Origin: Spirochaetales bacterium | GTDB taxonomy: Bacteria; Spirochaetota; Spirochaetia; Treponematales; UBA12059 | Direction: 5' to 3' | Length of the DNA: 64,000 nt | Assembly (NCBI GenBank): GCA_016928955.1 | Contig: JAFGJV010000048.1 | Location: 1-64,000, forward strand | Part shown: piece after piece, positions 1 through 64,000 of the stretch | How positions within the stretch are numbered: position 1 is the first letter of the stretch | Layout: every line of letters starts with the position of its first letter | The notes under the pieces: model-generated | What the model saw: only the letters and a program-made list of their open reading frames with translations | Told to the model about the DNA's origin: nothing | Databases searched by the model: none | Translations under genes and position numbers: made by a program

Positions 1-207
1 GTCGCCGTGCGGGTGGTACTTCATGCACGAGCCGACGATGTTGGCGACCTTGTGGAACTTGCCGTCGTCCGCCTCGAACAGGGTGTGGAGTATGCGCCGC
101 TGGACGGGCTTGAGGCCGTCGTCCAGATCCGGTATGGCGCGGTCCTTGATCACGTAGCTGGCATAGTAGAGAAAATTGTCCCTGAAGAGCTTCTTGACGT
201 AAGCCAT
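1..207 (-). CDS. parC: DNA topoisomerase IV subunit A, N-terminal part (runs off the window edge)
   Basis: Not in ORF track. Manual minus-strand translation from ATG at 207 gives [41 protein letters not shown]...YHPHGD, with GyrA/ParC motifs DGLKPVQRR and YHPHGD. Lies directly downstream of parE. Confidence 0.9.
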
Positions 208-260
208 CCTATCACCTTGTTTTCAGTAGTGGCGGCGAGACGGGCCTGAAGGCCCGGCCC

Positions 261-2072
261 TTACAGATCGTTGACCAGGTTCTCCATAATGAAGCCCCGG
301 CGCTCCGGGGTGTTCTTGCCCATGTAAAAGCCCAGGATCTCGGGAACCGTCTTGAGCGTCTGCACGTCAACCGTGACCAGGCGCATGTCGTCGCCTATGA
401 ACTGGCCGAATTCTTTGGGGCTGATCTCTCCAAGGCCCTTGAACCGCGTCACCTCGGCGTTCGATCCGAGGCGGGTCGCCGTGTCGTCCCGCTCCCTAGC
501 GCTGTAGCAATACACGGTTTCCTTCTTGGTACGCACGCGGAATATGGGCGTCTCCAGAATGAACACGCGCCCCTGGGTGACCAGCTCCTCGAAAAATGTC
601 AGGAAAAACGTAAGCAGGAGTATGCGTATGTGGAAACCGTCGTAGTCGGCGTCCGTGGCAATGACGATGCGTCCGTAGCGCAGGCCTTCGATGTCGTTCT
701 CGATGCCGAGGGCCATCATCATGTTGTACAGCTCCTCGTTTTTGTATATGGCCGTGCGCTTCATGCCGTACATGTTCTCAACCTTGCCGCGCAGGCTGAA
801 GATGGCCTGGGTGTACACGTCCCGCGCAGACACCATGGAGCCGGACGCCGACTGGCCCTCGGTCAGGAAGATGGTGGAGTGCTCGCCGTCGCCCCCGTCG
901 TCCAGGTGGAGCTTGCAGTCCTTCAGGTTGGGTATCTTAAGCTCGATTTTCTTGGCGGCCTCCCGGGCCTCCTTCTTCACGATGTTGAGTTCGGTCCTGA
1001 GCTTCTCGTTATGGGCTATCTTGTCCTGGAGGCGCTTGGCCGCCGTGGGGTTGCGCCTGAGATACTCGTCAACGCCGCGCTTCACTTCCTGGAGTATCCA
1101 GGGCTTGATGTCGCCATTCCCCAGCTTGTTCTTGGTCTGGCTCTCAAACATGGGATTCTTGAGCTTGACCGCCACCGCCGCGGCTATGCCCTCGCGCACG
1201 TCCTCGCCCCGGTAGGACGCCTGGAAAAATTCGTTGACCGCCTTGAGAAAGCCCTCCCTGAAGGCGGACAGGTGGGTGCCGCCGTCCGACGTGAACTGGC
1301 CGTTGACGAACGAGAAATACTCCTCGCCGTAGTTGTTGGTGTGGGTGAAGGAGAATTCCATCTTGTCGCCGCGCCAGTAGCCGGCGTCGTACAGCACGTC
1401 GTCGCCCGTTTCGTCCTTAAGCAGGTCCAGAAGGCCGTTCTCGCTACGGAATTCCTGCCCGTTCAGGTCCAGGGTCAGTCCCGAATTCAGGTAGGCGTAG
1501 TGGCGCATGCGTTTTTCAACAAACTCCATGTTGTACGCAAACTCGCCGAAAATATCGGGGTCGGGCGTGAACTCCACGAGGGTGCCGTCCGGCTCCCTGC
1601 CCGCCGCTCCTTCCTTTTTTCCGAGCAGCTGTCCGCGCTCGAACCTGGCCTCAAAAAAACGGCCTTCCCGGTAGGACACCACGCGGAAGCTGGACGACAA
1701 TGCGTTGACGGCCTTGGTGCCCACCCCGTTGAGGCCCACGGAAAACTGGAACACGTCGTCATTGTACTTGGCGCCGGTATTGATCACCGACACGCACTCA
1801 ACCACCTTGCCCAGGGGTATGCCCCGGCCACGGTCTCGGACGCTGACCACGCCGTCCTTCAGGGCCACGGTGATGCGCTTGCCGTAGCCCATGATGAATT
1901 CGTCCACGGCGTTGTCCACCACTTCCTTAAGAAGGATGTATATGCCGTCATCCGGGTTGGCGCCGGAGCCCAGGCGCCCGATATACATGCCGGTGCGGAG
2001 CCGTATGTGCTCGAGGGATGAGAGTGTCTTGATCTTGGATTCGTCGTATTGATGCGAGCCCGTTCGTGCCAT
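261..2072 (-). CDS. parE: DNA topoisomerase IV subunit B
   Basis: GHKL motifs (EVVDNAVDE, GRGIP, GLNGVG), TOPRIM motifs (EGQSA, LRGK, DADYDG) and RFKGLGE; 603 aa. Confidence 0.9.
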   Translation of the reverse strand: MARTGSHQYDESKIKTLSSLEHIRLRTGMYIGRLGSGANPDDGIYILLKEVVDNAVDEFIMGYGKRITVALKDGVVSVRDRGRGIPLGKVVECVSVINTGAKYNDDVFQFSVGLNGVGTKAVNALSSSFRVVSYREGRFFEARFERGQLLGKKEGAAGREPDGTLVEFTPDPDIFGEFAYNMEFVEKRMRHYAYLNSGLTLDLNGQEFRSENGLLDLLKDETGDDVLYDAGYWRGDKMEFSFTHTNNYGEEYFSFVNGQFTSDGGTHLSAFREGFLKAVNEFFQASYRGEDVREGIAAAVAVKLKNPMFESQTKNKLGNGDIKPWILQEVKRGVDEYLRRNPTAAKRLQDKIAHNEKLRTELNIVKKEAREAAKKIELKIPNLKDCKLHLDDGGDGEHSTIFLTEGQSASGSMVSARDVYTQAIFSLRGKVENMYGMKRTAIYKNEELYNMMMALGIENDIEGLRYGRIVIATDADYDGFHIRILLLTFFLTFFEELVTQGRVFILETPIFRVRTKKETVYCYSARERDDTATRLGSNAEVTRFKGLGEISPKEFGQFIGDDMRLVTVDVQTLKTVPEILGFYMGKNTPERRGFIMENLVNDL

Positions 2073-2079
2073 GCCGGCG

Positions 2080-2108
2080 ACTATAGCACGCGCGGGCCCC
2101 CGTTGAAA
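2080..2108 (-). promoter_or_regulatory. sigma70-type promoter of parE, probably leaderless
   Basis: TTTCAA-N17-TATAGT with extended -10 TG; the -10 box is 7 nt before the ATG at 2072. Confidence 0.5.
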
Positions 2109-2129
2109 AGTTCGGCCTCCGGGCAGACG

Positions 2130-3053
2130 CTAGCCGCGTTCCATGGCCGCCAGCTCGGCCGCCAGCTCAGCCGCCAGACGGGCGTTGTTCTTGACCAGGG
2201 CTATGTTGGACTCAAGGCTGTCTCCCCCGGTCAGGTCCTTGACGCGGGCCAAGAGGAAGGGCGTGACGTCCTTGCCACGCACGCCCGTAGCCTCCGCCTC
2301 GGCCACGGCGCGGTCTATGGCCTCGTTGATCACCGCGGGCGCCATCTCGTTGGCGTTGGGTATGGGATTGGCTATCACGGCCCCGCCGGGGAATCCGAGC
2401 CGCCTTTTGGCGAACAGCATGGCGGCTATCGCCTTTGCGTCGTCCATGCGGGCCGGGGCAGGTACGCCCGAGCTGGAGGTGTAGAAGGCCGGAAACTCGT
2501 CCCATCGGTACACAAGCACCGGCACGCCCTTGGTCTCCAGGTATTCCAGGGTCTTGGGTATGTCCAGGATGCTCTTTGCCCCGGCGCACACCACGGCAAC
2601 GTCCGTGCGCGCCAGCTCGTCCAGGTCGGCGGAAACGTCCATGGTGCGCTCCGCGCCACGGTGCACGCCGCCTATGCCCCCGGTGGCAAAAACGCGTATA
2701 TTGGCCATAGCCGCTATGATCATGGTTCCGGCCACCGTGGTTGCACCGTCCGCACCCCCGGCCACTATGCCCGGCAGGTCGCGGCGGCTGACCTTGGCCA
2801 CGGCGTGGCCAGCCTCGCCAAGGCGGCGTATGTCTGCCTCTGTCAGGCCGGCCTTGAGCCTGCCTCCCAGTATGGCTATGGTCGCGGGCACAGCGCCGTT
2901 GTCCCGTATCACCGCCTCGACCTCGAGCGCCGTATCCGCGTTGCGGGGATAGGGCATGCCGTGGGAAATGATGGTCGACTCGAGGGCTACCACGGGCCGG
3001 CCGGCCTTCAAGGCCTGGGCAACCTCGGGCGCGATGTCAAGATAGTCGTTCAC
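2130..3053 (-). CDS. psuG: Pseudouridine-5'-phosphate glycosidase
   Basis: VALESTIISHGMPYP, GATTVA, ATGGIGGVHRG, DVSADL, GAKSILD, GKDVTPFLL. Confidence 0.95.
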   Translation of the reverse strand: MNDYLDIAPEVAQALKAGRPVVALESTIISHGMPYPRNADTALEVEAVIRDNGAVPATIAILGGRLKAGLTEADIRRLGEAGHAVAKVSRRDLPGIVAGGADGATTVAGTMIIAAMANIRVFATGGIGGVHRGAERTMDVSADLDELARTDVAVVCAGAKSILDIPKTLEYLETKGVPVLVYRWDEFPAFYTSSSGVPAPARMDDAKAIAAMLFAKRRLGFPGGAVIANPIPNANEMAPAVINEAIDRAVAEAEATGVRGKDVTPFLLARVKDLTGGDSLESNIALVKNNARLAAELAAELAAMERG

Positions 3054-3984
3054 TATGTGCTCCTTTCGACGCTTCCTCCAAGACGGCCGCGCTGACGCCC
3101 GCGCGTACGGGCTCCGGCGACGCCGCGCACAGGGCGGCCGCCGTTATGGCAAGCACCGCCGCTTTTTCCGCTGTATACCCCAGGGCCGCTGACCACGCAA
3201 GGGCGGCTCCCGCCGCGTCACCGGCTCCGGACACGTTGACGACCGGCATGTCCGGCGGCAGCGCCCTGCCCTCTCCTTCCGGCGACGACCAGGCCAGCCC
3301 GCCGGGCCCGAGGCTCACGAACACGGCGCCCGTGCCCCGTTTCCGGATTTCCCGGGCGGCGGCCAGGGCTTCTGCAAGGCCACCTGGCTGAAAGCCGGCC
3401 AGGGCCGCGGCCTCCGCTCGGTTGGGCTTCAGCATGGCCAGATGAGGCAAGGCGGAGAGCGCCCTGGGAGCCTTGGCCACCGACACCGGGTCCAGGATCA
3501 CCGGCTTGTCCCGCCAGCGCGCTGCCGCCGCTGCCAGGGTGTCGGCCGGCAGGTTGGCGTCCAGGACCAAGGCGTCCGCCTCATCGCCGGCCGTGGCCAG
3601 TCGCAACAGTTCATCGGGACCGAACCGGTCTATGGCGTCCATGTCGGCCACGGCGCCCACCAGGGTACCGTCGGCGTCCAAGAGGCAGAGATAGCGGCAG
3701 CTCGGCAGCCCGGATACGGCAAGCGACCGCGAGCAATCCACGCAGCGGGCGGCGCAGTCTGCTTTCAGCATGGCCGCTTCGTCGTCGTCCCCAAAGACGC
3801 TGACCAGGCTCACGCGAGCGCCGAGGCCAGCCAGGTTGGCGGCCAGGTTGCGACCCACCCCGCCCGCCGCTACGCCCACCGAGCCGGGATTGGAGTCACC
3901 CGCCCGGTACGCAGACGCGCACCGCGCCTGTATGTCCACGTTGATCCCGCCGTACACGGCAATGCGCGGCGTCGTGCCGTCCAT
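3037..3984 (-). CDS. psuK: PfkB-family kinase, probable pseudouridine kinase
   Basis: GGINVD, DSNPG, GGVGRN, KPNRAEA, NVSGAGDA; overlaps psuG. Start moved to ATG 3984, which follows a GGAGGT RBS. Confidence 0.85.
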   Translation of the reverse strand: MDGTTPRIAVYGGINVDIQARCASAYRAGDSNPGSVGVAAGGVGRNLAANLAGLGARVSLVSVFGDDDEAAMLKADCAARCVDCSRSLAVSGLPSCRYLCLLDADGTLVGAVADMDAIDRFGPDELLRLATAGDEADALVLDANLPADTLAAAAARWRDKPVILDPVSVAKAPRALSALPHLAMLKPNRAEAAALAGFQPGGLAEALAAAREIRKRGTGAVFVSLGPGGLAWSSPEGEGRALPPDMPVVNVSGAGDAAGAALAWSAALGYTAEKAAVLAITAAALCAASPEPVRAGVSAAVLEEASKGAHSERLS

Positions 3985-4034
3985 CCTACCTCCAAGCGGG
4001 GGCCCGCCTTGCCCTCCGGGCCCGCCTTCATTAC

Positions 4035-4062
4035 AGTATAGCCGGGCGGACGCCGTTGCCAA
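4035..4062 (-). promoter_or_regulatory. sigma70-type promoter of psuKG
   Basis: TTGGCA-N16-TATACT, about 50 nt upstream of the psuK start. Confidence 0.5.
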
Positions 4063-4080
4063 GCCGCGCCCGACCCTTCA

Positions 4081-4124
4081 CAGGATGTTGAAAAGCCGAT
4101 GGCGGCTTTTTTAACAGCCTGCTA
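4081..4124. repeat. Short inverted-repeat element (IS-end/MITE-like)
   Basis: CAGGATGTTGAAAAGCCG-atgg-CGGCTTTTTTAACAGCCTGCTA; related element at 14796-14834. Confidence 0.55.
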
Positions 4125-4223
4125 GAAACGCCGCCGCACCCCGTTGGGTTCCTGGCAGGCGGCGCGGAGAAACCGGAAACGGCTTTCCCGCACTTCAACG
4201 ACCGTTTTCCGGCGAGGCCACGC

Positions 4224-4694
4224 GTGGATCAGATATTCGACCGTCTGGGCAGGCTGCTTAAATCCTTTGTTACCCCGGATGAAGACGACCAGCCCTTCTC
4301 CGAGCCCGGCCGCGGACGCTCGGGCGACCCCTTCCTGGACGATGCCATGGACGAGCTGGACGCCTTCCTGGAAGACGACCGTGAAAAAGCCGAGCGACTG
4401 CGCGCCCAGCGCGACGCACGCGCCCGGGCCGAGGAAGAGCTCAGGGCCAGGAACCGCCCCCACTCGGGACCGCCCAAACGCCTCCTGGACGCGTACGCCG
4501 CCTTGGGCCTATCGCACGGCGCCGATTTTGCCTCGGTCAAGGCAGCCTACAAGCGCCTTCTCAAGGCGCACCACCCGGACAGGCACGGCCATGACCCTGC
4601 CGCCCTCAAGAAAGCCACGGAAACCAGCGCGCGCATCAACGACGCGTACCGGACCATAGAAACATGGATAGAGAAAGGCCGCCTGGATGACTGA
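4224..4694 (+). CDS. J-domain (DnaJ-like) protein
   Basis: C-terminal AYAALGL...VKAAYKRLLKAHHPD...INDAY with the HPD motif; GTG start. Confidence 0.85.
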   Translation: MDQIFDRLGRLLKSFVTPDEDDQPFSEPGRGRSGDPFLDDAMDELDAFLEDDREKAERLRAQRDARARAEEELRARNRPHSGPPKRLLDAYAALGLSHGADFASVKAAYKRLLKAHHPDRHGHDPAALKKATETSARINDAYRTIETWIEKGRLDD

Positions 4695-4753
4695 CAGGCT
4701 ACTGGGAACCTCTTGTTTTGCTCGTACCCTGCGCCGGCATGGGAACAAAGCCC

Positions 4754-4781
4754 TCAAGGGCATAGCTGGCGTTGCCGATAA
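4754..4781 (+). promoter_or_regulatory. sigma28 (FliA)-type promoter of fliS
   Basis: TCAA-N16-GCCGATAA upstream of the fliS RBS (GGAGG). Confidence 0.75.
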
Positions 4782-4814
4782 ATGTAAAGAACGTATATCG
4801 GGAGGGGGCTCGAC

Positions 4815-5237
4815 ATGAACCAGAATCCGTTAGCCGCGTACCGCGAAACCCGCGTCAAGACCGCGAGTCCTGGCCAGCTGGTCGTCATGCTCTACGAGGA
4901 AGCGGTCAAACAGTGCGACCGCGCCGTGGAACTCCTTTCCAAGGGCCCCAAACCGGCCGATATCGAGCGCTGCGGGACGATCATACTCCATGTCCAAGAC
5001 ATCATCACCGAGCTGATGGCCAGCCTGGACTTTGAGGCAGGCGGCCAGCTTGCCCACGACCTTTTCTCCCTGTATGTGTATTTCAACCGCGAGCTCATGG
5101 AAGCCAACATCGCCAAGGACGCCTCCCGGGTCCGCTCAATCCGCGACCTCCTGGACGAGCTCCGGGGCGCATGGGCCGTGGCAGCCACCCAGGCCCAGGG
5201 CTCCGAACGGGTCCAGGGCGTCAACATAGCCGGATAG
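4815..5237 (+). CDS. fliS: Flagellin export chaperone FliS
   Basis: AYRETRVKTASPGQLVVMLY, QDIITELMASLDFEAGG, LFSLY, ELRGAW. Confidence 0.95.
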   Translation: MNQNPLAAYRETRVKTASPGQLVVMLYEEAVKQCDRAVELLSKGPKPADIERCGTIILHVQDIITELMASLDFEAGGQLAHDLFSLYVYFNRELMEANIAKDASRVRSIRDLLDELRGAWAVAATQAQGSERVQGVNIAG

Positions 5238-5242
5238 CCCCC

Positions 5243-5713
5243 ATGGCGCGGACGCTTCCGAAAGCCGAGCTGGACGAACGGGTAGCCGTCCTTAAACGCT
5301 TCCGCGAGCTTCTGGCCCGGCAACGGGACAAGTTCCAGGCCTATCTCGAGCTCCTGGACCGCCAGAAAAGCGATATAGAACGCGACGACGTGGACGCCCT
5401 GGTGGCCCATGTCGAGCTCGAGCAGGGCATAGTCGCGGAGCTGTACTCCGTGCAGAAGGTCATAGACCCCCTTGAGGACATGTACCGCGTCGCCTACGCG
5501 GGGGCAGAGCCCGAGGGCATCACCGAGCTCAAGGGCACCCTGGACACCCTCAAGGAAGAAGTCGCCGCCCGCAACGCCGAGAACCGCTCCCTCCTCCGCC
5601 AGCGCATGGACATGCTCAGGCACAAGATCATGTCCATCAGCAATCCATACACCAAAAAAAAGAGCGTATACGCCGACCAGCCCGAACCCACCGCCTTGGA
5701 CATCAAGGGCTGA
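5243..5713 (+). CDS. flgN: FlgN-family flagellar chaperone-like protein
   Basis: Helical protein (YLELLDRQKSDIE...NRSLLRQRM) just after fliS; start moved to ATG 5243. Confidence 0.65.
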   Translation: MARTLPKAELDERVAVLKRFRELLARQRDKFQAYLELLDRQKSDIERDDVDALVAHVELEQGIVAELYSVQKVIDPLEDMYRVAYAGAEPEGITELKGTLDTLKEEVAARNAENRSLLRQRMDMLRHKIMSISNPYTKKKSVYADQPEPTALDIKG

Positions 5714-5742
5714 CCCCCAGCCATAAGCCAGCGCGTAAACGC

Positions 5743-5771
5743 TTGCCCCCGCACCGCCATGAGGCTATGCT
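5743..5771 (+). promoter_or_regulatory. sigma70-type promoter of polA, probably leaderless
   Basis: TTGCCC-N17-TATGCT, then 6 nt to ATG 5778. Confidence 0.6.
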
Positions 5772-5777
5772 GGGCGC

Positions 5778-8543
5778 ATGGAAGCCCTGTACCTATTGGA
5801 CGCGTACGGTATCATCTACCGATCGTATTACGCCTTCATTTCCCGTCCCTTGCGGAGCCCGTCGGGGCGCAACGTGTCGGCTGTATTCGGATTTTTCCGT
5901 TCCCTGTTCCAGCTGTGGGACCAGTTCAAGCCAGGGGCCCTGGCAGCCGTGTTCGACTCCCGCGTGCCCACGTTCCGCCACGCCATGTACGACGCGTACA
6001 AGGCAACCAGGCAGAAAACGCCCGAGGACCTCCACGAGCAGGTCCCGCTGGTGGAAGAAGCCCTGAAGCTTCTCGGGGTGAGCGTCCTGCGCGAGGACGG
6101 CTTTGAGGCGGACGACCTTATAGCCGCCCTGGCCGAGCGTTGCAGGGCCGAAGGGCGGCCGTGCTATATCGTGTCGGGCGACAAGGACCTTCTCCAGCTG
6201 GTCGGCGGACCGGTCAAGGCCCTGCGGCCGGACAGGGACCAGGGCTTTCTGGTCCTGGGCGAGGCCGAGGTACACGCCGAGTGGGGAGTGCCGCCCCAGC
6301 GCATCCTGGACTACCTGTCCCTGACCGGAGACGCGTCGGACAACGTACCCGGCGTCCCGGGCGTGGGCGACAAGACGGCGCTCAAGCTCCTTGGCGAGTT
6401 CGGGTCCTTTGACGCCATCTGGGAGCGCCTGGACGAGGTCAAGCCGGACAGTCTGAAAAAGAAACTGGAAGCCGGCAAGGAAAGCGCCCATCTATCCCGC
6501 CGCCTGATAACGCTGGCGGCGGACGCCCCCCTGCCCCAGCCCGGCGTTTCCTGGCTGGAAGTGGCAGCCCTGGACAGGGACGCGGCCAGCGCCGTGTTCA
6601 TGCGCGAGGGCATGAGGAGCCTGGCCACGCGCAAGGCTGCGGACGGCCTCTTGGTGCCGCCGCCCGGGGCCAGGGAGGCGGCAGGGCCCCGGGCGGCGCA
6701 GGCACAGCCTGTGTCCCAGGAACTCTTCCCGGCTCCCGCCCTGCCCCCTGAATTTTCCCGCCCCGGCTCCTGGGAGGCCGTAACCGATCCCGACAGGTTG
6801 CGCGACTGGGTCAAACGCGCGCGCAAGGCCGGGACCTTCGCGTTCGACTGCGAGACGGACAGCCTGGACGAGATGCGCGCCCTGCCCGTGGGTTTCTCCC
6901 TGGCCGTGGAACCCTGCTCGGCCTGCTACGTGCCCCTGTCGTCCCCGGACGCCGAGTGTCTGTCAGCGGACGACGCCCGAGCCATAGTGGCCCCTCTGCT
7001 TGGCGATCCTGCGCTGTGCATGGTCGGCCAGAACCTCAAATTCGACACGCATGTTATGGAAAACTGGGGCTGCGCTGTCCGATGCAAACCCTGGGACACC
7101 ATGATAGCCGCCTGGCTTATAGACCCCGAGCGCGATTCCCTCAAGCTGGAAGCCCTGGCCCAGGGCTGGTTGGGCTTTGCCGGCACCAGTTACGTGGATG
7201 TCGTGCCCAAGGGCTCCGTGTTCTCGTCGGTAGCGCTTGATAAGGCCGCCGCGTACGCCGCCGAGGACGCTGACCTTGCCCTCAGGCTGAAGTCCGTGTT
7301 GGAGCCGGAACTGGAGCGCCGAGGACTCTCGTCACTGATGACCGACCTGGAAATGCCCGTGCTTGGCCTTCTATCGCGCATGGAACGGGAAGGCATACTC
7401 CTGGACAGAACCACGCTCGCCGCCCAGGGCGCGGAACTGGAAAAGGACCTGGCCGCTGTGCAGACCGAGGCGTGGAAGCTGGTTGGCCACGAGTTCAATC
7501 TGAATTCGCCCAAGCAGCTGCAGGACGTGCTCTTTGTGGAGCGCAAGCTGGAATCCGGGAAAAAGACCAAAACAGGCTACAGCACGGACATATCCGTGCT
7601 CGAGGACCTTGCCAGGGACGACCCCGTGCCCGCACTGATACTCCGTCACCGGGGTCTCCAGAAACTCAAGAGCACCTATGTGGACGCCCTCCTGGCCATT
7701 ACGGGGGACGATCCTCGCGTGCGCACCCACTACGTGCAGACCGGCACGGCCACTGGCCGTCTGTCCAGCCGAGACCCCAATCTCCAGAACATACCGGTGC
7801 GCGAGGAGGAAGGCCGCCGCATACGCAAGGCCTTCGTTGCGGCTCCGGGCAAGGTTCTCATATCTGCCGACTATTCCCAGATAGAGCTCGTGGTCTTTGC
7901 CCATCTGTCAGGCGACGAGGAACTGCGCAAAGCGTTCATCGAGGGCGCGGATATACACCGGCGCACGGCCGCCCTGATCCTGGGCAAGCCCGAGGACCAG
8001 GTGAGCCAATCCGAGCGTCGCGCCGCCAAAACCATCAACTTTGGCGTGATATACGGCATGGGCGCCTTCCGCCTGGCGCAGGAGCTGGGCATCAGCCGCT
8101 CCGACGCATCCAAATTCATAGACGCGTATTTTGCCCGCTACTCTGGCGTGGCAGCCTTCGTGCGCGACACCGTGGAAACGGCCAAACGCAACGGCTACGT
8201 GTCGACCATACTGGGCAGGCGCCGGCCGGTTCGCGGCATAGACTCGCGCAACGCGAACGAGCGCCAGGCGGCCGAACGGGTAGCCGTCAACAGCCCGATC
8301 CAGGGCTCGGCGGCCGATATAATGAAGTTGGCCATGCTCAGCGTGGACGACGCCCTGCGCTTACGCTTCCCCGACGCACGCCTCCTCCTGCAGGTGCACG
8401 ACGAGCTGATCATCGAGGCGCCCGCATCCCAGGCCGGTGCCGTCAGCGCGGCCGTGTCCGAGGCCATGGCGTCGGCATACGCCCTGTCGGTGCCTCTGCG
8501 CGTGGGCGTGGAAACGGCGGACAGCTGGGGAGCCATGCATTGA
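5778..8543 (+). CDS. polA: DNA polymerase I
   Basis: 5'-3' exonuclease (FEADD, GDKDL, GDASDNVPGV), 3'-5' exonuclease (FDCET, NLKFD, YAAED) and polymerase motifs (DYSQIEL, AKTINFGVIYG, QVHDEL). Confidence 0.98.
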   Translation: MEALYLLDAYGIIYRSYYAFISRPLRSPSGRNVSAVFGFFRSLFQLWDQFKPGALAAVFDSRVPTFRHAMYDAYKATRQKTPEDLHEQVPLVEEALKLLGVSVLREDGFEADDLIAALAERCRAEGRPCYIVSGDKDLLQLVGGPVKALRPDRDQGFLVLGEAEVHAEWGVPPQRILDYLSLTGDASDNVPGVPGVGDKTALKLLGEFGSFDAIWERLDEVKPDSLKKKLEAGKESAHLSRRLITLAADAPLPQPGVSWLEVAALDRDAASAVFMREGMRSLATRKAADGLLVPPPGAREAAGPRAAQAQPVSQELFPAPALPPEFSRPGSWEAVTDPDRLRDWVKRARKAGTFAFDCETDSLDEMRALPVGFSLAVEPCSACYVPLSSPDAECLSADDARAIVAPLLGDPALCMVGQNLKFDTHVMENWGCAVRCKPWDTMIAAWLIDPERDSLKLEALAQGWLGFAGTSYVDVVPKGSVFSSVALDKAAAYAAEDADLALRLKSVLEPELERRGLSSLMTDLEMPVLGLLSRMEREGILLDRTTLAAQGAELEKDLAAVQTEAWKLVGHEFNLNSPKQLQDVLFVERKLESGKKTKTGYSTDISVLEDLARDDPVPALILRHRGLQKLKSTYVDALLAITGDDPRVRTHYVQTGTATGRLSSRDPNLQNIPVREEEGRRIRKAFVAAPGKVLISADYSQIELVVFAHLSGDEELRKAFIEGADIHRRTAALILGKPEDQVSQSERRAAKTINFGVIYGMGAFRLAQELGISRSDASKFIDAYFARYSGVAAFVRDTVETAKRNGYVSTILGRRRPVRGIDSRNANERQAAERVAVNSPIQGSAADIMKLAMLSVDDALRLRFPDARLLLQVHDELIIEAPASQAGAVSAAVSEAMASAYALSVPLRVGVETADSWGAMH

Positions 8544-9130
8544 TCGTCGGACTGACTGGAGGGTACTGCACGGGCAAAAGCGAGCTGGCCGCCCTCCTGG
8601 CCGAGCGCGGCTGGATCAACGTTGAGATGGACGCCATGGGCCACCGGGCCCTGGAAAACCGCCTGGACCAGGTTGAAAGCCTCCTGGGCCGCGCCCTGCG
8701 CCTGCCGGACGGCCACCCCGACCGCAAGGCCATAGGAACCCTGGTCTTTTCGGACGCGGCCCTGCTTGAGCGCTACGAGGCCATCATCCACCCCGAGATG
8801 GTGCGCCTGTGCGACAGGGCTATAGACCAGGCTCTGGGCGCCGACGGCTCAGGCCGGGTGCTGGTCAACGCGGCCCTTCTGTACCGCCTGCCCCAAGTGG
8901 GCCGTTGCGAGCTGGTCCTGGAGGTACGGGCTCCTCTGCTCCTTCGCCTGCGCCGGAGCGCCCGGAGGGACGGACTGTCCGTATGGGCTGCGCTCAGGCG
9001 CATAGCCTCCCAGCGCAAGCTGTGGAAGCTCGGCCGCCGTCTGGGCAAAAAACGGCGGATTGTGCGGAACGCAGGCAGCCGCGCCGAGCTTGAGCGCCAG
9101 GCCCGCGCCATCCTGGACACTCGGCCCTAA
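8540..9130 (+). CDS. coaE: Dephospho-CoA kinase
   Basis: IVGLTGGYCTGKS P-loop, DRKAIGTLVF, IIHP; TTG start overlapping the polA stop. Confidence 0.85.
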   Translation: MIVGLTGGYCTGKSELAALLAERGWINVEMDAMGHRALENRLDQVESLLGRALRLPDGHPDRKAIGTLVFSDAALLERYEAIIHPEMVRLCDRAIDQALGADGSGRVLVNAALLYRLPQVGRCELVLEVRAPLLLRLRRSARRDGLSVWAALRRIASQRKLWKLGRRLGKKRRIVRNAGSRAELERQARAILDTRP

Positions 9131-9155
9131 CTGCTCGCCGCCTGCCTGCCGATAA
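9128..9155 (+). promoter_or_regulatory. Candidate sigma28-type promoter upstream of the SPOR gene
   Basis: TAAC-N16-GCCGATAA; same -10 box and spacing as the fliS promoter. Confidence 0.5.
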
Positions 9156-9210
9156 TTGAGGTGGCGAGCGCGCTTTGGACAGGCGACGCGGCGCCGGGAG
9201 GGGGCTTTTC

Positions 9211-9924
9211 ATGCCGCTTGAGACCAGAAAGGTCCTGTGGACCGTCGTATCGATAGCCATTGTGCTGGTTGTGGCGTCCGGCATAGCCGTGGTGGCCTTC
9301 CTGCCCAAAGACCAGACGGCCCAGGCTCCGGCCTTCATAGCTGGCAGCGCTCCGCCCCGTACCACGTCCCCTGCGGTCTATATGGCCCAGAACGAGCCGG
9401 CACCCGTACCCAGCGGGACCGAGCCGGCCGCCCCCGTCATCAGCATCACCACGGTACCGTACGGGGAAAAGCCCAGCCCCGAGGTTCTGTCCGGCACGGT
9501 TACGACCACGACCAGCGCCCCGGCTGCCGCATCCGCCACTCCGTCCGGAACCTCATACACGCCCGCGCCTCCTGTTCCGTCCGGCGCCACCTCGACCAAA
9601 CCAACGAGTCCCTCTACCACGGTCAAGCCGGCATCAAAACCCGCCGTGGCTACGAGCGCCCCAAAGACGGTCACGGTGACCGAATACTGGATACAGGCTG
9701 CCAGTTTCTCGAGCCGTTCGCGGGCGGAGGATTTCCAGCGCGACCTGGCGGCCAGAAGCCTTGCGTCGATCATCACCATGAAGGACGTAGACGGGGTCAC
9801 CTGGTACCGCATACGCATCGGCCCCTACGGCACCAAAAGCGAGGCTGATGGCTGGTTAGGCAAGGTCCGCGCCCTGCCCGGCTGCGACGAGGCATACGTG
9901 TCCATGCAAAGCGCCCAGCGCTAA
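9211..9924 (+). CDS. Membrane-anchored SPOR-domain protein
   Basis: N-terminal TM helix, Pro/Thr/Ser linker, C-terminal YWIQAASFS...WYRIRIGPY SPOR domain. Confidence 0.85.
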   Translation: MPLETRKVLWTVVSIAIVLVVASGIAVVAFLPKDQTAQAPAFIAGSAPPRTTSPAVYMAQNEPAPVPSGTEPAAPVISITTVPYGEKPSPEVLSGTVTTTTSAPAAASATPSGTSYTPAPPVPSGATSTKPTSPSTTVKPASKPAVATSAPKTVTVTEYWIQAASFSSRSRAEDFQRDLAARSLASIITMKDVDGVTWYRIRIGPYGTKSEADGWLGKVRALPGCDEAYVSMQSAQR

Positions 9925-10005
9925 ACTGATAGCCCTATCGAGCGCACCCCTTCCCTGGCGGCCTTTCCTTTGGTACTTTAATCCTGGCTCGGGGAGGCCT
10001 GCGGC

Positions 10006-11118
10006 ATGGACAGCGATCGCTTCAGAGGTTTCAATTACGCCAAGGCCAACCTGTTCCTGGTCGGCCTCATCGTGCTCATGCTGGTGGCGGCCGTGCTCAA
10101 GCTGGCCCAGCCGGTCGTGCTGGCCCTGGTCGTGTCGGTGCTGCTGGCCTTTGTGCTTGAGCCCCTGATTGCCGTGTTCGAGCGGCTCAAAGTGCCGCGC
10201 GTGCTGTCCATCATCATCGTGTTCCTGCTCATCAGCGTGGGCCTGGTCGTTATCGGCGCCATATTGGCCGGCAGCATCAGCACCATAGCCACGCTGTACC
10301 CCAAGTACGAGGAACGCTTCACGGAAATATACCAGCGCGTGGCCTCTGTTCTGTCCCTGCCCTACGACGAGCACCGATCCCTGTTCCAGAACCTGTGGGA
10401 CCAGCTCGGCGTCAGGCAGAAGGTTCAGTCCTGGGCCTTGTCCCTGTCCCAGTCGTCTGCCGCCTTCCTGGGCGACACGGCCATGGTCCTCCTCCTCACC
10501 GTGTTCCTGCTCCTTGAAATAGGCCACATGCGTACCCGTGTTGAGACGGCCTTTGCGGGCAAAATGTCCGGCCGCATCCAGGCCATCATAGCCGACGTGG
10601 TCAAGCAGGTTGCCCGCTACATGAGCATCAAGTTCCTGTCCAGCATGGTCACCGGCGTGCTGGTCGGCATACTGCTGGCCATCATCGGCGTCGACTTTGC
10701 CATCGTATGGGGCGTGCTGTCGTTCATCCTAAATTTCATACCGGCCATAGGATCCGTCGTGGCCGGCGGCGGTGTGACGCTCTTTGCCCTGGTGCAATTC
10801 TACCCCGACCCCGGCCCCATCATTGGCGCCTTTCTTGTTGTCACCGGCGTCAACATGGTAATAGGCAACTTTGTGGAACCGAGGGTGCAGGGCGAAAACC
10901 TTGGGCTGTCGCCTTTTGTCATCATCCTGTCCCTGATGGCTTGGGGCTGGCTCTGGGGCTTTGCCGGCATGGTCCTGGCCGTGCCCATGACCGTGATCGT
11001 CAAGATCGTGTGCGAGAACGTGCCCATCCTGGAGCCCGTGTCCGTCATGCTCGGTTCGTTCAAGGCTGCCAAGCTCAAGGAAAATCCGGAAACGCCCCCT
11101 TCGCCGGACATGCTCTAG
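10006..11118 (+). CDS. AI-2E family transporter
   Basis: Multiple TM helices; FILNFIPAIGS, GNFVEPRVQG, LSP, WGWLWGFAGMVLAVP. Confidence 0.9.
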   Translation: MDSDRFRGFNYAKANLFLVGLIVLMLVAAVLKLAQPVVLALVVSVLLAFVLEPLIAVFERLKVPRVLSIIIVFLLISVGLVVIGAILAGSISTIATLYPKYEERFTEIYQRVASVLSLPYDEHRSLFQNLWDQLGVRQKVQSWALSLSQSSAAFLGDTAMVLLLTVFLLLEIGHMRTRVETAFAGKMSGRIQAIIADVVKQVARYMSIKFLSSMVTGVLVGILLAIIGVDFAIVWGVLSFILNFIPAIGSVVAGGGVTLFALVQFYPDPGPIIGAFLVVTGVNMVIGNFVEPRVQGENLGLSPFVIILSLMAWGWLWGFAGMVLAVPMTVIVKIVCENVPILEPVSVMLGSFKAAKLKENPETPPSPDML

Positions 11119-11173
11119 CAAGCATCCCCGCCCGGGCGTCTTTTATTTACTCAACAGCTTGTGATGGTTTTCG

Positions 11174-11208
11174 AAAAAGAAGCCCCGGGCTCTTAGGCCC
11201 CGGGGCTT
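11174..11208 (-). terminator. Intrinsic terminator of the NCS2 permease (possibly bidirectional)
   Basis: AAGCCCCGGG/CCCGGGGCTT stem followed by a T-rich tract on the minus strand, between convergent genes. Confidence 0.7.
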
Positions 11209-11266
11209 TGCCGTCTTATCCGCAGTTTGCAGGGAGCGGGTCGCCCGAACGGCTCCCGCCCCTTCT

Positions 11267-12553
11267 TTACAGGATGTGCTTGAGCACGAAGAACGCGCCT
11301 ACCACCCAGGTAACCACGGATATCTCCTTGATCTTTCCGGTGATGGCCTTGAGGAAGATGTAGGACAGGATACCGAACACCAGGCCTTCTGCGATGCTGT
11401 AGGTCAGCGGCATGAACAGCATGGTGATGAAGGCGGGGATGGCCTCGGTGAAGTCGGAGAGGTCAATGTCCTTGACCGGGCTCAGCATGAACAAGCCAAC
11501 CAGAATGAGGGCCGGAGCGGTGGCCGCTCCGGGTACCAGGAGGAAGAGCGGCGAGAAAAGCAGGGCCAGGCCGAACAGCACCGAGGTGGTGACGGCGGTA
11601 AGGCCGGTGCGGCCGCCGTCCGCCACGCCCGAGGCGCTTTCAATGTACGACGTGACGGTGGAGGTACCGAGGGCGGCGCCCGCCACGGTGCCCACGGCGT
11701 CGGACAGAAGGGCCTGTTTGACGCGGGGGATCTCGCCGTTCTTGTTAATGAGACCGGCCTGCGTGGTGACGCCTACCAGGGTGCCTATGGTGTCAAAAAT
11801 ATCGACGAACAGGAACGTGAAGAACACGATGAAGAAATCAAGCGTCAGCACCTTGTCGAACTGGAACTGGAAGAACAGGGGCGCGTCGGGCAGCTTGAAC
11901 GGGGTCCAGCCTTTGGGAATTGAGGTGACGCCAAAGGGAATTCCGATAAGGGTCGTGGCCACTATGCCTATGAGCAGGGCGCCTTTTACCTTGAAGGCCA
12001 GAAGCACGCCGGTCAGCACGAGGCCTATGAGAGCCACAAGGACCTTGCCGTCGCCCATGGAACCGAGGCCGACCAGGGTTGCGTCGTTGTTCACAACGAT
12101 TCCCGCGTTCTGGAGGCCTATGAAGGCTATGAACAGGCCTATGCCCACGGATACGGCCCGCTTGATGTTGGCCGGGATGGATTTGATGATGGCTTCCCTG
12201 ATATTGAACAGGGACATCAGGATGAAGACGATACCTTCCAGGAACACTGCGGTCAGGGCGAGCTGCCAGGGGTAGCCCATCCCGAGCACCACGGTGAAGG
12301 CAAAGAAGGCGTTCAGGCCCATGCCCGGTGCCAACGCTATGGGCAGATTGGCCACCAAGCCCATCATCAACGTGGCAATCAGCGAAGCCAGGGCCGTGGC
12401 GGTGAACACGGCTCCCGCCGGCATGCCGGCGGCGGACAGAATTCCGGGGTTGACGGCCAGAATGTAGGCCATGGTCATGAAGGTCGTTATGCCCGCCATG
12501 ATTTCCGTGCGCACATTGGTGTTATGCGCTTTTAGCTGGAAAAGTTTTTCCAC
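11267..12553 (-). CDS. NCS2/AzgA-family purine permease
   Basis: AGITTFMTMAYILAVNP, ALAPGMGLNAFF, DIFDTIGT, TSYIESASGV, GGRTGLT. Confidence 0.93.
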   Translation of the reverse strand: MEKLFQLKAHNTNVRTEIMAGITTFMTMAYILAVNPGILSAAGMPAGAVFTATALASLIATLMMGLVANLPIALAPGMGLNAFFAFTVVLGMGYPWQLALTAVFLEGIVFILMSLFNIREAIIKSIPANIKRAVSVGIGLFIAFIGLQNAGIVVNNDATLVGLGSMGDGKVLVALIGLVLTGVLLAFKVKGALLIGIVATTLIGIPFGVTSIPKGWTPFKLPDAPLFFQFQFDKVLTLDFFIVFFTFLFVDIFDTIGTLVGVTTQAGLINKNGEIPRVKQALLSDAVGTVAGAALGTSTVTSYIESASGVADGGRTGLTAVTTSVLFGLALLFSPLFLLVPGAATAPALILVGLFMLSPVKDIDLSDFTEAIPAFITMLFMPLTYSIAEGLVFGILSYIFLKAITGKIKEISVVTWVVGAFFVLKHIL

Positions 12554-12643
12554 CGTTCAGCCTCCTCGCGTTGATGCTTATCCGCCCATACCAGGCGTCG
12601 CGCACGGCTCCGAAGGTCCGCCGCAAGCATTCGTATCCAGACG

Positions 12644-12672
12644 AGCCTACGCCCTGCCCGTCCAACACGCAA
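12644..12672 (-). promoter_or_regulatory. sigma70-type promoter of the permease
   Basis: TTGCGT-N17-TAGGCT, followed by an ~85-nt structured leader and a GAGGAGG RBS. Confidence 0.55.
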
Positions 12673-12763
12673 GCTTTTTTTAGCGGGAACACAATTACTT
12701 GTGTCGCGCTTGGGGCCCAGCAACGTAAACTGCGGGAATTTCTCTTTTTTGGACGATTTTTAT

Positions 12764-12791
12764 TTGACAAAGCAGGGAACCCTGCTACAAT
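12764..12791 (+). promoter_or_regulatory. sigma70 promoter of ade with a palindrome in its spacer
   Basis: TTGACA-N16-TACAAT; AGCAGGG-AA-CCCTGCT at 12771-12786. Confidence 0.75.
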
Positions 12792-12862
12792 CTTCCCTAC
12801 CCCTACTGGTCAGGCGGCGCACAAGCTTTGTGCGCACCCGAACCCGTAGCCAGGCTCCGTCC

Positions 12863-14602
12863 ATGCTGAAATCAGACTATATCGCCGTAGCGCGGGGGCG
12901 TACTCCCGCGGACCTCAACCTTACCCACTGCCGCGTCGTGGACTTTTTCCGCGGCCGCGTTTTGGATGAAGCCACGGTATCGGTGTACAGGGGCTACGTG
13001 GTCGGCGTGAACGACGGCCTCAAGGCGGCCGAGACCAGGGATCTAGGCGGGGCCTATCTCTGCCCGGGCCTGGTTGACGCCCATGTTCATATAGAATCCA
13101 GTCTCCTGTCGCCGGCCGAATTCGCCCGCCTGGTGGTGCCCCGCGGCACGCTGTCCGTTGTGGCCGATCCCCACGAGATAGCCAACGTGCAGGGGTACGA
13201 CGGCATCATGTGGATGCTCAGGGCCTCGGAAGGCCTTCCACTTGACTGCTACTTCATGGCCCCGTCCTGCGTCCCGGCCACGGGCTTTGACACGGCGGGG
13301 GCCGAGCTGTACGCGTCGGACCTGGCGCCCTTCGCACGGGAGGAACGAGTCCTTGGCCTTGGCGAGGTGATGAACTACCCCGGTGTCCTGTCGGGCGACC
13401 CCCGCGTGCTGGACAAGATGTCCTTGTTCTGGGAAGCGGGAAAGGCCATAGACGGCCACGCGCCGGGCTTGTCCGGCCGCGACCTGTCCGCCTATGTGAT
13501 GGCCGGCATCCGCAGCGACCACGAGGCCACCACCCCGGAAGAGGCTCTTGAGAAACTCGGCAAAGGCGTATGGATCATGGCGCGCTTCGGATCCGGCGCC
13601 CGGGACCTGGAAAACCTAATTCCAGCCATGACGCCGGATACCTGCCGCCGCATGATGCTGTGCACTGACGACCGCCACCCCAACGACATAGCCGGCGAGG
13701 GGCATATAGACGCGGCCGTGCGCTCCCTGGTGGCCGGCGGCGTACCCTGGATGGACGCCCTCCGCATGGCCTGCCACAACCCGTCCCTGTACTACGGACT
13801 CAGGCGGCGCGGAGCCATAGCTCCCGGCTACAAGGCCGACTTCATCACCTTCTCCGACCCTGCCGATTTCCGCGTGTCCGCCGCGTACCGGGCAGGCGCC
13901 TTGGTCGCGGCCAACGGCTCGCCCACGGATGGCTTTGAGGCCTTCGGCGCCGAGCGCCGCCTGGCACCGGCCGTGCGCGACTCGGTCAACATCAAGTGGC
14001 TGGAGGAAAAGGATTTCCGCATTCCGGACGAGGGCGGAGCTGTCCGCGTCATAGAGGCGCGGGCCAATTCCATAGTCACAGCCGCTTCCGAGGCCAGGCC
14101 CCTGGTAGACAACGGCCTCTGCCTGGCTGATACAAGCAGGGACCTGCTCAAGATATTCGTCATCGAGCGCCATACCGGCTCGGGCTCCATAGGCAAGGGC
14201 TTCATACGAGGCCTGGGCCTCAAGAAGGGCGCCGTGGGCTCCACTGTCAGCCACGACTCGCACAACATGATCATTGCCGGTGTGGACGACGCGTCCATAT
14301 TCAAGGCTGCCCGCCGCCTGAACGCCATGAAGGGCGGCTTTGTTGTCACCGATGGCGACGACGTGGTGGCCGAGCTCGCCCTTCCGGTTGCCGGGCTCAT
14401 GAGCGACCGCCCAGCATCCGAAGTCCTTGCCGCCCTGGACGGCTTTGAGCGCTATTTCAAGGAGCAGGGCGTACACGGGGACTCCCCCCTTACCCTGTTG
14501 TCCTTTATGGCCTTACCGGTGATACCCAGCCTCAAGATCACCGACAAGGGCCTTGTGGACGTGGATCGGTTCGAGATGGTACCGCTGTTCAAGGGATCTT
14601 GA
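12863..14602 (+). CDS. ade: Adenine deaminase
   Basis: DAHVHIESS, DPHEIANV, PSCVPAT, GEVMNYP, DGHAP, SDHE, CTDD, SHDSHN; start set at ATG 12863. Confidence 0.95.
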   Translation: MLKSDYIAVARGRTPADLNLTHCRVVDFFRGRVLDEATVSVYRGYVVGVNDGLKAAETRDLGGAYLCPGLVDAHVHIESSLLSPAEFARLVVPRGTLSVVADPHEIANVQGYDGIMWMLRASEGLPLDCYFMAPSCVPATGFDTAGAELYASDLAPFAREERVLGLGEVMNYPGVLSGDPRVLDKMSLFWEAGKAIDGHAPGLSGRDLSAYVMAGIRSDHEATTPEEALEKLGKGVWIMARFGSGARDLENLIPAMTPDTCRRMMLCTDDRHPNDIAGEGHIDAAVRSLVAGGVPWMDALRMACHNPSLYYGLRRRGAIAPGYKADFITFSDPADFRVSAAYRAGALVAANGSPTDGFEAFGAERRLAPAVRDSVNIKWLEEKDFRIPDEGGAVRVIEARANSIVTAASEARPLVDNGLCLADTSRDLLKIFVIERHTGSGSIGKGFIRGLGLKKGAVGSTVSHDSHNMIIAGVDDASIFKAARRLNAMKGGFVVTDGDDVVAELALPVAGLMSDRPASEVLAALDGFERYFKEQGVHGDSPLTLLSFMALPVIPSLKITDKGLVDVDRFEMVPLFKGS

Positions 14603-14686
14603 TCCGTTCCGGCCGGATCCGGCGGCGCCCCCGGAAACCCGCCCCCTGTCCCGACACAATCCAGATCCCCAAGAATGCAGCTTCCG

Positions 14687-14715
14687 TTGCGCGGAGGCTC
14701 CGCCGGCTCTACACT
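14687..14715 (+). promoter_or_regulatory. sigma70-type promoter of the xdhA operon
   Basis: TTGCGC-N17-TACACT, about 130 nt upstream of xdhA. Confidence 0.55.
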
Positions 14716-14795
14716 GTAGGTAGCCCATATAGTCGCGCCGCGGGCACCTCGTCCCCATCCCGTTCATACACGCCCGCCTCCCGCGCGAGCACTAC

Positions 14796-14834
14796 CAGGG
14801 TTTTGAAATACTTGAAGCATTTCAACACCCTGCT
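14796..14834. repeat. Inverted repeat in the xdhA leader
   Basis: CAGGGTTTTGAAATACTT-g-AAGCATTTCAACACCCTGCT, directly before the AAGGA RBS. Confidence 0.6.
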
Positions 14835-14846
14835 TAAGGAATCGCC

Positions 14847-16301
14847 ATGAAACGCGTCATACGCTTCAGGCTCAACGAACGCCTGTACGAAGAGGAAATC
14901 GGCTCGGAACAGCCCGCCCTGGACTGGATACGCAAGACAGCTGGCCTGACCGGCACCAAGGAAGGCTGCCGGGAAGGCGACTGCGGCGCCTGCCTGGTAC
15001 TGCTCGGCGGCCGCGGCATGGATGGCCGGCCTGAGTGGAAAGCCGTCACGTCTTGCACGCTGGGCATGGGCGAGCTGGACGGACGCCACCTGGTGACCAT
15101 CGAGGGCCTGGCATCCGGCGGCCTCACGCCGGTCATGGAGGCCATGCTTGACGAGGGTGCCAGCCAGTGCGGGTTCTGCTCGCCCGGCTTCATCATAGCC
15201 CTTACGGGTTTCCTGGTGTCCGGCCAGGCCATAGACCCGGTGTCCGCCATGGCGTCCGTGGAAGGCAATTTGTGCCGCTGTACCGGCTACGGCTCCATCC
15301 GCCGTGCCGCGTCCATACTGGCCAGGGACTTTGCGGACCTGCCCGCGGGGCTTGAGCGGCGCCTGCCCGAGCTAGCGCGGCGACACGTTCTCCCGGCCGC
15401 CCTTGCCCAGCTCATGCTTGAGCCGCCCGAACCGGCCGGTTCCCAGGGCGCGGCCTTTGCGGCCATACACCCCGAGGATCCTTCGCTTGTGGACCTGGGC
15501 GGCGGCACGGACTGGTACGTACGCAACCCTGATCCCGACCCCGACCTGGCCCCCCGCTTCTCAGACCAGGCCCCCGGAGCCCGGTCCATACGCGCCGGCG
15601 GCAGCGCCGAGCGCCCCGTGCTTGAGCTTGGCTCAGCGGTGACCGTGGACGACTTCTTTGCCTCGCCGCTGGTCCGGAACCTGGCTCCCGGCATCGAGCG
15701 CTTTGCCGCGGACATGGCCAGTCCCCCGATTAGGGCACGCGCCACCCTGGCGGGCAATATCGTCAACGCGTCGCCCATAGCAGACCTCACATCCATGCTC
15801 CTGGCCCTGGGAGCCCGCCTGGTCCTGGAAGGCGGCCCGGACGGGGAGCGCCTCCTGGAATTGTCGGACTTTTTCCTGGGCTACAAGAAAACGGATATCC
15901 GCGACGGGGAGCGCGTGCGTGGCATCCTGATACCCGCGTCGCCCCTCCGCTTCAACTTTGAGAAGGCGGCAAAACGAGCGCGCCTGGACATAGCCACGGT
16001 CAACACGGCCATGGCCGTGACGCTCGCCCCGGACGGCGGCATAGCGTCGGTCAGGGCGTCGGCCGGCGGCGTGGCTCCGGTGCCCCTGCGCATGGTGGCG
16101 CTGGAAAACGCCATGGTCGGCAAACAGCCGTCCGCCGCCCTCGCGCGGGAAGCCGGCAAGCTGGCCTACGACTGCGGCTCGCCCATAGGTGACGTGCGTG
16201 GATCGGCCGGCTACCGGCGCCGCCTCATGGAGCGGCTTACCTGGGCCCACTTCATCCGGCTGTGGCCGGAGCTTGGCCTGGAAAAGGAGCTCCTGGCATG
16301 A
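14847..16301 (+). CDS. xdhA: Xanthine dehydrogenase small subunit (2x[2Fe-2S] + FAD)
   Basis: GTKEGCREGDCGAC, SQCGFCSPGF, GNLCRCTGY, GGGTD, ATLAGNIVNASPIAD, DVRGSAGYR. Confidence 0.9.
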   Translation: MKRVIRFRLNERLYEEEIGSEQPALDWIRKTAGLTGTKEGCREGDCGACLVLLGGRGMDGRPEWKAVTSCTLGMGELDGRHLVTIEGLASGGLTPVMEAMLDEGASQCGFCSPGFIIALTGFLVSGQAIDPVSAMASVEGNLCRCTGYGSIRRAASILARDFADLPAGLERRLPELARRHVLPAALAQLMLEPPEPAGSQGAAFAAIHPEDPSLVDLGGGTDWYVRNPDPDPDLAPRFSDQAPGARSIRAGGSAERPVLELGSAVTVDDFFASPLVRNLAPGIERFAADMASPPIRARATLAGNIVNASPIADLTSMLLALGARLVLEGGPDGERLLELSDFFLGYKKTDIRDGERVRGILIPASPLRFNFEKAAKRARLDIATVNTAMAVTLAPDGGIASVRASAGGVAPVPLRMVALENAMVGKQPSAALAREAGKLAYDCGSPIGDVRGSAGYRRRLMERLTWAHFIRLWPELGLEKELLA

Positions 16302-18496
16302 AGCGCAATCCCGAATCCGTGCTCAACGTTCTTGGCAAGACCCAATACCTGGACGACCTGCCGGAAAACGCCGGCATGCTCCATGCCGCCGTGGTGCTGT
16401 CGCCGTCCGCCCATGGCCGTTTTTCGGGCCTGGACACCGCGGCGGCTCTGGCCATGGATTCCTCCGTACGCGTGGTGGTGGCGGCAGACATACCCGGCCA
16501 GAACGAGCTTGGCACGGCCGTGTTCGACGAGCCGCTCCTGGCCGCCGGCGAATGGCACTACCACGGCCAGGTGCTGGCCCTGGTCCTGGCGTCCAGCCGC
16601 TCGCTGGCCAGGAAAGCGGCGGCCCGCGTGGCCGTCCAGGGGGCCGAACAGCTGCCCGCGGTGACCGACCCGAGGGAGGCGGCCGCCCGGGGAAACATCA
16701 TACTCAGCCCCCGCACCCAGCGTTCCGGCGACGTGGATACCGCCTTCTTGGCCTGCGACGTGGTGGTATCCGGCCGCGTGGAGTCGGGCGGACAGGAACA
16801 CGTGTACCTGGAGACCCAGGGAGCCATAGCCTGGCCGGACGATTCTGGCGGCGTGCGCCTTTTGTCGGGAACCCAGTCCCCGTCCGGTGTGCAGAAGATC
16901 GTGGCCCGCGTCCTTGGCCTGCCCATGAACCTGGTCGAGGTGGAAACCAGGCGCTTGGGCGGCGCGTTCGGCGGCAAGGAGGACCAGGCAACGGGCTGGG
17001 CGGCCCTGGCTGCCCTCGGCGCCGTGGTCAGCGGCCGGCCGGTCAAGATCAACCTCAACCGCCGCGACGACATGGTCGCCACGGGCAAACGCCATCCCTA
17101 TTCGTCGGACTTCCGCATAGGCCTGAAAAAGGACGGAACCATCTTGGCCTTTGAGGCGGATTTCTACCAGAACTCGGGCGCGGCCACAGACCTGTCGCCA
17201 GCCATCATCCCGCGCACCCTCTTCCACGCGGCCGGCGCCTACCACATACCCAATGTCCGCGTGACGGGCACCATGTGCCGCACCAACCTGATTCCCTTCA
17301 CGGCCTTCAGGGGCTTTGGCGGGCCCCAGGGCTTCTTCGTGATAGAGAGCGCCATAGACGCCGCGGCCAGGGCCCTGGGCATTGAGCCCGCCGACATACA
17401 GCGCCGCAACCTGCTGTCCGATGGCGACGAGTTCCACTACGGCATGGTCGCGGAGGATCCACGCGCCAAGGAGACCATGGAGCGCTGCCTGGCCAAGGCA
17501 GACTGGAACAAGCTCAGGGCAGACATACGCGACTTCAACGCGGCTCACGCCGGGCTGAAACGCGGGGCGGCCGCAACGCCCGTGTGCTTTGGCATCAGCT
17601 TTACCAAGATCATGATGAACCAGGGAGGGGCCCTGGTCCATATATACAATGACGGCTCCGTGGGCGTGAGCACGGGCGCCGTCGAGATGGGCCAGGGAGT
17701 TGGCCGCAAAATAGCCCTCGTCGTGGCCGATGCCCTGGGCATACCCGATTCCAAGGTCAAGATAGAGACCACCCGCACGGTCACCGTGGCCAACACCATG
17801 CCCACGGCGGCCAGCACCGGAACGGACATAAACGCCATGGCCGCCAAGATAGCCTGCGACCAGCTCCGCGCCCGCCTGGACGCGCTGGCCAAGGACAGAC
17901 CCGGCCTGGACTTTGTCCAACTGGTAGCCCTGGCCCACGAACAGCGGGTGGACCTGTCGGCCCACGCCTTCTACGCCACGCCCGGCCTCCACTATGACCT
18001 GGCAACCGAGAAGGGCAAACCCTTCCACTACCACGTATACGGATGCGCCGTGGTTACCGCCACGCTGGACGTGCTCAGGGGCACATACCAGTTCGACGAC
18101 GCGTTCATTGTTCACGATATAGCCCACTCCATAGACCCGGTGATAGATCGTGGCCAGGTGGAAGGAGCTTTTGCCCAGGGCCTGGGCTGGGCAGCCCTGG
18201 AGGAACTGGCCTTTGGAGCCGACGGTCGCCTGCTTGCCAACACCCTGTCCACCTACAAACTGCCTGACGCTCATTTCATGCCGCGCATGGACGTGGAATT
18301 CCTCGAGCGGCCCAATCCCGGCACCGTGGCCAACTCCAAGGCCGTGGGCGAGCCGCCCCTGATGTACGGCATAGCCGGCTACTTTGCCGTGCTGGACGCC
18401 CTGAAAGCCGTCCATCCGGACAAACCCGCCTTCTATGACCTTCCCATGACCCCTGAGAAGGCCCTGCGCTTCCTGAGCGAGGAGGACAGCCCATGA
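16298..18496 (+). CDS. xdhB: Xanthine dehydrogenase molybdopterin-binding subunit
   Basis: GGQEHVYLE, GGAFGGKE, AFRGFGGPQG, EMGQG, TAAS, KAVGEPP; ATGA overlap with xdhA. Confidence 0.92.
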   Translation: MKRNPESVLNVLGKTQYLDDLPENAGMLHAAVVLSPSAHGRFSGLDTAAALAMDSSVRVVVAADIPGQNELGTAVFDEPLLAAGEWHYHGQVLALVLASSRSLARKAAARVAVQGAEQLPAVTDPREAAARGNIILSPRTQRSGDVDTAFLACDVVVSGRVESGGQEHVYLETQGAIAWPDDSGGVRLLSGTQSPSGVQKIVARVLGLPMNLVEVETRRLGGAFGGKEDQATGWAALAALGAVVSGRPVKINLNRRDDMVATGKRHPYSSDFRIGLKKDGTILAFEADFYQNSGAATDLSPAIIPRTLFHAAGAYHIPNVRVTGTMCRTNLIPFTAFRGFGGPQGFFVIESAIDAAARALGIEPADIQRRNLLSDGDEFHYGMVAEDPRAKETMERCLAKADWNKLRADIRDFNAAHAGLKRGAAATPVCFGISFTKIMMNQGGALVHIYNDGSVGVSTGAVEMGQGVGRKIALVVADALGIPDSKVKIETTRTVTVANTMPTAASTGTDINAMAAKIACDQLRARLDALAKDRPGLDFVQLVALAHEQRVDLSAHAFYATPGLHYDLATEKGKPFHYHVYGCAVVTATLDVLRGTYQFDDAFIVHDIAHSIDPVIDRGQVEGAFAQGLGWAALEELAFGADGRLLANTLSTYKLPDAHFMPRMDVEFLERPNPGTVANSKAVGEPPLMYGIAGYFAVLDALKAVHPDKPAFYDLPMTPEKALRFLSEEDSP

Positions 18497-19938
18497 TCGT
18501 GCGAAACGCCCTGTGCGCTCTGCCCGGCAGGCAGGAACTGGTCAAAACCGACCTTGCCGTATCGGACGACTCCGGCCGAATCCGGGAGCTTGGGCTGGGC
18601 ATCCAGCCAGCGACCGGCGAGGCTGTCCTTGACGCTGAAGGCCTTGAGCTCTACCCCGGCGCCATAGATCCCCACGTCCACTTTGACGAACCCGGCTTTA
18701 CCACCAGGGAAGACTTCTACCATGGCTCCATGGCCGCCGCCCGGGGCGGGGTCACCACGGTCATAGACATGCCGTGCACATCCCAGCCCCCGGTCACCAC
18801 GCTGGACAACCTGAAGGCCAAGCTCGAGGTGATAAGCGAGCGCAGCGTGGTGGACTTTGCCCTGTACGGGGGCGTGTCCGGGAACCGCGTTGAGCAGGCC
18901 CTGGCCATCGATATGGAAGCCCTTGCGCCCTATGTCGTCGGGTTCAAATGCTACTTCGTGTCCGGCATGGATACCTTCACGGCTGTAGACCACTACAGCT
19001 TTGGCCTGGCCGCGCGCAAGGCAGCCGAGCTGGGCAGGCCGCTCCTCCTCCACTCCGAGGACGCTGGCATTGTGGGTCCGGCCACCAAAGCGGTCAAGGA
19101 ACGTCTCCAGGAAGATGACCGGGAGGCTGATTGGGCCGACTATGTGGCGTCCAGGCCAGAATCCGCGGAACTGGTGGCCGCGGCCTCGGCGCTTGCCCTG
19201 GCCCGCGGGCGAGAGGGCACCCTCCACGTGGTCCACGTGGGCACGGCCGAGGCGGCCGAGCTTCTTGCCGCCGGTGGCGCGAGCGCGGAAACCTGCCCCC
19301 ACTATCTGGCTTTTTCCGTGGATGATTTTGCGGACAAAGGCTCGTCCCTGAAAACCGCGCCGCCGGTCAAGGCCAGGGGCCAGGCCGCCCGTCTGTGGAA
19401 ACTGCTGGCGGACGGGGTGATAGCCTTTGTCACCAGCGACCACGCCCCCTGCACCCTGGCCGAGAAGAACACAGGATCGGTGTGGAACGATTACGGCGGC
19501 ATCCCTGGCACGGGCACACTCTTCCCCTACCTCTACTCTGAAGGCTACAAGGCCGGACGCCTTTCCCTGCCGGCCTTCCTCAGGGCCACGGGCGCCGGGG
19601 CGGCCCAACGCTACGGCCTGTCTGGCCGCAAAGGATCGCTGGAGGTCGGCAAGGACGCCGACTTTGTCCTTGTGGATCCCGCCGGCGGCTACGTTATCAG
19701 CGGCGCGGCCCTCCTCAGCAAGGGCACCGTCACGCCTTTTGAAGGCATGAGCCTGCGCGGCTCCATCAAGGCTACCTTCGTGCGCGGCAGGCCCGTGTGG
19801 CTGGCTAATTCCGCGCCGGAGGCATGGCATCTGGCTGGTAGTTTGGCTGACCACGCGCACAAGGATACGCACGCGGCTGACGGCTCTATCGTCGCCGAAC
19901 CTGGATACGGAAACCACATACTCTGGGGGTATAGGTGA
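18493..19938 (+). CDS. Allantoinase-like cyclic amidohydrolase
   Basis: DPHVHFDEPG, AAARGGVTTVIDMP, GFKCY (carbamylated Lys), ETCPHYL, SDHAP, KGSLEVGKDAD. Confidence 0.8.
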   Translation: MIVRNALCALPGRQELVKTDLAVSDDSGRIRELGLGIQPATGEAVLDAEGLELYPGAIDPHVHFDEPGFTTREDFYHGSMAAARGGVTTVIDMPCTSQPPVTTLDNLKAKLEVISERSVVDFALYGGVSGNRVEQALAIDMEALAPYVVGFKCYFVSGMDTFTAVDHYSFGLAARKAAELGRPLLLHSEDAGIVGPATKAVKERLQEDDREADWADYVASRPESAELVAAASALALARGREGTLHVVHVGTAEAAELLAAGGASAETCPHYLAFSVDDFADKGSSLKTAPPVKARGQAARLWKLLADGVIAFVTSDHAPCTLAEKNTGSVWNDYGGIPGTGTLFPYLYSEGYKAGRLSLPAFLRATGAGAAQRYGLSGRKGSLEVGKDADFVLVDPAGGYVISGAALLSKGTVTPFEGMSLRGSIKATFVRGRPVWLANSAPEAWHLAGSLADHAHKDTHAADGSIVAEPGYGNHILWGYR

Positions 19939-22900
19939 GCAAGATCATGAGAGCCCTGCCCATGCGCGAGCTTTTGTCGCGCGTGGCGGGCGAATGGGCT
20001 GCCAAGCGGAGCGCCTTCGACATACCGGAGGAGAGCGTCCGCAGGGTCCTCGCGCTGGAAGCGTCGTCGCCCGGCTTCCAATTCAACGGGCTCCGCGTGG
20101 CCCTGCCCGTGGGCCCGGCTGCCGGTCCGCACACGCAGATAGCGCCCAACCTGGTGGCAGGCTGGCTGGCCGGCTCGCGCGTGTTCGAGCTCAAGACCGT
20201 GCAGGTCAACGACAGCCTGGACATAGACAAGCCGTGCATAGACGCCCTGGACGAGGGCCACAACGTGGAATGGTCCACCGAGCTCAGCCTGGAGGAGGCG
20301 CGCGCGGAGTACCTGCGCGGCTGGATAGCCATACACCTGCTCCGGGCCGCACTGTCGTCGCCCGAGGCAGAGCCGGGTCCCGTGGCCTTCAACATGTCCG
20401 TGGGCTACACCCTGGACGGCATCAAGAGCGAGCGCATGGACGCGTTCATAGAAGGCATGCGCTCCCCCGGTGGCACGGCGACGTGGCGGGAAGCCATGGA
20501 CGACGCCAGAGCCGCGGTGGACGGCCAGCGCTTCAGCGCTGCCTTTGGTCCCGACGGAGCCAAGCGAGCGCGCGATGCCCTGGACGCCATGCCCGACCAG
20601 CCCGTCCACTCGGTCACCCTGTCCACCATGCACGGCTGCCCGCCGGACGAAATCGAGCGCATAGGCGCGTACCTGATCAAGGATAAGGGCTTTGACACCT
20701 TCATCAAGCTCAATCCCACCCTGCTTGGCTACGACGAGGCGCGCTCGATCCTGGACCGTACCGGCTGGGAGCGGGTACGCATCACCCGGCCCAACTTTGA
20801 GCACGACCTTCAGTTTGACGCCGCCCTTGCCCTGATAGCGTCCCTGGAAAAGGCCGCGGCCGACTCGGGACTGCGCTTTGGTATCAAGCTGTCCAATACC
20901 CTGGCCAACGTCAACGACGGAACCCGGCTACCCGGTGGCGAGCGCTACATGTCCGGCCGCGCCCTGTTCCCCCTGACCACCCGCCTGGCAGCCCGCCTGG
21001 CAAGGGCCCTGAGCCGGCCGCCCCTGTTCAGCTACTGCGGCGGCGTGTCTGCCGGCAATGTTGGCGCCTCCCTTGACGCGGGCCTCGGGCCCCTGACCGT
21101 GGCCACGGACATACTGAAGCCCGGCGGCTACCTCCGCCTTGAGCCCATGGCCAGGGAGGCAGTGGCCGCCCTCAAGCGCGGCGTGCCCAAAGCGCCCGAC
21201 CCGGACAAATTGGATGCCCTGGCCGCATCCGCCTTGTCCATGCCCGAGTACCGGGGCGACTACAAAAAAGGACGCGCGCGTATAGCCCGGACCCTGCCCC
21301 TCTCCGACTGCTTTGCCGCGCCCTGCGTGGAAGCCTGTCCGGCCAACCAGAAGGCTCCCGCCTACATCAAAACCCTGGGCAAAGGCGACGCCAAAGGCGC
21401 CTTGGCCATCATCCTTGAGGACAATCCCCTGCCGCGCGTTACCGGTGTCCTGTGCGACCACCAGTGCATGCCGGTCTGCTCCCGGGTCGACTATGAAGGC
21501 CCCGTGAACATACGCGCCATGAAACTGGCCAGCGCCCGCAGGGCTGAATTGGCCGCTCGCCCGGCTCCGCGTGTCAGCGGCAAGGGCAAGGCGGCCGTGG
21601 TCGGCGCCGGGCCCGCCGGCCTGGCATGCGCCCATTTCCTGGCCCTGGACGGCTACCCGGTCACCGTGTTCGACACGGCGCCCGGCCCCGGCGGCGTGCC
21701 GGCCAACGTGATACCGGCCTTCCGCATCGACCCGTCGGACATAGCCGCCGACGTGGACAGGATCCAGGCCCTGGGCGCTGAGTTCCGCTTCGGCTGGGAC
21801 GGCGGCATCGACATGGATGCCTTGAAACAGGACGGCTACACAAGTTTCGTGGTGGCCACCGGGGCGCCCGTGCCCCGTGCCCTGGACCTCAAGGGCGCTG
21901 GCATACCCGTGGTCGATGCGCTTGAGTTCCTGGAAGCCGCCCATGTTTCCGCCCGTGGAGGCAAGCCGGGTCCCTGGGACGGCGTCCGCGCCGTTGCCGT
22001 GGTCGGCGGCGGCAACACGGCCATGGACGCCGCACGGGTGGCAGCCCGCCTGCCCGGCTCGCCGTCAGTCAGTATCCTGTACCGCCGCACCCTGGCGGAG
22101 ATGCCGGCCGACCGCGAGGAGTTCGAGGCGGCCCTGGCGGACGGCGTCAAATATCGCGAACTGTCCCTGCCGGAAACTGCCGAGGCGGCCGCGGGAGGGG
22201 ACTTGCCCACGCTGACCGTGCGCGAGATGGAACTCGGGGCGCCGGACTCGTCTGGCCGGCGAGCTCCCGTTCAGAGCGACAGGACCACGCGCATGCCCTG
22301 CGAGCTCCTGGTGGCCGCGGTTGGCGAAAGCCCCGATTCGCGGCTCCTGTCGTCGCTGGGCGTGGCCGTGGAATCGTCCGGCCGACCCGTCGTCGACCAG
22401 CGCACCATGCTGAGCGGGGCGCAGGGCGTCTTTGTTGTGGGCGACGCTCGCCGGGGCCCGGCCAGCATCATAGCGGCTGAGGCGGACGGCAAGAAGGCTG
22501 CGCACGCCATCCTCCGTATAGCGGGCATCGAACCGTCCGGCATGGACCTGCGGCCCGGTCCCATCGACCGGGAAGCCCTGTCCCGCCGAGGAGAGATCAT
22601 AGCGCCGGCGGCATCGGACGGCGAGCTGGACGACGAAGGCGTCAGCCGGGAAGCGTCGCGCTGCCTGTCCTGCGGTTCGGCCTGCCTGCGCTGCGTGGAA
22701 GTCTGCCCGAACCGGGCCAATCTGGCCCTGCCCGTTGACGTGCACGCTGGCGGCCCCTTTACGCAGGCCCTGCAGATCCTCCATATCGACGAACTCTGCA
22801 ACGAGTGCGGCAACTGCGGCTTCTTCTGCCCGTACGACGGCGAGCCCTTTACGGGCAAGCCGACGCTGTTCCGCGACGAAACGACTCTGCGCGCCAGCGG

Positions 22901-23102
22901 CAACGCCGGGTTTGCCTTCCTTGGCGCCGGACCCGAACCGGAGCTGGCGCTCAGATCGGAACCCGGCCGCCGCGACGACGTGGTCGTCCTTCCCTATTCC
23001 GCGTGGAGCCGCACGGCCGACGCAGAGAACGCAGGCCTCATAGCCATGGCCCGTACCGTCCTGGCCGAACACGACTACCTGCTGCCCGGAGGCCGCCCAT
23101 GA
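19935..23102 (+). CDS. ygfK: YgfK-family flavin/Fe-S oxidoreductase
   Basis: GPAAGPHTQ, STMHGCPP, KLNPTLLG, YMSGRAL, GAGPAG, GGGNTAMD, C-terminal ferredoxin motifs; 1055 aa. Confidence 0.93.
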   Translation: MSKIMRALPMRELLSRVAGEWAAKRSAFDIPEESVRRVLALEASSPGFQFNGLRVALPVGPAAGPHTQIAPNLVAGWLAGSRVFELKTVQVNDSLDIDKPCIDALDEGHNVEWSTELSLEEARAEYLRGWIAIHLLRAALSSPEAEPGPVAFNMSVGYTLDGIKSERMDAFIEGMRSPGGTATWREAMDDARAAVDGQRFSAAFGPDGAKRARDALDAMPDQPVHSVTLSTMHGCPPDEIERIGAYLIKDKGFDTFIKLNPTLLGYDEARSILDRTGWERVRITRPNFEHDLQFDAALALIASLEKAAADSGLRFGIKLSNTLANVNDGTRLPGGERYMSGRALFPLTTRLAARLARALSRPPLFSYCGGVSAGNVGASLDAGLGPLTVATDILKPGGYLRLEPMAREAVAALKRGVPKAPDPDKLDALAASALSMPEYRGDYKKGRARIARTLPLSDCFAAPCVEACPANQKAPAYIKTLGKGDAKGALAIILEDNPLPRVTGVLCDHQCMPVCSRVDYEGPVNIRAMKLASARRAELAARPAPRVSGKGKAAVVGAGPAGLACAHFLALDGYPVTVFDTAPGPGGVPANVIPAFRIDPSDIAADVDRIQALGAEFRFGWDGGIDMDALKQDGYTSFVVATGAPVPRALDLKGAGIPVVDALEFLEAAHVSARGGKPGPWDGVRAVAVVGGGNTAMDAARVAARLPGSPSVSILYRRTLAEMPADREEFEAALADGVKYRELSLPETAEAAAGGDLPTLTVREMELGAPDSSGRRAPVQSDRTTRMPCELLVAAVGESPDSRLLSSLGVAVESSGRPVVDQRTMLSGAQGVFVVGDARRGPASIIAAEADGKKAAHAILRIAGIEPSGMDLRPGPIDREALSRRGEIIAPAASDGELDDEGVSREASRCLSCGSACLRCVEVCPNRANLALPVDVHAGGPFTQALQILHIDELCNECGNCGFFCPYDGEPFTGKPTLFRDETTLRASGNAGFAFLGAGPEPELALRSEPGRRDDVVVLPYSAWSRTADAENAGLIAMARTVLAEHDYLLPGGRP

Positions 23103-24421
23103 TCGTCATAGAGAACGCCCGCGTGCTCAACCTGAGCCCCTCGTCTCTGTCCGGCCCCGTGGACATAGCCGTGGATGGTTCGACCATCGCGGCCGTCGGC
23201 CAGGGCCTGGCCGCAAAATACCCGGAGGCCGAGCGCCACCGGGCGGACGGCATCGTGAGCCCTGGCCTGGTGTGCTCGCACAACCATTTCTACTCGGCCC
23301 TGGCCCGCGGACTCATGGTAGCCGTGCAACCGAGCAAGGACTTTGCCCAACAGTTGAAGCACCTGTGGTGGCGCCTGGACAGGGCCCTGGATCCGGACAT
23401 AGTACGCGCGTCTGGACTGGTTGGCGCAGCGGAAGCCGCGCGCTGGGGCGTTACGTCGGTGGTCGACCACCACGCCAGCCCGGAGTTCATAGACGGGTCC
23501 CTGGACGTCCTGGCCGAGGGTTTCAAAACCGTGGGCCTGCGCGGCGTCCTGTGCTACGAGACCACGGACCGAAATGGCATGGATGGTGCCCGAGCCGGCG
23601 TCCGCGAGAACCTGCGCTGGGCCAAGGCCGTGGACGACGCCCGCGCTGCCGGCCAGGAGCCCCTCATGGAGGCCATGATAGGCGCCCACGCCCCCTTCAC
23701 GGTGGGTGACGATACGCTGTCAAGCCTGTCGGACGCCGTGAGAGCAAGCGGCAGGGGTATACACATCCACGTGGCCGAGGACAAATACGACGCCGTGCAC
23801 AGCCGCCATGAACACGGCCTTGACATAGCCGTACGGCTGGACAGGGCAGGCGTACTGGGACCTGCGTCCCTCCTGGTCCACGGCCTGTACCTCACCGACA
23901 GCGAGGTTGACCTGATCAACGAGCGCGACGCCTTCCTGGCGCACAACGCCCAGTCCAACATGAACAACGCCGTGGGCTACAACGCCCTCCTGCCGAAGTA
24001 CCGCAACGCCGTGCTGGGCACGGACGGCATAGGCTCGGACATGCTGGCTGCGGCCAACTGGGCGTACTTCAAGCACCGGGACTCGGGCGGCCAACTCTGG
24101 ATGGACGCCTTCCTGGGCATGCTCCAGAACGGCAACCGCCTCCTGGAGCGCTGCTTCCCCGGCAAACGTTTTGGCAGGGTGGAGCCGGGCTACCAGGCCG
24201 ACCTGGCCTTCTGGGATTACGACCCGCCCACGCCCCTCGTGGACGGGAACGTGGCCGGCCACGCGGCCTTCGGATTGTCGTCGGGCTTTGTGTCCGGCAC
24301 CATGGTGGGGGGAAAATTCGTCTTCAAGAACAGACACGCAACGTTCGACTACGCCGCGGCCATGGCCGCGGGCCGGGAGCAGACGGTACGGCTGTGGAAA
24401 CGCATGGAGGAAAGGGTATGA
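23099..24421 (+). CDS. ssnA: SsnA-family aminohydrolase
   Basis: VCSHNHFYSALARG, LWWRLDRALD, DHHAS, GAHAPFT, HIHVAE, SNMNNAVG, GTDGIG; ATGA overlap with ygfK. Confidence 0.92.
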   Translation: MIVIENARVLNLSPSSLSGPVDIAVDGSTIAAVGQGLAAKYPEAERHRADGIVSPGLVCSHNHFYSALARGLMVAVQPSKDFAQQLKHLWWRLDRALDPDIVRASGLVGAAEAARWGVTSVVDHHASPEFIDGSLDVLAEGFKTVGLRGVLCYETTDRNGMDGARAGVRENLRWAKAVDDARAAGQEPLMEAMIGAHAPFTVGDDTLSSLSDAVRASGRGIHIHVAEDKYDAVHSRHEHGLDIAVRLDRAGVLGPASLLVHGLYLTDSEVDLINERDAFLAHNAQSNMNNAVGYNALLPKYRNAVLGTDGIGSDMLAAANWAYFKHRDSGGQLWMDAFLGMLQNGNRLLERCFPGKRFGRVEPGYQADLAFWDYDPPTPLVDGNVAGHAAFGLSSGFVSGTMVGGKFVFKNRHATFDYAAAMAAGREQTVRLWKRMEERV

Positions 24422-25638
24422 GCATTCAGAACGGCAAGGACATCAGGGCACGGGCCGAAGCACTCAGGGACTGGACGGCCAAAAACCTGTCAGACATCAT
24501 CAAGGTGCCGGCCATGAGCAACAAGGAAAAGGAGCGCATCCACTTCCTCAAGGCCATGTGCGAGAAGGCCGGCTTTGACGAGGTCCGCATAGACGGGCTT
24601 GGAAACCTGCTGGCGCGCGTCGGCAACGGGCCCAAAAAGCTGGTCATAGACGCGCACATAGACACGGTTGGCATAGGCGACCGCGCCCAGTGGAAGAAGG
24701 ACCCCTTCTCCGGCGACATAGAGAACGGCCTGGTCCACGGCCGGGGCACCAGCGACCAGACCGGCGGCGCAGCCGCCATGATCACCGCCGGCCGCATGCT
24801 CAAGGAAATGGGCTACTCAGGCCAGTACTCCGTGTGGTTCGCCTTCACCATCATTGAGGAGGACTGCGACGGTCTCTGCTGGAAATACCTGATCGAGGAG
24901 GAGGGCTTCAGGCCGGACTTCTTCGTGTCCACCGAGCCCACCAGCCTCAGGCTGTACCGCGGCCACCGCGGCCGCATGGAAATGGAAGTCCACCTCAAGG
25001 GAGTGTCCTGTCACGGCTCTGCGCCCGAGCGCGGGGTATCGGCCGCGTACAAGGCCGCCCGGGCGGCCCTGGCCATGGAGGCCCTGAACGACGCCCTCAA
25101 GCCGGATGACGACAATTTCCTGGGCAAGGGCACCGTGGTTGTGTCCAAGATCGACGTCCACGGTCCCAGCCAGTGCGCCGTGCCGGACCAGGCCATGCTG
25201 TACCTGGACCGCCGCCTGACCTGGGGCGAGACCAAGGACCTGGCCATCCAGCAGGTCAAGGACGCCATCAAGGCGGCCGGCGTGGACGAGGTCGAGGTGG
25301 TCATGCCCGAGTACGCCATACCCAGCTGGACCGGCAAGGATTACCGGCAGGAGCTGTATTTCCCCACCTGGAAATTCCCCGCCGACCATCCCTTCGTCAA
25401 GGCAGGCGTGTCAGCCCACGAGTCCGTCTTCGGTCAGGCTCCGGTGGTGGACAAGTGGACCTTCAGCACCAACGCGGTGGCCGTGGCCGGCAGGCACGGC
25501 ATACCGAGCATAGGTTTTGGCCCCGGCGACGAGAACCAGGCCCACGCGCCCAACGAGATCACCCGCGTGGACGACCTCTGGAAGGCAGCCGCTTTCTACG
25601 CCGCCCTGCCCTACGTGATGGACGAGGCCAGCCTGTGA
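24418..25638 (+). CDS. ygeY: YgeY-family M20 hydrolase
   Basis: DAHIDTVG, GRGTSDQ, EEDCDG, TEPT, YRGHRGRME, WTFSTN, AHAPNE. Confidence 0.92.
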   Translation: MSIQNGKDIRARAEALRDWTAKNLSDIIKVPAMSNKEKERIHFLKAMCEKAGFDEVRIDGLGNLLARVGNGPKKLVIDAHIDTVGIGDRAQWKKDPFSGDIENGLVHGRGTSDQTGGAAAMITAGRMLKEMGYSGQYSVWFAFTIIEEDCDGLCWKYLIEEEGFRPDFFVSTEPTSLRLYRGHRGRMEMEVHLKGVSCHGSAPERGVSAAYKAARAALAMEALNDALKPDDDNFLGKGTVVVSKIDVHGPSQCAVPDQAMLYLDRRLTWGETKDLAIQQVKDAIKAAGVDEVEVVMPEYAIPSWTGKDYRQELYFPTWKFPADHPFVKAGVSAHESVFGQAPVVDKWTFSTNAVAVAGRHGIPSIGFGPGDENQAHAPNEITRVDDLWKAAAFYAALPYVMDEASL

Positions 25639-25702
25639 AAGCGCACCGCGGAGACTCGGCCACGCAGAGGGTGTGCGGAAAAGACGGGGTGGGACAAAGC
25701 TC

Positions 25703-26878
25703 ATGAAGTGGTACTACGAGTGCTCTGAGTGCGGCAAGCGCTATGACATAGAGCCGGGACGCTATCTCTGCGACGCGTGCGCGCGGGCGCAGGAAGCGGA
25801 CCGCCCACTCAGGGGCATCCTGGAATGCCGCTGGGACGGCCAGTGGGACGGCCCGCAAGACGGCGTGCCCCTGCCCGTGGCCCGTGAACATTTCCCAGCC
25901 CTGCCCGTGGGCGACACGCCCCTGTGGGCGCCCGAGCGCCTGAGGGCGGAAACGGGCTTTCAGCGGCTGTGGCTCAAGGACGACACCTGCGAACCGTCCG
26001 GTTCCTTCAAGGACCGGGCGTCCTTGCTGGTGGCCGCCTTCGCGCGGGAGCGGGGCATCAGAGAGATAGCCCTGGCCAGCACAGGCAACGCGGCGTCCAG
26101 CATGGCGGCCGTGGGCGCCGCGGCGGGCCTGCGCGTCACCGTGTTCCTGCCCAAGAAGGCCCCCGTGGCCAAACGCGTGCAAGTGCTCCAGTACGGGGCC
26201 GAACTGCGCGAGGTTGACGGCACCTACGACCGCGCCTTTGACCAGTCGCTGGCCTACAGCTCGGCCTCCGGCGTCCTGTCCCGGAACACGGCGTACAATC
26301 CCCTGACCATAGAGGGCAAAAAGACGGCGTCCTTCGAGATGGCCGCCCAGCTTGGCCGAGCTCTGTCCCCCGCGGCGCCCGCCGGATACTGTCAGGTACC
26401 CGACCACGTGTTCGTGCCCGTCGGAGACGGCGTCATCCTGGCCGGGGTGTACAAGGGCTTTGAGGACCTTAAGCGGCTCGGCCGCATAGACCGCATGCCA
26501 ACCGTGTGGGCCTGCCAGGCTGAGGGATCCAGCGCCATAGCGCGGGCCCTTGAAGCCGGCGCTTTCCAGGCACCTGTGCCAAGCGACACCGTGGCCGATT
26601 CCATATCGGTGGACGTGCCCAGGAACGGCGCGCACGCCCTGGGCAAGCTCCAGAAACACGGCGGCCGGGCCGTGGTGGTGACGGACGCCGAAATACTGGC
26701 CGGCCAGCAAGAACTGGCCTCGGGCTCGGGTCTCTTTGCCGAACCCAGCTCTGCCGCTGCGTGGGCCGGCTTCCGGAAGGCAGCTCCCGGCCTGGACAAA
26801 AACGAAAGGGTTGTCGTCATGGTCACCGGCTCGGGACTCAAGGACATAGCCGGCGCCATGAAAGGACTCGGACTGTGA
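25703..26878 (+). CDS. Threonine-synthase-like fold-type-II PLP enzyme
   Basis: N-terminal CxxC..CxxC, GDTPL, SGSFKDR (PLP lysine), ASTGNA, PVGDG, AEPSSA, TGSGLKD. Confidence 0.85.
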   Translation: MKWYYECSECGKRYDIEPGRYLCDACARAQEADRPLRGILECRWDGQWDGPQDGVPLPVAREHFPALPVGDTPLWAPERLRAETGFQRLWLKDDTCEPSGSFKDRASLLVAAFARERGIREIALASTGNAASSMAAVGAAAGLRVTVFLPKKAPVAKRVQVLQYGAELREVDGTYDRAFDQSLAYSSASGVLSRNTAYNPLTIEGKKTASFEMAAQLGRALSPAAPAGYCQVPDHVFVPVGDGVILAGVYKGFEDLKRLGRIDRMPTVWACQAEGSSAIARALEAGAFQAPVPSDTVADSISVDVPRNGAHALGKLQKHGGRAVVVTDAEILAGQQELASGSGLFAEPSSAAAWAGFRKAAPGLDKNERVVVMVTGSGLKDIAGAMKGLGL

Positions 26879-26938
26879 GATGCATAGCGCGGAGGCACGG
26901 AGCGCCACGTCTCCGAGCCGCAGCGGTTGAGATTTCCA

Positions 26939-27048
26939 TAGGAACCCTCTAAAAAACATTAGTTTTAGAGGCTTACCGTGGCATACTTCGCGTTTTCGAA
27001 CGAAAACGCAGGGAACCTTCAAGAACCACCGGTTTTAGAGGTTCTCTA
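26939..27048. mobile_element. MITE-like element 1
   Basis: AT-rich and TA-flanked. Imperfect TIRs: left TAGGAACCCTCTAAAA, reverse complement of right TAGAGAACCTCTAAAA. Three internal hairpins; no ORF. Confidence 0.6.
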
Positions 27049-27191
27049 TAGAGGCTCTTTCAAAAGTCGGACGAGTTTTGAAAGAGCTCCATATTGAGAC
27101 GTGATTTGCGTAGCGGTTGCGAAACATGCAAACGACCGCGAGCAATCGCAAAGCCAATTTCAGAAGTAACAGACTTTTGGAATTGGCTCTA
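27049..27191. mobile_element. MITE-like element 2
   Basis: TA-flanked. TIRs: left TAGAGGCTCTTTCAAAAGTC, reverse complement of right TAGAGCCAATTCCAAAAGTC. Each end also forms a local hairpin. Confidence 0.6.
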
Positions 27192-27216
27192 TACGCTTAG
27201 CCTAAGGAGCATAGAC

Positions 27217-28674
27217 ATGATCGATTTACGGATTGACGAGAAAGCCCGCAGGAAGAACATCGAGCGCTGCAAGCAGAACAACATCATACTGCCCACCTAC
27301 GAGCAGATGCGCGACCCGTCCAAGGTGCCCCAGTCCGTCAAGGACGAGCTCAAGAACATAGGACTCTGGGACGTCCACAGCCGCAACCTGTTCCGCGTCA
27401 CCTGGAAAAACGAACCAACGGAAAAAGGCGGCCAATTCGGCGGGGTCAACTACTTTGAGCTTCCGCGCCAGCTCACCGGCACCAAGGCTCGGATAGCCGG
27501 CGTGGTGGGCAAATGGTTCCCCACGGGCGCCCACAAGGTTGGCGCCACCTACTCCTGCCTGGTGTCCGAACTGATTACGGGCCGCTTTGACCCCACCACC
27601 AAAAAAGCCGTATGGCCGAGCACCGGCAACTATTGCCGCGGCGGCGCGTACGTATCCCGGCTCCTCACCTGCCCGTCTGTGGCCATCCTGCCGGCAGAGA
27701 TGTCCAAGGAGCGCTTCGAGTGGCTCAAGACCATGGCCGACGAGGTGATAGCCACCCCCGGCTGCGAGTCCAACGTGTGGGAAATCTTCGTCAAATGCAT
27801 TGAAATAGAGTCCAACCAGCCCGACGCTGTCATCTTTAACCAGTTCGACCAGCTGCCCAACCACCTGTGGCACTACACCGTCACCGGTCCGGCCCTGGAA
27901 GAAGTGTACAAGGCCATGGCGACCAAGGGCGAGCATCTGGCCCTGACCATGTACTCGTCGGGCTCGGCGGGCACCCTGGGCGCGGGCAGTTACCTCAAGG
28001 AACGGTACAACGGCCACCGCGTCGGCGCCGGCGAAGCCCTGCAGTGCCCCACCATCCTGGAAAACGGCTTTGGCGGCCACCGCATAGAGGGCATAGGCGA
28101 CAAGCACATCCCCTGGATCCACAACCTTCGCGACACCGACCACGCCGTGGCCGTTGACGACGAGATAACCATCCGCCTGCTCCGCCTGTTCAACGAACCC
28201 GCCGGCCGGGCTGTGCTAGTTGAAGCCGGCGTCCCCCAGGAGACGGTGGACCAGCTCGACCTCCTGGGCATATCCGGCATTGGCAATCTGGTGGCCACCA
28301 TCAAGGCGGCCAAGTTCTACGAGCTCAGGGACGACGACATTGCCCTGACCGTGTTCACCGATTCACTCCAGCTGTACGGATCGCGGCTCAGGGAGCTGAC
28401 CGCCGAGCGCGGCCCCTACACCCAGCGCCAGGCCGACAAGGACCTTGACCTGCTCCAGAACCTGTCCGTGGACCACGTGCTGGACATGGGCCATATTGAG
28501 CGCCGCCGCGTCCACCAGCTCAAGTACTACACCTGGATCGAGCAGATGGGCAAAAGCCTGGACGAGCTCAACGAGCAGTGGGACAATTACCGCCAGTACT
28601 GGGGCAAACTCCATGACCAGGTCGACACCATCGACCAGATGATCAAGGACTTCAATGCGGAGGTTCTCAAGTGA
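27217..28674 (+). CDS. Large cysteine-synthase-like fold-type-II PLP enzyme (485 aa)
   Basis: FPTGAHKVGA (PLP lysine), PSTGNY, NQF, SGSAGT, HRIEGIGD; AAGGAG RBS before ATG 27217. Confidence 0.85.
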   Translation: MIDLRIDEKARRKNIERCKQNNIILPTYEQMRDPSKVPQSVKDELKNIGLWDVHSRNLFRVTWKNEPTEKGGQFGGVNYFELPRQLTGTKARIAGVVGKWFPTGAHKVGATYSCLVSELITGRFDPTTKKAVWPSTGNYCRGGAYVSRLLTCPSVAILPAEMSKERFEWLKTMADEVIATPGCESNVWEIFVKCIEIESNQPDAVIFNQFDQLPNHLWHYTVTGPALEEVYKAMATKGEHLALTMYSSGSAGTLGAGSYLKERYNGHRVGAGEALQCPTILENGFGGHRIEGIGDKHIPWIHNLRDTDHAVAVDDEITIRLLRLFNEPAGRAVLVEAGVPQETVDQLDLLGISGIGNLVATIKAAKFYELRDDDIALTVFTDSLQLYGSRLRELTAERGPYTQRQADKDLDLLQNLSVDHVLDMGHIERRRVHQLKYYTWIEQMGKSLDELNEQWDNYRQYWGKLHDQVDTIDQMIKDFNAEVLK

Positions 28675-30071
28675 TAGTGCTCAAGGACTGCTTCAGGGTG
28701 GTCCGGCCCCGCTACGGGGCGGGCAAGGCCGCCGGCTCCAGCACCGACGACCTTGCCGGTGTTGACGTACTCCTGGACGGAAACCGCATCGTCCGCATAG
28801 CCAAGGGCATAGACGCCCCGGCCGGCTGCGAGGTTGTGGACGCGTCCAGGCACGTGGTCATGCCGGGCCTTGTGAACACGCACCACCATTTCTACCAGAC
28901 GCTTACGCGCAACGTGCCGGCCGTCCAGGACGCCAAGCTGTTCAAATGGCTGGTGTACCTGTATGAGGTATGGAAGGGCGTGGACGAGGAGGCGGTGTAC
29001 TGGTCCAGCATGCTCGCCCTGGCCGAGTTGGCCAAGACGGGCTGCACCCTGTCCACCGACCACCACTATCTCTATCCCCAGGGCTTCAAGGACGACCTGC
29101 CCGGCCTCCAGTTCAAGGCCGCAGCGGACATCGGTCTCCGCTTTGCCCCCACGCGCGGTTCCATGTCGCGTTCCAAAAAGGACGGCGGCCTGCCCCCGGA
29201 CAGCGTTGTCCAGGACGAGGACACTATCCTGGCCCAGAGCGAGGCTGCCCTGCGCGCATACCACGACCCGGCGCCGGACGCCATGCGCAAGCTGGCCCTT
29301 GCGCCGTGTTCGCCCTTCTCCGTGTCCGAGCAGAGCATGAAGGACGCCGCCGCCCTGGCCCGCCGCTACGGCGCCCGGCTCCACACGCACCTGGCCGAAA
29401 CCAAGGACGAGGACGAGTTCTGCGTCAAGATGTACGGCCGCCGTCCGCTCAAGGTCATGGAGGACTGCGACTTTATCGGGCCGGACGTGTGGTACGCCCA
29501 CGGTATACATTTCAACGACGACGAGCTCAAACTGCTGGCTGAAACCAAGACCGGCGTTGCCCACTGCCCGTCCAGCAACATGCGGCTGGGTTCCGGCATA
29601 TGCCGCGTGCGCGAAATGCTGGACCTCGGCATACCCGTGGGCCTGGCCGTTGACGGCTCGGCCTCCAACGACGCGTCGGATATGCTGGGCGAGGCCAGGC
29701 AGGCCCTGCTCCTTCAGCGGGTGCGCTACGGCTCGGCAGGCATCACCGCCCGCGAGGTCCTGGGCCTGGCCACCCAGGGCGGAGCCCGCATCCTGGGCTA
29801 CGATGAGGCCGGCCGCATGGAGGAAGGCGCCCTGGCCGACCTTGCCCTGTTTGACGTCATGAAACTGGAGTACGCGGGGGCCCTGTCCGACCCGGCTGCC
29901 GCCCTGCTCTTTTCGGGGTACAATCACGGCGTGGATCACCTGATTGTCAATGGTCGTTTTGTCGTCCGGAATTCACGCCTTGTGGGCGCGGATGAGGAGC
30001 GCATACGCGACGAGGCCAATCGCTGCGCCAAGCGCCTCCTCCAGAAAGCGGGGGTACAGGCTGAATGGTAA
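28671..30071 (+). CDS. 8-oxoguanine-deaminase-like amidohydrolase
   Basis: NTHHHFYQ, DHHY, RGSMS, APCSPFSV (PCS motif of the 8-oxoguanine/isoxanthopterin deaminase group), HLAET, DGSASND. Confidence 0.8.
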   Translation: MIVLKDCFRVVRPRYGAGKAAGSSTDDLAGVDVLLDGNRIVRIAKGIDAPAGCEVVDASRHVVMPGLVNTHHHFYQTLTRNVPAVQDAKLFKWLVYLYEVWKGVDEEAVYWSSMLALAELAKTGCTLSTDHHYLYPQGFKDDLPGLQFKAAADIGLRFAPTRGSMSRSKKDGGLPPDSVVQDEDTILAQSEAALRAYHDPAPDAMRKLALAPCSPFSVSEQSMKDAAALARRYGARLHTHLAETKDEDEFCVKMYGRRPLKVMEDCDFIGPDVWYAHGIHFNDDELKLLAETKTGVAHCPSSNMRLGSGICRVREMLDLGIPVGLAVDGSASNDASDMLGEARQALLLQRVRYGSAGITAREVLGLATQGGARILGYDEAGRMEEGALADLALFDVMKLEYAGALSDPAAALLFSGYNHGVDHLIVNGRFVVRNSRLVGADEERIRDEANRCAKRLLQKAGVQAEW

Positions 30072-30874
30072 ACGAATATGTTAGACCGGCTTCCCTTGAG
30101 GAAGCCCTGGAGCTCATGGAGGACGACGGCAGCGTGGCCTCCGCTGGCGGCACCTTCCTCTTGACCGGCTACGAGGTCGGCCGCGGACGGGACATGGACT
30201 GCATGATAGACGTGCTCCAGCTCCTGCCCTCAGGCGTCACCCGGAGCGGCAACGAGCTGTCCATAGGCTCGGGCACCACCTTCCAGGCCCTCATAGACTC
30301 CAAGGACGCGCCTGCGTGCCTGAAGGCGGCCGCCCTGTCCATGGCCAACCGCAACACCCGGAACCGGGCGACCGTGGGCGGCAACCTGGGGGCAAACAAG
30401 GCATGCGCAAGCCTTCCGCCCATACTCCTGGCCCTCGGCGCCAAGGTCGAGTTCAAAGCCCGGGCGTCCGCTCCCCTGACCCTGGACCTGGACAAGTGGC
30501 TGGCCGCCCCTGAAGGCCTTGTGCTTCGCGTGATCGTGCCCATGGCTCCAGGTACCCTGGCGGCTGCGGGCAGGGCCAGCCGCACGGCCTGCGACCTGGC
30601 CACGGCCACCGTGGGAGTGTCCTACCGACTTGAGAACGGCGTCATCCGGGGGCTCCGCGTCGCCTTGGGCGGCTTTAGCCCCCACGCCCGCCTGTTCCCG
30701 GACCTGGCCGCGCTGTTCGAGGGCACGGCCCTGCCGCCCAAGGCCGACATCGAACGCGTCGCCAAACCCCTGCTTACGGCCATATCCGACCACCGGGGAA
30801 GCGCCGACTACAAGAAACAGCGAGGCGCGGTCATCCTGGCGGACGCCATGCACGCGGCGGAGGCCCTGTCATGA
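30065..30874 (+). CDS. ygfM: Molybdenum hydroxylase FAD-binding subunit (YgfM-like)
   Basis: RPASLEEAL, AGGT, RNRATVGGN, DHRGSADYK; coupled to xdhD. Confidence 0.8.
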   Translation: MVNEYVRPASLEEALELMEDDGSVASAGGTFLLTGYEVGRGRDMDCMIDVLQLLPSGVTRSGNELSIGSGTTFQALIDSKDAPACLKAAALSMANRNTRNRATVGGNLGANKACASLPPILLALGAKVEFKARASAPLTLDLDKWLAAPEGLVLRVIVPMAPGTLAAAGRASRTACDLATATVGVSYRLENGVIRGLRVALGGFSPHARLFPDLAALFEGTALPPKADIERVAKPLLTAISDHRGSADYKKQRGAVILADAMHAAEALS

Positions 30875-33738
30875 AAACGACCTTTACCCTGAACGAGAAA
30901 CCGGTAAGCTGGAATTCGGAACCCGGACAGACCCTCCTGGACGCCCTCCGCGCCCACGGCATCGTGTCCGTACGCAACGGCTGCGACGGCGAGGGTTCAT
31001 GCGGCCTGTGCGCCGTCCTCATGGACGGAAAACAGGTCAATTCGTGCCAGATCCTCCTCCCCCAGGTGGAAGGCCGTAACATATACACGGTCGACTACTT
31101 TGGCAAGAACCGGTCCTTGTCCATAGTCCAGCGGGCCCTCATAGACGCCGCCTGCGTCCAGTGCGGCTACTGCACGCCCGCGGTGGTCCTTGCCCTTCAC
31201 GAGCTGCTTGCCCGCTCCCCCGACCCCAGCGAACCCGAGGTCAAGGACGCCCTGTCCGGCACCCTGTGCCGCTGCACGGGCTACGAGCAGTTCTTCAACG
31301 CGGCCCGTATAGCCAGCAAGCGCCTACGCGACCCGTCCTACTCGGAAGCCGCGTCCGAGCAGTTCCGTCCCGACCTCCGCCACGTGGGCAAGGACAGGGA
31401 CAAGGTCGACGCGGTGGCCCTGGCCAGGGGCGAGCGAGCCTTTGTGGAGGACCGCGTGGCCGCCGACGCCTGTCACCTGTTCGTGCTCGGCAGTCCCCAC
31501 GCCCACGCGTACATAAAGAGCGTGGACATCAGCAAGGCCGAAGCCATGCCCGGCGTGGTCAAGGTGCTGTGCAAGGACAACTGCCCGGACCTGGTGTACA
31601 CCACGGCCGGCCAGGGTTTCCCGGAACCCAGCCCCCACGACCAGCGCATGTTCCCGCGCAAGGCCCGTTTTGTCGGCGACCGCGTGGCCGCCGTCCTGGC
31701 CGAGACGCCCGAACAGGCCAAGGCCGCCCTGTCGGCCATCACCGTTGAGTACGATGTCCTGGAGCCCGTCCTGTCCATAGCCCAGGCCAAGGCCAAAGGC
31801 GCCCCGATAGTCCACCACGGCGACGTTTCGTACGTGGTCGGCGACCCGCCAGAGGGCAGTTCCGTCAAGGGTGACGGCCGTGACGACCCCATCCTGTACC
31901 AGTTCCCCCTGCACGCCGACCCGCACCGCAACCTGGCCGCCAGCGTTTCCGACGGCATAGGCGACATGGACAAGGGTTTTGCCGAGGCGGACGTGGTCAT
32001 AGAGCGCACGTACGTGGGCAACCGCGTGCAGTGCACGCCCATGGAACCCCATGTGGTATACGCCCGCATGGACGGCGGACGCCTGATACTCCACGCGTCC
32101 ACCCAGGTGCCCTGGCACGTCCGGCGCATCGTGTCGCGAGCCATAGGCGTGAGCGAGAACAAGGTCCGCGTGGTCAAGGAACGCGTGGGCGGCGGTTTCG
32201 GCGCCAAGCAGGACATCGTCGTGGAGGACCTGGCCGGCTACCTGGCCTGGACCACCGGACGCGACGTGTTCTACCGCTACAACAGGGAAGAGGAATTCGC
32301 CGCCAGCCGCACCAGGCACGGCATGGAGATCACGGTCAAGCTGGGAGCAAAAAAAGACGGCACCCTGACCGCCGTGCTCATGCAGCTGGACGCCGACACC
32401 GGCCCCTACGGCCAGCACTGCCTGACCGTGCCCATGAACGCCATATCCAAGAGCCTGCCCCTGGTGCTGTGCGACAACGCCAGGTTTGAGGTCAGAAGCT
32501 GGTATACCAACCTGTCGCCCGCCGGCGCCTATCAGGGTTACGGCGCGCCCAAAGGCTCCTTTGCCCTCCAGACGGCCTTGGCCGAGCTGGCCGCCGAGCT
32601 TGGCATGGACCAGCTGGACCTGATAGAGAAGAACCGCGTCCGCTCGGGCAGCCGCATCGAGATACTGCGCTCCCTGGGCGAGGGCAGGCCCGGCCAGCCG
32701 GTTACCCTGGGCGAATGCGGCCTGGGCGAGATGATCAGGCGCGGCAGGGTCAACCTCGAGTGGGACAAGCCCAAGCCAAAGGCCAGCGCCGATGGCTGGA
32801 AGGTCGGGCGCGGCGGCGTCATCATACAGCAGGGCTCGGGCCTTCCCGGCCTGGACGCTGCCAACGCCGAGCTCAGGCTCCTGTCGGACGGTACCCTCCT
32901 CATGCTGTCGGGCGGCGCCGACCTGGGTACGGGCCTTGATACGGTCACGGCCAAGGCTGCCGCCGAGATACTCGGCCTGGACATGGAAGACGTGAGCGTC
33001 GTATCGGGCGACACGGACACCACGCCCTTTGACAAGGGCGCGTACGCCAGCTCGGGCACCTACTTCTCAGGCAACGCCGCCGTCAAGGCGGCCCTGGACC
33101 TCAAGGCCAAGTGCATTTCCGTGGCCGCGGGCATCCTGGGCGAACCGGAGAGCGACCTTGCCATCGTCCCGCGCGGCATCATACGCGGCAAGCGCGGCGA
33201 GATCACCCTGGCCAAGCTGGCCCACCTGTCCATCCAGGGCGAGGGCCACCACGAACTGGTCGGCTTTGGCAACTTCAAGACCGAGCACGCCGCCTTCCCC
33301 TATGGCGCCCATTTTGCCCAGGTTGAGGTGAACGAGCGCTCGGGAGAGGTACGCATCACCCGTTACCATGCGTACCAGGACTGCGGCACGCCCATCAACC
33401 CCGCCCTGGCCATGGGCCAGATATACGGCGGCGTCATGAAAGCCGTCGGCCACTCCCTCTACGAGGAACTCCTGTTCGACAACAAGGGCCGGCCCCTGAA
33501 CACCAATTTCCTGGACTACAAGATACCGAGCGTGTTCGAGGTGCCTGACGACTTCCACGTGGAGCTGGTGCCCGTGGCCGACGAGGAAGGCCCCTTTGGC
33601 GGCAAGAGCGTTTCCGAGATTTCGCTCAACGGATCGGCCCCGGCCATAGCCATAGCCATCCACGACGCCGTTGGCGTATGGATGCGCGAATGGCCCTTCA
33701 CCCCCGAGCGCATCCTCAAGGCAATGGGGAAGTTATAA
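30871..33738 (+). CDS. xdhD: XdhD-type fused [2Fe-2S]-molybdopterin oxidoreductase
   Basis: GCDGEGSCGLC, QCGYCTP, CRCTGY, STQVP, GGGFGAKQD, AYQGYGAPKG, YASSGT, KSVSEI; 955 aa. Confidence 0.88.
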   Translation: MKTTFTLNEKPVSWNSEPGQTLLDALRAHGIVSVRNGCDGEGSCGLCAVLMDGKQVNSCQILLPQVEGRNIYTVDYFGKNRSLSIVQRALIDAACVQCGYCTPAVVLALHELLARSPDPSEPEVKDALSGTLCRCTGYEQFFNAARIASKRLRDPSYSEAASEQFRPDLRHVGKDRDKVDAVALARGERAFVEDRVAADACHLFVLGSPHAHAYIKSVDISKAEAMPGVVKVLCKDNCPDLVYTTAGQGFPEPSPHDQRMFPRKARFVGDRVAAVLAETPEQAKAALSAITVEYDVLEPVLSIAQAKAKGAPIVHHGDVSYVVGDPPEGSSVKGDGRDDPILYQFPLHADPHRNLAASVSDGIGDMDKGFAEADVVIERTYVGNRVQCTPMEPHVVYARMDGGRLILHASTQVPWHVRRIVSRAIGVSENKVRVVKERVGGGFGAKQDIVVEDLAGYLAWTTGRDVFYRYNREEEFAASRTRHGMEITVKLGAKKDGTLTAVLMQLDADTGPYGQHCLTVPMNAISKSLPLVLCDNARFEVRSWYTNLSPAGAYQGYGAPKGSFALQTALAELAAELGMDQLDLIEKNRVRSGSRIEILRSLGEGRPGQPVTLGECGLGEMIRRGRVNLEWDKPKPKASADGWKVGRGGVIIQQGSGLPGLDAANAELRLLSDGTLLMLSGGADLGTGLDTVTAKAAAEILGLDMEDVSVVSGDTDTTPFDKGAYASSGTYFSGNAAVKAALDLKAKCISVAAGILGEPESDLAIVPRGIIRGKRGEITLAKLAHLSIQGEGHHELVGFGNFKTEHAAFPYGAHFAQVEVNERSGEVRITRYHAYQDCGTPINPALAMGQIYGGVMKAVGHSLYEELLFDNKGRPLNTNFLDYKIPSVFEVPDDFHVELVPVADEEGPFGGKSVSEISLNGSAPAIAIAIHDAVGVWMREWPFTPERILKAMGKL

Positions 33739-33743
33739 ATGCA

Positions 33744-33857
33744 GCCACGGAGCCACGGAGCTAGGGGAAAAACAAGAGATGTGAAGGATTCACGGCGCAC
33801 GCCTTTTCCCTCGCTTCTTGTCTCTTCCCCTGCGTCTCGGTGTCTCTGTGGTTTTTT
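33744..33857. repeat. Long imperfect hairpin with CACGGAG-type ends
   Basis: GCCACGGAGCCACGGAG..AGGGGAAAAACAAGA pairs with TCTTGTCTCTTCCCCT..CTCGGTGTCTCTGTGGT; followed by a T-run. Confidence 0.65.
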
Positions 33858-33895
33858 GTGAAGTTGTTTTCGCTGATTACTCATGGAGGTTACTG

Positions 33896-35092
33896 ATGAG
33901 CGTTAATGAGATTAAAGCCCTGATCGACAGGCTGGCCGCCAAGAAGATCGGGATGTACCACAAGGACTTTCTCCTGACCTGGGAGAAGACCCGCGACGAG
34001 ATAGACGCCACCTTCCTGGTGGCCGACATCCTGCGCGGCATGCGCGACGCCAACGTGAGCCCGCGCGTGTGGCACTCCGGCATAGCCGTGTCCAACTTCC
34101 GCGACAATTCCACCCGCACTCGTTTTTCCTACGCCAGCGCCTGCGACCTTCTGGGCCTGTACGTCCAGGACCTGGACGAGGGCAAGAGCCAGATAGCCCA
34201 CGGCGAGACCGTGCGCGAGACGGCCGCCATGATCAGCTTCCTCACCGAGGCCATAGGCATACGAGACGACATGTACCTGGGAGAGGGCGACCGCTACCAG
34301 CGCGAGGTCGGCTCAGCCCTGGACGCGGCCGTGGCTTCCGGCGTGCTCCCGGACCGGCCCACCGTGGTCAACCTCCAGAGCGACATCGACCACCCTACCC
34401 AGGCCATGGCCGACTTCCTCCACCTGGCCCACCACTTCGGCGGCATCGGCAAGCTCAAGGGCAAGAAAATCGCCATGACCTGGGCGTACTCTCCGTCCTA
34501 CGGCAAGCCCCTGTCCGTGCCCCAGGGCATCATAGGCCTGGCCAGCCGCTTTGGCATGGACATCACCCTGGCCCACCCCGAAGGCTACGACCTCATACCG
34601 GACGTGGTTGCCCTGTCCAAGAAACAGGCGGCGGAGTCCGGCGGCTCCTTCACGCACGTCAATTCCATGGACGATGCCTTCAAGGGCGCGGACATCGTCT
34701 ATCCCAAGAGCTGGGCACCCTTTGACGTCATGCAAAAGCGCGTGCCCCTGCTCAAGGCCGGCGACCAGGCTGGGCTCAAGGACCTGGAAAAAACCTGCCT
34801 TGCCAACAACGCGCGCTTCCAGGACTGGGAGTGCACGGAAGAAAAAATGAAACTGACCAAGGACGGCAAGGCCCTGTACATGCACTGTCTGCCCGCCGAC
34901 ATCACCGGCGTGTCCTGCAAGGCTGGAGAGGTGGCCGCCAGCGTCTTTGAGCGCTACCGCGACGACACCTACCGCGAGGCCGGTTTCAAGCCGTACATCA
35001 TAGCCGCCATGATTCTGCTCGGAAAGCGCAAGGACCCGGCGGCTACCCTGCGCGCCCTCCTGGAAAAGGGCCACCAGCGCGAGACCCTATAG
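33896..35092 (+). CDS. ygeW: Knotted carbamoyltransferase YgeW
   Basis: DFLLTW, FRDNSTRTRFS, HGETVRET, IRDD, HPTQ, WAYSPSYGKPLSVPQG, HCLPAD; GGAGGT RBS. Confidence 0.95.
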   Translation: MSVNEIKALIDRLAAKKIGMYHKDFLLTWEKTRDEIDATFLVADILRGMRDANVSPRVWHSGIAVSNFRDNSTRTRFSYASACDLLGLYVQDLDEGKSQIAHGETVRETAAMISFLTEAIGIRDDMYLGEGDRYQREVGSALDAAVASGVLPDRPTVVNLQSDIDHPTQAMADFLHLAHHFGGIGKLKGKKIAMTWAYSPSYGKPLSVPQGIIGLASRFGMDITLAHPEGYDLIPDVVALSKKQAAESGGSFTHVNSMDDAFKGADIVYPKSWAPFDVMQKRVPLLKAGDQAGLKDLEKTCLANNARFQDWECTEEKMKLTKDGKALYMHCLPADITGVSCKAGEVAASVFERYRDDTYREAGFKPYIIAAMILLGKRKDPAATLRALLEKGHQRETL

Positions 35093-35097
35093 TTTGT

Positions 35098-35130
35098 CCG
35101 GGAGAGGAACCCTCGCGGTTCCCCTCCCGG
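35098..35130 (+). terminator. Stem-loop closing the purine island
   Basis: CCGGGAGAGGAACC-ctcgc-GGTTCCCCTCCCGG after the ygeW stop; no strong U-tract. Confidence 0.5.
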
Positions 35131-35205
35131 CCCCTTCCTTCCGCTCTGTCCGTGCCGCCACAACAAGCGCTGGCGCTGGCCTACCCAAGGCACTATGCTG
35201 GGAAC

Positions 35206-37170
35206 ATGCCCCTTGCTCCCGCTAGCCACGGCACCCCCAAACACGGCGCGCGCGCCGCCCTGACTCCCCTTCTTTCCCAGAGGAGCGTCCTGCCCCTTGC
35301 CCTGGTCCTTGCCGCCCTGGCCACCCTGCTCGTGGTTGGCTACACCTCGCTGGAGACGGGCAGGCAGGCCGTGCTGCGCGACCAGGAAGCCAGTATGGCA
35401 GAGCTGTGCGAGAGCCTTGCCCACTCCGTCGAGCGTCTGTGGCTGGAGCCCCATGCGGCCGCCCTGGAGCGGCTCGCCGCCAGCCCGGTGCTCCGCCGCC
35501 GTATTTCCGGCTCCGCCGGCCAGGATGAGCTCTTTGCCGAGTGGGCCGCCGCCATGAACGTCCTTCCGGACGTGTATTTCATCTACTACGGCCTGGAAGA
35601 CGGGTCCATTGAGCATTATCCGCCCCTTGACCTGCCTCCGGGTTTTGATCCGCGCCTGCGGCCCTGGTACGCGGAAGGAAAAGCGTCCGTATCTGCGGCG
35701 TGGACGAACCCGTACGCCGAGATCATCACCGGGGAGTCAGTGTCCAGCGCCGTGCGGTCCCTGGCCAACGACGCGGGGGCCGTGGTCGGCGTGTTCTCCA
35801 TGGACGTTACCCTGTCGGGCATCCAGGACATACTCCGCCGCCTGTCCCTGCCCTTCGGGGGCGCGTGCTACCTCATGCAGGCCAACGGCGCCCTGCTCGC
35901 CTCGTCCGATGCCGAAGCGTCCCAGTTGTCCAGGATCGTCCAGCTCTGCGTTCAGCAGCCTCAGGCCGACGCGTCGCATGTCCATGAGGGCGTGTACGTC
36001 ACGATATCCGGCGCTCTTTCCAACGGCTGGCGCCTGGCCCTGGCCGCCCCCCAGCGGTCCCTGGGCGCGTCGCTGGATCCCATCCGCAGCCTTGTGTCTC
36101 TGTCCCTGATAGCCTTTGCAGCGTGCTCCGTGGCCGCCATCGTCGTCATGGGCGTCCTTACGGAAAAACGCACAGCGCGCCTGTCGGCCTATTTCGACGC
36201 CATGGCCGACCCGTCCGCCCCCCTGCGCACCCTGTTCACCGGCTCAGATGAGTACGCCGCCCTCAACGCGCGCTTTAACGACGCGGTCTCGCGTGCCCGG
36301 GCATCTGAGGCCGACCGGCTTGAGAAGGAACGCGTGTACCGCCGCCTGTTCGAAAACGCCCCCATAGGTTTTTTCGTCACCGGCGTGGACGGCTGCATTT
36401 CGTATTTCAACCAACGGCTCGGTAAGCTGCTGGATTACACGCCCGAGCAGGCGGCAGCTCTTAAGAACGTCAGCATAATATACGCGAATCCCGCGGACCG
36501 CGCTCGCATGCTGTCCGTCCTGAAGGCTACGGGCACGGTCACCGATTTCCACGTGCGCTTGAAGACACGGCTCGGCCACGTGGTATGGACGTCCATGAAC
36601 GCCGTGCCCATCGACCTGCCGGAGGGAGGCAAGGGACTGGCCGGCTTCATCACGGACATCAGCGGCCTGGTGAGCGAACGCGACAGGCAGGCAGTCCTCG
36701 CCGCCACCGATCCCCTCACCGGCCTGGCCAACCGACGCTCGCTTGAGAGCGCCCTTGCCGCCTGCATCCGGTCAGCCACGGGTTCCTGCGCCCTCATCCT
36801 CCTTGACCTGGACGGGTTCAAGGAACTGAACGACACCCTGGGCCACGAGGCAGGCGACGCCGCCCTCAGGACCTTTGCCGCCCTGGTCAAGGGTGTCCTC
36901 AGAAAAAACGACCTCTTGGTCCGTTACGGTGGCGACGAGTTTGTTGTTCTGTTGCCGGAAGCCGGCCCGAAACAGGCCAGGGACGCCGCGGCCCGCATCT
37001 CGGAAGCCCTGGCGGGCGCCCGCGTGCACGGCTACGACGCGCCCATGCCCGGCGTCAGCTCCGGCTTGGTCACCTGGAAAGCCGGGCAGCGGCTGCCCGA
37101 GGACGTGCTTAAGCTGGCTGACAAGCGCTTGTATACGACCAAACGGTCGCGCAAAAAGGACTCGCCGTAG
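35206..37170 (+). CDS. Membrane diguanylate cyclase (dCache-PAS-GGDEF)
   Basis: Two TM helices flank a dCache domain (FDPRLRPWY, WTNPY); PAS domain; DPLTGLANRR, DLDGFKELND, RKND I-site, RYGGDEF. Confidence 0.9.
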   Translation: MPLAPASHGTPKHGARAALTPLLSQRSVLPLALVLAALATLLVVGYTSLETGRQAVLRDQEASMAELCESLAHSVERLWLEPHAAALERLAASPVLRRRISGSAGQDELFAEWAAAMNVLPDVYFIYYGLEDGSIEHYPPLDLPPGFDPRLRPWYAEGKASVSAAWTNPYAEIITGESVSSAVRSLANDAGAVVGVFSMDVTLSGIQDILRRLSLPFGGACYLMQANGALLASSDAEASQLSRIVQLCVQQPQADASHVHEGVYVTISGALSNGWRLALAAPQRSLGASLDPIRSLVSLSLIAFAACSVAAIVVMGVLTEKRTARLSAYFDAMADPSAPLRTLFTGSDEYAALNARFNDAVSRARASEADRLEKERVYRRLFENAPIGFFVTGVDGCISYFNQRLGKLLDYTPEQAAALKNVSIIYANPADRARMLSVLKATGTVTDFHVRLKTRLGHVVWTSMNAVPIDLPEGGKGLAGFITDISGLVSERDRQAVLAATDPLTGLANRRSLESALAACIRSATGSCALILLDLDGFKELNDTLGHEAGDAALRTFAALVKGVLRKNDLLVRYGGDEFVVLLPEAGPKQARDAAARISEALAGARVHGYDAPMPGVSSGLVTWKAGQRLPEDVLKLADKRLYTTKRSRKKDSP

Positions 37171-37265
37171 GTTCCGCGCCCTCTGGCGCGCTATACTCAA
37201 CAAGACGAGCGCTGGGCCAAACGTGGCCCGAGCAGGCGGCCTGACACAGGCCCGGGAGGAATGAC

Positions 37266-38924
37266 ATGATGCGAGGAAGTAAGGCTCTGTTTCTGGCCGC
37301 CATCGCGTGTGCCGGCGTGCTGGCATCAGCCCAGGAAGCGCTTGCGCCGAGCTCCAGGGTAGCCAAGGTAACCGTGTATTCCGACCGCGCCTTGGTTACG
37401 CGCCAGGCCGAGCTGGCCCTCCCCAAGGGCGAGTCGACCGTGCTGTTCTCGAATCTGCCGGCCGCCCTTGACCCGTCCAGCGTGCAGGTAAGCGGTACGG
37501 GCGCTTTCACCCTCAGGGACGTCCGCGTGGCGTCGCGCCAGCTCAGCCGGGACGTGTCTGCCCAGCTCAAGGCCCTGGAGGACGAAAAACGCCGCCAGGA
37601 AGCCATGCTGGGCGCCGTCAACGACAGCATAAAGGAGGCCGAAGCCGAGCGCCTGTTCCTGGCCGAGATGGTCAAGCGGCTGACGTCTAACGCCGGCGAC
37701 TCGGAAGCCCTGCCCATGGACACGGCCGCGTGGGCCAAGATGCTGGACTTCCAGCGCTCCCGCAACGAGGCCATCAACGCCGACCTCCGCGAAGCCCGCG
37801 CCAAACTGCCCGCCATACAGGCCGAGATAGACCGCCTGGCCAGGGAAATACGCGCCCTGGGTTCCGGCGTTCGGCTGTCGGTATACGAAGTGGAACTGGT
37901 CCTGGACGCGGCCTCGGCAGCCAAGGCGTCGATCGAGCTGTCCTACCTGGTGGCCGGCCCGTCGTGGCGGCCTGACTACGTGCTGCGCGCAAACTCGGCG
38001 GACGGGTCCTTGAGCGTGCAGTACCGGGCCCTGGTCCGCCAGAACACGGGAGAGGACTGGACCAACGCGGCCATGCAGCTGTCCACGGCCAGACCCCAGA
38101 CAGGCGGTAGCCTTCCCGAACTGTATCCGTGGTACGTGGACGTGTACCAGCCCCGGGTCCTAAGCAAGTCATCAGCGTCCAGAGGGGCTGAAGAGGCTCC
38201 CGCGCCGGCCGCCGCGGCGTATATGGACCTGTACGCAGAGCAGGAGTCCGCCGAACCCCCAATGGAAACGGCCACAGCCAGGGCGGACAGCGGCGCCACC
38301 GCGGTGCTGTTCTCCATAGCGGGAACCACCACCCTGGCGTCTGACAACAAGGAACGCACGCTGACCGTGGCCATGCTCAACCTGAGCGCCGCCTACTCAT
38401 GGGCCGCCGTTCCAAAATTGTCGCCCTACGCCTATTACCGTGCCGATGTGACCAACGGTTCCGACTATCCCTTCCTGGCCGGGCCCACCCATGTGTACGT
38501 GGACGGTTCGTACGTTGCCGACGCGGACATGCCCGCGGTGCCCACGGGCGGGTCCTTCCGCTGCGACCTGGGCATAGACGAGGCTGTCAGCGTGGAGCGC
38601 GAGCTGGTGAAAAAATTTGACGAGACCACAGGCCTGGTGTCCAAGAAGAGCAAGACCACCTGGGAATACAAGCTGACCGTCAAGAACGGCAATCGTCGGG
38701 ACGTGGTCGTGGAGCTGTCCGACCAGCTGCCCGTGTCCGTCAACGAGCAGATTGTCATCAAGCTGCTCGCGCCCGCCTACACCAAGGACACGGACACGCT
38801 CACCAGGGACGAGCGCGGCATCTTCACTTGGAAACTGTCCCTGGCGCCCGGCAAGGAAAGCTCGGTCACCTTGTCCTTCAGCGCCGAGTACCCAAAGGAC
38901 GTGGAGGTCACCGGACTGGAGTAG
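37266..38924 (+). CDS. Secreted DUF4140/DUF4139 (mucoidy-inhibitor-like) protein
   Basis: Signal peptide, VTVYSDRALVTR, coiled coil, SWRPDY, QNTGEDW, LSTARP, DQLPVS. Confidence 0.85.
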   Translation: MMRGSKALFLAAIACAGVLASAQEALAPSSRVAKVTVYSDRALVTRQAELALPKGESTVLFSNLPAALDPSSVQVSGTGAFTLRDVRVASRQLSRDVSAQLKALEDEKRRQEAMLGAVNDSIKEAEAERLFLAEMVKRLTSNAGDSEALPMDTAAWAKMLDFQRSRNEAINADLREARAKLPAIQAEIDRLAREIRALGSGVRLSVYEVELVLDAASAAKASIELSYLVAGPSWRPDYVLRANSADGSLSVQYRALVRQNTGEDWTNAAMQLSTARPQTGGSLPELYPWYVDVYQPRVLSKSSASRGAEEAPAPAAAAYMDLYAEQESAEPPMETATARADSGATAVLFSIAGTTTLASDNKERTLTVAMLNLSAAYSWAAVPKLSPYAYYRADVTNGSDYPFLAGPTHVYVDGSYVADADMPAVPTGGSFRCDLGIDEAVSVERELVKKFDETTGLVSKKSKTTWEYKLTVKNGNRRDVVVELSDQLPVSVNEQIVIKLLAPAYTKDTDTLTRDERGIFTWKLSLAPGKESSVTLSFSAEYPKDVEVTGLE

Positions 38925-38953
38925 CCGGGGGATTTTTTCACCGAACGGCAAGC

Positions 38954-38983
38954 GCCCGGGCCCTCTGGCCCGGGCTTTTTTTT
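38954..38983 (+). terminator. Intrinsic terminator
   Basis: GCCCGGGCC-ctct-GGCCCGGGC followed by T8. Confidence 0.9.
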
Positions 38984-39018
38984 CTCTTGGCAATTTTGGA
39001 CGTTCCCGCATGGTTTTC

Positions 39019-39047
39019 TTGACCGCTATACATCTGTATAGTAGTAT
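39019..39047 (+). promoter_or_regulatory. sigma70 promoter with palindromic operator
   Basis: TTGACC-N17-TAGTAT; the spacer holds CTATACA-TC-TGTATAG (39026-39041). Confidence 0.7.
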
Positions 39048-39103
39048 GGGGTCGGGAAGGCCGCTCAGCATCTGGCTCCATTCCGCCTTCCACCGGGGGC
39101 TGC

Positions 39104-40522
39104 ATGGACCTGGCAGGCAAAATATCCATACTGGCTGACGCGGCCAAGTACGACGCGTCCTGCTCAACCTCGGGCAGCGCCCGGTCCAACAAGGGCGGCG
39201 TGGGCAATGCGGCCGTGGGCGGCATCTGCCACGCATGGTCCGCTGACGGGCGCTGCGTTGCCCTCCTCAAGGTGCTCTTGTCAAACGCCTGCGCGTACGA
39301 TTGCGCCTACTGCGTGAACCGGCGCTCCAACGACGTTCCCCGCACGGGCTTTGAGCCTGAGGAACTGGTGCGGCTGGTCATGGATTTCTACCGGCGCAAC
39401 TACATAGAGGGCGCCCTGCTGTCGTCTGGCGTGATCGGCTGTCCGGACGCCACCATGGAACGGCTCATAGCGGTGGCAAAAACCCTCCGGGTACGCGAGC
39501 GCTTCAACGGTTACCTGCATCTCAAGGCCATACCGGGAGCGTCTGAGCGCCTCGTGCTTGAGGCCGCGCGCTGGGCGGACCGCCTGTCCGTCAACATAGA
39601 GCTACCCAGCGCGGCCAGCCTCAGGGCCGTGGCTTCCGACAAGACCCCAGCGGCCATTTTTGGTCCCATGCGCGTTTTGGCCAGGGCAGGCGGCTTTGAG
39701 CCCCGCCGCCTGCCGGCCACATCGGCCCAGCCCGCCGTCCCGCTGCAAGACTCGCCGGCTGAAACGCCCGTTTCCTTCCACTCCCAGCTTCCGGCCGTAT
39801 CGCACGCAGTACGGGATATCCGTCCCATGGAAGGCGGGGCCGACCTGCCGGCCCGGGCATCCGTCATGGACGCGCGGGCATTGCGGCGGAGGGATCCCGG
39901 CGCCGCCGTCCTGCCAGCCGGCCAGACCACGCAAATGGTCGTAGGAGCCAGCCCGGAAAGCGACCTCCACATACTGACCCTGGCGGAAAACCTCTACCTG
40001 GCCTATGACGTCAGGCGCGTGTATTATTCCGCGTTCGTGCCCACCGGCGGGGATTCACGCGTGCCCGCGCTGGCCGGCCCTCCCTTGGTGCGGGAGCATC
40101 GTTTATACCAGGCTGACTGGCTGTTCCGTTTTTACGGATACTCGGCGGCCGAGGTCCTGGATCCCCTCCATCCCAACCTGGATCCATCCATTGATCCCAA
40201 GGCCGCGTGGGCTCTCAGGCATTTGGAACGCTTTCCCGTGGACGCGAATACCGCCGACTACCGGGAACTGCTGCGCGTGCCCGGCATAGGACCGCGGAGC
40301 GCATCACGGATAGTGCGGGCCCGCAGGCTGGCCCGGCTTTCGCCCTCTGCCCTGAAAGGCCTGGGTGTCGTCATGAAGCGTGCCCGGTGGTTTGTCAGCT
40401 GCTCGGGCACCATGGCCGTGGACGCGGGACGGGTGCTGGACAGACCCGACGCGCTTGCGTCGTTGTTGCGGGACGGCGCAGACACCCTGCTCGAACCCCT
40501 CCAGCTGGAGTTCGCGTTTTGA
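39104..40522 (+). CDS. Putative DNA modification/repair radical SAM protein (TIGR03916-like)
   Basis: ILADAAKYDASC, GICHAW, CAYDCAYC, YRRNYIEG, REHRLYQADWL, HhH motif LLRVPGIG. Confidence 0.92.
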   Translation: MDLAGKISILADAAKYDASCSTSGSARSNKGGVGNAAVGGICHAWSADGRCVALLKVLLSNACAYDCAYCVNRRSNDVPRTGFEPEELVRLVMDFYRRNYIEGALLSSGVIGCPDATMERLIAVAKTLRVRERFNGYLHLKAIPGASERLVLEAARWADRLSVNIELPSAASLRAVASDKTPAAIFGPMRVLARAGGFEPRRLPATSAQPAVPLQDSPAETPVSFHSQLPAVSHAVRDIRPMEGGADLPARASVMDARALRRRDPGAAVLPAGQTTQMVVGASPESDLHILTLAENLYLAYDVRRVYYSAFVPTGGDSRVPALAGPPLVREHRLYQADWLFRFYGYSAAEVLDPLHPNLDPSIDPKAAWALRHLERFPVDANTADYRELLRVPGIGPRSASRIVRARRLARLSPSALKGLGVVMKRARWFVSCSGTMAVDAGRVLDRPDALASLLRDGADTLLEPLQLEFAF

Positions 40523-41343
40523 GCGATACGGGCCGGGGCCAGCCAGACGCGGTCCTTTTGCATGACGGGAGCTTTTCCTGTTTTCTGTGCGCGGTGGCGG
40601 AATGCCTCAACGCGGCCATGGCCGGCGGACGGCCACCGGCAGTGCGGTCGGCCGGTGGACCAGCTGGACTCTTTGAAAATCCCGTGCCGGTTGCCCGGGA
40701 CGACGCCAGGGCGGCGGTCCTGTGGAAACGACTCTGCTCCAGGGCCGGGGACGCGAGCATGCGGCTCGTGTTTGAGGCCTTCTGTTCCGACAGGCCGGGC
40801 GCTGACAGCTCAGCCGCCGTGGCCGTATGCAGGCTGTGGCGGGAAGGCCCCCGGGCCCTGTCCGACCTGGCCGCGGCCGACATGCTGGAGCTAGAGAAAG
40901 CCTCGGCCCGCTCGAGGGCTGAAGCCCATCTGATAAGCGGGCTGGTCCGTTTTTCGGAGCTGGCGGACGGTTCCTGGTACGCGTCCGTACGGCCGTCCTG
41001 CGACGTCCTGCCGCTCATAGGCGACCACTTCTCGGCCCGCTTCCCGGACGCGCTCTGGGCCATCCATGACCTGGGTAGGGGCAGCGCCCTCGTCCACGAG
41101 GCGGGCGCGCCGTGGGTCCTGGCCCGGTCTTTCTCGTTTACCGCCGAGGAGGAGGCCCAGGCTAGTGGAGGCGTGCCGCCCTACTCGGCCGCCGAGCGTG
41201 AGCTCAGGCACGCATGGTCCCGGTACTTTGACGCCGTGGCGATCCAAGAACGCAGCAACCCTCGGCTCCAGGCCGGACACATGCCAAAACGCTACTGGGC
41301 TGACCTCCCCGAGATGAACGATGCCCCGGAAGGGAGTCAGTAG
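40519..41343 (+). CDS. TIGR03915/DUF4130-family putative DNA repair protein
   Basis: HDGSF, EAHLISGLVRF, DVLPLIGDHFSARF, WAIHD, ERSNPRLQAGHMPKRYWADLPE; TTG start overlapping the upstream stop. Confidence 0.85.
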   Translation: MSDTGRGQPDAVLLHDGSFSCFLCAVAECLNAAMAGGRPPAVRSAGGPAGLFENPVPVARDDARAAVLWKRLCSRAGDASMRLVFEAFCSDRPGADSSAAVAVCRLWREGPRALSDLAAADMLELEKASARSRAEAHLISGLVRFSELADGSWYASVRPSCDVLPLIGDHFSARFPDALWAIHDLGRGSALVHEAGAPWVLARSFSFTAEEEAQASGGVPPYSAAERELRHAWSRYFDAVAIQERSNPRLQAGHMPKRYWADLPEMNDAPEGSQ

Positions 41344-41873
41344 CTCAGGTCCCAGCCCCGGGCCAGCCCGGTACGCTTGAGCTCGCCCGCAAAGCGCTCC
41401 AGGCCTCTTCTGTCCATGGTCCTGAATTCCGCGTATTGCCGCGCGACGCCGTCCTGGCCCATGACGAACTCCACGACCAGGGCTTCCGGCAACAGCGTGA
41501 TGGTGTCGGCGCCCACGGTAAAGCCCATGTTAAGACGCCGGCGCTGGAACGGCTCGGCGGTCTTGATATCCACCGGCTCCAGGGCGGTAATGGTGTAACG
41601 GCCGGGTTTCAAGCCGGAAATGAGGACGTAGTCGGTATTGGTTCTCAGCTCGGCGTATTGCCCGTCTGAATAGTGTATCCGGTAGGCCGTATCCCAGACG
41701 GATCCCTTGCCGTTTTCCACCGTTACCTTTATGGCCAGGACCCCGGTGCCGTCCTGAATCAGGGGCGACGTGGCGCAGGACCCTACCAGCACGGCCAGCA
41801 CAGCCAGCATGACTGCGCCGATAAGCTCGCTTGTGTGCAGGTTTTTTTTCTGTGACGCTCGCATTGTTGTCAT
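41337..41873 (-). CDS. Hypothetical lipoprotein
   Basis: Hydrophobic signal with LVGSC lipobox; ATGA overlap with the NUDIX gene. Confidence 0.65.
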   Translation of the reverse strand: MTTMRASQKKNLHTSELIGAVMLAVLAVLVGSCATSPLIQDGTGVLAIKVTVENGKGSVWDTAYRIHYSDGQYAELRTNTDYVLISGLKPGRYTITALEPVDIKTAEPFQRRRLNMGFTVGADTITLLPEALVVEFVMGQDGVARQYAEFRTMDRRGLERFAGELKRTGLARGWDLSY

Positions 41874-42274
41874 TCCTCCAGATTTCCGCCGAGCAGGGCA
41901 GTCACCGTTGGCCGGTCGGCGGGAGCCCACACCAGGGAACCAAGGGCCGTCCTGGGCAGCCACAGCATGGCCGCGTGCTCGCGCGGCACGGGCTGGCCCC
42001 CTGCCAGGCGGCACGGCAGGGTCAGGAGCCTGACCTGGCGCTCGCCCGAGTCCCAGACCACATCCTCAAGGGGTGGGCCAACGACACGGATTTCGCAGGA
42101 AAACTCTTCCCGCATTTCCCGCTCCAGGGCTTCGGCCGGCGACTCGCCTGGCTCCACCTTGCCACCCGGAAATTCCCATACCAGGGGCTGGGACATGAGC
42201 TCAGACCTCAGGGCGCAGAGCACGCCCCGCTCGTCTTCCAGGACGGCTCCGACCACGGTGATGATTGGCTTCAC
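41870..42274 (-). CDS. MutT/NudG-like NUDIX hydrolase
   Basis: WEFPGGKVEPGESPAEALEREMREE, WAPAD. GTG start preceded by TTGCCC-N17-TAAGGT-N8. Confidence 0.88.
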   Translation of the reverse strand: MKPIITVVGAVLEDERGVLCALRSELMSQPLVWEFPGGKVEPGESPAEALEREMREEFSCEIRVVGPPLEDVVWDSGERQVRLLTLPCRLAGGQPVPREHAAMLWLPRTALGSLVWAPADRPTVTALLGGNLEE

Positions 42275-42340
42275 GGCGCCATACCTTAGCACGGAGGGCG
42301 CCAGGGGGCAAGGAAAAGAGTCTGCACGCAATATGGACGT

Positions 42341-44992
42341 TCAGCTGTCCGTGCCGGCCTTCCGGAGGGCCTCGTCCAGCTCTACCACGGTAAAGGGCTT
42401 GTCCACCAAGGCGCAGCCGCCCGTTCCGGGCAGGTCGCACAGGTTGTCCTCATGGAAGCCGCTGGCCAGGACGATGGGCATATCGCCACGCACCCGGCGT
42501 ATGGCCGCAGCCACTTCGTCGCCCCTCATGTCGCGGAGCCTGAGATCCAGCACGGCGGCCTTGAACGTGTCCTGCCTGGCCATGAACAGGCTCAGCGCCT
42601 CCATGCCTGAAGAAGCCACGGCCGTGTCGTAACCCAGGGTCCGGGCCACGGCCTCCGCTATCTCGCGGGGTATGTCGTCGTCGTCTGCTATGAGCACAAG
42701 CCCATGGCGGCTGGCCGGCTTTTGAGCCTCCATGACCCCACCTCCTGAGTCTTTTGACAGGGGCAGATACACCAGGAATTCCGAACCCAGATCCACGTCG
42801 GAGCGGATACGCACAAAACCGCCGTGCTGGCTGGCTATGGCGTGCACCATGGCCAGGCCAAGGCCGCTGGACGATTCCCCCGGCTTGGTCGTGTAGAAGG
42901 GGTCGAAAATCCTTCTCTGAATATGCCGAGGTATGCCCACGCCCTCGTCCTTTATGGAAATCTCGCAGTAGTCGATGTCAACCGCCGCCGCGTTGACAGC
43001 CAGGAAGGAGCGGTCGGGCCGGAAACGCCTGAGGCCCAGTCGCAGGTTCCCACCCCATTTGTGGCCCGCCGGCCGCATCACGGTCATGGCGTGTTCGGCG
43101 TTGACCACCAGGTTGAGTATGAGCTGTTCCACCTGGCCCACTGAACCGAGCACCGTGAGCGCGGGCATGGCCGATTCCAGGCGGACCCGCACGGAACTGT
43201 CCACGGAGCGCTCGGCAAAATCCGCTACCCTGGCCAGGGCCTCGTCCACCCTGAACGGCGCGGACTCGGGGGCGCGCTTGCGCGTGAGGGTCAGAAGGCG
43301 TTTGACCGACGACGACGCCCTGTTGGCGGAGCGCTCGATGATCTCCAGCTCGCGCGTCAGCTCTGTCACGTTTACCTGGGCGCCGCCCTCCATGCGCTGC
43401 CGTATCAGGGACATGGCGCCCACAATGCCGGCCAGGGTATTGTTGAAGTCGTGGGCTATGCCGCCCGACAGGGCGCCCACGGCCTCCATTTTCTGGGCGT
43501 GGTCCAGGTGCCTGATCCTCTCGATGTTCTCCGCGGCTATGCGACGCTCGTCCGTCAGGTCGCGGGCTATCAGGGCCAGGATGACGCCTTCCGTGGTGGG
43601 GATGGGTGACACGTCCGTCTGCAGTATGCGGTGCGACCCGTCCCTTCTGACTATCTCAACGTCGCTCTGCCGGTGGCTCCAGTCATCGTACTTGCCGGCC
43701 AGGATAGCCTGGAAGCGCTCAGGCAGGAGTTCCGGTCGCTCGCGCCCCAGCGGCCACAGCGACAGAATCAAATCCCAGTAGTACGACCCTTCGGCCTCGT
43801 CGCGCGGCACTCCGGTGATGGCGGCCATTGCGTCGTTCCACTGCGCTATGTGACCCATGGTATCCGTAAGCACGATGCCGTCCATGGACCTGTTCACGAA
43901 TTCGTCCAGCACGAGGGACGAATCGGCAAGGCGGCGCTCCACGCACGCGCGCTCGTTTTCCGCCCTCAGGTCGGCCGCCGTAATGACGGTGCCCGGGCCC
44001 CAGCCCTTGTACACGCGCCTCAGCTTGACGCTGACCGGGATGCGCCGCTTGCCCAGTACAGAAAGGCTTTCACCTTGGTCTTCCGTTTCCTGAGCTTTAT
44101 CCAACACCATGGAGGACAGGTCGGGGGGCAGGAAGGCGCTCACGTGCGAGCCCCTGGCCCCCTCCAGGGTCATGCCGAGGGCGGCGAGGGCGCTGGAGTT
44201 TGCCCATACGAGCCGCCCGCCCGAATCCAGGTAGATGACAAAGCCGGCCATCTGCTCGAGCACTGCGACTGCTTCGCGCGCAGGCAGGACGGAGGAAAAA
44301 CCGTAGCGGTCCATGGCCAGATTGAGGCCCAGGGATATGATGACAATCCACAAGATAGCCAGGTTCGGAAACTCTATGCCCAGCACCAGAAAGACACTGT
44401 CGGTGACAAAGCCGAGAAGCCCGGCGGACAGGAAAGACGCTCCTATGATGGCAAAGCGCTTTCGGCTGCGGAGCTCGGCGCTCCTGGCGCTGGCCCGGAA
44501 GGACAGCACGACCGCAGCCAGAACATAGGAAAAATAATGGACCACAAAGGCGTAATAGACGGCATTGGTCCTGACGGCAAGCATCCAGTATCCGGCCCTA
44601 TGCACTGACGGCGCTATCACCTGCCCGGGTATGGCAAGCGACAGCGCCACGGCTGGCGCGTACAGGAGCGTGAGAGCCGGCAGCTTCCAGCGGCTGTCCA
44701 TCAGCGCCTGTCCGGTGACTCGCAGGGTAAAATGAAGTATCAGGGGCGGGAAAAAGCAAAAGGTCCAGGAAAAGAATCTGTACAGGGATGTGGCCGCGGG
44801 CTCTTCCTGGGCCATGTACCAGAGACTGGCGCCGAAAGCCCATATGGCAAAGACCAGATTGAAGACCACGGCTATCCGGTTGGCCCTGGATTCCGGGTCG
44901 AGCGACCACACCCTCCACGCGCTGTACAGGAACACGGCCACGGCTACCAGGGCAAGGCGGGACAGCCATACAGTGGCAAAGGTTTGTGTCAT
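42341..44992 (-). CDS. Hybrid sensor histidine kinase (7TM-PAS-PAS-HK-REC)
   Basis: N-terminal TM bundle, two PAS domains, AHDFNN H-box, NLVVNA, DEGVG, FDPFYTTK, GLGL, C-terminal receiver domain. Confidence 0.9.
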   Translation of the reverse strand: MTQTFATVWLSRLALVAVAVFLYSAWRVWSLDPESRANRIAVVFNLVFAIWAFGASLWYMAQEEPAATSLYRFFSWTFCFFPPLILHFTLRVTGQALMDSRWKLPALTLLYAPAVALSLAIPGQVIAPSVHRAGYWMLAVRTNAVYYAFVVHYFSYVLAAVVLSFRASARSAELRSRKRFAIIGASFLSAGLLGFVTDSVFLVLGIEFPNLAILWIVIISLGLNLAMDRYGFSSVLPAREAVAVLEQMAGFVIYLDSGGRLVWANSSALAALGMTLEGARGSHVSAFLPPDLSSMVLDKAQETEDQGESLSVLGKRRIPVSVKLRRVYKGWGPGTVITAADLRAENERACVERRLADSSLVLDEFVNRSMDGIVLTDTMGHIAQWNDAMAAITGVPRDEAEGSYYWDLILSLWPLGRERPELLPERFQAILAGKYDDWSHRQSDVEIVRRDGSHRILQTDVSPIPTTEGVILALIARDLTDERRIAAENIERIRHLDHAQKMEAVGALSGGIAHDFNNTLAGIVGAMSLIRQRMEGGAQVNVTELTRELEIIERSANRASSSVKRLLTLTRKRAPESAPFRVDEALARVADFAERSVDSSVRVRLESAMPALTVLGSVGQVEQLILNLVVNAEHAMTVMRPAGHKWGGNLRLGLRRFRPDRSFLAVNAAAVDIDYCEISIKDEGVGIPRHIQRRIFDPFYTTKPGESSSGLGLAMVHAIASQHGGFVRIRSDVDLGSEFLVYLPLSKDSGGGVMEAQKPASRHGLVLIADDDDIPREIAEAVARTLGYDTAVASSGMEALSLFMARQDTFKAAVLDLRLRDMRGDEVAAAIRRVRGDMPIVLASGFHEDNLCDLPGTGGCALVDKPFTVVELDEALRKAGTDS

Positions 44993-45254
44993 GCTCGTGT
45001 ATCCATACTGCTCGTTCCCGCCCGGGATAGCGTTGGCGTGTCCGACTGGCCCCAGCGGGGTACGTTCCTCGTGCAAAGGACAATCCGCCCGAGCGGTCTA
45101 AGAGTAACCCACGCCGGGCGAATACCGCAAGTGCAAGTCCGTACGCACCTGCTCGGACGCTACTCAGACACATAGCGGGCAAACGCCAGCCGCTGGGCGC
45201 GCCGGAAGTTATTTATTTTTTACTGGACCTATTCGGCAAATAATTCGAATTCAT

Positions 45255-45283
45255 TTGACCGCTATCGATTTCGGACGTATAAG
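45255..45283 (+). promoter_or_regulatory. sigma70-type promoter of the GH25 gene
   Basis: TTGACC-N17-TATAAG after an AT-rich tract; leader has a CGAGGCCCT/AGGGCCTCG stem. Confidence 0.55.
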
Positions 45284-45357
45284 AGACACACCGAGGCCCT
45301 TTCCGAACGCTTTTGTGTTTTTGTAGGGCCTCGTGCCATCAACAGTGGAGGGTATCT

Positions 45358-46692
45358 ATGAAACGTTCAATGTGGGTATGCGTGGCTGTTGTCCTGGCCC
45401 TGCTTGCCGGCTGTAGCCAACCGCTTGGGGCGCCCGCGGGGCTGGGCGAGCCTGATCCGTCCCTTGCGCCTGAAGGCTTGGCCATGGGCATGGGGGCCGT
45501 CGACACAAGCTCCCGGGGGACCTTGTCGCCTGAGGCCGTGGAAGCCAGGGCCCTGGGGTATGTGGCCGGCATAGACGTCAGCTACTACCAAGGCGCCATA
45601 GACTGGAAGGCAGTGTACGCCGCCGGCAAGCGTTTTGCCTTCGCGCGCGTCAGTTACGGCACGAACACCGTGGACTCGCGCTTTGCGGCCAACTGGCCGG
45701 CCATGAAAGCCGCAGGCATCATCCGCGGCGCGTACCAGTTCTTCAGGCCGAGCCAGGACGCCGCCGCCCAGGCCAATCTTTTCCTGTCCAAGCTCGGCAA
45801 GCTCGAGGCCGGAGACCTGCCCGCCGTCATAGACGTGGAGGTGACCGAAGGCGTGGCCGGCTCGGTCATTGTGTCCAAGGTCAGAACCTGGGTGAACATC
45901 GTGAAAGCCGCCACCGGCAAGATGCCCATCATATACACTTCACCTGGTTTCTGGAATTCGTTGCCAGGCACGTCAGTGCTGTCCGACTGCACGCTCTGGG
46001 TGGCCCACTGGGGAGTATCCAGCCCCAGCCTGCCGTCCGCGTGGTCGTCCTGGAAATTCTGGCAGTATTCAGACTCGGGTTCCGTGTCCGGCATATCCGG
46101 GGCCGTTGACCTGGACTGGTTCAACGGCGACCTGACCGCCCTCAAGCTGTTCGCGTCCACCAAGGTGGCCGTGTACGAGGCGCCCTTTACGCGTAGTCTC
46201 AGACTTGCTAGCCCGATTATGACCGGGCGCGACGTGACGCTCCTGCAGACCCTGCTCAACGACTGGGCCAAGGCCACTGGCCGCGCCCCTATAGCCGCAG
46301 ACGGAGTCTTTGGAAACGGCACCTCATCCCTGGTTAAAACCTTCCAGGGCGCCCGCGGCCTGCTAGCCGACGGCATCGCCGGACCGGCCACCCAGGCGGA
46401 ACTGGTCCGCGTGTTCACGTCCCTGACCACGTATTACACGCCGTACACCCGCACCCTGAGGCGAACCAGCCCGACCATGTACGGCAATGACGTGAAGGCT
46501 TTCCAGACAGCGTACAACGTGTGGGCGCGCCTTAAGGGCCAACCCACGCTCGTGGTGGACGGATACTTTGGCCTTGCGTCCGAAAACGCGGCCTTACGGT
46601 TCCAGGGCGCCGAGACACGACTGCTCGGAGCGCCTGACGGCATAGCCGGAAAGATGACGCAACGCTTGTTGTTCGTGAGGAGCTGGAAGTAA
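45358..46692 (+). CDS. GH25 muramidase lipoprotein with two peptidoglycan-binding domains
   Basis: LAGC lipobox; GIDVSYYQG, GAYQF, IDVE, WVAHW, WQYS, VDLD; two repeats of LRxxSPxMxGxDV..Q..DG.FG...FQ...DGIAG. Confidence 0.9.
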   Translation: MKRSMWVCVAVVLALLAGCSQPLGAPAGLGEPDPSLAPEGLAMGMGAVDTSSRGTLSPEAVEARALGYVAGIDVSYYQGAIDWKAVYAAGKRFAFARVSYGTNTVDSRFAANWPAMKAAGIIRGAYQFFRPSQDAAAQANLFLSKLGKLEAGDLPAVIDVEVTEGVAGSVIVSKVRTWVNIVKAATGKMPIIYTSPGFWNSLPGTSVLSDCTLWVAHWGVSSPSLPSAWSSWKFWQYSDSGSVSGISGAVDLDWFNGDLTALKLFASTKVAVYEAPFTRSLRLASPIMTGRDVTLLQTLLNDWAKATGRAPIAADGVFGNGTSSLVKTFQGARGLLADGIAGPATQAELVRVFTSLTTYYTPYTRTLRRTSPTMYGNDVKAFQTAYNVWARLKGQPTLVVDGYFGLASENAALRFQGAETRLLGAPDGIAGKMTQRLLFVRSWK

Positions 46693-46703
46693 AACAAAGA
46701 AAG

Positions 46704-46761
46704 CTGACGCCTCCTGTCCAGAATCGGCGGCTTGTGCCGCCGAATGGACGGGAGACGGTCA
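46704..46761. terminator. Long stem-loop between convergent genes
   Basis: CTCCTGTCCA..TCGGCGGC-ttgt-GCCGCCGA..TGGACGGGAG. Confidence 0.55.
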
Positions 46762-47475
46762 GCCGTTCACGGGAGCCGGCACCTGTCTCAGCTCAAAGGT
46801 CACGCCGTACAGCTCTGACAGGCGGCCGGGCTCGAGCGTCGCCGCGGTCGGACCGTGCGATAATAGGCGCCCAGCCTTGATGAGGGCCGCGTCGTCCGCG
46901 GAGGCGAGGGCAAAATACAAATCATGTGTGGACACGAGGACGCCCTTGCCGGCCCGAGCCATGTCCCTGACCACTGCTCCAACAGCGGCCACGTGCGCCG
47001 GATCCAGCATGTCGGTCGGCTCGTCCAGGATTACCCAGGCTGAATCCTGGACCAGGGCGCGGGCAAGCCTGACCAGTTGCAGTTCCCCGCCGGACAGAGC
47101 CGTGATGCGCTTTTTGGCAAAAGCGCCCATACCGACGCTGTCCAGGGCCCTGAGCGCCAACTCCCTCTCTCGTCCGCCCGGAACTCCAAGGTACGGCAGG
47201 TGGGGGGCCCGGCCAAAGGTCACGTACTCGCAGCAGGTGAAGGAAAACGCCAGGCGCTCCGATTGCGGCAGGAAAGCCGCCCGGCCCTCCCTGCTCACGG
47301 TTCCCGAACAGGGTTTGAGCCAGCCTGCCGCCATACCCAGGGCCGTGGATTTTCCGGAACCGTTCGGTCCAAGCAAGGCCAGCACCCTGCCGGGCAACGC
47401 GCGCAGGCTGAGGCCGTCCACGGCCAGGCGCGGCTCTCCCTTGTAGCGGTAGCTGGCGTTTGCGAATTCTATCAT
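46759..47475 (-). CDS. ABC transporter ATP-binding protein (FecE/BtuD type)
   Basis: GPNGSGKS, LSGGE, ILDEPT, STHD. Confidence 0.9.
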   Translation of the reverse strand: MIEFANASYRYKGEPRLAVDGLSLRALPGRVLALLGPNGSGKSTALGMAAGWLKPCSGTVSREGRAAFLPQSERLAFSFTCCEYVTFGRAPHLPYLGVPGGRERELALRALDSVGMGAFAKKRITALSGGELQLVRLARALVQDSAWVILDEPTDMLDPAHVAAVGAVVRDMARAGKGVLVSTHDLYFALASADDAALIKAGRLLSHGPTAATLEPGRLSELYGVTFELRQVPAPVNG

Positions 47476-47477
47476 GG

Positions 47478-48476
47478 CTACCCCCGCTCCACGCGCACGC
47501 GCCTGCCCAGGAGCAGGAACACGAAGGCGCCCGTGCCCAGGAAAGCCGTTACCACGCCCAGGGGCAGCTCGCCCGGGAAAAGCCCGCGGGCCACGGCGTC
47601 GGCAAGCACCACAAAACCGGCGCCCAGTATCGCGGAGCCAGGCACGGTGGGCGACGAGTCGGTGCCCAGTGCCAGCCTGGCGGCATGCGGGACGATGAGA
47701 CCCACCCAGGAAACGGCGCCCGCCATGGCGCTGACCGCTGCCACGCCCAGGGCTGCCGCCGCCAGGGCCAGGCCGCGTTCCAACGAAGGCCGCGCTCCCA
47801 GCGTCGACGCGGTGGCTTCGTCCAGGGACAGGATGGCCAGGCGGAACCTGGTGAGCGACAAGTAGGCAACGGCCACCAGAGCCGGCGCGCTCGCCATGCC
47901 CAAGGTCGCCCAGGTGGCTCCGGACAGGCCTCCCATCATCCAGTAGCTGATTTCCGGTAATTCTTTGCGGGGATCGGCGCCGTATTTGATCAAGGCCACG
48001 GCCGCTGAGAACAGGGCCGACACGGCTATTCCGGACAGGACCAGGCGCAAGACGGCGCCGCCAAAGCGTATGCGGGCGGCCAGGAACACAGACAGCGCCA
48101 AGGCCAGCACGGCGCCGGCAAAGGCCGAGCCAAACAAGCCCAAGGAGCCAAAACCCAAAACCAAGGCAAGCGCCGCTCCGAACGACGCGCCCTGGCTGAC
48201 GCCAAGGAAACCGGCGTCCACCAAGGGGTTGGCGAATATCAGCTGGAAGGCGCACCCCGCGGCGCCCAGGGTCGCGCCCAGCAGCAGGGCCGCCAGCACG
48301 CGCGGCAGGCGTATGAGCAGGACCACGTTCCTTGCCATGGCATCCGACGCCAGGTCGGCGGGATCCATGAATCCCGGCTGCGGGTAGCGGCCAAAAAGCA
48401 GGGCTCCAAAAGCTAGCGCGGCAAGGGCCAGCAAGGCCAGGACCAAACGCCGCCCGGGCCGCGCGGCCGCTCTCAT
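47478..48476 (-). CDS. FecCD-family ABC permease
   Basis: IRLPRVLAA, FANPLVDAGFLGVSQGA, WMMG, WVGLIVPH, ELPLGVVTA. Confidence 0.92.
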   Translation of the reverse strand: MRAAARPGRRLVLALLALAALAFGALLFGRYPQPGFMDPADLASDAMARNVVLLIRLPRVLAALLLGATLGAAGCAFQLIFANPLVDAGFLGVSQGASFGAALALVLGFGSLGLFGSAFAGAVLALALSVFLAARIRFGGAVLRLVLSGIAVSALFSAAVALIKYGADPRKELPEISYWMMGGLSGATWATLGMASAPALVAVAYLSLTRFRLAILSLDEATASTLGARPSLERGLALAAAALGVAAVSAMAGAVSWVGLIVPHAARLALGTDSSPTVPGSAILGAGFVVLADAVARGLFPGELPLGVVTAFLGTGAFVFLLLGRRVRVERG

Positions 48477-49504
48477 CTCCAGTCGCCCGCCATGCGCGGA
48501 AGGATCACAGCGTTGAACGAATCGTCGTCCAGATCGTAAAAGAGCCTATAAAAACGCCTGGCCTCGGGCTCCAGCCCCGGTGAGCGGCCGGGATACAGCA
48601 CCTTGGACAGCCACAGAAGTCCCAGGCCCCAGCGCGTGTCCGGTTGGTCCCAGGAGTAGAAATCCTGTGGAAAGCCGTACACCTTACCGGCTTTGAGTGC
48701 CGACAGCGCGGAAAAGCGTGCGTCGCCCTTCATGGCTGGCACCAGGGTGCCGGCGTTCTGTTTGTAGGATATGAGGATGACGATGTCGGGGTTCCACGCC
48801 AGGACCTGCTCGGGGCTTACGGCCGCCCAGCCTGAGCCGGGATTGGCGCCCTTCCATACGGGCGCGCCGCCGGCCATTTCCACAAGGACGGTCTGCATCC
48901 AGGTGTCTGGCGGCACCTCGTAGGCCGAGCCTTTTGCCTGCATGACCAGAACCCTGGGCACCTTGACGCCCGCCTTTTTTGCGCCGGCTACCGCGCTTGA
49001 CACCCGCGCAACCACGTCCTTGTAGTAGGCCACCAGGCCTGCGGCCCGCTCTTCCTCACCGAACACGGAACCCAGCGTCTGTATGTCTGCGTAATAGTCG
49101 TCCGGAGTTTCCAGGTTGAGGTAGAGCGTCGGCACGCCCAGGGCATCCAGACCCGAGCCCAGGCTGGAGCGCATGGTTTCCTTGAGTATCACCAGGTCCG
49201 GTTGCAGGGCTGCGTACGACTCGGCGCTTGCCGACCTGTCCAGGCTGGGTTTGTCCAGAAAGCCCGGATCCACGGCGTTCAGGAAACTGCCCAGGCCTTG
49301 GTCCGTGCCCGCCACCGACACCACGCTGGCCCGGGCTGAAGGAAACGCGTACACGGCGTCCGCCACCATGGTTACCGCCCTGCCGCCCAGCACGACGCGG
49401 GACGGGTTTTTGGGGAAGGAAGCTGTCCCGCCCGTGCCCTGGGCCGTAACGAAAGAAAAGGCCGCGACAAGCGCGGCTACTACTGCGAACCATCTGATTT
49501 TCAT
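48473..49504 (-). CDS. Class III (FecB/BtuF-type) ABC substrate-binding protein
   Basis: Signal peptide, PSRVV, ESYAALQPDLVI, EQVLAWNPD, WDQP. Start ATG 49504 preceded by TTGATG-N17-TATCAT-N6. Confidence 0.85.
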   Translation of the reverse strand: MKIRWFAVVAALVAAFSFVTAQGTGGTASFPKNPSRVVLGGRAVTMVADAVYAFPSARASVVSVAGTDQGLGSFLNAVDPGFLDKPSLDRSASAESYAALQPDLVILKETMRSSLGSGLDALGVPTLYLNLETPDDYYADIQTLGSVFGEEERAAGLVAYYKDVVARVSSAVAGAKKAGVKVPRVLVMQAKGSAYEVPPDTWMQTVLVEMAGGAPVWKGANPGSGWAAVSPEQVLAWNPDIVILISYKQNAGTLVPAMKGDARFSALSALKAGKVYGFPQDFYSWDQPDTRWGLGLLWLSKVLYPGRSPGLEPEARRFYRLFYDLDDDSFNAVILPRMAGDWR

Positions 49505-49535
49505 AGATGGATGATAGCACGAACCCCATACGGCA

Positions 49536-50183
49536 TCAAGATGAAGGGAAATCGCGTACAGCGATCTCATACTCCTCCGGCGTGTCCATGTCGACGAGGA
49601 TGCCCGGATCGTCCACGTCCACGCTGGTCCAGCCCAGGGCCTGCAGGGCGTCCTTGAGCCGCTCGGACAGGTTTCTGTGCTCCAGCAGTGGGATGAAACC
49701 GTAGGGTATCCATACAGGGTGGCCAAGCCGTCCGCCAAAGGCCGGGAAAACCGCGCTGGCCGAGCTTACTTCCTGCCGCCCTGCCGCGTCCAGCACGGCC
49801 GTAAACGCCTTCACCGGTACCAGCGGCATGTCCGCCGGGCACACAAGGAATCCGCCTGCATCGGGAAGCAGATCCAAGGCGACCCTCGCTCCCGCCAGGG
49901 CGGACGACGCCATGCCGCGTTCCCAGCCTGGATGGCTCTGGAACAGGAGTCCGGGCATGCCGGACAGGGATGCTTCCAGCTCGGCAGCCCGATAGCCGGT
50001 CACCACGAGGGGAAGGCAGCCTGCCGCGCGCGCGGTGGCGGCTACCTGGGCGCACAGCGTCGTAGGCCCTCCCTTTCCCTTCCAGGGCAACAAGGGCTTG
50101 AAGGGCTCCCGCCCGTTGGCCGACATGCGGCTTCCGCGTCCTGCGGCCGGGATCACGCACACGGAGCGCGCTATGATATCCAT
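49536..50183 (-). CDS. MocA/YgfJ-like nucleotidyltransferase (molybdenum cofactor cytidylyltransferase-like)
   Basis: PAAGRGSRM, KPLLP, WERGMASS, ADMP, GHPV, DMDTPEEY. Confidence 0.8.
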   Translation of the reverse strand: MDIIARSVCVIPAAGRGSRMSANGREPFKPLLPWKGKGGPTTLCAQVAATARAAGCLPLVVTGYRAAELEASLSGMPGLLFQSHPGWERGMASSALAGARVALDLLPDAGGFLVCPADMPLVPVKAFTAVLDAAGRQEVSSASAVFPAFGGRLGHPVWIPYGFIPLLEHRNLSERLKDALQALGWTSVDVDDPGILVDMDTPEEYEIAVRDFPSS

Positions 50184-50332
50184 GTGGGGAGTATTCCCGG
50201 CGCCGCCCCAGGGGGTCAAGCGCCGCCTTTCCCCGGAACGGCGTTTTTCGTATACTGATAGTGGGATGGACCTTAGCGTTTGGCGCTCGGCCATCCCTAT
50301 CCGGGCCCTGCGGGGCATGCAAGGCGGTGCGC

Positions 50333-50890
50333 GTGGCTACGACCCTGGCTGTGCTGGAATCTTACCTCCTGGAGGAAGGCCTCAAATATTCCGTGCACGA
50401 GGACTATATACGCACCAGCTTTGCCACGGACCTGTACCGTGACCAGGAAGGCGACCCGTCCGTGTTCATAGCCGCCCGGCTGGACGAGGACGGGGAGTAT
50501 TTCAAGCTGATGGCACCCAACCTGTACGCCTACCCTCCGGACGGGCCCAACCGGGCAGACGTGTTCAGGGTGCTCCTGGGCGTATGCTGGCGCTCCAAGC
50601 TGATCAAATACGAGTACGACGAGCGCGACGGCGAGATCCGCGCCATCATAGAATTTCCCCTTGAGGACGGCACCTTGACCAAGCGCCAGTTCCTGCGTTG
50701 CCTGAACGGACTGGTGCAGATCGTGGACGAGTACCATCCGGCCATAGCCAGCGCCATGTCCGGCGGGCCAGGCTCCCTGGACATGGCAGAGGACGTGTCC
50801 GACAGCCTCCGGCGGGCCGAGCGCCTGTACAAACTGGCCGGTGTCGAGCGGCCCCGGGTGTCGCCCCGGGACCTGCTCCTGGAGGAATGA
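50333..50890 (+). CDS. YbjN-like domain protein
   Basis: LDEDGEYFKLMAPNLY, KYEYDERDGEIRAIIEFPLEDGTLTKRQF resemble YbjN/T3SS-chaperone-fold proteins; start uncertain. Confidence 0.55.
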   Translation: MATTLAVLESYLLEEGLKYSVHEDYIRTSFATDLYRDQEGDPSVFIAARLDEDGEYFKLMAPNLYAYPPDGPNRADVFRVLLGVCWRSKLIKYEYDERDGEIRAIIEFPLEDGTLTKRQFLRCLNGLVQIVDEYHPAIASAMSGGPGSLDMAEDVSDSLRRAERLYKLAGVERPRVSPRDLLLEE

Positions 50891-53112
50891 CCATGTCCCG
50901 CTACGACCGCTACTCGGACAGCGCCCTTGGCGTGCTCATCAAGTCGCAGGACATAGCCCTCCGCGCCGAGAGGGAGGAAACCCAGTCCGCGGACCTAGCC
51001 GCCGCCCTGCTCCTGGCAGCCCTCCCCGACATCGTGGCCATAGCCAAGCGCAACCACGCCTATGTGGACGACTCCAAGCTCAAGACCCTGAACGAGCGGA
51101 TAGAGGCGGCCCCCAGGCGCGAGGCCGACGGGCCGGTCAAGATATCGCCAGAGTTCCGCGTCATCCTGGATTCGGCAGAGGCCCTTGCCGGAGACGCCAA
51201 GGTTGAGCCCCTGCACCTGATAGAAGCGGCGTGGCCGGCCATCAAGGACGATATCACGGCCTTCCTGCGCCCGGAAGCGGCGCCCGTGCTCCGCCTGTCG
51301 CCTGACGAGGTCAGCCTCTATGAAACCGGCGAAACCGACCGGGCCGAGGCGGACGCCGCTCGGATACTGGCCCGCTTTGGCCAGGAACTGACGGCGCAGG
51401 ACGCCGAGCACCTGGTATTCGGGCGCGAGAAGGAGATAGACGCCCTGGCGTCGGCCCTGCTCAAATACTGGAAGCCCAATCCCCTCCTGGTGGGCGAGTC
51501 GGGGGTCGGCAAGACCGCCTTGGTGCACGGCCTGGCGCAGAGAATCAAGCTCGGCGCTGTGCCTCACAATTTGAAACGCGCGCGGATTTTCGAGCTCCGG
51601 GTGTCCGAACTCCTGGCCGGCACTACCCTGCACGGCGCCCTTGAGGAAAACGTCAACCAGGTGGTTGAGGCGGCCGAGCTTTTGCCCGACGCGTTTCTGT
51701 TCATTGACGAGTTCCACCAGGTGGTACCCGCCTTTGCCAACAACCCCATATCAGAGATCCTCAAACCGGCCCTGTCGTCCGGCAGGATACGCTGCATAGG
51801 CGCCACGACCAGTTCCGACTACGCCCGCTACCTGGAAAAGGACGCGGCCTTGCTCAGGCGCTTCCAGACCATCCTGGTCAAGGAGCCCGACAAGGCCACC
51901 GTCAGGGCCATCCTGGAGGGCGTTGCCCCGGTCCTGGAGCGTCATTTCTCCCTGGCCATACCTGCCACCCTGTTGGACCGTGCCCTGGAAATTTCGCGGC
52001 GCTACCTGCCCATGCGCCGCTACCCCGACAAGGCCCTGGACACCCTGGACAGGGCTTGCTCCCGGGCGGCATTTTCCGCCGAGCCTGTCCTGACCGAGGC
52101 CCGTCTCATGGACGCTGTCAGGGACATAGCCAACGTGGTGGCCGATCCCGGCCTGGATTCGCATAGCGGCCTGCCCGGACTGGAAGAAGCCATCCGGAGG
52201 GACATCAAGGGACAGGACGACGCCGTGCGCCTGGTGGCGGAGGCCGTCCGCGTATCCAAGATGCGCCTGGGACTCCACGAAGGCAGGCCCGAGGGAGCGT
52301 TCCTGCTTACGGGTCCGACCGGCGTGGGCAAAACGGCCCTGGCCATCAGCCTTGCCCGGGCCCTATCCGGCCGTGAGGACGCCATCTTCCGCATAGACAT
52401 GAGCGAGTTCTCCGACGGACACACCGCGGCAAGGCTCCTGGGAGCCCCGCCGGGCTACGTGGGTTACGACGATTCGCCCCTGTTGTCGCGAGCCGTGGAC
52501 ACCTGTTCCGGCGGCGTGCTCCTCTTGGACGAGCTGGAAAAGGCCCATCCCCAGGTGCACCGCGTGTTCCTCCAGATACTGGACGCTGGCCGCGCCACGG
52601 ACTCATCTGGGCGCGTTCTGTCCTTCTCGTCCATCACCATCGTGGCCACCTGCAACGTTGGCAGCGAGGCGGCTCCTCCGGTTGGCTTTGGCCAGGACGA
52701 ACTGCCCGGCAGGACGGGTGCGCCTTTGGCCGCGCTCAAACGCGCGTTCCCCGTCGAGCTCCTCAATCGTTTCGACGCCATCGTCCCGTTCCGCAGCCTG
52801 GACCACAACGACGCCATGGCCATACTGAAGGACGGCATAGTGGCCAAGGCCAACGCCACGCTCCTGGAAGAGTACGGCGTGGCGCTCGAGCTGTCCGAGG
52901 AAGCCGCGCGCCTGATTTTGGGCGAGGGTTTCTCCCGCGAGTTCGGTGCGCGTCACCTCCAGCGGGCGTACCGCTCCCTTGTTGCAACTCCCCTGTCGCG
53001 CGCCATCGCGGGTTTGGCCGGTGCGGGCACGATAGACGTTGTGGTCGAGGGAGGCGCTCTGTGCTTCCGGCCTCGAACCAGCCCTGGCTCTGATACCGTT
53101 GGCGACGCCTGA
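50887..53112 (+). CDS. ClpA/ClpC-like Hsp100 AAA+ ATPase
   Basis: Clp N-domain, GESGVGKT/IDEFH, DAALLRRF, PDKALD, GPTGVGKT/LDELEKAH, GAPPGYVG, VGF loop, FGAR. Confidence 0.9.
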   Translation: MTMSRYDRYSDSALGVLIKSQDIALRAEREETQSADLAAALLLAALPDIVAIAKRNHAYVDDSKLKTLNERIEAAPRREADGPVKISPEFRVILDSAEALAGDAKVEPLHLIEAAWPAIKDDITAFLRPEAAPVLRLSPDEVSLYETGETDRAEADAARILARFGQELTAQDAEHLVFGREKEIDALASALLKYWKPNPLLVGESGVGKTALVHGLAQRIKLGAVPHNLKRARIFELRVSELLAGTTLHGALEENVNQVVEAAELLPDAFLFIDEFHQVVPAFANNPISEILKPALSSGRIRCIGATTSSDYARYLEKDAALLRRFQTILVKEPDKATVRAILEGVAPVLERHFSLAIPATLLDRALEISRRYLPMRRYPDKALDTLDRACSRAAFSAEPVLTEARLMDAVRDIANVVADPGLDSHSGLPGLEEAIRRDIKGQDDAVRLVAEAVRVSKMRLGLHEGRPEGAFLLTGPTGVGKTALAISLARALSGREDAIFRIDMSEFSDGHTAARLLGAPPGYVGYDDSPLLSRAVDTCSGGVLLLDELEKAHPQVHRVFLQILDAGRATDSSGRVLSFSSITIVATCNVGSEAAPPVGFGQDELPGRTGAPLAALKRAFPVELLNRFDAIVPFRSLDHNDAMAILKDGIVAKANATLLEEYGVALELSEEAARLILGEGFSREFGARHLQRAYRSLVATPLSRAIAGLAGAGTIDVVVEGGALCFRPRTSPGSDTVGDA

Positions 53113-53162
53113 GCCCGAGTCCCGTACGCGGTCCCGTCTGGCGGCCTGTGCGTTTTCCCTGA

Positions 53163-53191
53163 TTGCCTAAGGCCCTCGGCGGCCGTATACT
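53163..53191 (+). promoter_or_regulatory. sigma70 promoter, probably leaderless
   Basis: TTGCCT-N17-TATACT-N6-ATG; no SD sequence. Confidence 0.7.
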
Positions 53192-53197
53192 TCCAGA

Positions 53198-54061
53198 ATG
53201 TTGTTCCGCGACAGGCCGGACGGCGTCCGCGTCAGGCATGACACCCACATGTCCGCCATGCTCCCCTACGTGATGCGCTCGCGCTCGTCGGCCACCGTGT
53301 ACTTTTCCCGGAACGTGGACGTTGAAGCCGCCCTGTCCTACATACACAGAATGAACGCCGAGCAACCGGGCGCCCGCTACAGCCTGTTCGGCATACTGCT
53401 TTCCGCCGCGGTGCGCGTGTTCGCCCTCAAGCCCAGGCTCAACCGCTTCGTGTCGCGGCGCGGGGTGTACCAGCGCAGCGAACTGTGCTTCTCCTTCATC
53501 GTCAAGCAGTCGCTCACGGAGGAGGCACCCGAGCGCTCGGCCAAGGTCTGGTTCGAGCCGGAGGACACCCTGTCCACCGTGATTGCCAAGACGAACCAGG
53601 CCATTGATTCCATCCGGTCCATAGACCAGACGCCCGACGAGAAGGAGATGAGCTTTGTCGGTTCCATCCCCGGCATGCGCGCCTTCTCCACATTCATCTT
53701 CCGTTTGCTCGACTCGTGGAACATAGCCCCGCGCGGCATGATCAAGTCCGACCCCCTGTACGCGTCGGCGTACTTTGCCAACCTGGGCAGCATAGGCCTG
53801 GAAACGCCCTACCACCACCTGTACGAATGGGGCACGGCCAGCCTGTTCGTGGCCATGGGCACCATCACCCGAGGCGGCAACGGCAGGCGCCAGGTCAACA
53901 TAAAAATATCCCTGGACGAACGCATAGCCGACGGCATCTACTTCGCGCACGCGGCCGGCCTCATGGCCAGGTTCATGAGAAAGCCGGAGGAACTGGAAAT
54001 GCCGCTGGACGACATGAAACGGGGCGGGATTCTGGACACGGAGCCCGCCGGAGCCGAATGA
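53198..54061 (+). CDS. Stand-alone 2-oxoacid dehydrogenase E2/CAT-like acyltransferase domain
   Basis: PRLNRF, ANLGSIG, DERIADG; no lipoyl domain. Confidence 0.75.
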   Translation: MLFRDRPDGVRVRHDTHMSAMLPYVMRSRSSATVYFSRNVDVEAALSYIHRMNAEQPGARYSLFGILLSAAVRVFALKPRLNRFVSRRGVYQRSELCFSFIVKQSLTEEAPERSAKVWFEPEDTLSTVIAKTNQAIDSIRSIDQTPDEKEMSFVGSIPGMRAFSTFIFRLLDSWNIAPRGMIKSDPLYASAYFANLGSIGLETPYHHLYEWGTASLFVAMGTITRGGNGRRQVNIKISLDERIADGIYFAHAAGLMARFMRKPEELEMPLDDMKRGGILDTEPAGAE

Positions 54062-54127
54062 CATCCGTGTCGGCCCGTGCCCGCCCCCGATCTTTGGCAA
54101 GACTGCCGCCGCGATTGAGGAGGAGCC

Positions 54128-54658
54128 ATGGACAAGCATATCGTTGAGGAAGTGCCAGAATTTTACAGGATCATTACCCTGGAACCCTTCCGCAAAACGG
54201 AAGGCGTGCGCTTTGACCTTGTGCCCATGGACCTGCTGCCCCGGATAGACGGCATAGACAGGGTCATCCACGATAAAGACGCCCTGTCCCCAGGCCCCGT
54301 TGGCGGCGTGGAGCGCCCCTGGTACCTGCACCAGTCCCAGGAGGATAACCTGATAGTCCTCCACGGCGTCAGGACCGTGGACATATACACGCTGAAACAC
54401 CGCAGGGTGGAAACCTTCGTGGTGGAGCCTGAACGCGTGCTTAAAAACGGCACACTTGTCTACGATGGCCCCGCCATGCTGGTGTGGCCCTGCAACGTGT
54501 TCCACCGCATACGCTCGGGCGAGCGCGGGTCCGCGTCGCTCAATTTTGCCGTGCGCCATCCCGGCTTTGACATCCGCACGAATTTCAGCGTGTACAGGCT
54601 GGACACGGACACGGGAGACTATTCGGTGATCCGCGCTGGCCACCTGGACCAGAACTGA
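54128..54658 (+). CDS. Hypothetical cupin-like protein
   Basis: WYLHQSQEDNL and WPCNVFHRI suggest cupin metal motifs; GAGGAG RBS. Confidence 0.6.
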   Translation: MDKHIVEEVPEFYRIITLEPFRKTEGVRFDLVPMDLLPRIDGIDRVIHDKDALSPGPVGGVERPWYLHQSQEDNLIVLHGVRTVDIYTLKHRRVETFVVEPERVLKNGTLVYDGPAMLVWPCNVFHRIRSGERGSASLNFAVRHPGFDIRTNFSVYRLDTDTGDYSVIRAGHLDQN

Positions 54659-54721
54659 GAGCTCGCTGATTGCCGCCCCCGGGCAAGGCGCCCGGGGGAC
54701 AAAACGTTCAGGCGACAGTCC

Positions 54722-56110
54722 TCAGAACGCGCTGACGTTCAGCCTTCCACCCGTCAGGCATTTGCCAGAGAGCGAGGCCGTGGGAACGACGGCAGCCAGT
54801 ATGGCCGCCTTGATCTGCGCGGCTGTTGCCTCAGGATGCGTGGCCGCGTACAGGGCAACGCCGCCGGTCACGTGCGGCGTGGCCATGGACGTGCCGGAAT
54901 ACGACGCGTAGCTGGACGAGCGGCCGTTCTTACTTGGCACAGTGGAATACACGGCCGAGCCTGGCGCGCCCAGGTCCACGCGGGTGGCGCCGTAGTTCGA
55001 GTAGCTGGCCAGGAGGCCGGCGGAGTCTATGGCCGCCACGGATATGATGTTGGCGTTCGGGTAGCCGGCAGGATAGCTGATGGTGGCGTCTATGTTGAGG
55101 CTCTCGTTGCCGGCGGCCGCCACGAACAGGATGTCAGCGGCGTTGGCGCGCTCGATGGCGTCCTGCAGGAGTTGCGAGAAGGCCCCCCCGCCCCAGGAAT
55201 TGTTGGTGGCCGGCAAGCGCAGTCCGTGCCGCAGCTTAAGGTCGGTAAGGTAGTCAACGGCCCTGATGGCGTTCTCGGTGGTGCCGCCTGTTGAGCCGAG
55301 GAACTTGGCCGTGATGATGCGCACGTTCCAGGCTACGCCTGCCACGCCGATACCGTTCCCGCCGATGGCGCCGATGGTGCCGGACACGTGCGTGCCGTGG
55401 TCGTCGGAGCCGCCGTCATAGGTGCTGTTGTTGTTCGCGGCAAAATCCCAGCCGTGGATGTCGTCCACATAGCCGTTTCCGTCGTTGTCGACGCCGTCCA
55501 CGGGATCGTAGGGGTTGGTCCATATCTGCCCCGCCAGGTCCGTGTGGCTGTACATGGCGCCTTCGTCGATCACGCCGATGTGTATCGTCGTCGATCCGGT
55601 GTTGCCCCTGGCCCAGGCCTCGCCAGCCTGGCTTCCGTACTGGTTGGCCGGGGTGGTGGCGTCGCCATACATACCCCACAGCTGGCCGGACGTGTAATAA
55701 GGGTCGTTGGATACGGCGGCGTGCTTGTATACGTAATTCGGCTCGACGATCTCGATTCCAGGCTGGCCCCTGAGCTTGCCAAGCGCCTCAACCACGGACA
55801 GCCGCGTCCGCACCACGTAGAAGCCTTCGTTTTGTCCTAGGCGTTCCATGGCCATGGTCTGGACGGAACGCTGTACAGACGCATAGGCAGCCCCCAAGGC
55901 CCGCCCCCGGGCTTCCGGAGTGGACCCCGGAGCGAATTTGACCAAAAGCTCGCCGGCCACGCAGTCTCCTTCTGGAAGGCTCTCCACGACAAGCCGGACA
56001 TCGGCGTCCGCAGTCGCTTCCGGAATGGCTCCGGGGGCGAGCACGGCGTTGTCGCACGACACGACCGTCACGAACGTGATGAGGATCAGCGCGTACACGA
56101 TTTTCTTCAT
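54722..56110 (-). CDS. S8 subtilisin-like serine protease lipoprotein
   Basis: VVSC lipobox, propeptide, triad VIDEG/HGTH/SGTSMA, AAGN, DNDGNGYVDD calcium loop. Confidence 0.93.
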   Translation of the reverse strand: MKKIVYALILITFVTVVSCDNAVLAPGAIPEATADADVRLVVESLPEGDCVAGELLVKFAPGSTPEARGRALGAAYASVQRSVQTMAMERLGQNEGFYVVRTRLSVVEALGKLRGQPGIEIVEPNYVYKHAAVSNDPYYTSGQLWGMYGDATTPANQYGSQAGEAWARGNTGSTTIHIGVIDEGAMYSHTDLAGQIWTNPYDPVDGVDNDGNGYVDDIHGWDFAANNNSTYDGGSDDHGTHVSGTIGAIGGNGIGVAGVAWNVRIITAKFLGSTGGTTENAIRAVDYLTDLKLRHGLRLPATNNSWGGGAFSQLLQDAIERANAADILFVAAAGNESLNIDATISYPAGYPNANIISVAAIDSAGLLASYSNYGATRVDLGAPGSAVYSTVPSKNGRSSSYASYSGTSMATPHVTGGVALYAATHPEATAAQIKAAILAAVVPTASLSGKCLTGGRLNVSAF

Positions 56111-56265
56111 GGCATCCCTCTACACAGGTTGGCTTGCGCGGCAACCAGGGCCGCGCGTATTCAGTAAGCCATACCTCTGCAGAGCGGAAGGAGTTGCGGG
56201 ATTTCCCGCCGAATGAAAATTATATAACAGAATTGGCGGACTGGGACCGTCCCAGGTGCGCCATA

Positions 56266-56589
56266 CTACATCATGGCAAAGGCCAGGGCGACGAGGGCGG
56301 CGCCGAGCGCCACAACGGCTACAATCCACATGAACACGGGTACGGGCGGCGCGGGCTCCTTGGGCGCCCGTATCTCCGGCGTCGCGAAGGAACCGGGGGC
56401 GTTGAAATCACCCGAGTGCCCGCACACGGGGCACCCGGTCCTGAAACGCTCGGGGTCGCCTGAGAACCCGCACTTCGGGCACAGCACGGACGTGAATATG
56501 CGCCCGCAGTCTGGGCAGACCTTTGTGTCCCTGCCCACCTCGGCCCCGCAGTGCTGGCAGTAATAACGGGGCTGGTTCCTGGCTTTCAG
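56266..56589 (-). CDS. Double zinc-ribbon membrane protein
   Basis: Four CxxC motifs and a C-terminal TM helix; probable CTG start overlapping the fmdB stop. Confidence 0.7.
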   Translation of the reverse strand: MKARNQPRYYCQHCGAEVGRDTKVCPDCGRIFTSVLCPKCGFSGDPERFRTGCPVCGHSGDFNAPGSFATPEIRAPKEPAPPVPVFMWIVAVVALGAALVALAFAMM

Positions 56590-56885
56590 GCGCTTTCCTT
56601 TGCCTTTGCCGCGTCCTTTGCAGCGGTGCCGCCAGAAGACGTATCGGCAGGGGGCGCCGCGGGACTTGACGGAGCCTTTGTGTCCTTGCCTGCGGCGCTG
56701 TTTTTGCCCTTGGAATCGTTCACGTAGAATCCGGACCCCTTGAAGATGACCCCTGAGCCGCCGAATATCAGGCGCCGGACTTCCTTCCCGCACTCCGGGC
56801 AGGTTTTTATGGGCTCGTCGGACATGTTCTGAAATACCTCAAAGCTGTGTCCGCAGGAACGGCACTCGTATTCATAGGTAGGCAT
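56586..56885 (-). CDS. FmdB-family zinc-ribbon protein
   Basis: MPTYEYECRSCG..CPECG..FKGSGFY; GAGGTG RBS. Confidence 0.92.
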   Translation of the reverse strand: MPTYEYECRSCGHSFEVFQNMSDEPIKTCPECGKEVRRLIFGGSGVIFKGSGFYVNDSKGKNSAAGKDTKAPSSPAAPPADTSSGGTAAKDAAKAKESA

Positions 56886-57112
56886 ATCCACCTCGCGCTG
56901 CGTTCGTATGTGATGTTTGCTCGGTCGTACGGGCGATCATCCATGACCGGAGGGCTCAAGGCCCGCCTATCCGGGAATCACGACCAATATAACGAAAAGC
57001 CAGGCGTTTCGTAAAGGCCGCCCGCTGGCCCTGGCTGCCTTGAATCCTTTTGACGGCGGCCGTCCCGGCGCGCACCACCGCGCTACATTTTTCTTCAAAA
57101 CAAACGGTACAC

Positions 57113-57141
57113 TTGCCCGTGCGCCCCGCATGCGCTAGTCT
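57113..57141 (+). promoter_or_regulatory. sigma70-type promoter upstream of the small ORFs
   Basis: TTGCCC-N17-TAGTCT. Confidence 0.5.
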
Positions 57142-57195
57142 CCAAAGCGAGCCAGGCCGCATGGCCGGCGCAGCACAGCCTGCAAGGAGGTCCGC

Positions 57196-57261
57196 ATGAT
57201 CAACTATTCGTACCGGTCGGCCGGATGCCTGGCTGTCTGTCGCGGGCTCTCCCGCTTCTGA
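57196..57261 (+). CDS. Candidate 21-aa peptide MINYSYRSAGCLAVCRGLSRF
   Basis: AAGGAGGT SD 4 nt before the ATG, downstream of a promoter-like sequence. Confidence 0.4.
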   Translation: MINYSYRSAGCLAVCRGLSRF

Positions 57262-57495
57262 CCGCCTCCCGCTTACCGTACACCCCTCCATTACTATGAG
57301 CGCCCGTTCGCGGATCTAGGTCCGGTCGGGCATCCACCGTGCGCGCCGGCATACAGCGCCTCGAAACGCTTACCGTGTTTCGATCGTCTGCCAGAGCCGG
57401 GCGCCAGGACAGGGCGGCCAGCTGCCGTCCGGAAACCCGCCAGCGGCGGGGAGCATTCTATGCGTATATCGATACACTGCGGAGGACAGGCTCGT

Positions 57496-57702
57496 ATGGC
57501 CGACACAGGAGCGGCCATAGCCTGGGAACAATTCTACCAAGGGGTATTCGCCGCGCTCGGAGCGCGGGCGACCCTTGTCATGGCCGGTGCCCAGTCGGGG
57601 CCGGCAGGCGCGCGCGGCACGCATGAAGCCGGCGCGCCGGACGGAAGGCACGGCGGCGCCCAGGGCGTTCACGCGGGGCGCCGCCTCGGCAAAGCGGCAT
57701 GA
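57496..57702 (+). CDS. Candidate 68-aa small protein
   Basis: GGAGGA RBS at 57481; MADTGAAIAWEQFYQGVFAALG...RRLGKAA. Confidence 0.45.
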   Translation: MADTGAAIAWEQFYQGVFAALGARATLVMAGAQSGPAGARGTHEAGAPDGRHGGAQGVHAGRRLGKAA

Positions 57703-57759
57703 ACGGTCAGGCAACCGGTCAAGGTTGACCTGGATACCGGCGCGGTTTAGGCTGTGAGC

Positions 57760-58590
57760 ATGAAATGGGAAAACGGTCGCAGAAGCGACAATGTTGAAGA
57801 CCGGCGCTCTTCCCGGGGAACCGTCGGCAAGGTGGCCGGCGGCGCCATAGTCGTCGCCATACTGGCCTTCGTACTGACGGGCGACCCGAGCGCCCTCCTG
57901 AACGGCCTCCTGGGCGGCTCGGGAGGCGTGGAAACCACCCAGGAAGCATCCAGCCCCGAGCAGGACCGCCTTGCGGACATGTGCTCGGTGGTGCTGGCGG
58001 ACACGGAGGACACCTGGCACAGGCTGTTCGCCGCCATGGGCCTGACCTACGAGGAGCCGGGTCTGGTCATATACTCGGGCTACACAGAGTCGGCGTGCGG
58101 CGCGGCCGACTCGTCCACCGGGCCGTTCTACTGCTCGGGCGACAAAAAGGTGTACATAGACCTGGTGTTCTACCGGGAGCTGGAATCTCGCTTTGGGGCT
58201 CCGGGCGATTTTGCCCAGGCATACGTGATAGCCCACGAGGTGGGACACCACGTGCAGAAGCTCCTTGGAGACCTGGACAAGGTGCACCGCCTGATGGCCT
58301 CAAGCTCCCAGGAAGAAGCCAACGAGCTGTCGGTACGGCTCGAGCTTCAGGCTGATTTCTACGCCGGTATATGGGCGCACTACGCGGACAAGTCCAGGGG
58401 GCTGCTGGAGCGCGGCGATCTTGAGGAGGCGCTCGGAGCCGCGGCCGCCGTGGGCGACGACAGCATCCAGAAGCGCTCGCAGGGCTACGTGGAGCCTGAT
58501 ACCTTTACCCACGGGACCAGCGCCCAGCGCCTGGCCGCCTTCAAGCTGGGCTACGAAACAGGCGACCCAAGCGCCCTGACCTTGTTCTGA
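57760..58590 (+). CDS. YpfJ-like neutral zinc metallopeptidase
   Basis: RRSDNVEDRR, GPFYC, AHEVGHHVQ, ELQADF, FTHGTS. Preceded by TTGACC-N17-TAGGCT-N6-ATG. Confidence 0.92.
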   Translation: MKWENGRRSDNVEDRRSSRGTVGKVAGGAIVVAILAFVLTGDPSALLNGLLGGSGGVETTQEASSPEQDRLADMCSVVLADTEDTWHRLFAAMGLTYEEPGLVIYSGYTESACGAADSSTGPFYCSGDKKVYIDLVFYRELESRFGAPGDFAQAYVIAHEVGHHVQKLLGDLDKVHRLMASSSQEEANELSVRLELQADFYAGIWAHYADKSRGLLERGDLEEALGAAAAVGDDSIQKRSQGYVEPDTFTHGTSAQRLAAFKLGYETGDPSALTLF

Positions 58591-58602
58591 GCGCGCCGGT
58601 CA

Positions 58603-58635
58603 CGGCGGGCGGCCGAGCGCTCAGGCCGTCCGCCG
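58603..58635. terminator. Stem-loop between convergent genes
   Basis: CGGCGGGCGGCC...GGCCGTCCGCCG. Confidence 0.45.
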
Positions 58636-58651
58636 CACGCGCGTCGTCGCT

Positions 58652-59788
58652 TTATCTCTTGGTCAAACCGCCCAGATATTCCTCTATGAATTCCCGGGGC
58701 GACAGCTCCCGGTTGAGTATGCGGTACACGCCCTTGCATATGGGCATGGGAATTTTCCGCGCCGCGGCTATCTTGCGCACGAACATGCTGGCCGGGGCTC
58801 CCTCCGGCAGGTAGCCCAGCTCGCCTATGCGCTTCATGAGGTCGTCCGCATCCTTGAAGGGCTCAAGGACGTTCTTCTCGACAATCTCCCTGCCAAAGCG
58901 CCGGTTGCGTCCGTGCACTGAGCGGCAGGTCACGTCCAGGTCGCCCACGCCGGCTATGGACGTGAAGGTCTCTGGGTGCGTGGCCCCCAGGGCCTGCCCA
59001 AAGCTCTGTATCTCGTTCAGGCCGGCGGCCAGGAGCAGGGACTCCGCGTTGTCGCCGAACACCTCCGACTGGGCCTTGAGGGCGTCCATCATGCCAAAGG
59101 CTATGGCGACGATGTTCTTGACGGCTCCGCACACCTGCACGCCCACAACGTCCAGGGACGGGAAGACGAACAGCGACTTGGACTGCAGAAGCTCCCGCGC
59201 TCGTATGGCGTTCCTGCCGTTTGAGGACGCCGCCGCCAGGCCGGTGATCAGCCCCCTGGACACCTCCTCTGCGTGGCTCGGCCCGGACACGTATACCAGG
59301 GCGCCCCGGTAAAAGCCCGGCAGGTAGTCCTCCAGGGTCTCGACAATCAGGCGCGGTCCGCGCTCTGTCTCGATAAAGCCCTTGGTCAGGACGACGATGA
59401 GCGAGCGGCCCTCCATGATGTTCGGCGCGGTCAGAATGCGCTTGACCGTGCCCAGAAGGTAGGGCGATGGCACGGCCAGTACCAGGGCGTCCTTGTCCGT
59501 GGCCGCCGCCAGGGGATCGGCGGTGGCAACAAGCGCGTCTGGCAGGCGCACGCCGGGCAGATAAAGCTCGTTGACATGCCGCTGGTTGATGGCCTCGACG
59601 GTGGCCGGCTCAAGGGCCCACAGGCATACGTCATGGCCGTTTTCCGCCAGGGACTTGGCCACTGCCGTGCCCCAGGCGCCCGCGCCTATCACGCCTACCT
59701 TCTGGGGCCTGCGCCGGCCAAAGCTCGGCAAGGACGGAAGGCGCCAGCGTTTGGGCGGCTTGTCCGGGTCGACCACCGCGTTAGGCAT
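58652..59788 (-). CDS. gpsA: NAD(P)H-dependent glycerol-3-phosphate dehydrogenase
   Basis: GAGAWGTA, AVPS, TKG, SGPSHAEEV, KNIVAIA, GVGDLDVTC, RNRRFG. Confidence 0.95.
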   Translation of the reverse strand: MPNAVVDPDKPPKRWRLPSLPSFGRRRPQKVGVIGAGAWGTAVAKSLAENGHDVCLWALEPATVEAINQRHVNELYLPGVRLPDALVATADPLAAATDKDALVLAVPSPYLLGTVKRILTAPNIMEGRSLIVVLTKGFIETERGPRLIVETLEDYLPGFYRGALVYVSGPSHAEEVSRGLITGLAAASSNGRNAIRARELLQSKSLFVFPSLDVVGVQVCGAVKNIVAIAFGMMDALKAQSEVFGDNAESLLLAAGLNEIQSFGQALGATHPETFTSIAGVGDLDVTCRSVHGRNRRFGREIVEKNVLEPFKDADDLMKRIGELGYLPEGAPASMFVRKIAAARKIPMPICKGVYRILNRELSPREFIEEYLGGLTKR

Positions 59789-61568
59789 GGGCTTGCTCCA
59801 CAAGGCGCTCGAACTCGGCCACCTGGTCGGCGAACACCTTGACGCCAGAACGCCAGAAATCGGGGGTTTCTATGTTGAAGCCCGCCGAACGGCACACGTC
59901 AACGGCGTTTGCCCTGCCTGTCTGCACCAGAAGGGTGCGGTACGCTTCTGCAAAGGCTGGTCCCTCGCTCCGGTAGCGGGCGTACAGGCCAAGGCCAAAG
60001 AGCTGGCCAAAGGCGTAGGGGAAGTTGTAGAAGGCCAGCTCCGGCCGGTAATAGTGACTCTTGACCGCCCACATATACTGGTGCAGGGCGTCCGGGTCCA
60101 AGCCGTCGCCATAGGTCCTCTTCTGGGCGTCAAGCATGAGCTGGCTGAATTCGTCCGGCGACAGTTCGCCTTTGGTCCTGCGCTCGAACACGGCACGCTC
60201 AAAGTAGAAACGGGACAGGATATCGACCAGCACCTGGCAGCCGTCCTGGAGGCGGGATTCCAGGAGCCCCAGCCGCTCGTCGCCCGTGGCCTTTGAGAAA
60301 GCGTCCTCGAACACGATGGTCTCGGCAAAGATGCTGGCCGTTTCGGCCAGGGTCATGGGATATTGAGTCAGGGCGTAGGGTTGGTCTTTCAAGGTCCATG
60401 CGTGGTAGGCATGCCCCAGTTCATGGGCCACGGTGGTGAGCGACGAGAAACTGCCTTCAAAATTGCACAGGACGCGGGCCATGCGCGCGCGCGGGAAGTC
60501 TATGCAGTACGCTCCCCCGACCTTGCCTTCCCTCGGCTCTGCGTCTATCCACGACTGCTTGAAAGCCATGGCGGCAAAATCGCCCATATCCTTGGAGAAG
60601 GCGGTGAACTTCTCCACCACAAAGGCCTTGGTCTCGTCCCAGGTAAACGTGCGGTCGGACGCTCCCACCGGCGCGAACAGGTCGTAAAAAGCGCAGGACG
60701 GCAACTTCAGGAGCCGCGCCTTGGCCTTGAGGTAGCGCCTCCATACCGGCAGGGATTCCTCTATGGCCAGAATCAGGGAATCCAGCGTTGCGCGGCTGAT
60801 GCGGGCCTGGGCGGCTGCCTTGTCCAGGGCCCCGTCCCAAGCGCGGCGCTTGTCCAGGCTTATGGACCAGCCCTTGACGCCGTTGAGCGACGCGGCCAGG
60901 GGTGTCTCCACGCCTTTCCACGCGTCGAGCTCCAGGCGGTAGGCTTTTTCCCTCACTGCACGGTCCGGATCGAACGCCATGGACCGTAGCTGCACCAGGG
61001 TCTTGCGCTCGCCGGTGGCTGGATCCCAAACGGCGCCGGTTATGCTGGAAACGCTCTCCTGGAGGCGTTCCCAGGCGTCGCCGCCGGAACGCGCCAGGTC
61101 AGCGGCCAGGTCCTCAAGCTCGGGCGCCATCTGCTTGGTCTGCCAAAAGAGCGCTTCCTCGATGATGAAGCGGTAGTCCGCCAGGTCGGGCTGGGAAGCC
61201 ACCAGCTTGAGTACCTCGTCGCGCCGCGCGGCCAGGGAATTTTTCATGGCCACGGAGGCACGCTTGAGCGGCAGGGACAGCTCTTCCACGGCGTTGAGCT
61301 CGGCCATGGCCTTGTCGTCCCGCGTGTTTGTGGAATAGTTGGAATAGGCGTACGCGCCCAGGGTCTCGGCCAGGGAGCCGGCCGTGTTCTGTATGTCCAA
61401 AACCGAGCGCAGCCAGGCCAGGGTGTCGGCTCCGGGCTCCGAGCAGAGCTTCTCGGCGTCGGCGGCCAGCCGGGCAAGCTCGGCCTTGGCGTCGCGGTAC
61501 TCGGCCGAGTCAAACGAGGGGAAAATGGGACTCAGGTCCCAGCGGGGAAGCGTTTCAGAGCCACTCAT
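59781..61568 (-). CDS. pepF: M3B oligoendopeptidase F
   Basis: PRWDL, GKVGGAYC, AHELGHAYH, LAETASIFAE, FYNFPYAFG. Confidence 0.93.
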   Translation of the reverse strand: MSGSETLPRWDLSPIFPSFDSAEYRDAKAELARLAADAEKLCSEPGADTLAWLRSVLDIQNTAGSLAETLGAYAYSNYSTNTRDDKAMAELNAVEELSLPLKRASVAMKNSLAARRDEVLKLVASQPDLADYRFIIEEALFWQTKQMAPELEDLAADLARSGGDAWERLQESVSSITGAVWDPATGERKTLVQLRSMAFDPDRAVREKAYRLELDAWKGVETPLAASLNGVKGWSISLDKRRAWDGALDKAAAQARISRATLDSLILAIEESLPVWRRYLKAKARLLKLPSCAFYDLFAPVGASDRTFTWDETKAFVVEKFTAFSKDMGDFAAMAFKQSWIDAEPREGKVGGAYCIDFPRARMARVLCNFEGSFSSLTTVAHELGHAYHAWTLKDQPYALTQYPMTLAETASIFAETIVFEDAFSKATGDERLGLLESRLQDGCQVLVDILSRFYFERAVFERRTKGELSPDEFSQLMLDAQKRTYGDGLDPDALHQYMWAVKSHYYRPELAFYNFPYAFGQLFGLGLYARYRSEGPAFAEAYRTLLVQTGRANAVDVCRSAGFNIETPDFWRSGVKVFADQVAEFERLVEQAHA

Positions 61569-62004
61569 CGTTGCCGTCCTTCCATGGTTGGATGTCTTCG
61601 TTCGAGAAAAACAAGGCTATTTCCCTGGCCGCGCTGGCCGGCGAGTCGGATGCGTGTATCAGGTTTCTCTGGGTACGGCAGCCAAAGTCGCCGCGTATGG
61701 TGCCCGCCGGGGCTTCTGCCGGAGCCGTGGGCCCCGCCAGGGAGCGCAGGGCTCCTATGGCGTTTTCTCCCTCCACGACCAGGGCCAGTACGGGCCCGCT
61801 GGTCATGTAGTCGATCAGGCCGGCGTAAAAGGGCTTGCCCAGATGCTCGGCGTAATGGCGCTCGGCCAGGCCCCTGTCTATGGTCATCATTTTGGCCGCC
61901 ACAACGCGGAGGCCCTTGCGTTCCACGCGCGACAGTATCTCGCCCACCAGGCGGCGCTGGAGCGCTCCCGGCTTGATCATGGAAAATGTGCGCTCAACGG
62001 ACAC
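61555..62004 (-). CDS. ndk: Nucleoside diphosphate kinase
   Basis: ERTFSMIKP, HYAEH, MTSGP, GTIRGDF, NLIHASDS; GTG start after GGAGGG. Confidence 0.96.
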   Translation of the reverse strand: MSVERTFSMIKPGALQRRLVGEILSRVERKGLRVVAAKMMTIDRGLAERHYAEHLGKPFYAGLIDYMTSGPVLALVVEGENAIGALRSLAGPTAPAEAPAGTIRGDFGCRTQRNLIHASDSPASAAREIALFFSNEDIQPWKDGNDEWL

Positions 62005-62145
62005 TGACGGTCCCTCCCTGTGCGGCTCGCCGGACATGGCCGGCCTTGCCGGTATATGCTTAAAGCCCATACTACCCGAACGTAGAAGCCGGGGCAACGC
62101 CCCGGGGCGCTTGTACCGCTTTCCAGGGCGTGCTAGCCTTGGGGC

Positions 62146-63126
62146 GTGAACGTAGAATTCCACTATTACGCCATACACGCCCTGGCCCTTGAGGCCGGCT
62201 TTGACGCTGACACGGCCAGGATCATGGCCTCAGCCTCCCAATACGTCGACACGTCGACCACGGCCCTGGCGTTCGACGCTCCACAAGGCCGGGTGGACGT
62301 GGCCGTGACCCAGAATTACGTGTTCTGGGACGACTCGGTGCGGCGAGACATCTACCTGCCCTTCCACTTCCTGCCTGGAGAGCCCCAGGTCAGCTCTGCC
62401 CTGCGCAAGGACGGCGCGTCCAACCCATACGCGGTCACGGCAAACAGCACCCTGGCAAAGGAGCTGCTGGTGGGCGCCTTCAGGGACAAGGATCCGTACA
62501 TAATGGGCGTGGCCCTCCACGCCTTTGCCGACACCTGGGCCCACCAGAACTTTGCCGCGCAATCGGCGTCCTGGAACGAGCTGGACTCGGGCATGTCCGC
62601 CCTGGGCCTACCGGCTGCAGGCCACCTGCACGCCCTGTCCGCTCCGGACGAGCCGGACAGGACCTGGACGGACAGCCGCCTTGTGCCCGCCGAGCGGACC
62701 GTGGTCAACACGCGGCGTTTCGCCGACGCGGCGCGGAAGATTTTCCGTTACTTCAGGGTATTCCTGGGCAAGCCCTTTGACGACGACGACTTGGTTGTCG
62801 AGCGCCTGGCGTCCATCTGGGCGGATCCGTCCAGGGACGGGCGCCTGGCCGAGTACTGCATACGCTACGACCTTGGCCCCTGGGACGCCCAGTCGTGGCG
62901 CCTGGCGGCCGGCGCGCCTCCTGACCGCTCCCCGCTTGCGGGGGTGCGCCACTACGACAAGCTGGCATGGGCCAAGGCCGAGCTGGCCCGCGCCCTGCGA
63001 GGCGGCCTGAAAGCCATACCCGTGTCGTCGTCCTTGTACCAAAGCGAGCTCTATCAGTGGCACCAAGCCGCCACGGAGTACCGCCTAAGGGCCCAGGCGG
63101 CCCTGGCCAAACGGGGGCTGTTGTGA
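62146..63126 (+). CDS. DUF6765-like hypothetical protein (His-rich putative metal site)
   Basis: EFHYY, SQYVD, PFHFLPG, LHAFADTWAHQNF, GH. Preceded by TTGTAC-N17-TAGCCT-N6-GTG. Confidence 0.7.
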   Translation: MNVEFHYYAIHALALEAGFDADTARIMASASQYVDTSTTALAFDAPQGRVDVAVTQNYVFWDDSVRRDIYLPFHFLPGEPQVSSALRKDGASNPYAVTANSTLAKELLVGAFRDKDPYIMGVALHAFADTWAHQNFAAQSASWNELDSGMSALGLPAAGHLHALSAPDEPDRTWTDSRLVPAERTVVNTRRFADAARKIFRYFRVFLGKPFDDDDLVVERLASIWADPSRDGRLAEYCIRYDLGPWDAQSWRLAAGAPPDRSPLAGVRHYDKLAWAKAELARALRGGLKAIPVSSSLYQSELYQWHQAATEYRLRAQAALAKRGLL

Positions 63127-63971
63127 ACACCCGTGCGCGCGCGGCGGGTCCGCTGTTCCTGCTCCTGGCGCTCGCGTCCTGCGCGTCCGGCCCGTCCCTG
63201 CCCTCGGACGCCGAGCCCGAACGCCTCCTGCCAGCTGGCGCCCTGGCCTACGCCAAGCTGGACCGCGAGCTGTTCAGGGCGGCCGCAGCCGCTCTTGGCG
63301 GCCCCGACGCCGCGCGTTCGGCCAAGGCCCTTGTGGACCGCACGGACACCGTGTGGGTGGCCGTGAGCGCTCAGTCGTCTGGCGATCCCGGCCTGCTAGC
63401 CGTGGCCAGGGGACGCTATCCCTCCGCTGGTTCCTTGGCTTTGGCCCTGCGTTCGGGCTGGCACAGGGACGGCCTATCGTGGGCGCAGGACTCGGGTCCC
63501 TTCCGCGTTGCGTCCGCCGGCACCAAGGCCCTGGCCTTTGGCACGGTGGCCCTGGACGGCGTCCTGAGCGCGATCACGATGCCCGGGCCCCATCCCATTC
63601 CGGACGATTGGCGCGCCGCCTGGGACGCGGACGTGGCCGTGTTCGTGCCCCGGCCCCTGGCCAGTCTTGCCGGTTCCCTGGGCATGGATCCGGACGCGGC
63701 GCCCCTGGAGGCGGCCATGGTCGCGGCCAGGCAGGACGGAGACGCCTACCGCGCGGAGCTGGTGTTCGGTTTCGCCGACGAGCGTTCGGCCAGGATATTC
63801 GCGCCCCTGTGCAGGCTCATCCTCTACGGGGCCGCGCACAGCCTGTGGTCGCCCCGGGCCAATGACATACTGTCAGCGGCCGAGTGGACCGTAGCAGGCC
63901 GGCGGGTCACGGCGCATGATTTCAGCCTGGATGCCGCCGAACTGGCCGCCTTCCTCACAGCCCTGCAATAA
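63123..63971 (+). CDS. Hypothetical lipoprotein
   Basis: LLLALASC lipobox; GTGA overlap with the upstream gene. Confidence 0.7.
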   Translation: MNTRARAAGPLFLLLALASCASGPSLPSDAEPERLLPAGALAYAKLDRELFRAAAAALGGPDAARSAKALVDRTDTVWVAVSAQSSGDPGLLAVARGRYPSAGSLALALRSGWHRDGLSWAQDSGPFRVASAGTKALAFGTVALDGVLSAITMPGPHPIPDDWRAAWDADVAVFVPRPLASLAGSLGMDPDAAPLEAAMVAARQDGDAYRAELVFGFADERSARIFAPLCRLILYGAAHSLWSPRANDILSAAEWTVAGRRVTAHDFSLDAAELAAFLTALQ

Positions 63972-64000
63972 AGTCGGCCACGGCCATGACCAGCGCGCCT

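What the first reader, a model, noticed from the sequence alone, without database searches (positions are those of the whole stretch)
11267..35092. ~24-kb purine-catabolism island joining an oxidative funnel to a variant reductive urate pathway in a probable spirochaete
Seen: permease, ade, xdhAB, allantoinase-like hydrolase, ygfK, ssnA, ygeY, two PLP enzymes, 8-oxoguanine-deaminase-like enzyme, ygfM-xdhD and ygeW, mostly coupled by ATGA/GTGA overlaps. Known: xdhD/ygfK/ssnA/hyuA/ygeW/ygeY/ygeX form the anaerobic urate (2,8-dioxopurine) pathway of E. coli and clostridia. Inference: Ade+XdhAB take adenine to urate, the deaminase takes 8-oxoguanine to urate, and the reductive branch then degrades it. 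The gene set differs from the model clusters: no recognisable ygeX, hyuA, carbamate kinase or selenium-maturation genes in the window.
Basis: partly seen in the sequence, partly recalled or inferred. Interest (0 to 1): 0.8.

Follow-up and report, generated by a model that had tools for sequence, protein, structure and literature searches.

The report
Anaerobic purine island with replacement enzymes
This spirochaete gene island most likely breaks purines down without oxygen by the uric-acid route solved in gut bacteria in 2025, but two standard enzymes are missing from the genome and appear to be replaced by a mislabelled "allantoinase" and a mislabelled "threonine synthase", with a third, unstudied vitamin-B6 enzyme beside them.

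Summary
All 14 genes are real. YgfK, SsnA, YgeY, XdhD and YgeW pass curated cut-offs. Carbamate kinase, selD, yqeB and yqeC lie elsewhere in the 99.5%-complete genome, so that part of the claimed difference falls. HyuA and YgeX are absent genome-wide. Two island genes behave as their stand-ins. Among 35 ygeY-positive genomes of a 271-genome phylum sample, 10 have the ThrC-like gene, 24 have YgeX and none has both; 7 have the AllB-like gene, 25 have HyuA and none has both. Kin inflate these counts, and 5 of 50 other genomes carry ThrC-like and YgeX together. The AllB-like clade lacks allantoinase residues N94/S317 and sits beside ssnA/ygfK, never allC. A conserved 485-aa CysK-fold enzyme has no assigned step. 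The pathway and its presence in Spirochaetota are published; my searches found no paper on the stand-ins. This scan had already noted the PLP pair on other DNA, but not the AllB-for-HyuA swap. Verdict: new variant of a known pathway, with no biochemical test yet.

The parts
11267..12553 (-). NCS2/AzgA-type purine-base permease, divergently oriented
   Evidence: PF00860; 35% identical to E. coli GhxQ, the guanine/hypoxanthine transporter
12764..12791 (+). sigma-70-like promoter consensus (TTGACA-16-TACAAT, 11 of 12, extended -10) upstream of ade
   Evidence: only a pattern match (4 sites found vs 2.4 +/- 1.6 in shuffles)
12863..14602 (+). adenine deaminase Ade
   Evidence: TIGR01178 569.5 > 472.5
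14847..16301 (+). xanthine dehydrogenase small subunit (2Fe-2S + FAD), Rhodobacter XdhA type
   Evidence: TIGR02963 best match, 286 < 467; Pfam domains
16298..18496 (+). xanthine dehydrogenase Mo subunit, Rhodobacter XdhB / XOR type
   Evidence: TIGR02965 738 < 849.5; best PDB hits are XOR and 1JRO, GGKE / FRGFG / GEPP motifs kept
18493..19938 (+). allantoinase-like cyclic amidohydrolase; proposed stand-in for HyuA (ureidomethylhydantoin hydrolase)
   Evidence: TIGR03178 332.9 < 357.85, TIGR02033 197 < 393; metal ligands kept, AllB N94->T and S317->A; own clade; never with HyuA; context
19935..23102 (+). YgfK, 2,8-dioxopurine reductase
   Evidence: TIGR03315 1008 > 835; 43% to E. coli
23099..24421 (+). 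SsnA, ring-opening amidohydrolase
   Evidence: TIGR03314 509 > 455.5; 50% to E. coli
24418..25638 (+). YgeY, ureido hydrolase (M20)
   Evidence: TIGR03526 491.7 > 321.5; 51% to E. coli
25703..26878 (+). PLP1: ThrC-fold PLP enzyme with N-terminal Cys pairs (Lys103); proposed stand-in for YgeX (diaminopropionate to pyruvate)
   Evidence: ThrC fold; own clade and motifs; complementary to YgeX; no homoserine pathway in the genome
26879..27216 (.). 338-nt spacer filled by genome-wide short repeats (insertion; not part of the mechanism)
   Evidence: 77 blastn rows on many contigs; the same gap is 22-97 nt in three relatives
27217..28674 (+). PLP2: 485-aa CysK/CBS-fold PLP enzyme (Lys107), highly conserved, step unassigned
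   Evidence: PF00291 weak, all cysteine-synthase models far below cut-off; model pLDDT 92, best folds CysK/CBS at 20-26% identity; at least 590 relatives among species genomes
28671..30071 (+). 8-oxoguanine-deaminase-family enzyme (8-oxoguanine and/or guanine deaminase)
   Evidence: NF006055 601.5 > 532; best PDB hits 3HPA and 7WW2; no GuaD in the genome
30065..30874 (+). YgfM, FAD subunit of the urate reductase
   Evidence: TIGR03312 best match but 86.7 < 241.5; 30% to E. coli YgfM over full length
30871..33738 (+). XdhD, urate reductase (urate to 2,8-dioxopurine)
   Evidence: TIGR03313 1167 > 1101.9; 50% to E. coli; E606 kept as E604
33896..35092 (+). YgeW, knotted carbamoyltransferase
   Evidence: TIGR03316 656 > 500; 66% to E. 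coli

Best explanation
A complete anaerobic purine-fermentation module with two non-orthologous replacements. Purine bases enter by the permease. Ade turns adenine into hypoxanthine, the deaminase turns 8-oxoguanine into urate and probably guanine into xanthine, and XdhAB oxidises hypoxanthine and xanthine to urate (family-level inference). XdhD-YgfM reduces urate to 2,8-dioxopurine, YgfK reduces the ring and SsnA opens it to ureidomethylhydantoin (UMH) (shown for the E. coli/Clostridium orthologues, inferred here). The AllB-like enzyme opens UMH to 2,3-diureidopropionate in place of HyuA (inferred, about 0.8). YgeW plus the unlinked carbamate kinase remove one ureido group and make ATP, and YgeY removes the other (orthologues shown). 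The ThrC-like PLP1 converts 2,3-diaminopropionate (DAP) to pyruvate and ammonia in place of YgeX (inferred, about 0.65), with PLP2 acting on DAP or a ureido-alanine precursor in an accessory step. My leading guess for PLP2 is beta-replacement to serine, which SdaA then deaminates (about 0.35). From adenine the sum is pyruvate + 5 NH3 + 2 CO2 + 1 ATP, with the two oxidations balancing the two reductions (arithmetic from the published steps).
For: Core orthologues over cut-off. arcC, selD, yqeB, yqeC elsewhere. No YgeX or HyuA in a 99.48%-complete genome; only three PALP genes, the third being CysK. Phylum sample of 271 genomes: PLP1 19, YgeX 29, both 0; among 35 ygeY-positive: 10 PLP1, 24 YgeX, 1 neither. 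AllB-like 12, HyuA 32, both 0; among the 35: 7, 25, 3 neither, one of which has a frameshift-split AllB-like gene in its cluster. All 12 AllB-like genomes have ygfK and PLP1. In 50 PLP2 genomes from many phyla: AllB-like 10, hydantoinase (E <= 1e-85) 33, both 0. Of 80 metagenome loci, 63 belong to the clade: 36 have a reductive-pathway neighbour, 0 allC/allE, 0 ygeX; the 17 true-allantoinase-type loci have 13 allC/allE-like and 0 reductive neighbours. No uricase, OHCU decarboxylase, allA/C/D/E or homoserine dehydrogenase, and a separate PyrC.
Against: No enzyme of this locus has been assayed; both assignments rest on co-occurrence, context and residues. 21 of the 24 YgeX genomes among the 35 are one family, so the independent contrasts are few (PLP1 in 4 families, YgeX in 3). 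5 of 50 PLP2 genomes hold both PLP1 and YgeX. PLP1 has Thr where YgeX has Asp120, the base proposed in the E. coli structure, while the Dodd preprint assigns the intermediates the (R) form. 4 of the 13 AllB-like genomes (counting the split one) carry a sub-cut-off hydantoinase elsewhere, and the HyuA counted for G112 lies in a pyrimidine cluster. 10 of 35 clade loci of 8 kb or more show no reductive neighbour. PLP1 and PLP2 travel together (17 of 19 each), so either or both could do the last step.
Confidence: 0.6

Rival explanations
1. Same pathway, but the exit is a two-enzyme route: PLP2 and PLP1 together convert DAP (or albizziin directly) to serine or 2-aminoacrylate, and SdaA finishes the job. 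PLP1 alone is not a DAP lyase.
For: PLP1 and PLP2 co-occur in 17 of 19 phylum genomes each. PLP2 has a beta-replacement (CysK/CBS) fold. An SdaA gene follows PLP2 within a few genes in 7 of 80 loci, and the genome has SdaA at C46.
Against: It is PLP1, not PLP2, that is complementary to YgeX; PLP2 also sits beside intact YgeX (D120 and D189 kept) in 6 loci. Two PLP1 genomes (G086, G094) have no PLP2 match.
Confidence: 0.22
2. The amidohydrolase is a true allantoinase for imported allantoin, linked to the oxamate carbamoyltransferase genes (AllF/G/H-like) on contig C23. The UMH step is then done by something else or does not occur.
For: Best NCBIfam and PDB matches are allantoinases; sister to E. 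coli AllB in the tree, support 93; JGI names many relatives 'allantoinase'; AllH, FdrA and AllG genes exist in the genome.
Against: Below the AllB cut-off. N94 and S317, invariant and needed for allantoinase activity (passages in PMC7417836), are replaced in all six cluster copies aligned; S317 is Ala in 52 of 63 clade loci, unread in 11, Ser in none. No allC, allD, allE, allA, uricase or OHCU decarboxylase. The gene overlaps xdhB and ygfK by 4 nt.
Confidence: 0.06
3. The pathway is truncated in this lineage: the cell reduces and opens the ring, gains ATP or nitrogen part-way and excretes UMH or DAP; the extra genes serve other substrates.
For: No HyuA or YgeX in the genome. Some clade members lie outside urate clusters. 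PLP1+PLP2 occur in three phylum genomes without a ygfK match.
Against: YgeW and YgeY act downstream of the hydantoin-opening step and are intact and clustered. In the 41 ygfK-positive genomes examined, each has one hydantoin-opening and one terminal candidate (set chosen partly on these genes).
Confidence: 0.08
4. The two genes are housekeeping enzymes (threonine synthase, dihydroorotase) that happen to sit in the operon, as database names suggest.
For: NCBI names some relatives 'dihydroorotase'; PLP1's nearest structures are threonine synthases; the genome has a PyrBI-type ATCase.
Against: No homoserine dehydrogenase or ThrB match. A separate PyrC lies at C52 (36% to E. coli, E 3e-53). The dihydroorotase motifs HxHxR, DMPN and DHAPH are all changed. 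Canonical ThrC sequences form a different clade with different motifs, and many PLP1 genomes keep one as well.
Confidence: 0.03

Closest known systems
Reductive urate / 2,8-dioxopurine (yanthine) pathway of E. coli (xdhD-ygfM, ygfK, ssnA, hyuA, ygeW, yqeA, ygeY, ygeX) and Clostridium sporogenes; Li et al. 2025 PMC12507026, Liu et al. bioRxiv 10.1101/2025.04.24.650524
   Same: Orthologues of XdhD, YgfM, YgfK, SsnA, YgeW and YgeY (30-66% identity); carbamate kinase and selD/yqeB/yqeC in the genome; purine-oxidising genes nearby, as in E. coli. Li et al. already report ssnA clusters in Spirochaetota, and an unlinked carbamate kinase is reported for C. sporogenes.
   Different: No HyuA and no YgeX in the genome; an AllB-like and a ThrC-like gene instead, plus PLP2. 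The funnel uses a Rhodobacter-type XdhAB, Ade and an 8-oxoguanine-deaminase-family gene rather than E. coli XdhABC and GuaD. The published replacements (UacX, UacY, F420 reductase) concern other steps.
Allantoinase AllB (E. coli; PDB 3E74, 3HM7)
   Same: 32% identity, the same six metal-site residues, sister clade; allantoin and UMH are both 5-substituted hydantoins carrying a ureido group.
   Different: N94->Thr and S317->Ala; below the family cut-off; no allantoin pathway in the genome; neighbours are ygfK/ssnA, not allC.
Threonine synthase ThrC (PDB 2ZSJ, 6NMX) and diaminopropionate ammonia-lyase YgeX/DpaL
   Same: PLP1 shares the ThrC fold and Schiff-base Lys (33-35% identity, TM 0.72) and takes YgeX's place in clusters and genomes.
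   Different: STGNA, NPx(T/L/M)xEGKK and GDG instead of ThrC's STGNT, NPxRxxGQK and GNAGN; no detectable similarity to E. coli YgeX at E <= 1e-3; no Asp120 equivalent.
Cysteine synthase CysK / cystathionine beta-synthase family
   Same: PLP2 core fold, TM-score to target about 0.8.
   Different: 20-26% identity, about 160 extra residues, far below every cut-off; the genome has its own CysK; automatic name only 'pyridoxal-5-phosphate-dependent protein subunit beta'.

Membership tests
Reductive urate (2,8-dioxopurine) pathway | XdhD-YgfM urate reductase | tested here: met
   TIGR03313 over cut-off, E606 kept; YgfM below its cut-off but adjacent and 30% identical
Reductive urate (2,8-dioxopurine) pathway | YgfK and SsnA | tested here: met
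   both over cut-off
Reductive urate (2,8-dioxopurine) pathway | YgeW, YgeY and carbamate kinase | tested here: met
   YgeW and YgeY over cut-off; arcC over cut-off on contig C57
Reductive urate (2,8-dioxopurine) pathway | HyuA orthologue | tested here: not met
   best genome match is the AllB-like gene, 197 bits vs cut-off 393; outside the HyuA clade
Reductive urate (2,8-dioxopurine) pathway | YgeX orthologue | tested here: not met
   no TIGR03528 or TIGR01747 match, no tblastn hit
Reductive urate (2,8-dioxopurine) pathway | selenium-cofactor trait (selD, yqeB, yqeC) | tested here: met
   all three over cut-off elsewhere in the genome
Reductive urate (2,8-dioxopurine) pathway | urate converted to pyruvate via yanthine, UMH, DUPA, DAP | not testable with these tools
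   needs enzyme assays or isotope tracing
Allantoinase AllB | binuclear metal site (H, H, K, H, H, D) | tested here: met
Allantoinase AllB | N94 and S317; TIGR03178 cut-off | tested here: not met
   Thr and Ala; 332.9 < 357.85
Allantoinase AllB | allantoin source or downstream allantoate enzymes in the genome | tested here: not met
   no uricase or OHCU decarboxylase; no tblastn hit for E. coli allA, allC, allD, allE, gcl, allW; AllF/G/H-like genes are present
Dihydroorotase | HxHxR, DMPN and DHAPH motifs; sole PyrC candidate | tested here: not met
   motifs changed; separate PyrC on C52 (136); the role of these motifs is recalled
Threonine synthase ThrC | fold-type II PLP fold with SFKDR lysine | tested here: met
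Threonine synthase ThrC | substrate-phosphate residues (T. thermophilus Thr88, Arg160, Asn188; recalled, papers not held) | tested here: not met
   Ala130, Thr202, Asp242 at the aligned positions; 8 clade members have an Arg one position later
Threonine synthase ThrC | homoserine pathway in the genome | tested here: not met
   no PF00742 match; no hit for E. coli ThrB (other homoserine-kinase types not searched)
Rhodobacter-type xanthine dehydrogenase XdhAB | TIGR02963/TIGR02965 cut-offs and catalytic Glu/Arg/Glu motifs | tested here: inconclusive
   best families but below cut-off; GGKE, FRGFG, GEPP aligned with XOR
8-oxoguanine deaminase | NF006055 cut-off | tested here: met
   601.5 > 532
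8-oxoguanine deaminase | substrate preference (8-oxoguanine vs guanine vs isocytosine) | not testable with these tools
   family members accept several (PMC10481359 passages)
Cysteine synthase CysK (for PLP2) | TIGR01139/TIGR01136 cut-offs | tested here: not met
   72 vs 351 and 66 vs 344 bits

The most novel reading that the evidence does not exclude
The lower half of the 2025 pathway is modular, and this island is the type case of a second, widespread lower half built from re-purposed enzymes: an allantoinase-derived hydantoinase that may give the opposite (S/L) series of ureido-alanines, a threonine-synthase-derived DAP lyase, and a new PLP enzyme that performs a reaction not yet described (beta-replacement of DAP or albizziin to serine, or elimination of urea from albizziin). 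A hint only: all 12 AllB-like genomes of the phylum sample and all 10 of the 50-genome set carry PLP1 and none carries YgeX (some genomes may be in both sets).
Probability: 0.25. Interest if true: 0.72.

Novelty: new variant of a known kind. Interest (0 to 1): 0.55.

Why it matters
Surveys of anaerobic urate degradation score genomes by ygeX and hyuA, or by the broad PALP family (Li et al. used PF00291 for YgeX), so they either miss or mis-assign this variant. It occurs in sludge and sediment spirochaetes, and the PLP genes also occur in Oscillospiraceae, Bacteroidales, Chloroflexota and other groups. It names three enzymes for cheap direct assay with known, partly commercial substrates, corrects likely mis-annotations ('allantoinase', 'dihydroorotase', 'threonine synthase'), and bears on the open questions of stereochemistry and ureido-cleavage order raised by Percudani (PMC12990295).

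Tried and rejected
Missing arcC/selD/yqeB/yqeC as a real difference: rejected, all found elsewhere. Recent horizontal island: not supported by GC, GC3 or the same layout in G145. PLP2 as a racemase serving an L-only lyase: tested by asking whether YgeX proteins beside PLP2 lose D120/D189; all 10 YgeX rows aligned keep both, which weakens the idea without excluding it. AllB-like gene as the cell's dihydroorotase: raised because it is the only large-type match, rejected after finding a small-type PyrC. RNA elements: no Rfam match in the window; terminator scan at chance level; repeat search inside the genes gave only GC-rich chance families. Expression: contigs of two sludge metatranscriptomes (one study) cover all 30 bins at flat low depth, including the neighbouring diguanylate cyclase gene, and a sediment RNA run covers 25 of 30, so DNA carry-over cannot be excluded; not used as evidence. 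One L072 'PLP1' hit was dropped as canonical ThrC, and the L192 'hyuA' hit is the second half of a split AllB-like gene. The structure papers on ThrC and YgeX active sites were not held, so ThrC residue roles are recalled. No complex prediction was run, as binding between PLP1 and PLP2 is not claimed. MoaA was found only below cut-off; Moco synthesis and a cytidine-deaminase-type guanine deaminase were not examined further.
Full report
OBSERVATION. The 14 genes are present and intact. A GhxQ-like permease (35%) points away from a run of 13 plus-strand genes: ade, xdhA, xdhB, an allantoinase-like gene, ygfK, ssnA, ygeY, PLP1, PLP2, an 8-oxoguanine-deaminase-family gene, ygfM, xdhD, ygeW. Seven of 12 junctions are 4-nt ATGA/GTGA overlaps, one overlaps by 7 nt and four are gaps (start codons are my choice). 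Ade, YgfK, SsnA, YgeY, XdhD, YgeW and the deaminase pass NCBIfam cut-offs; XdhA, XdhB, YgfM, the AllB-like gene and PLP1 have the expected best family but stay below cut-off. Composition matches the genome, and a same-family genome, G145, has the same 14 genes in the same order. The closest named relatives are Spirochaetota. Sixteen public runs hold half or more of the sampled words; they are labelled sediment, wastewater, sludge, digester, freshwater or just metagenome, and one may be the source of this DNA.

WHAT IS AND IS NOT MISSING. The genome (99.48% complete, 59 contigs) has carbamate kinase on C57, selD with an in-frame TGA on C37 next to selA and selB, and yqeC-yqeB on C1. It has no YgeX and no HyuA: the best D-hydantoinase match is the AllB-like gene itself at 197 bits against a cut-off of 393. 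It has only three PALP-family genes: PLP1, PLP2 and a CysK. So two steps of the published pathway lack their standard enzyme, and the island holds exactly one unexplained cyclic amidohydrolase and two unexplained PLP enzymes.

THE ThrC-LIKE GENE BEHAVES AS THE YgeX STAND-IN. In 80 loci fetched with PLP2 (the best 80 of at least 590), 43 have a full-length PLP1 (44 hits, one dropped as canonical ThrC) and 5 have YgeX, never together. I took 50 of these 80 genomes (longer contigs, all five YgeX loci included): 38 have PLP1 only, 6 YgeX only, 5 both, 1 neither (the profile was built from these loci; two PLP1 genes are split by stops). In an even sample of 271 phylum genomes of at least 90% completeness, profile scores are bimodal (gap from 325 to 431 bits): 19 have PLP1, 29 have YgeX and none has both. 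Among the 35 with ygeY, 10 have PLP1, 24 YgeX and 1 neither. Fisher's p is 6e-8 but overstates the case: 21 of the 24 are one family; by family it is 4 against 3 with none shared. Only five or six candidates per genome were scored in these large searches. The genome has no homoserine dehydrogenase and no E. coli-type ThrB. The 57 cluster copies form a clade apart from canonical ThrC (FastTree support 99) and differ at three motifs: STGNA for STGNT, no Arg in NPxRxxGQK (8 members have an Arg one place later), and GDG for GNAGN. From memory these ThrC positions hold the substrate phosphate; an Asp there would suit an amine leaving group (inference). Against: PLP1 has Thr where E. coli YgeX has Asp120, named with Lys77 as a potential catalytic residue (passage in PMC4000059).

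THE AllB-LIKE GENE BEHAVES AS THE HyuA STAND-IN. In the phylum sample 12 genomes carry it (gap from 308 to 438 bits), 32 pass the HyuA cut-off and none has both; among the 35 ygeY genomes the split is 7, 25 and 3 with neither, one of which has a frameshift-split copy in its cluster. All 12 have ygfK and PLP1. In the 50 PLP2 genomes, 10 have it, 33 have a hydantoinase at E <= 1e-85 and none has both. Caveats: G084, G120, G134 and G094 have a sub-cut-off hydantoinase elsewhere, and the HyuA counted for G112 lies in a preA/CN-hydrolase pyrimidine cluster. Fifteen cluster copies form a clade (SH-aLRT 99), sister to E. coli AllB and outside the HyuA clade (99) in a quick tree with only one true AllB. 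The metal ligands are kept, but N94 and S317, invariant residues needed for allantoinase activity (passages in PMC7417836), are Thr and Ala. An 80-locus metagenome pull gave a natural control. Of 63 clade loci, 36 have a reductive-pathway neighbour (22 ssnA or ygfK; 25 of the 35 loci of 8 kb or more), none has allC/allE or ygeX, and S317 is Ala in 52, unread in 11. Of 17 other loci, 16 keep S317 (1 unread), 13 lie beside allC/allE-like genes and none has a reductive neighbour. The genome has no uricase, OHCU decarboxylase or hits to E. coli allA, allC, allD, allE, though AllF/G/H-like genes lie on C23. It has a separate PyrC, and the dihydroorotase motifs are changed. Chemically the switch is small: allantoin is 5-ureidohydantoin and UMH is 5-(ureidomethyl)hydantoin.

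PLP2 REMAINS OPEN. It is very conserved (50-83% across many phyla), folds like CysK/CBS with Lys107 and extra helices, and carries only an automatic name. It accompanies PLP1 in 17 of 19 phylum genomes, but also intact YgeX, so it is an added step rather than the YgeX substitute. A serine dehydratase follows it in 7 of 80 loci. My ranking: beta-replacement of DAP or albizziin to serine (about 0.35), racemase (0.2, weakened), elimination of urea from the 'other' ureido-alanine isomer (0.2), sulfur or selenium supply to the Mo enzymes (0.1; it sits beside xdh and yqeB-like genes in several loci), other (0.15).

FUNNEL. XdhAB is of the Rhodobacter/XOR type with the catalytic motifs kept. With no GuaD in the genome, the deaminase may be the guanine entry as well as the 8-oxoguanine entry (passages in PMC10481359). 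A funnel beside the reductive genes is not new: E. coli has xdhABC, guaD, xanQ, ghxQ and uacT in the same locus. The run ade-xdhA-xdhB-AllB-like-ygfK-ssnA-ygeY-PLP1-PLP2 recurs in two independent metagenome contigs (L176, L187).

WHAT IS KNOWN. I read parts 1-3 of 7 of Li et al. (PMC12507026) and parts 1-3 of 9 of Liu et al. (bioRxiv 2025.04.24.650524), term-searched both main texts, read part 1 of 2 of Percudani and passages of the 2022 Dodd preprint and a 2026 review; no supplements. Li et al. report ssnA clusters in Spirochaetota and the replacements UacX, UacY and an F420 reductase; they scored YgeX by PF00291, which would also count PLP1 and PLP2. Neither main text contains 'allantoinase', 'threonine' or 'racemase'. 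Five full-text searches listed no paper on these stand-ins; the library lacks most subscription papers. Earlier notes of this scan describe the PLP pair in other genomes, found after my own tests; three look-ups found no note on the AllB-for-HyuA swap.

VERDICT. The feature is real. It works like the reductive urate pathway (about 0.9) and is a variant, not a standard member, because HyuA and YgeX were tested and not found. Best explanation 0.6 for both stand-ins together. Novelty: new variant of a known kind. Interest 0.55: the pathway is known and no activity is shown, but the comparative evidence is clean and three enzymes can be assayed directly.

Noticed in passing
L098:4489-5439, L099, L100, L102, L103, L109 (genomes G057, G103, G112, G141, G134, G084): Six ygfK-positive spirochaetes of one family lack ygeY and carry a second, ATCase-like carbamoyltransferase (87-100% identical to each other) in the urate cluster; 0 of 35 ygeY genomes have it. 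It could double ATP yield. Two ygfK genomes (G096, G253) have neither.
   Followed up: partly
window 26879-27216: The PLP1-PLP2 spacer holds two kinds of short repeat (about 100 and 140 nt) found on many contigs, often at contig ends; relatives have a 22-97 nt gap.
   Followed up: partly
L095:52-9157 (G000 contig C23): A separate cluster: XdhABC-like Mo enzyme, NCS2 permease, then AllH, FdrA/AllF and AllG-like oxamate carbamoyltransferase genes, in a genome without allC/allD/allE; substrate unknown.
   Followed up: partly
L005 / L010 (G000 contig C37): selD has an in-frame TGA (probable selenocysteine) and lies beside selA, selB, a rhodanese and a multiheme cytochrome.
   Followed up: no
window 49536-50318 (-): MobA-like NTP transferase, 24% to E. 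coli MocA, ahead of a FecCD-type ABC transporter; possible Moco cytidylyltransferase, no NCBIfam match at 1e-40.
   Followed up: partly
L016, L017, L019, L060: In betaproteobacterial and related loci a carbon-nitrogen hydrolase precedes PLP1-PLP2, with TRAP genes and SdaA in three of the four, and no ygeY in the locus; the hydrolase may replace YgeY or the cassette may use an imported ureido-alanine.
   Followed up: no
L131:1419-3942, L150:5737-8261: A different hydantoinase-like gene is paired with a different ThrC-like subfamily (DSSGNAG motif) in two spirochaetes; an unexplained look-alike module.
   Followed up: no
L170, L172, L175, L181, L190, L212, L214, L239: Members of the AllB-like clade without urate genes nearby; some lie near urocanase or formiminotransferase genes, or ahead of TRAP transporters.
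   Followed up: partly
window 2130-4062 (-): PfkB kinase plus indigoidine-synthase-A-like gene, the usual pseudouridine kinase/glycosidase pair (name recalled); another nucleobase salvage module.
   Followed up: no
window 39104-41343 (+): Radical SAM/HhH gene followed by a DUF4130 gene.
   Followed up: no
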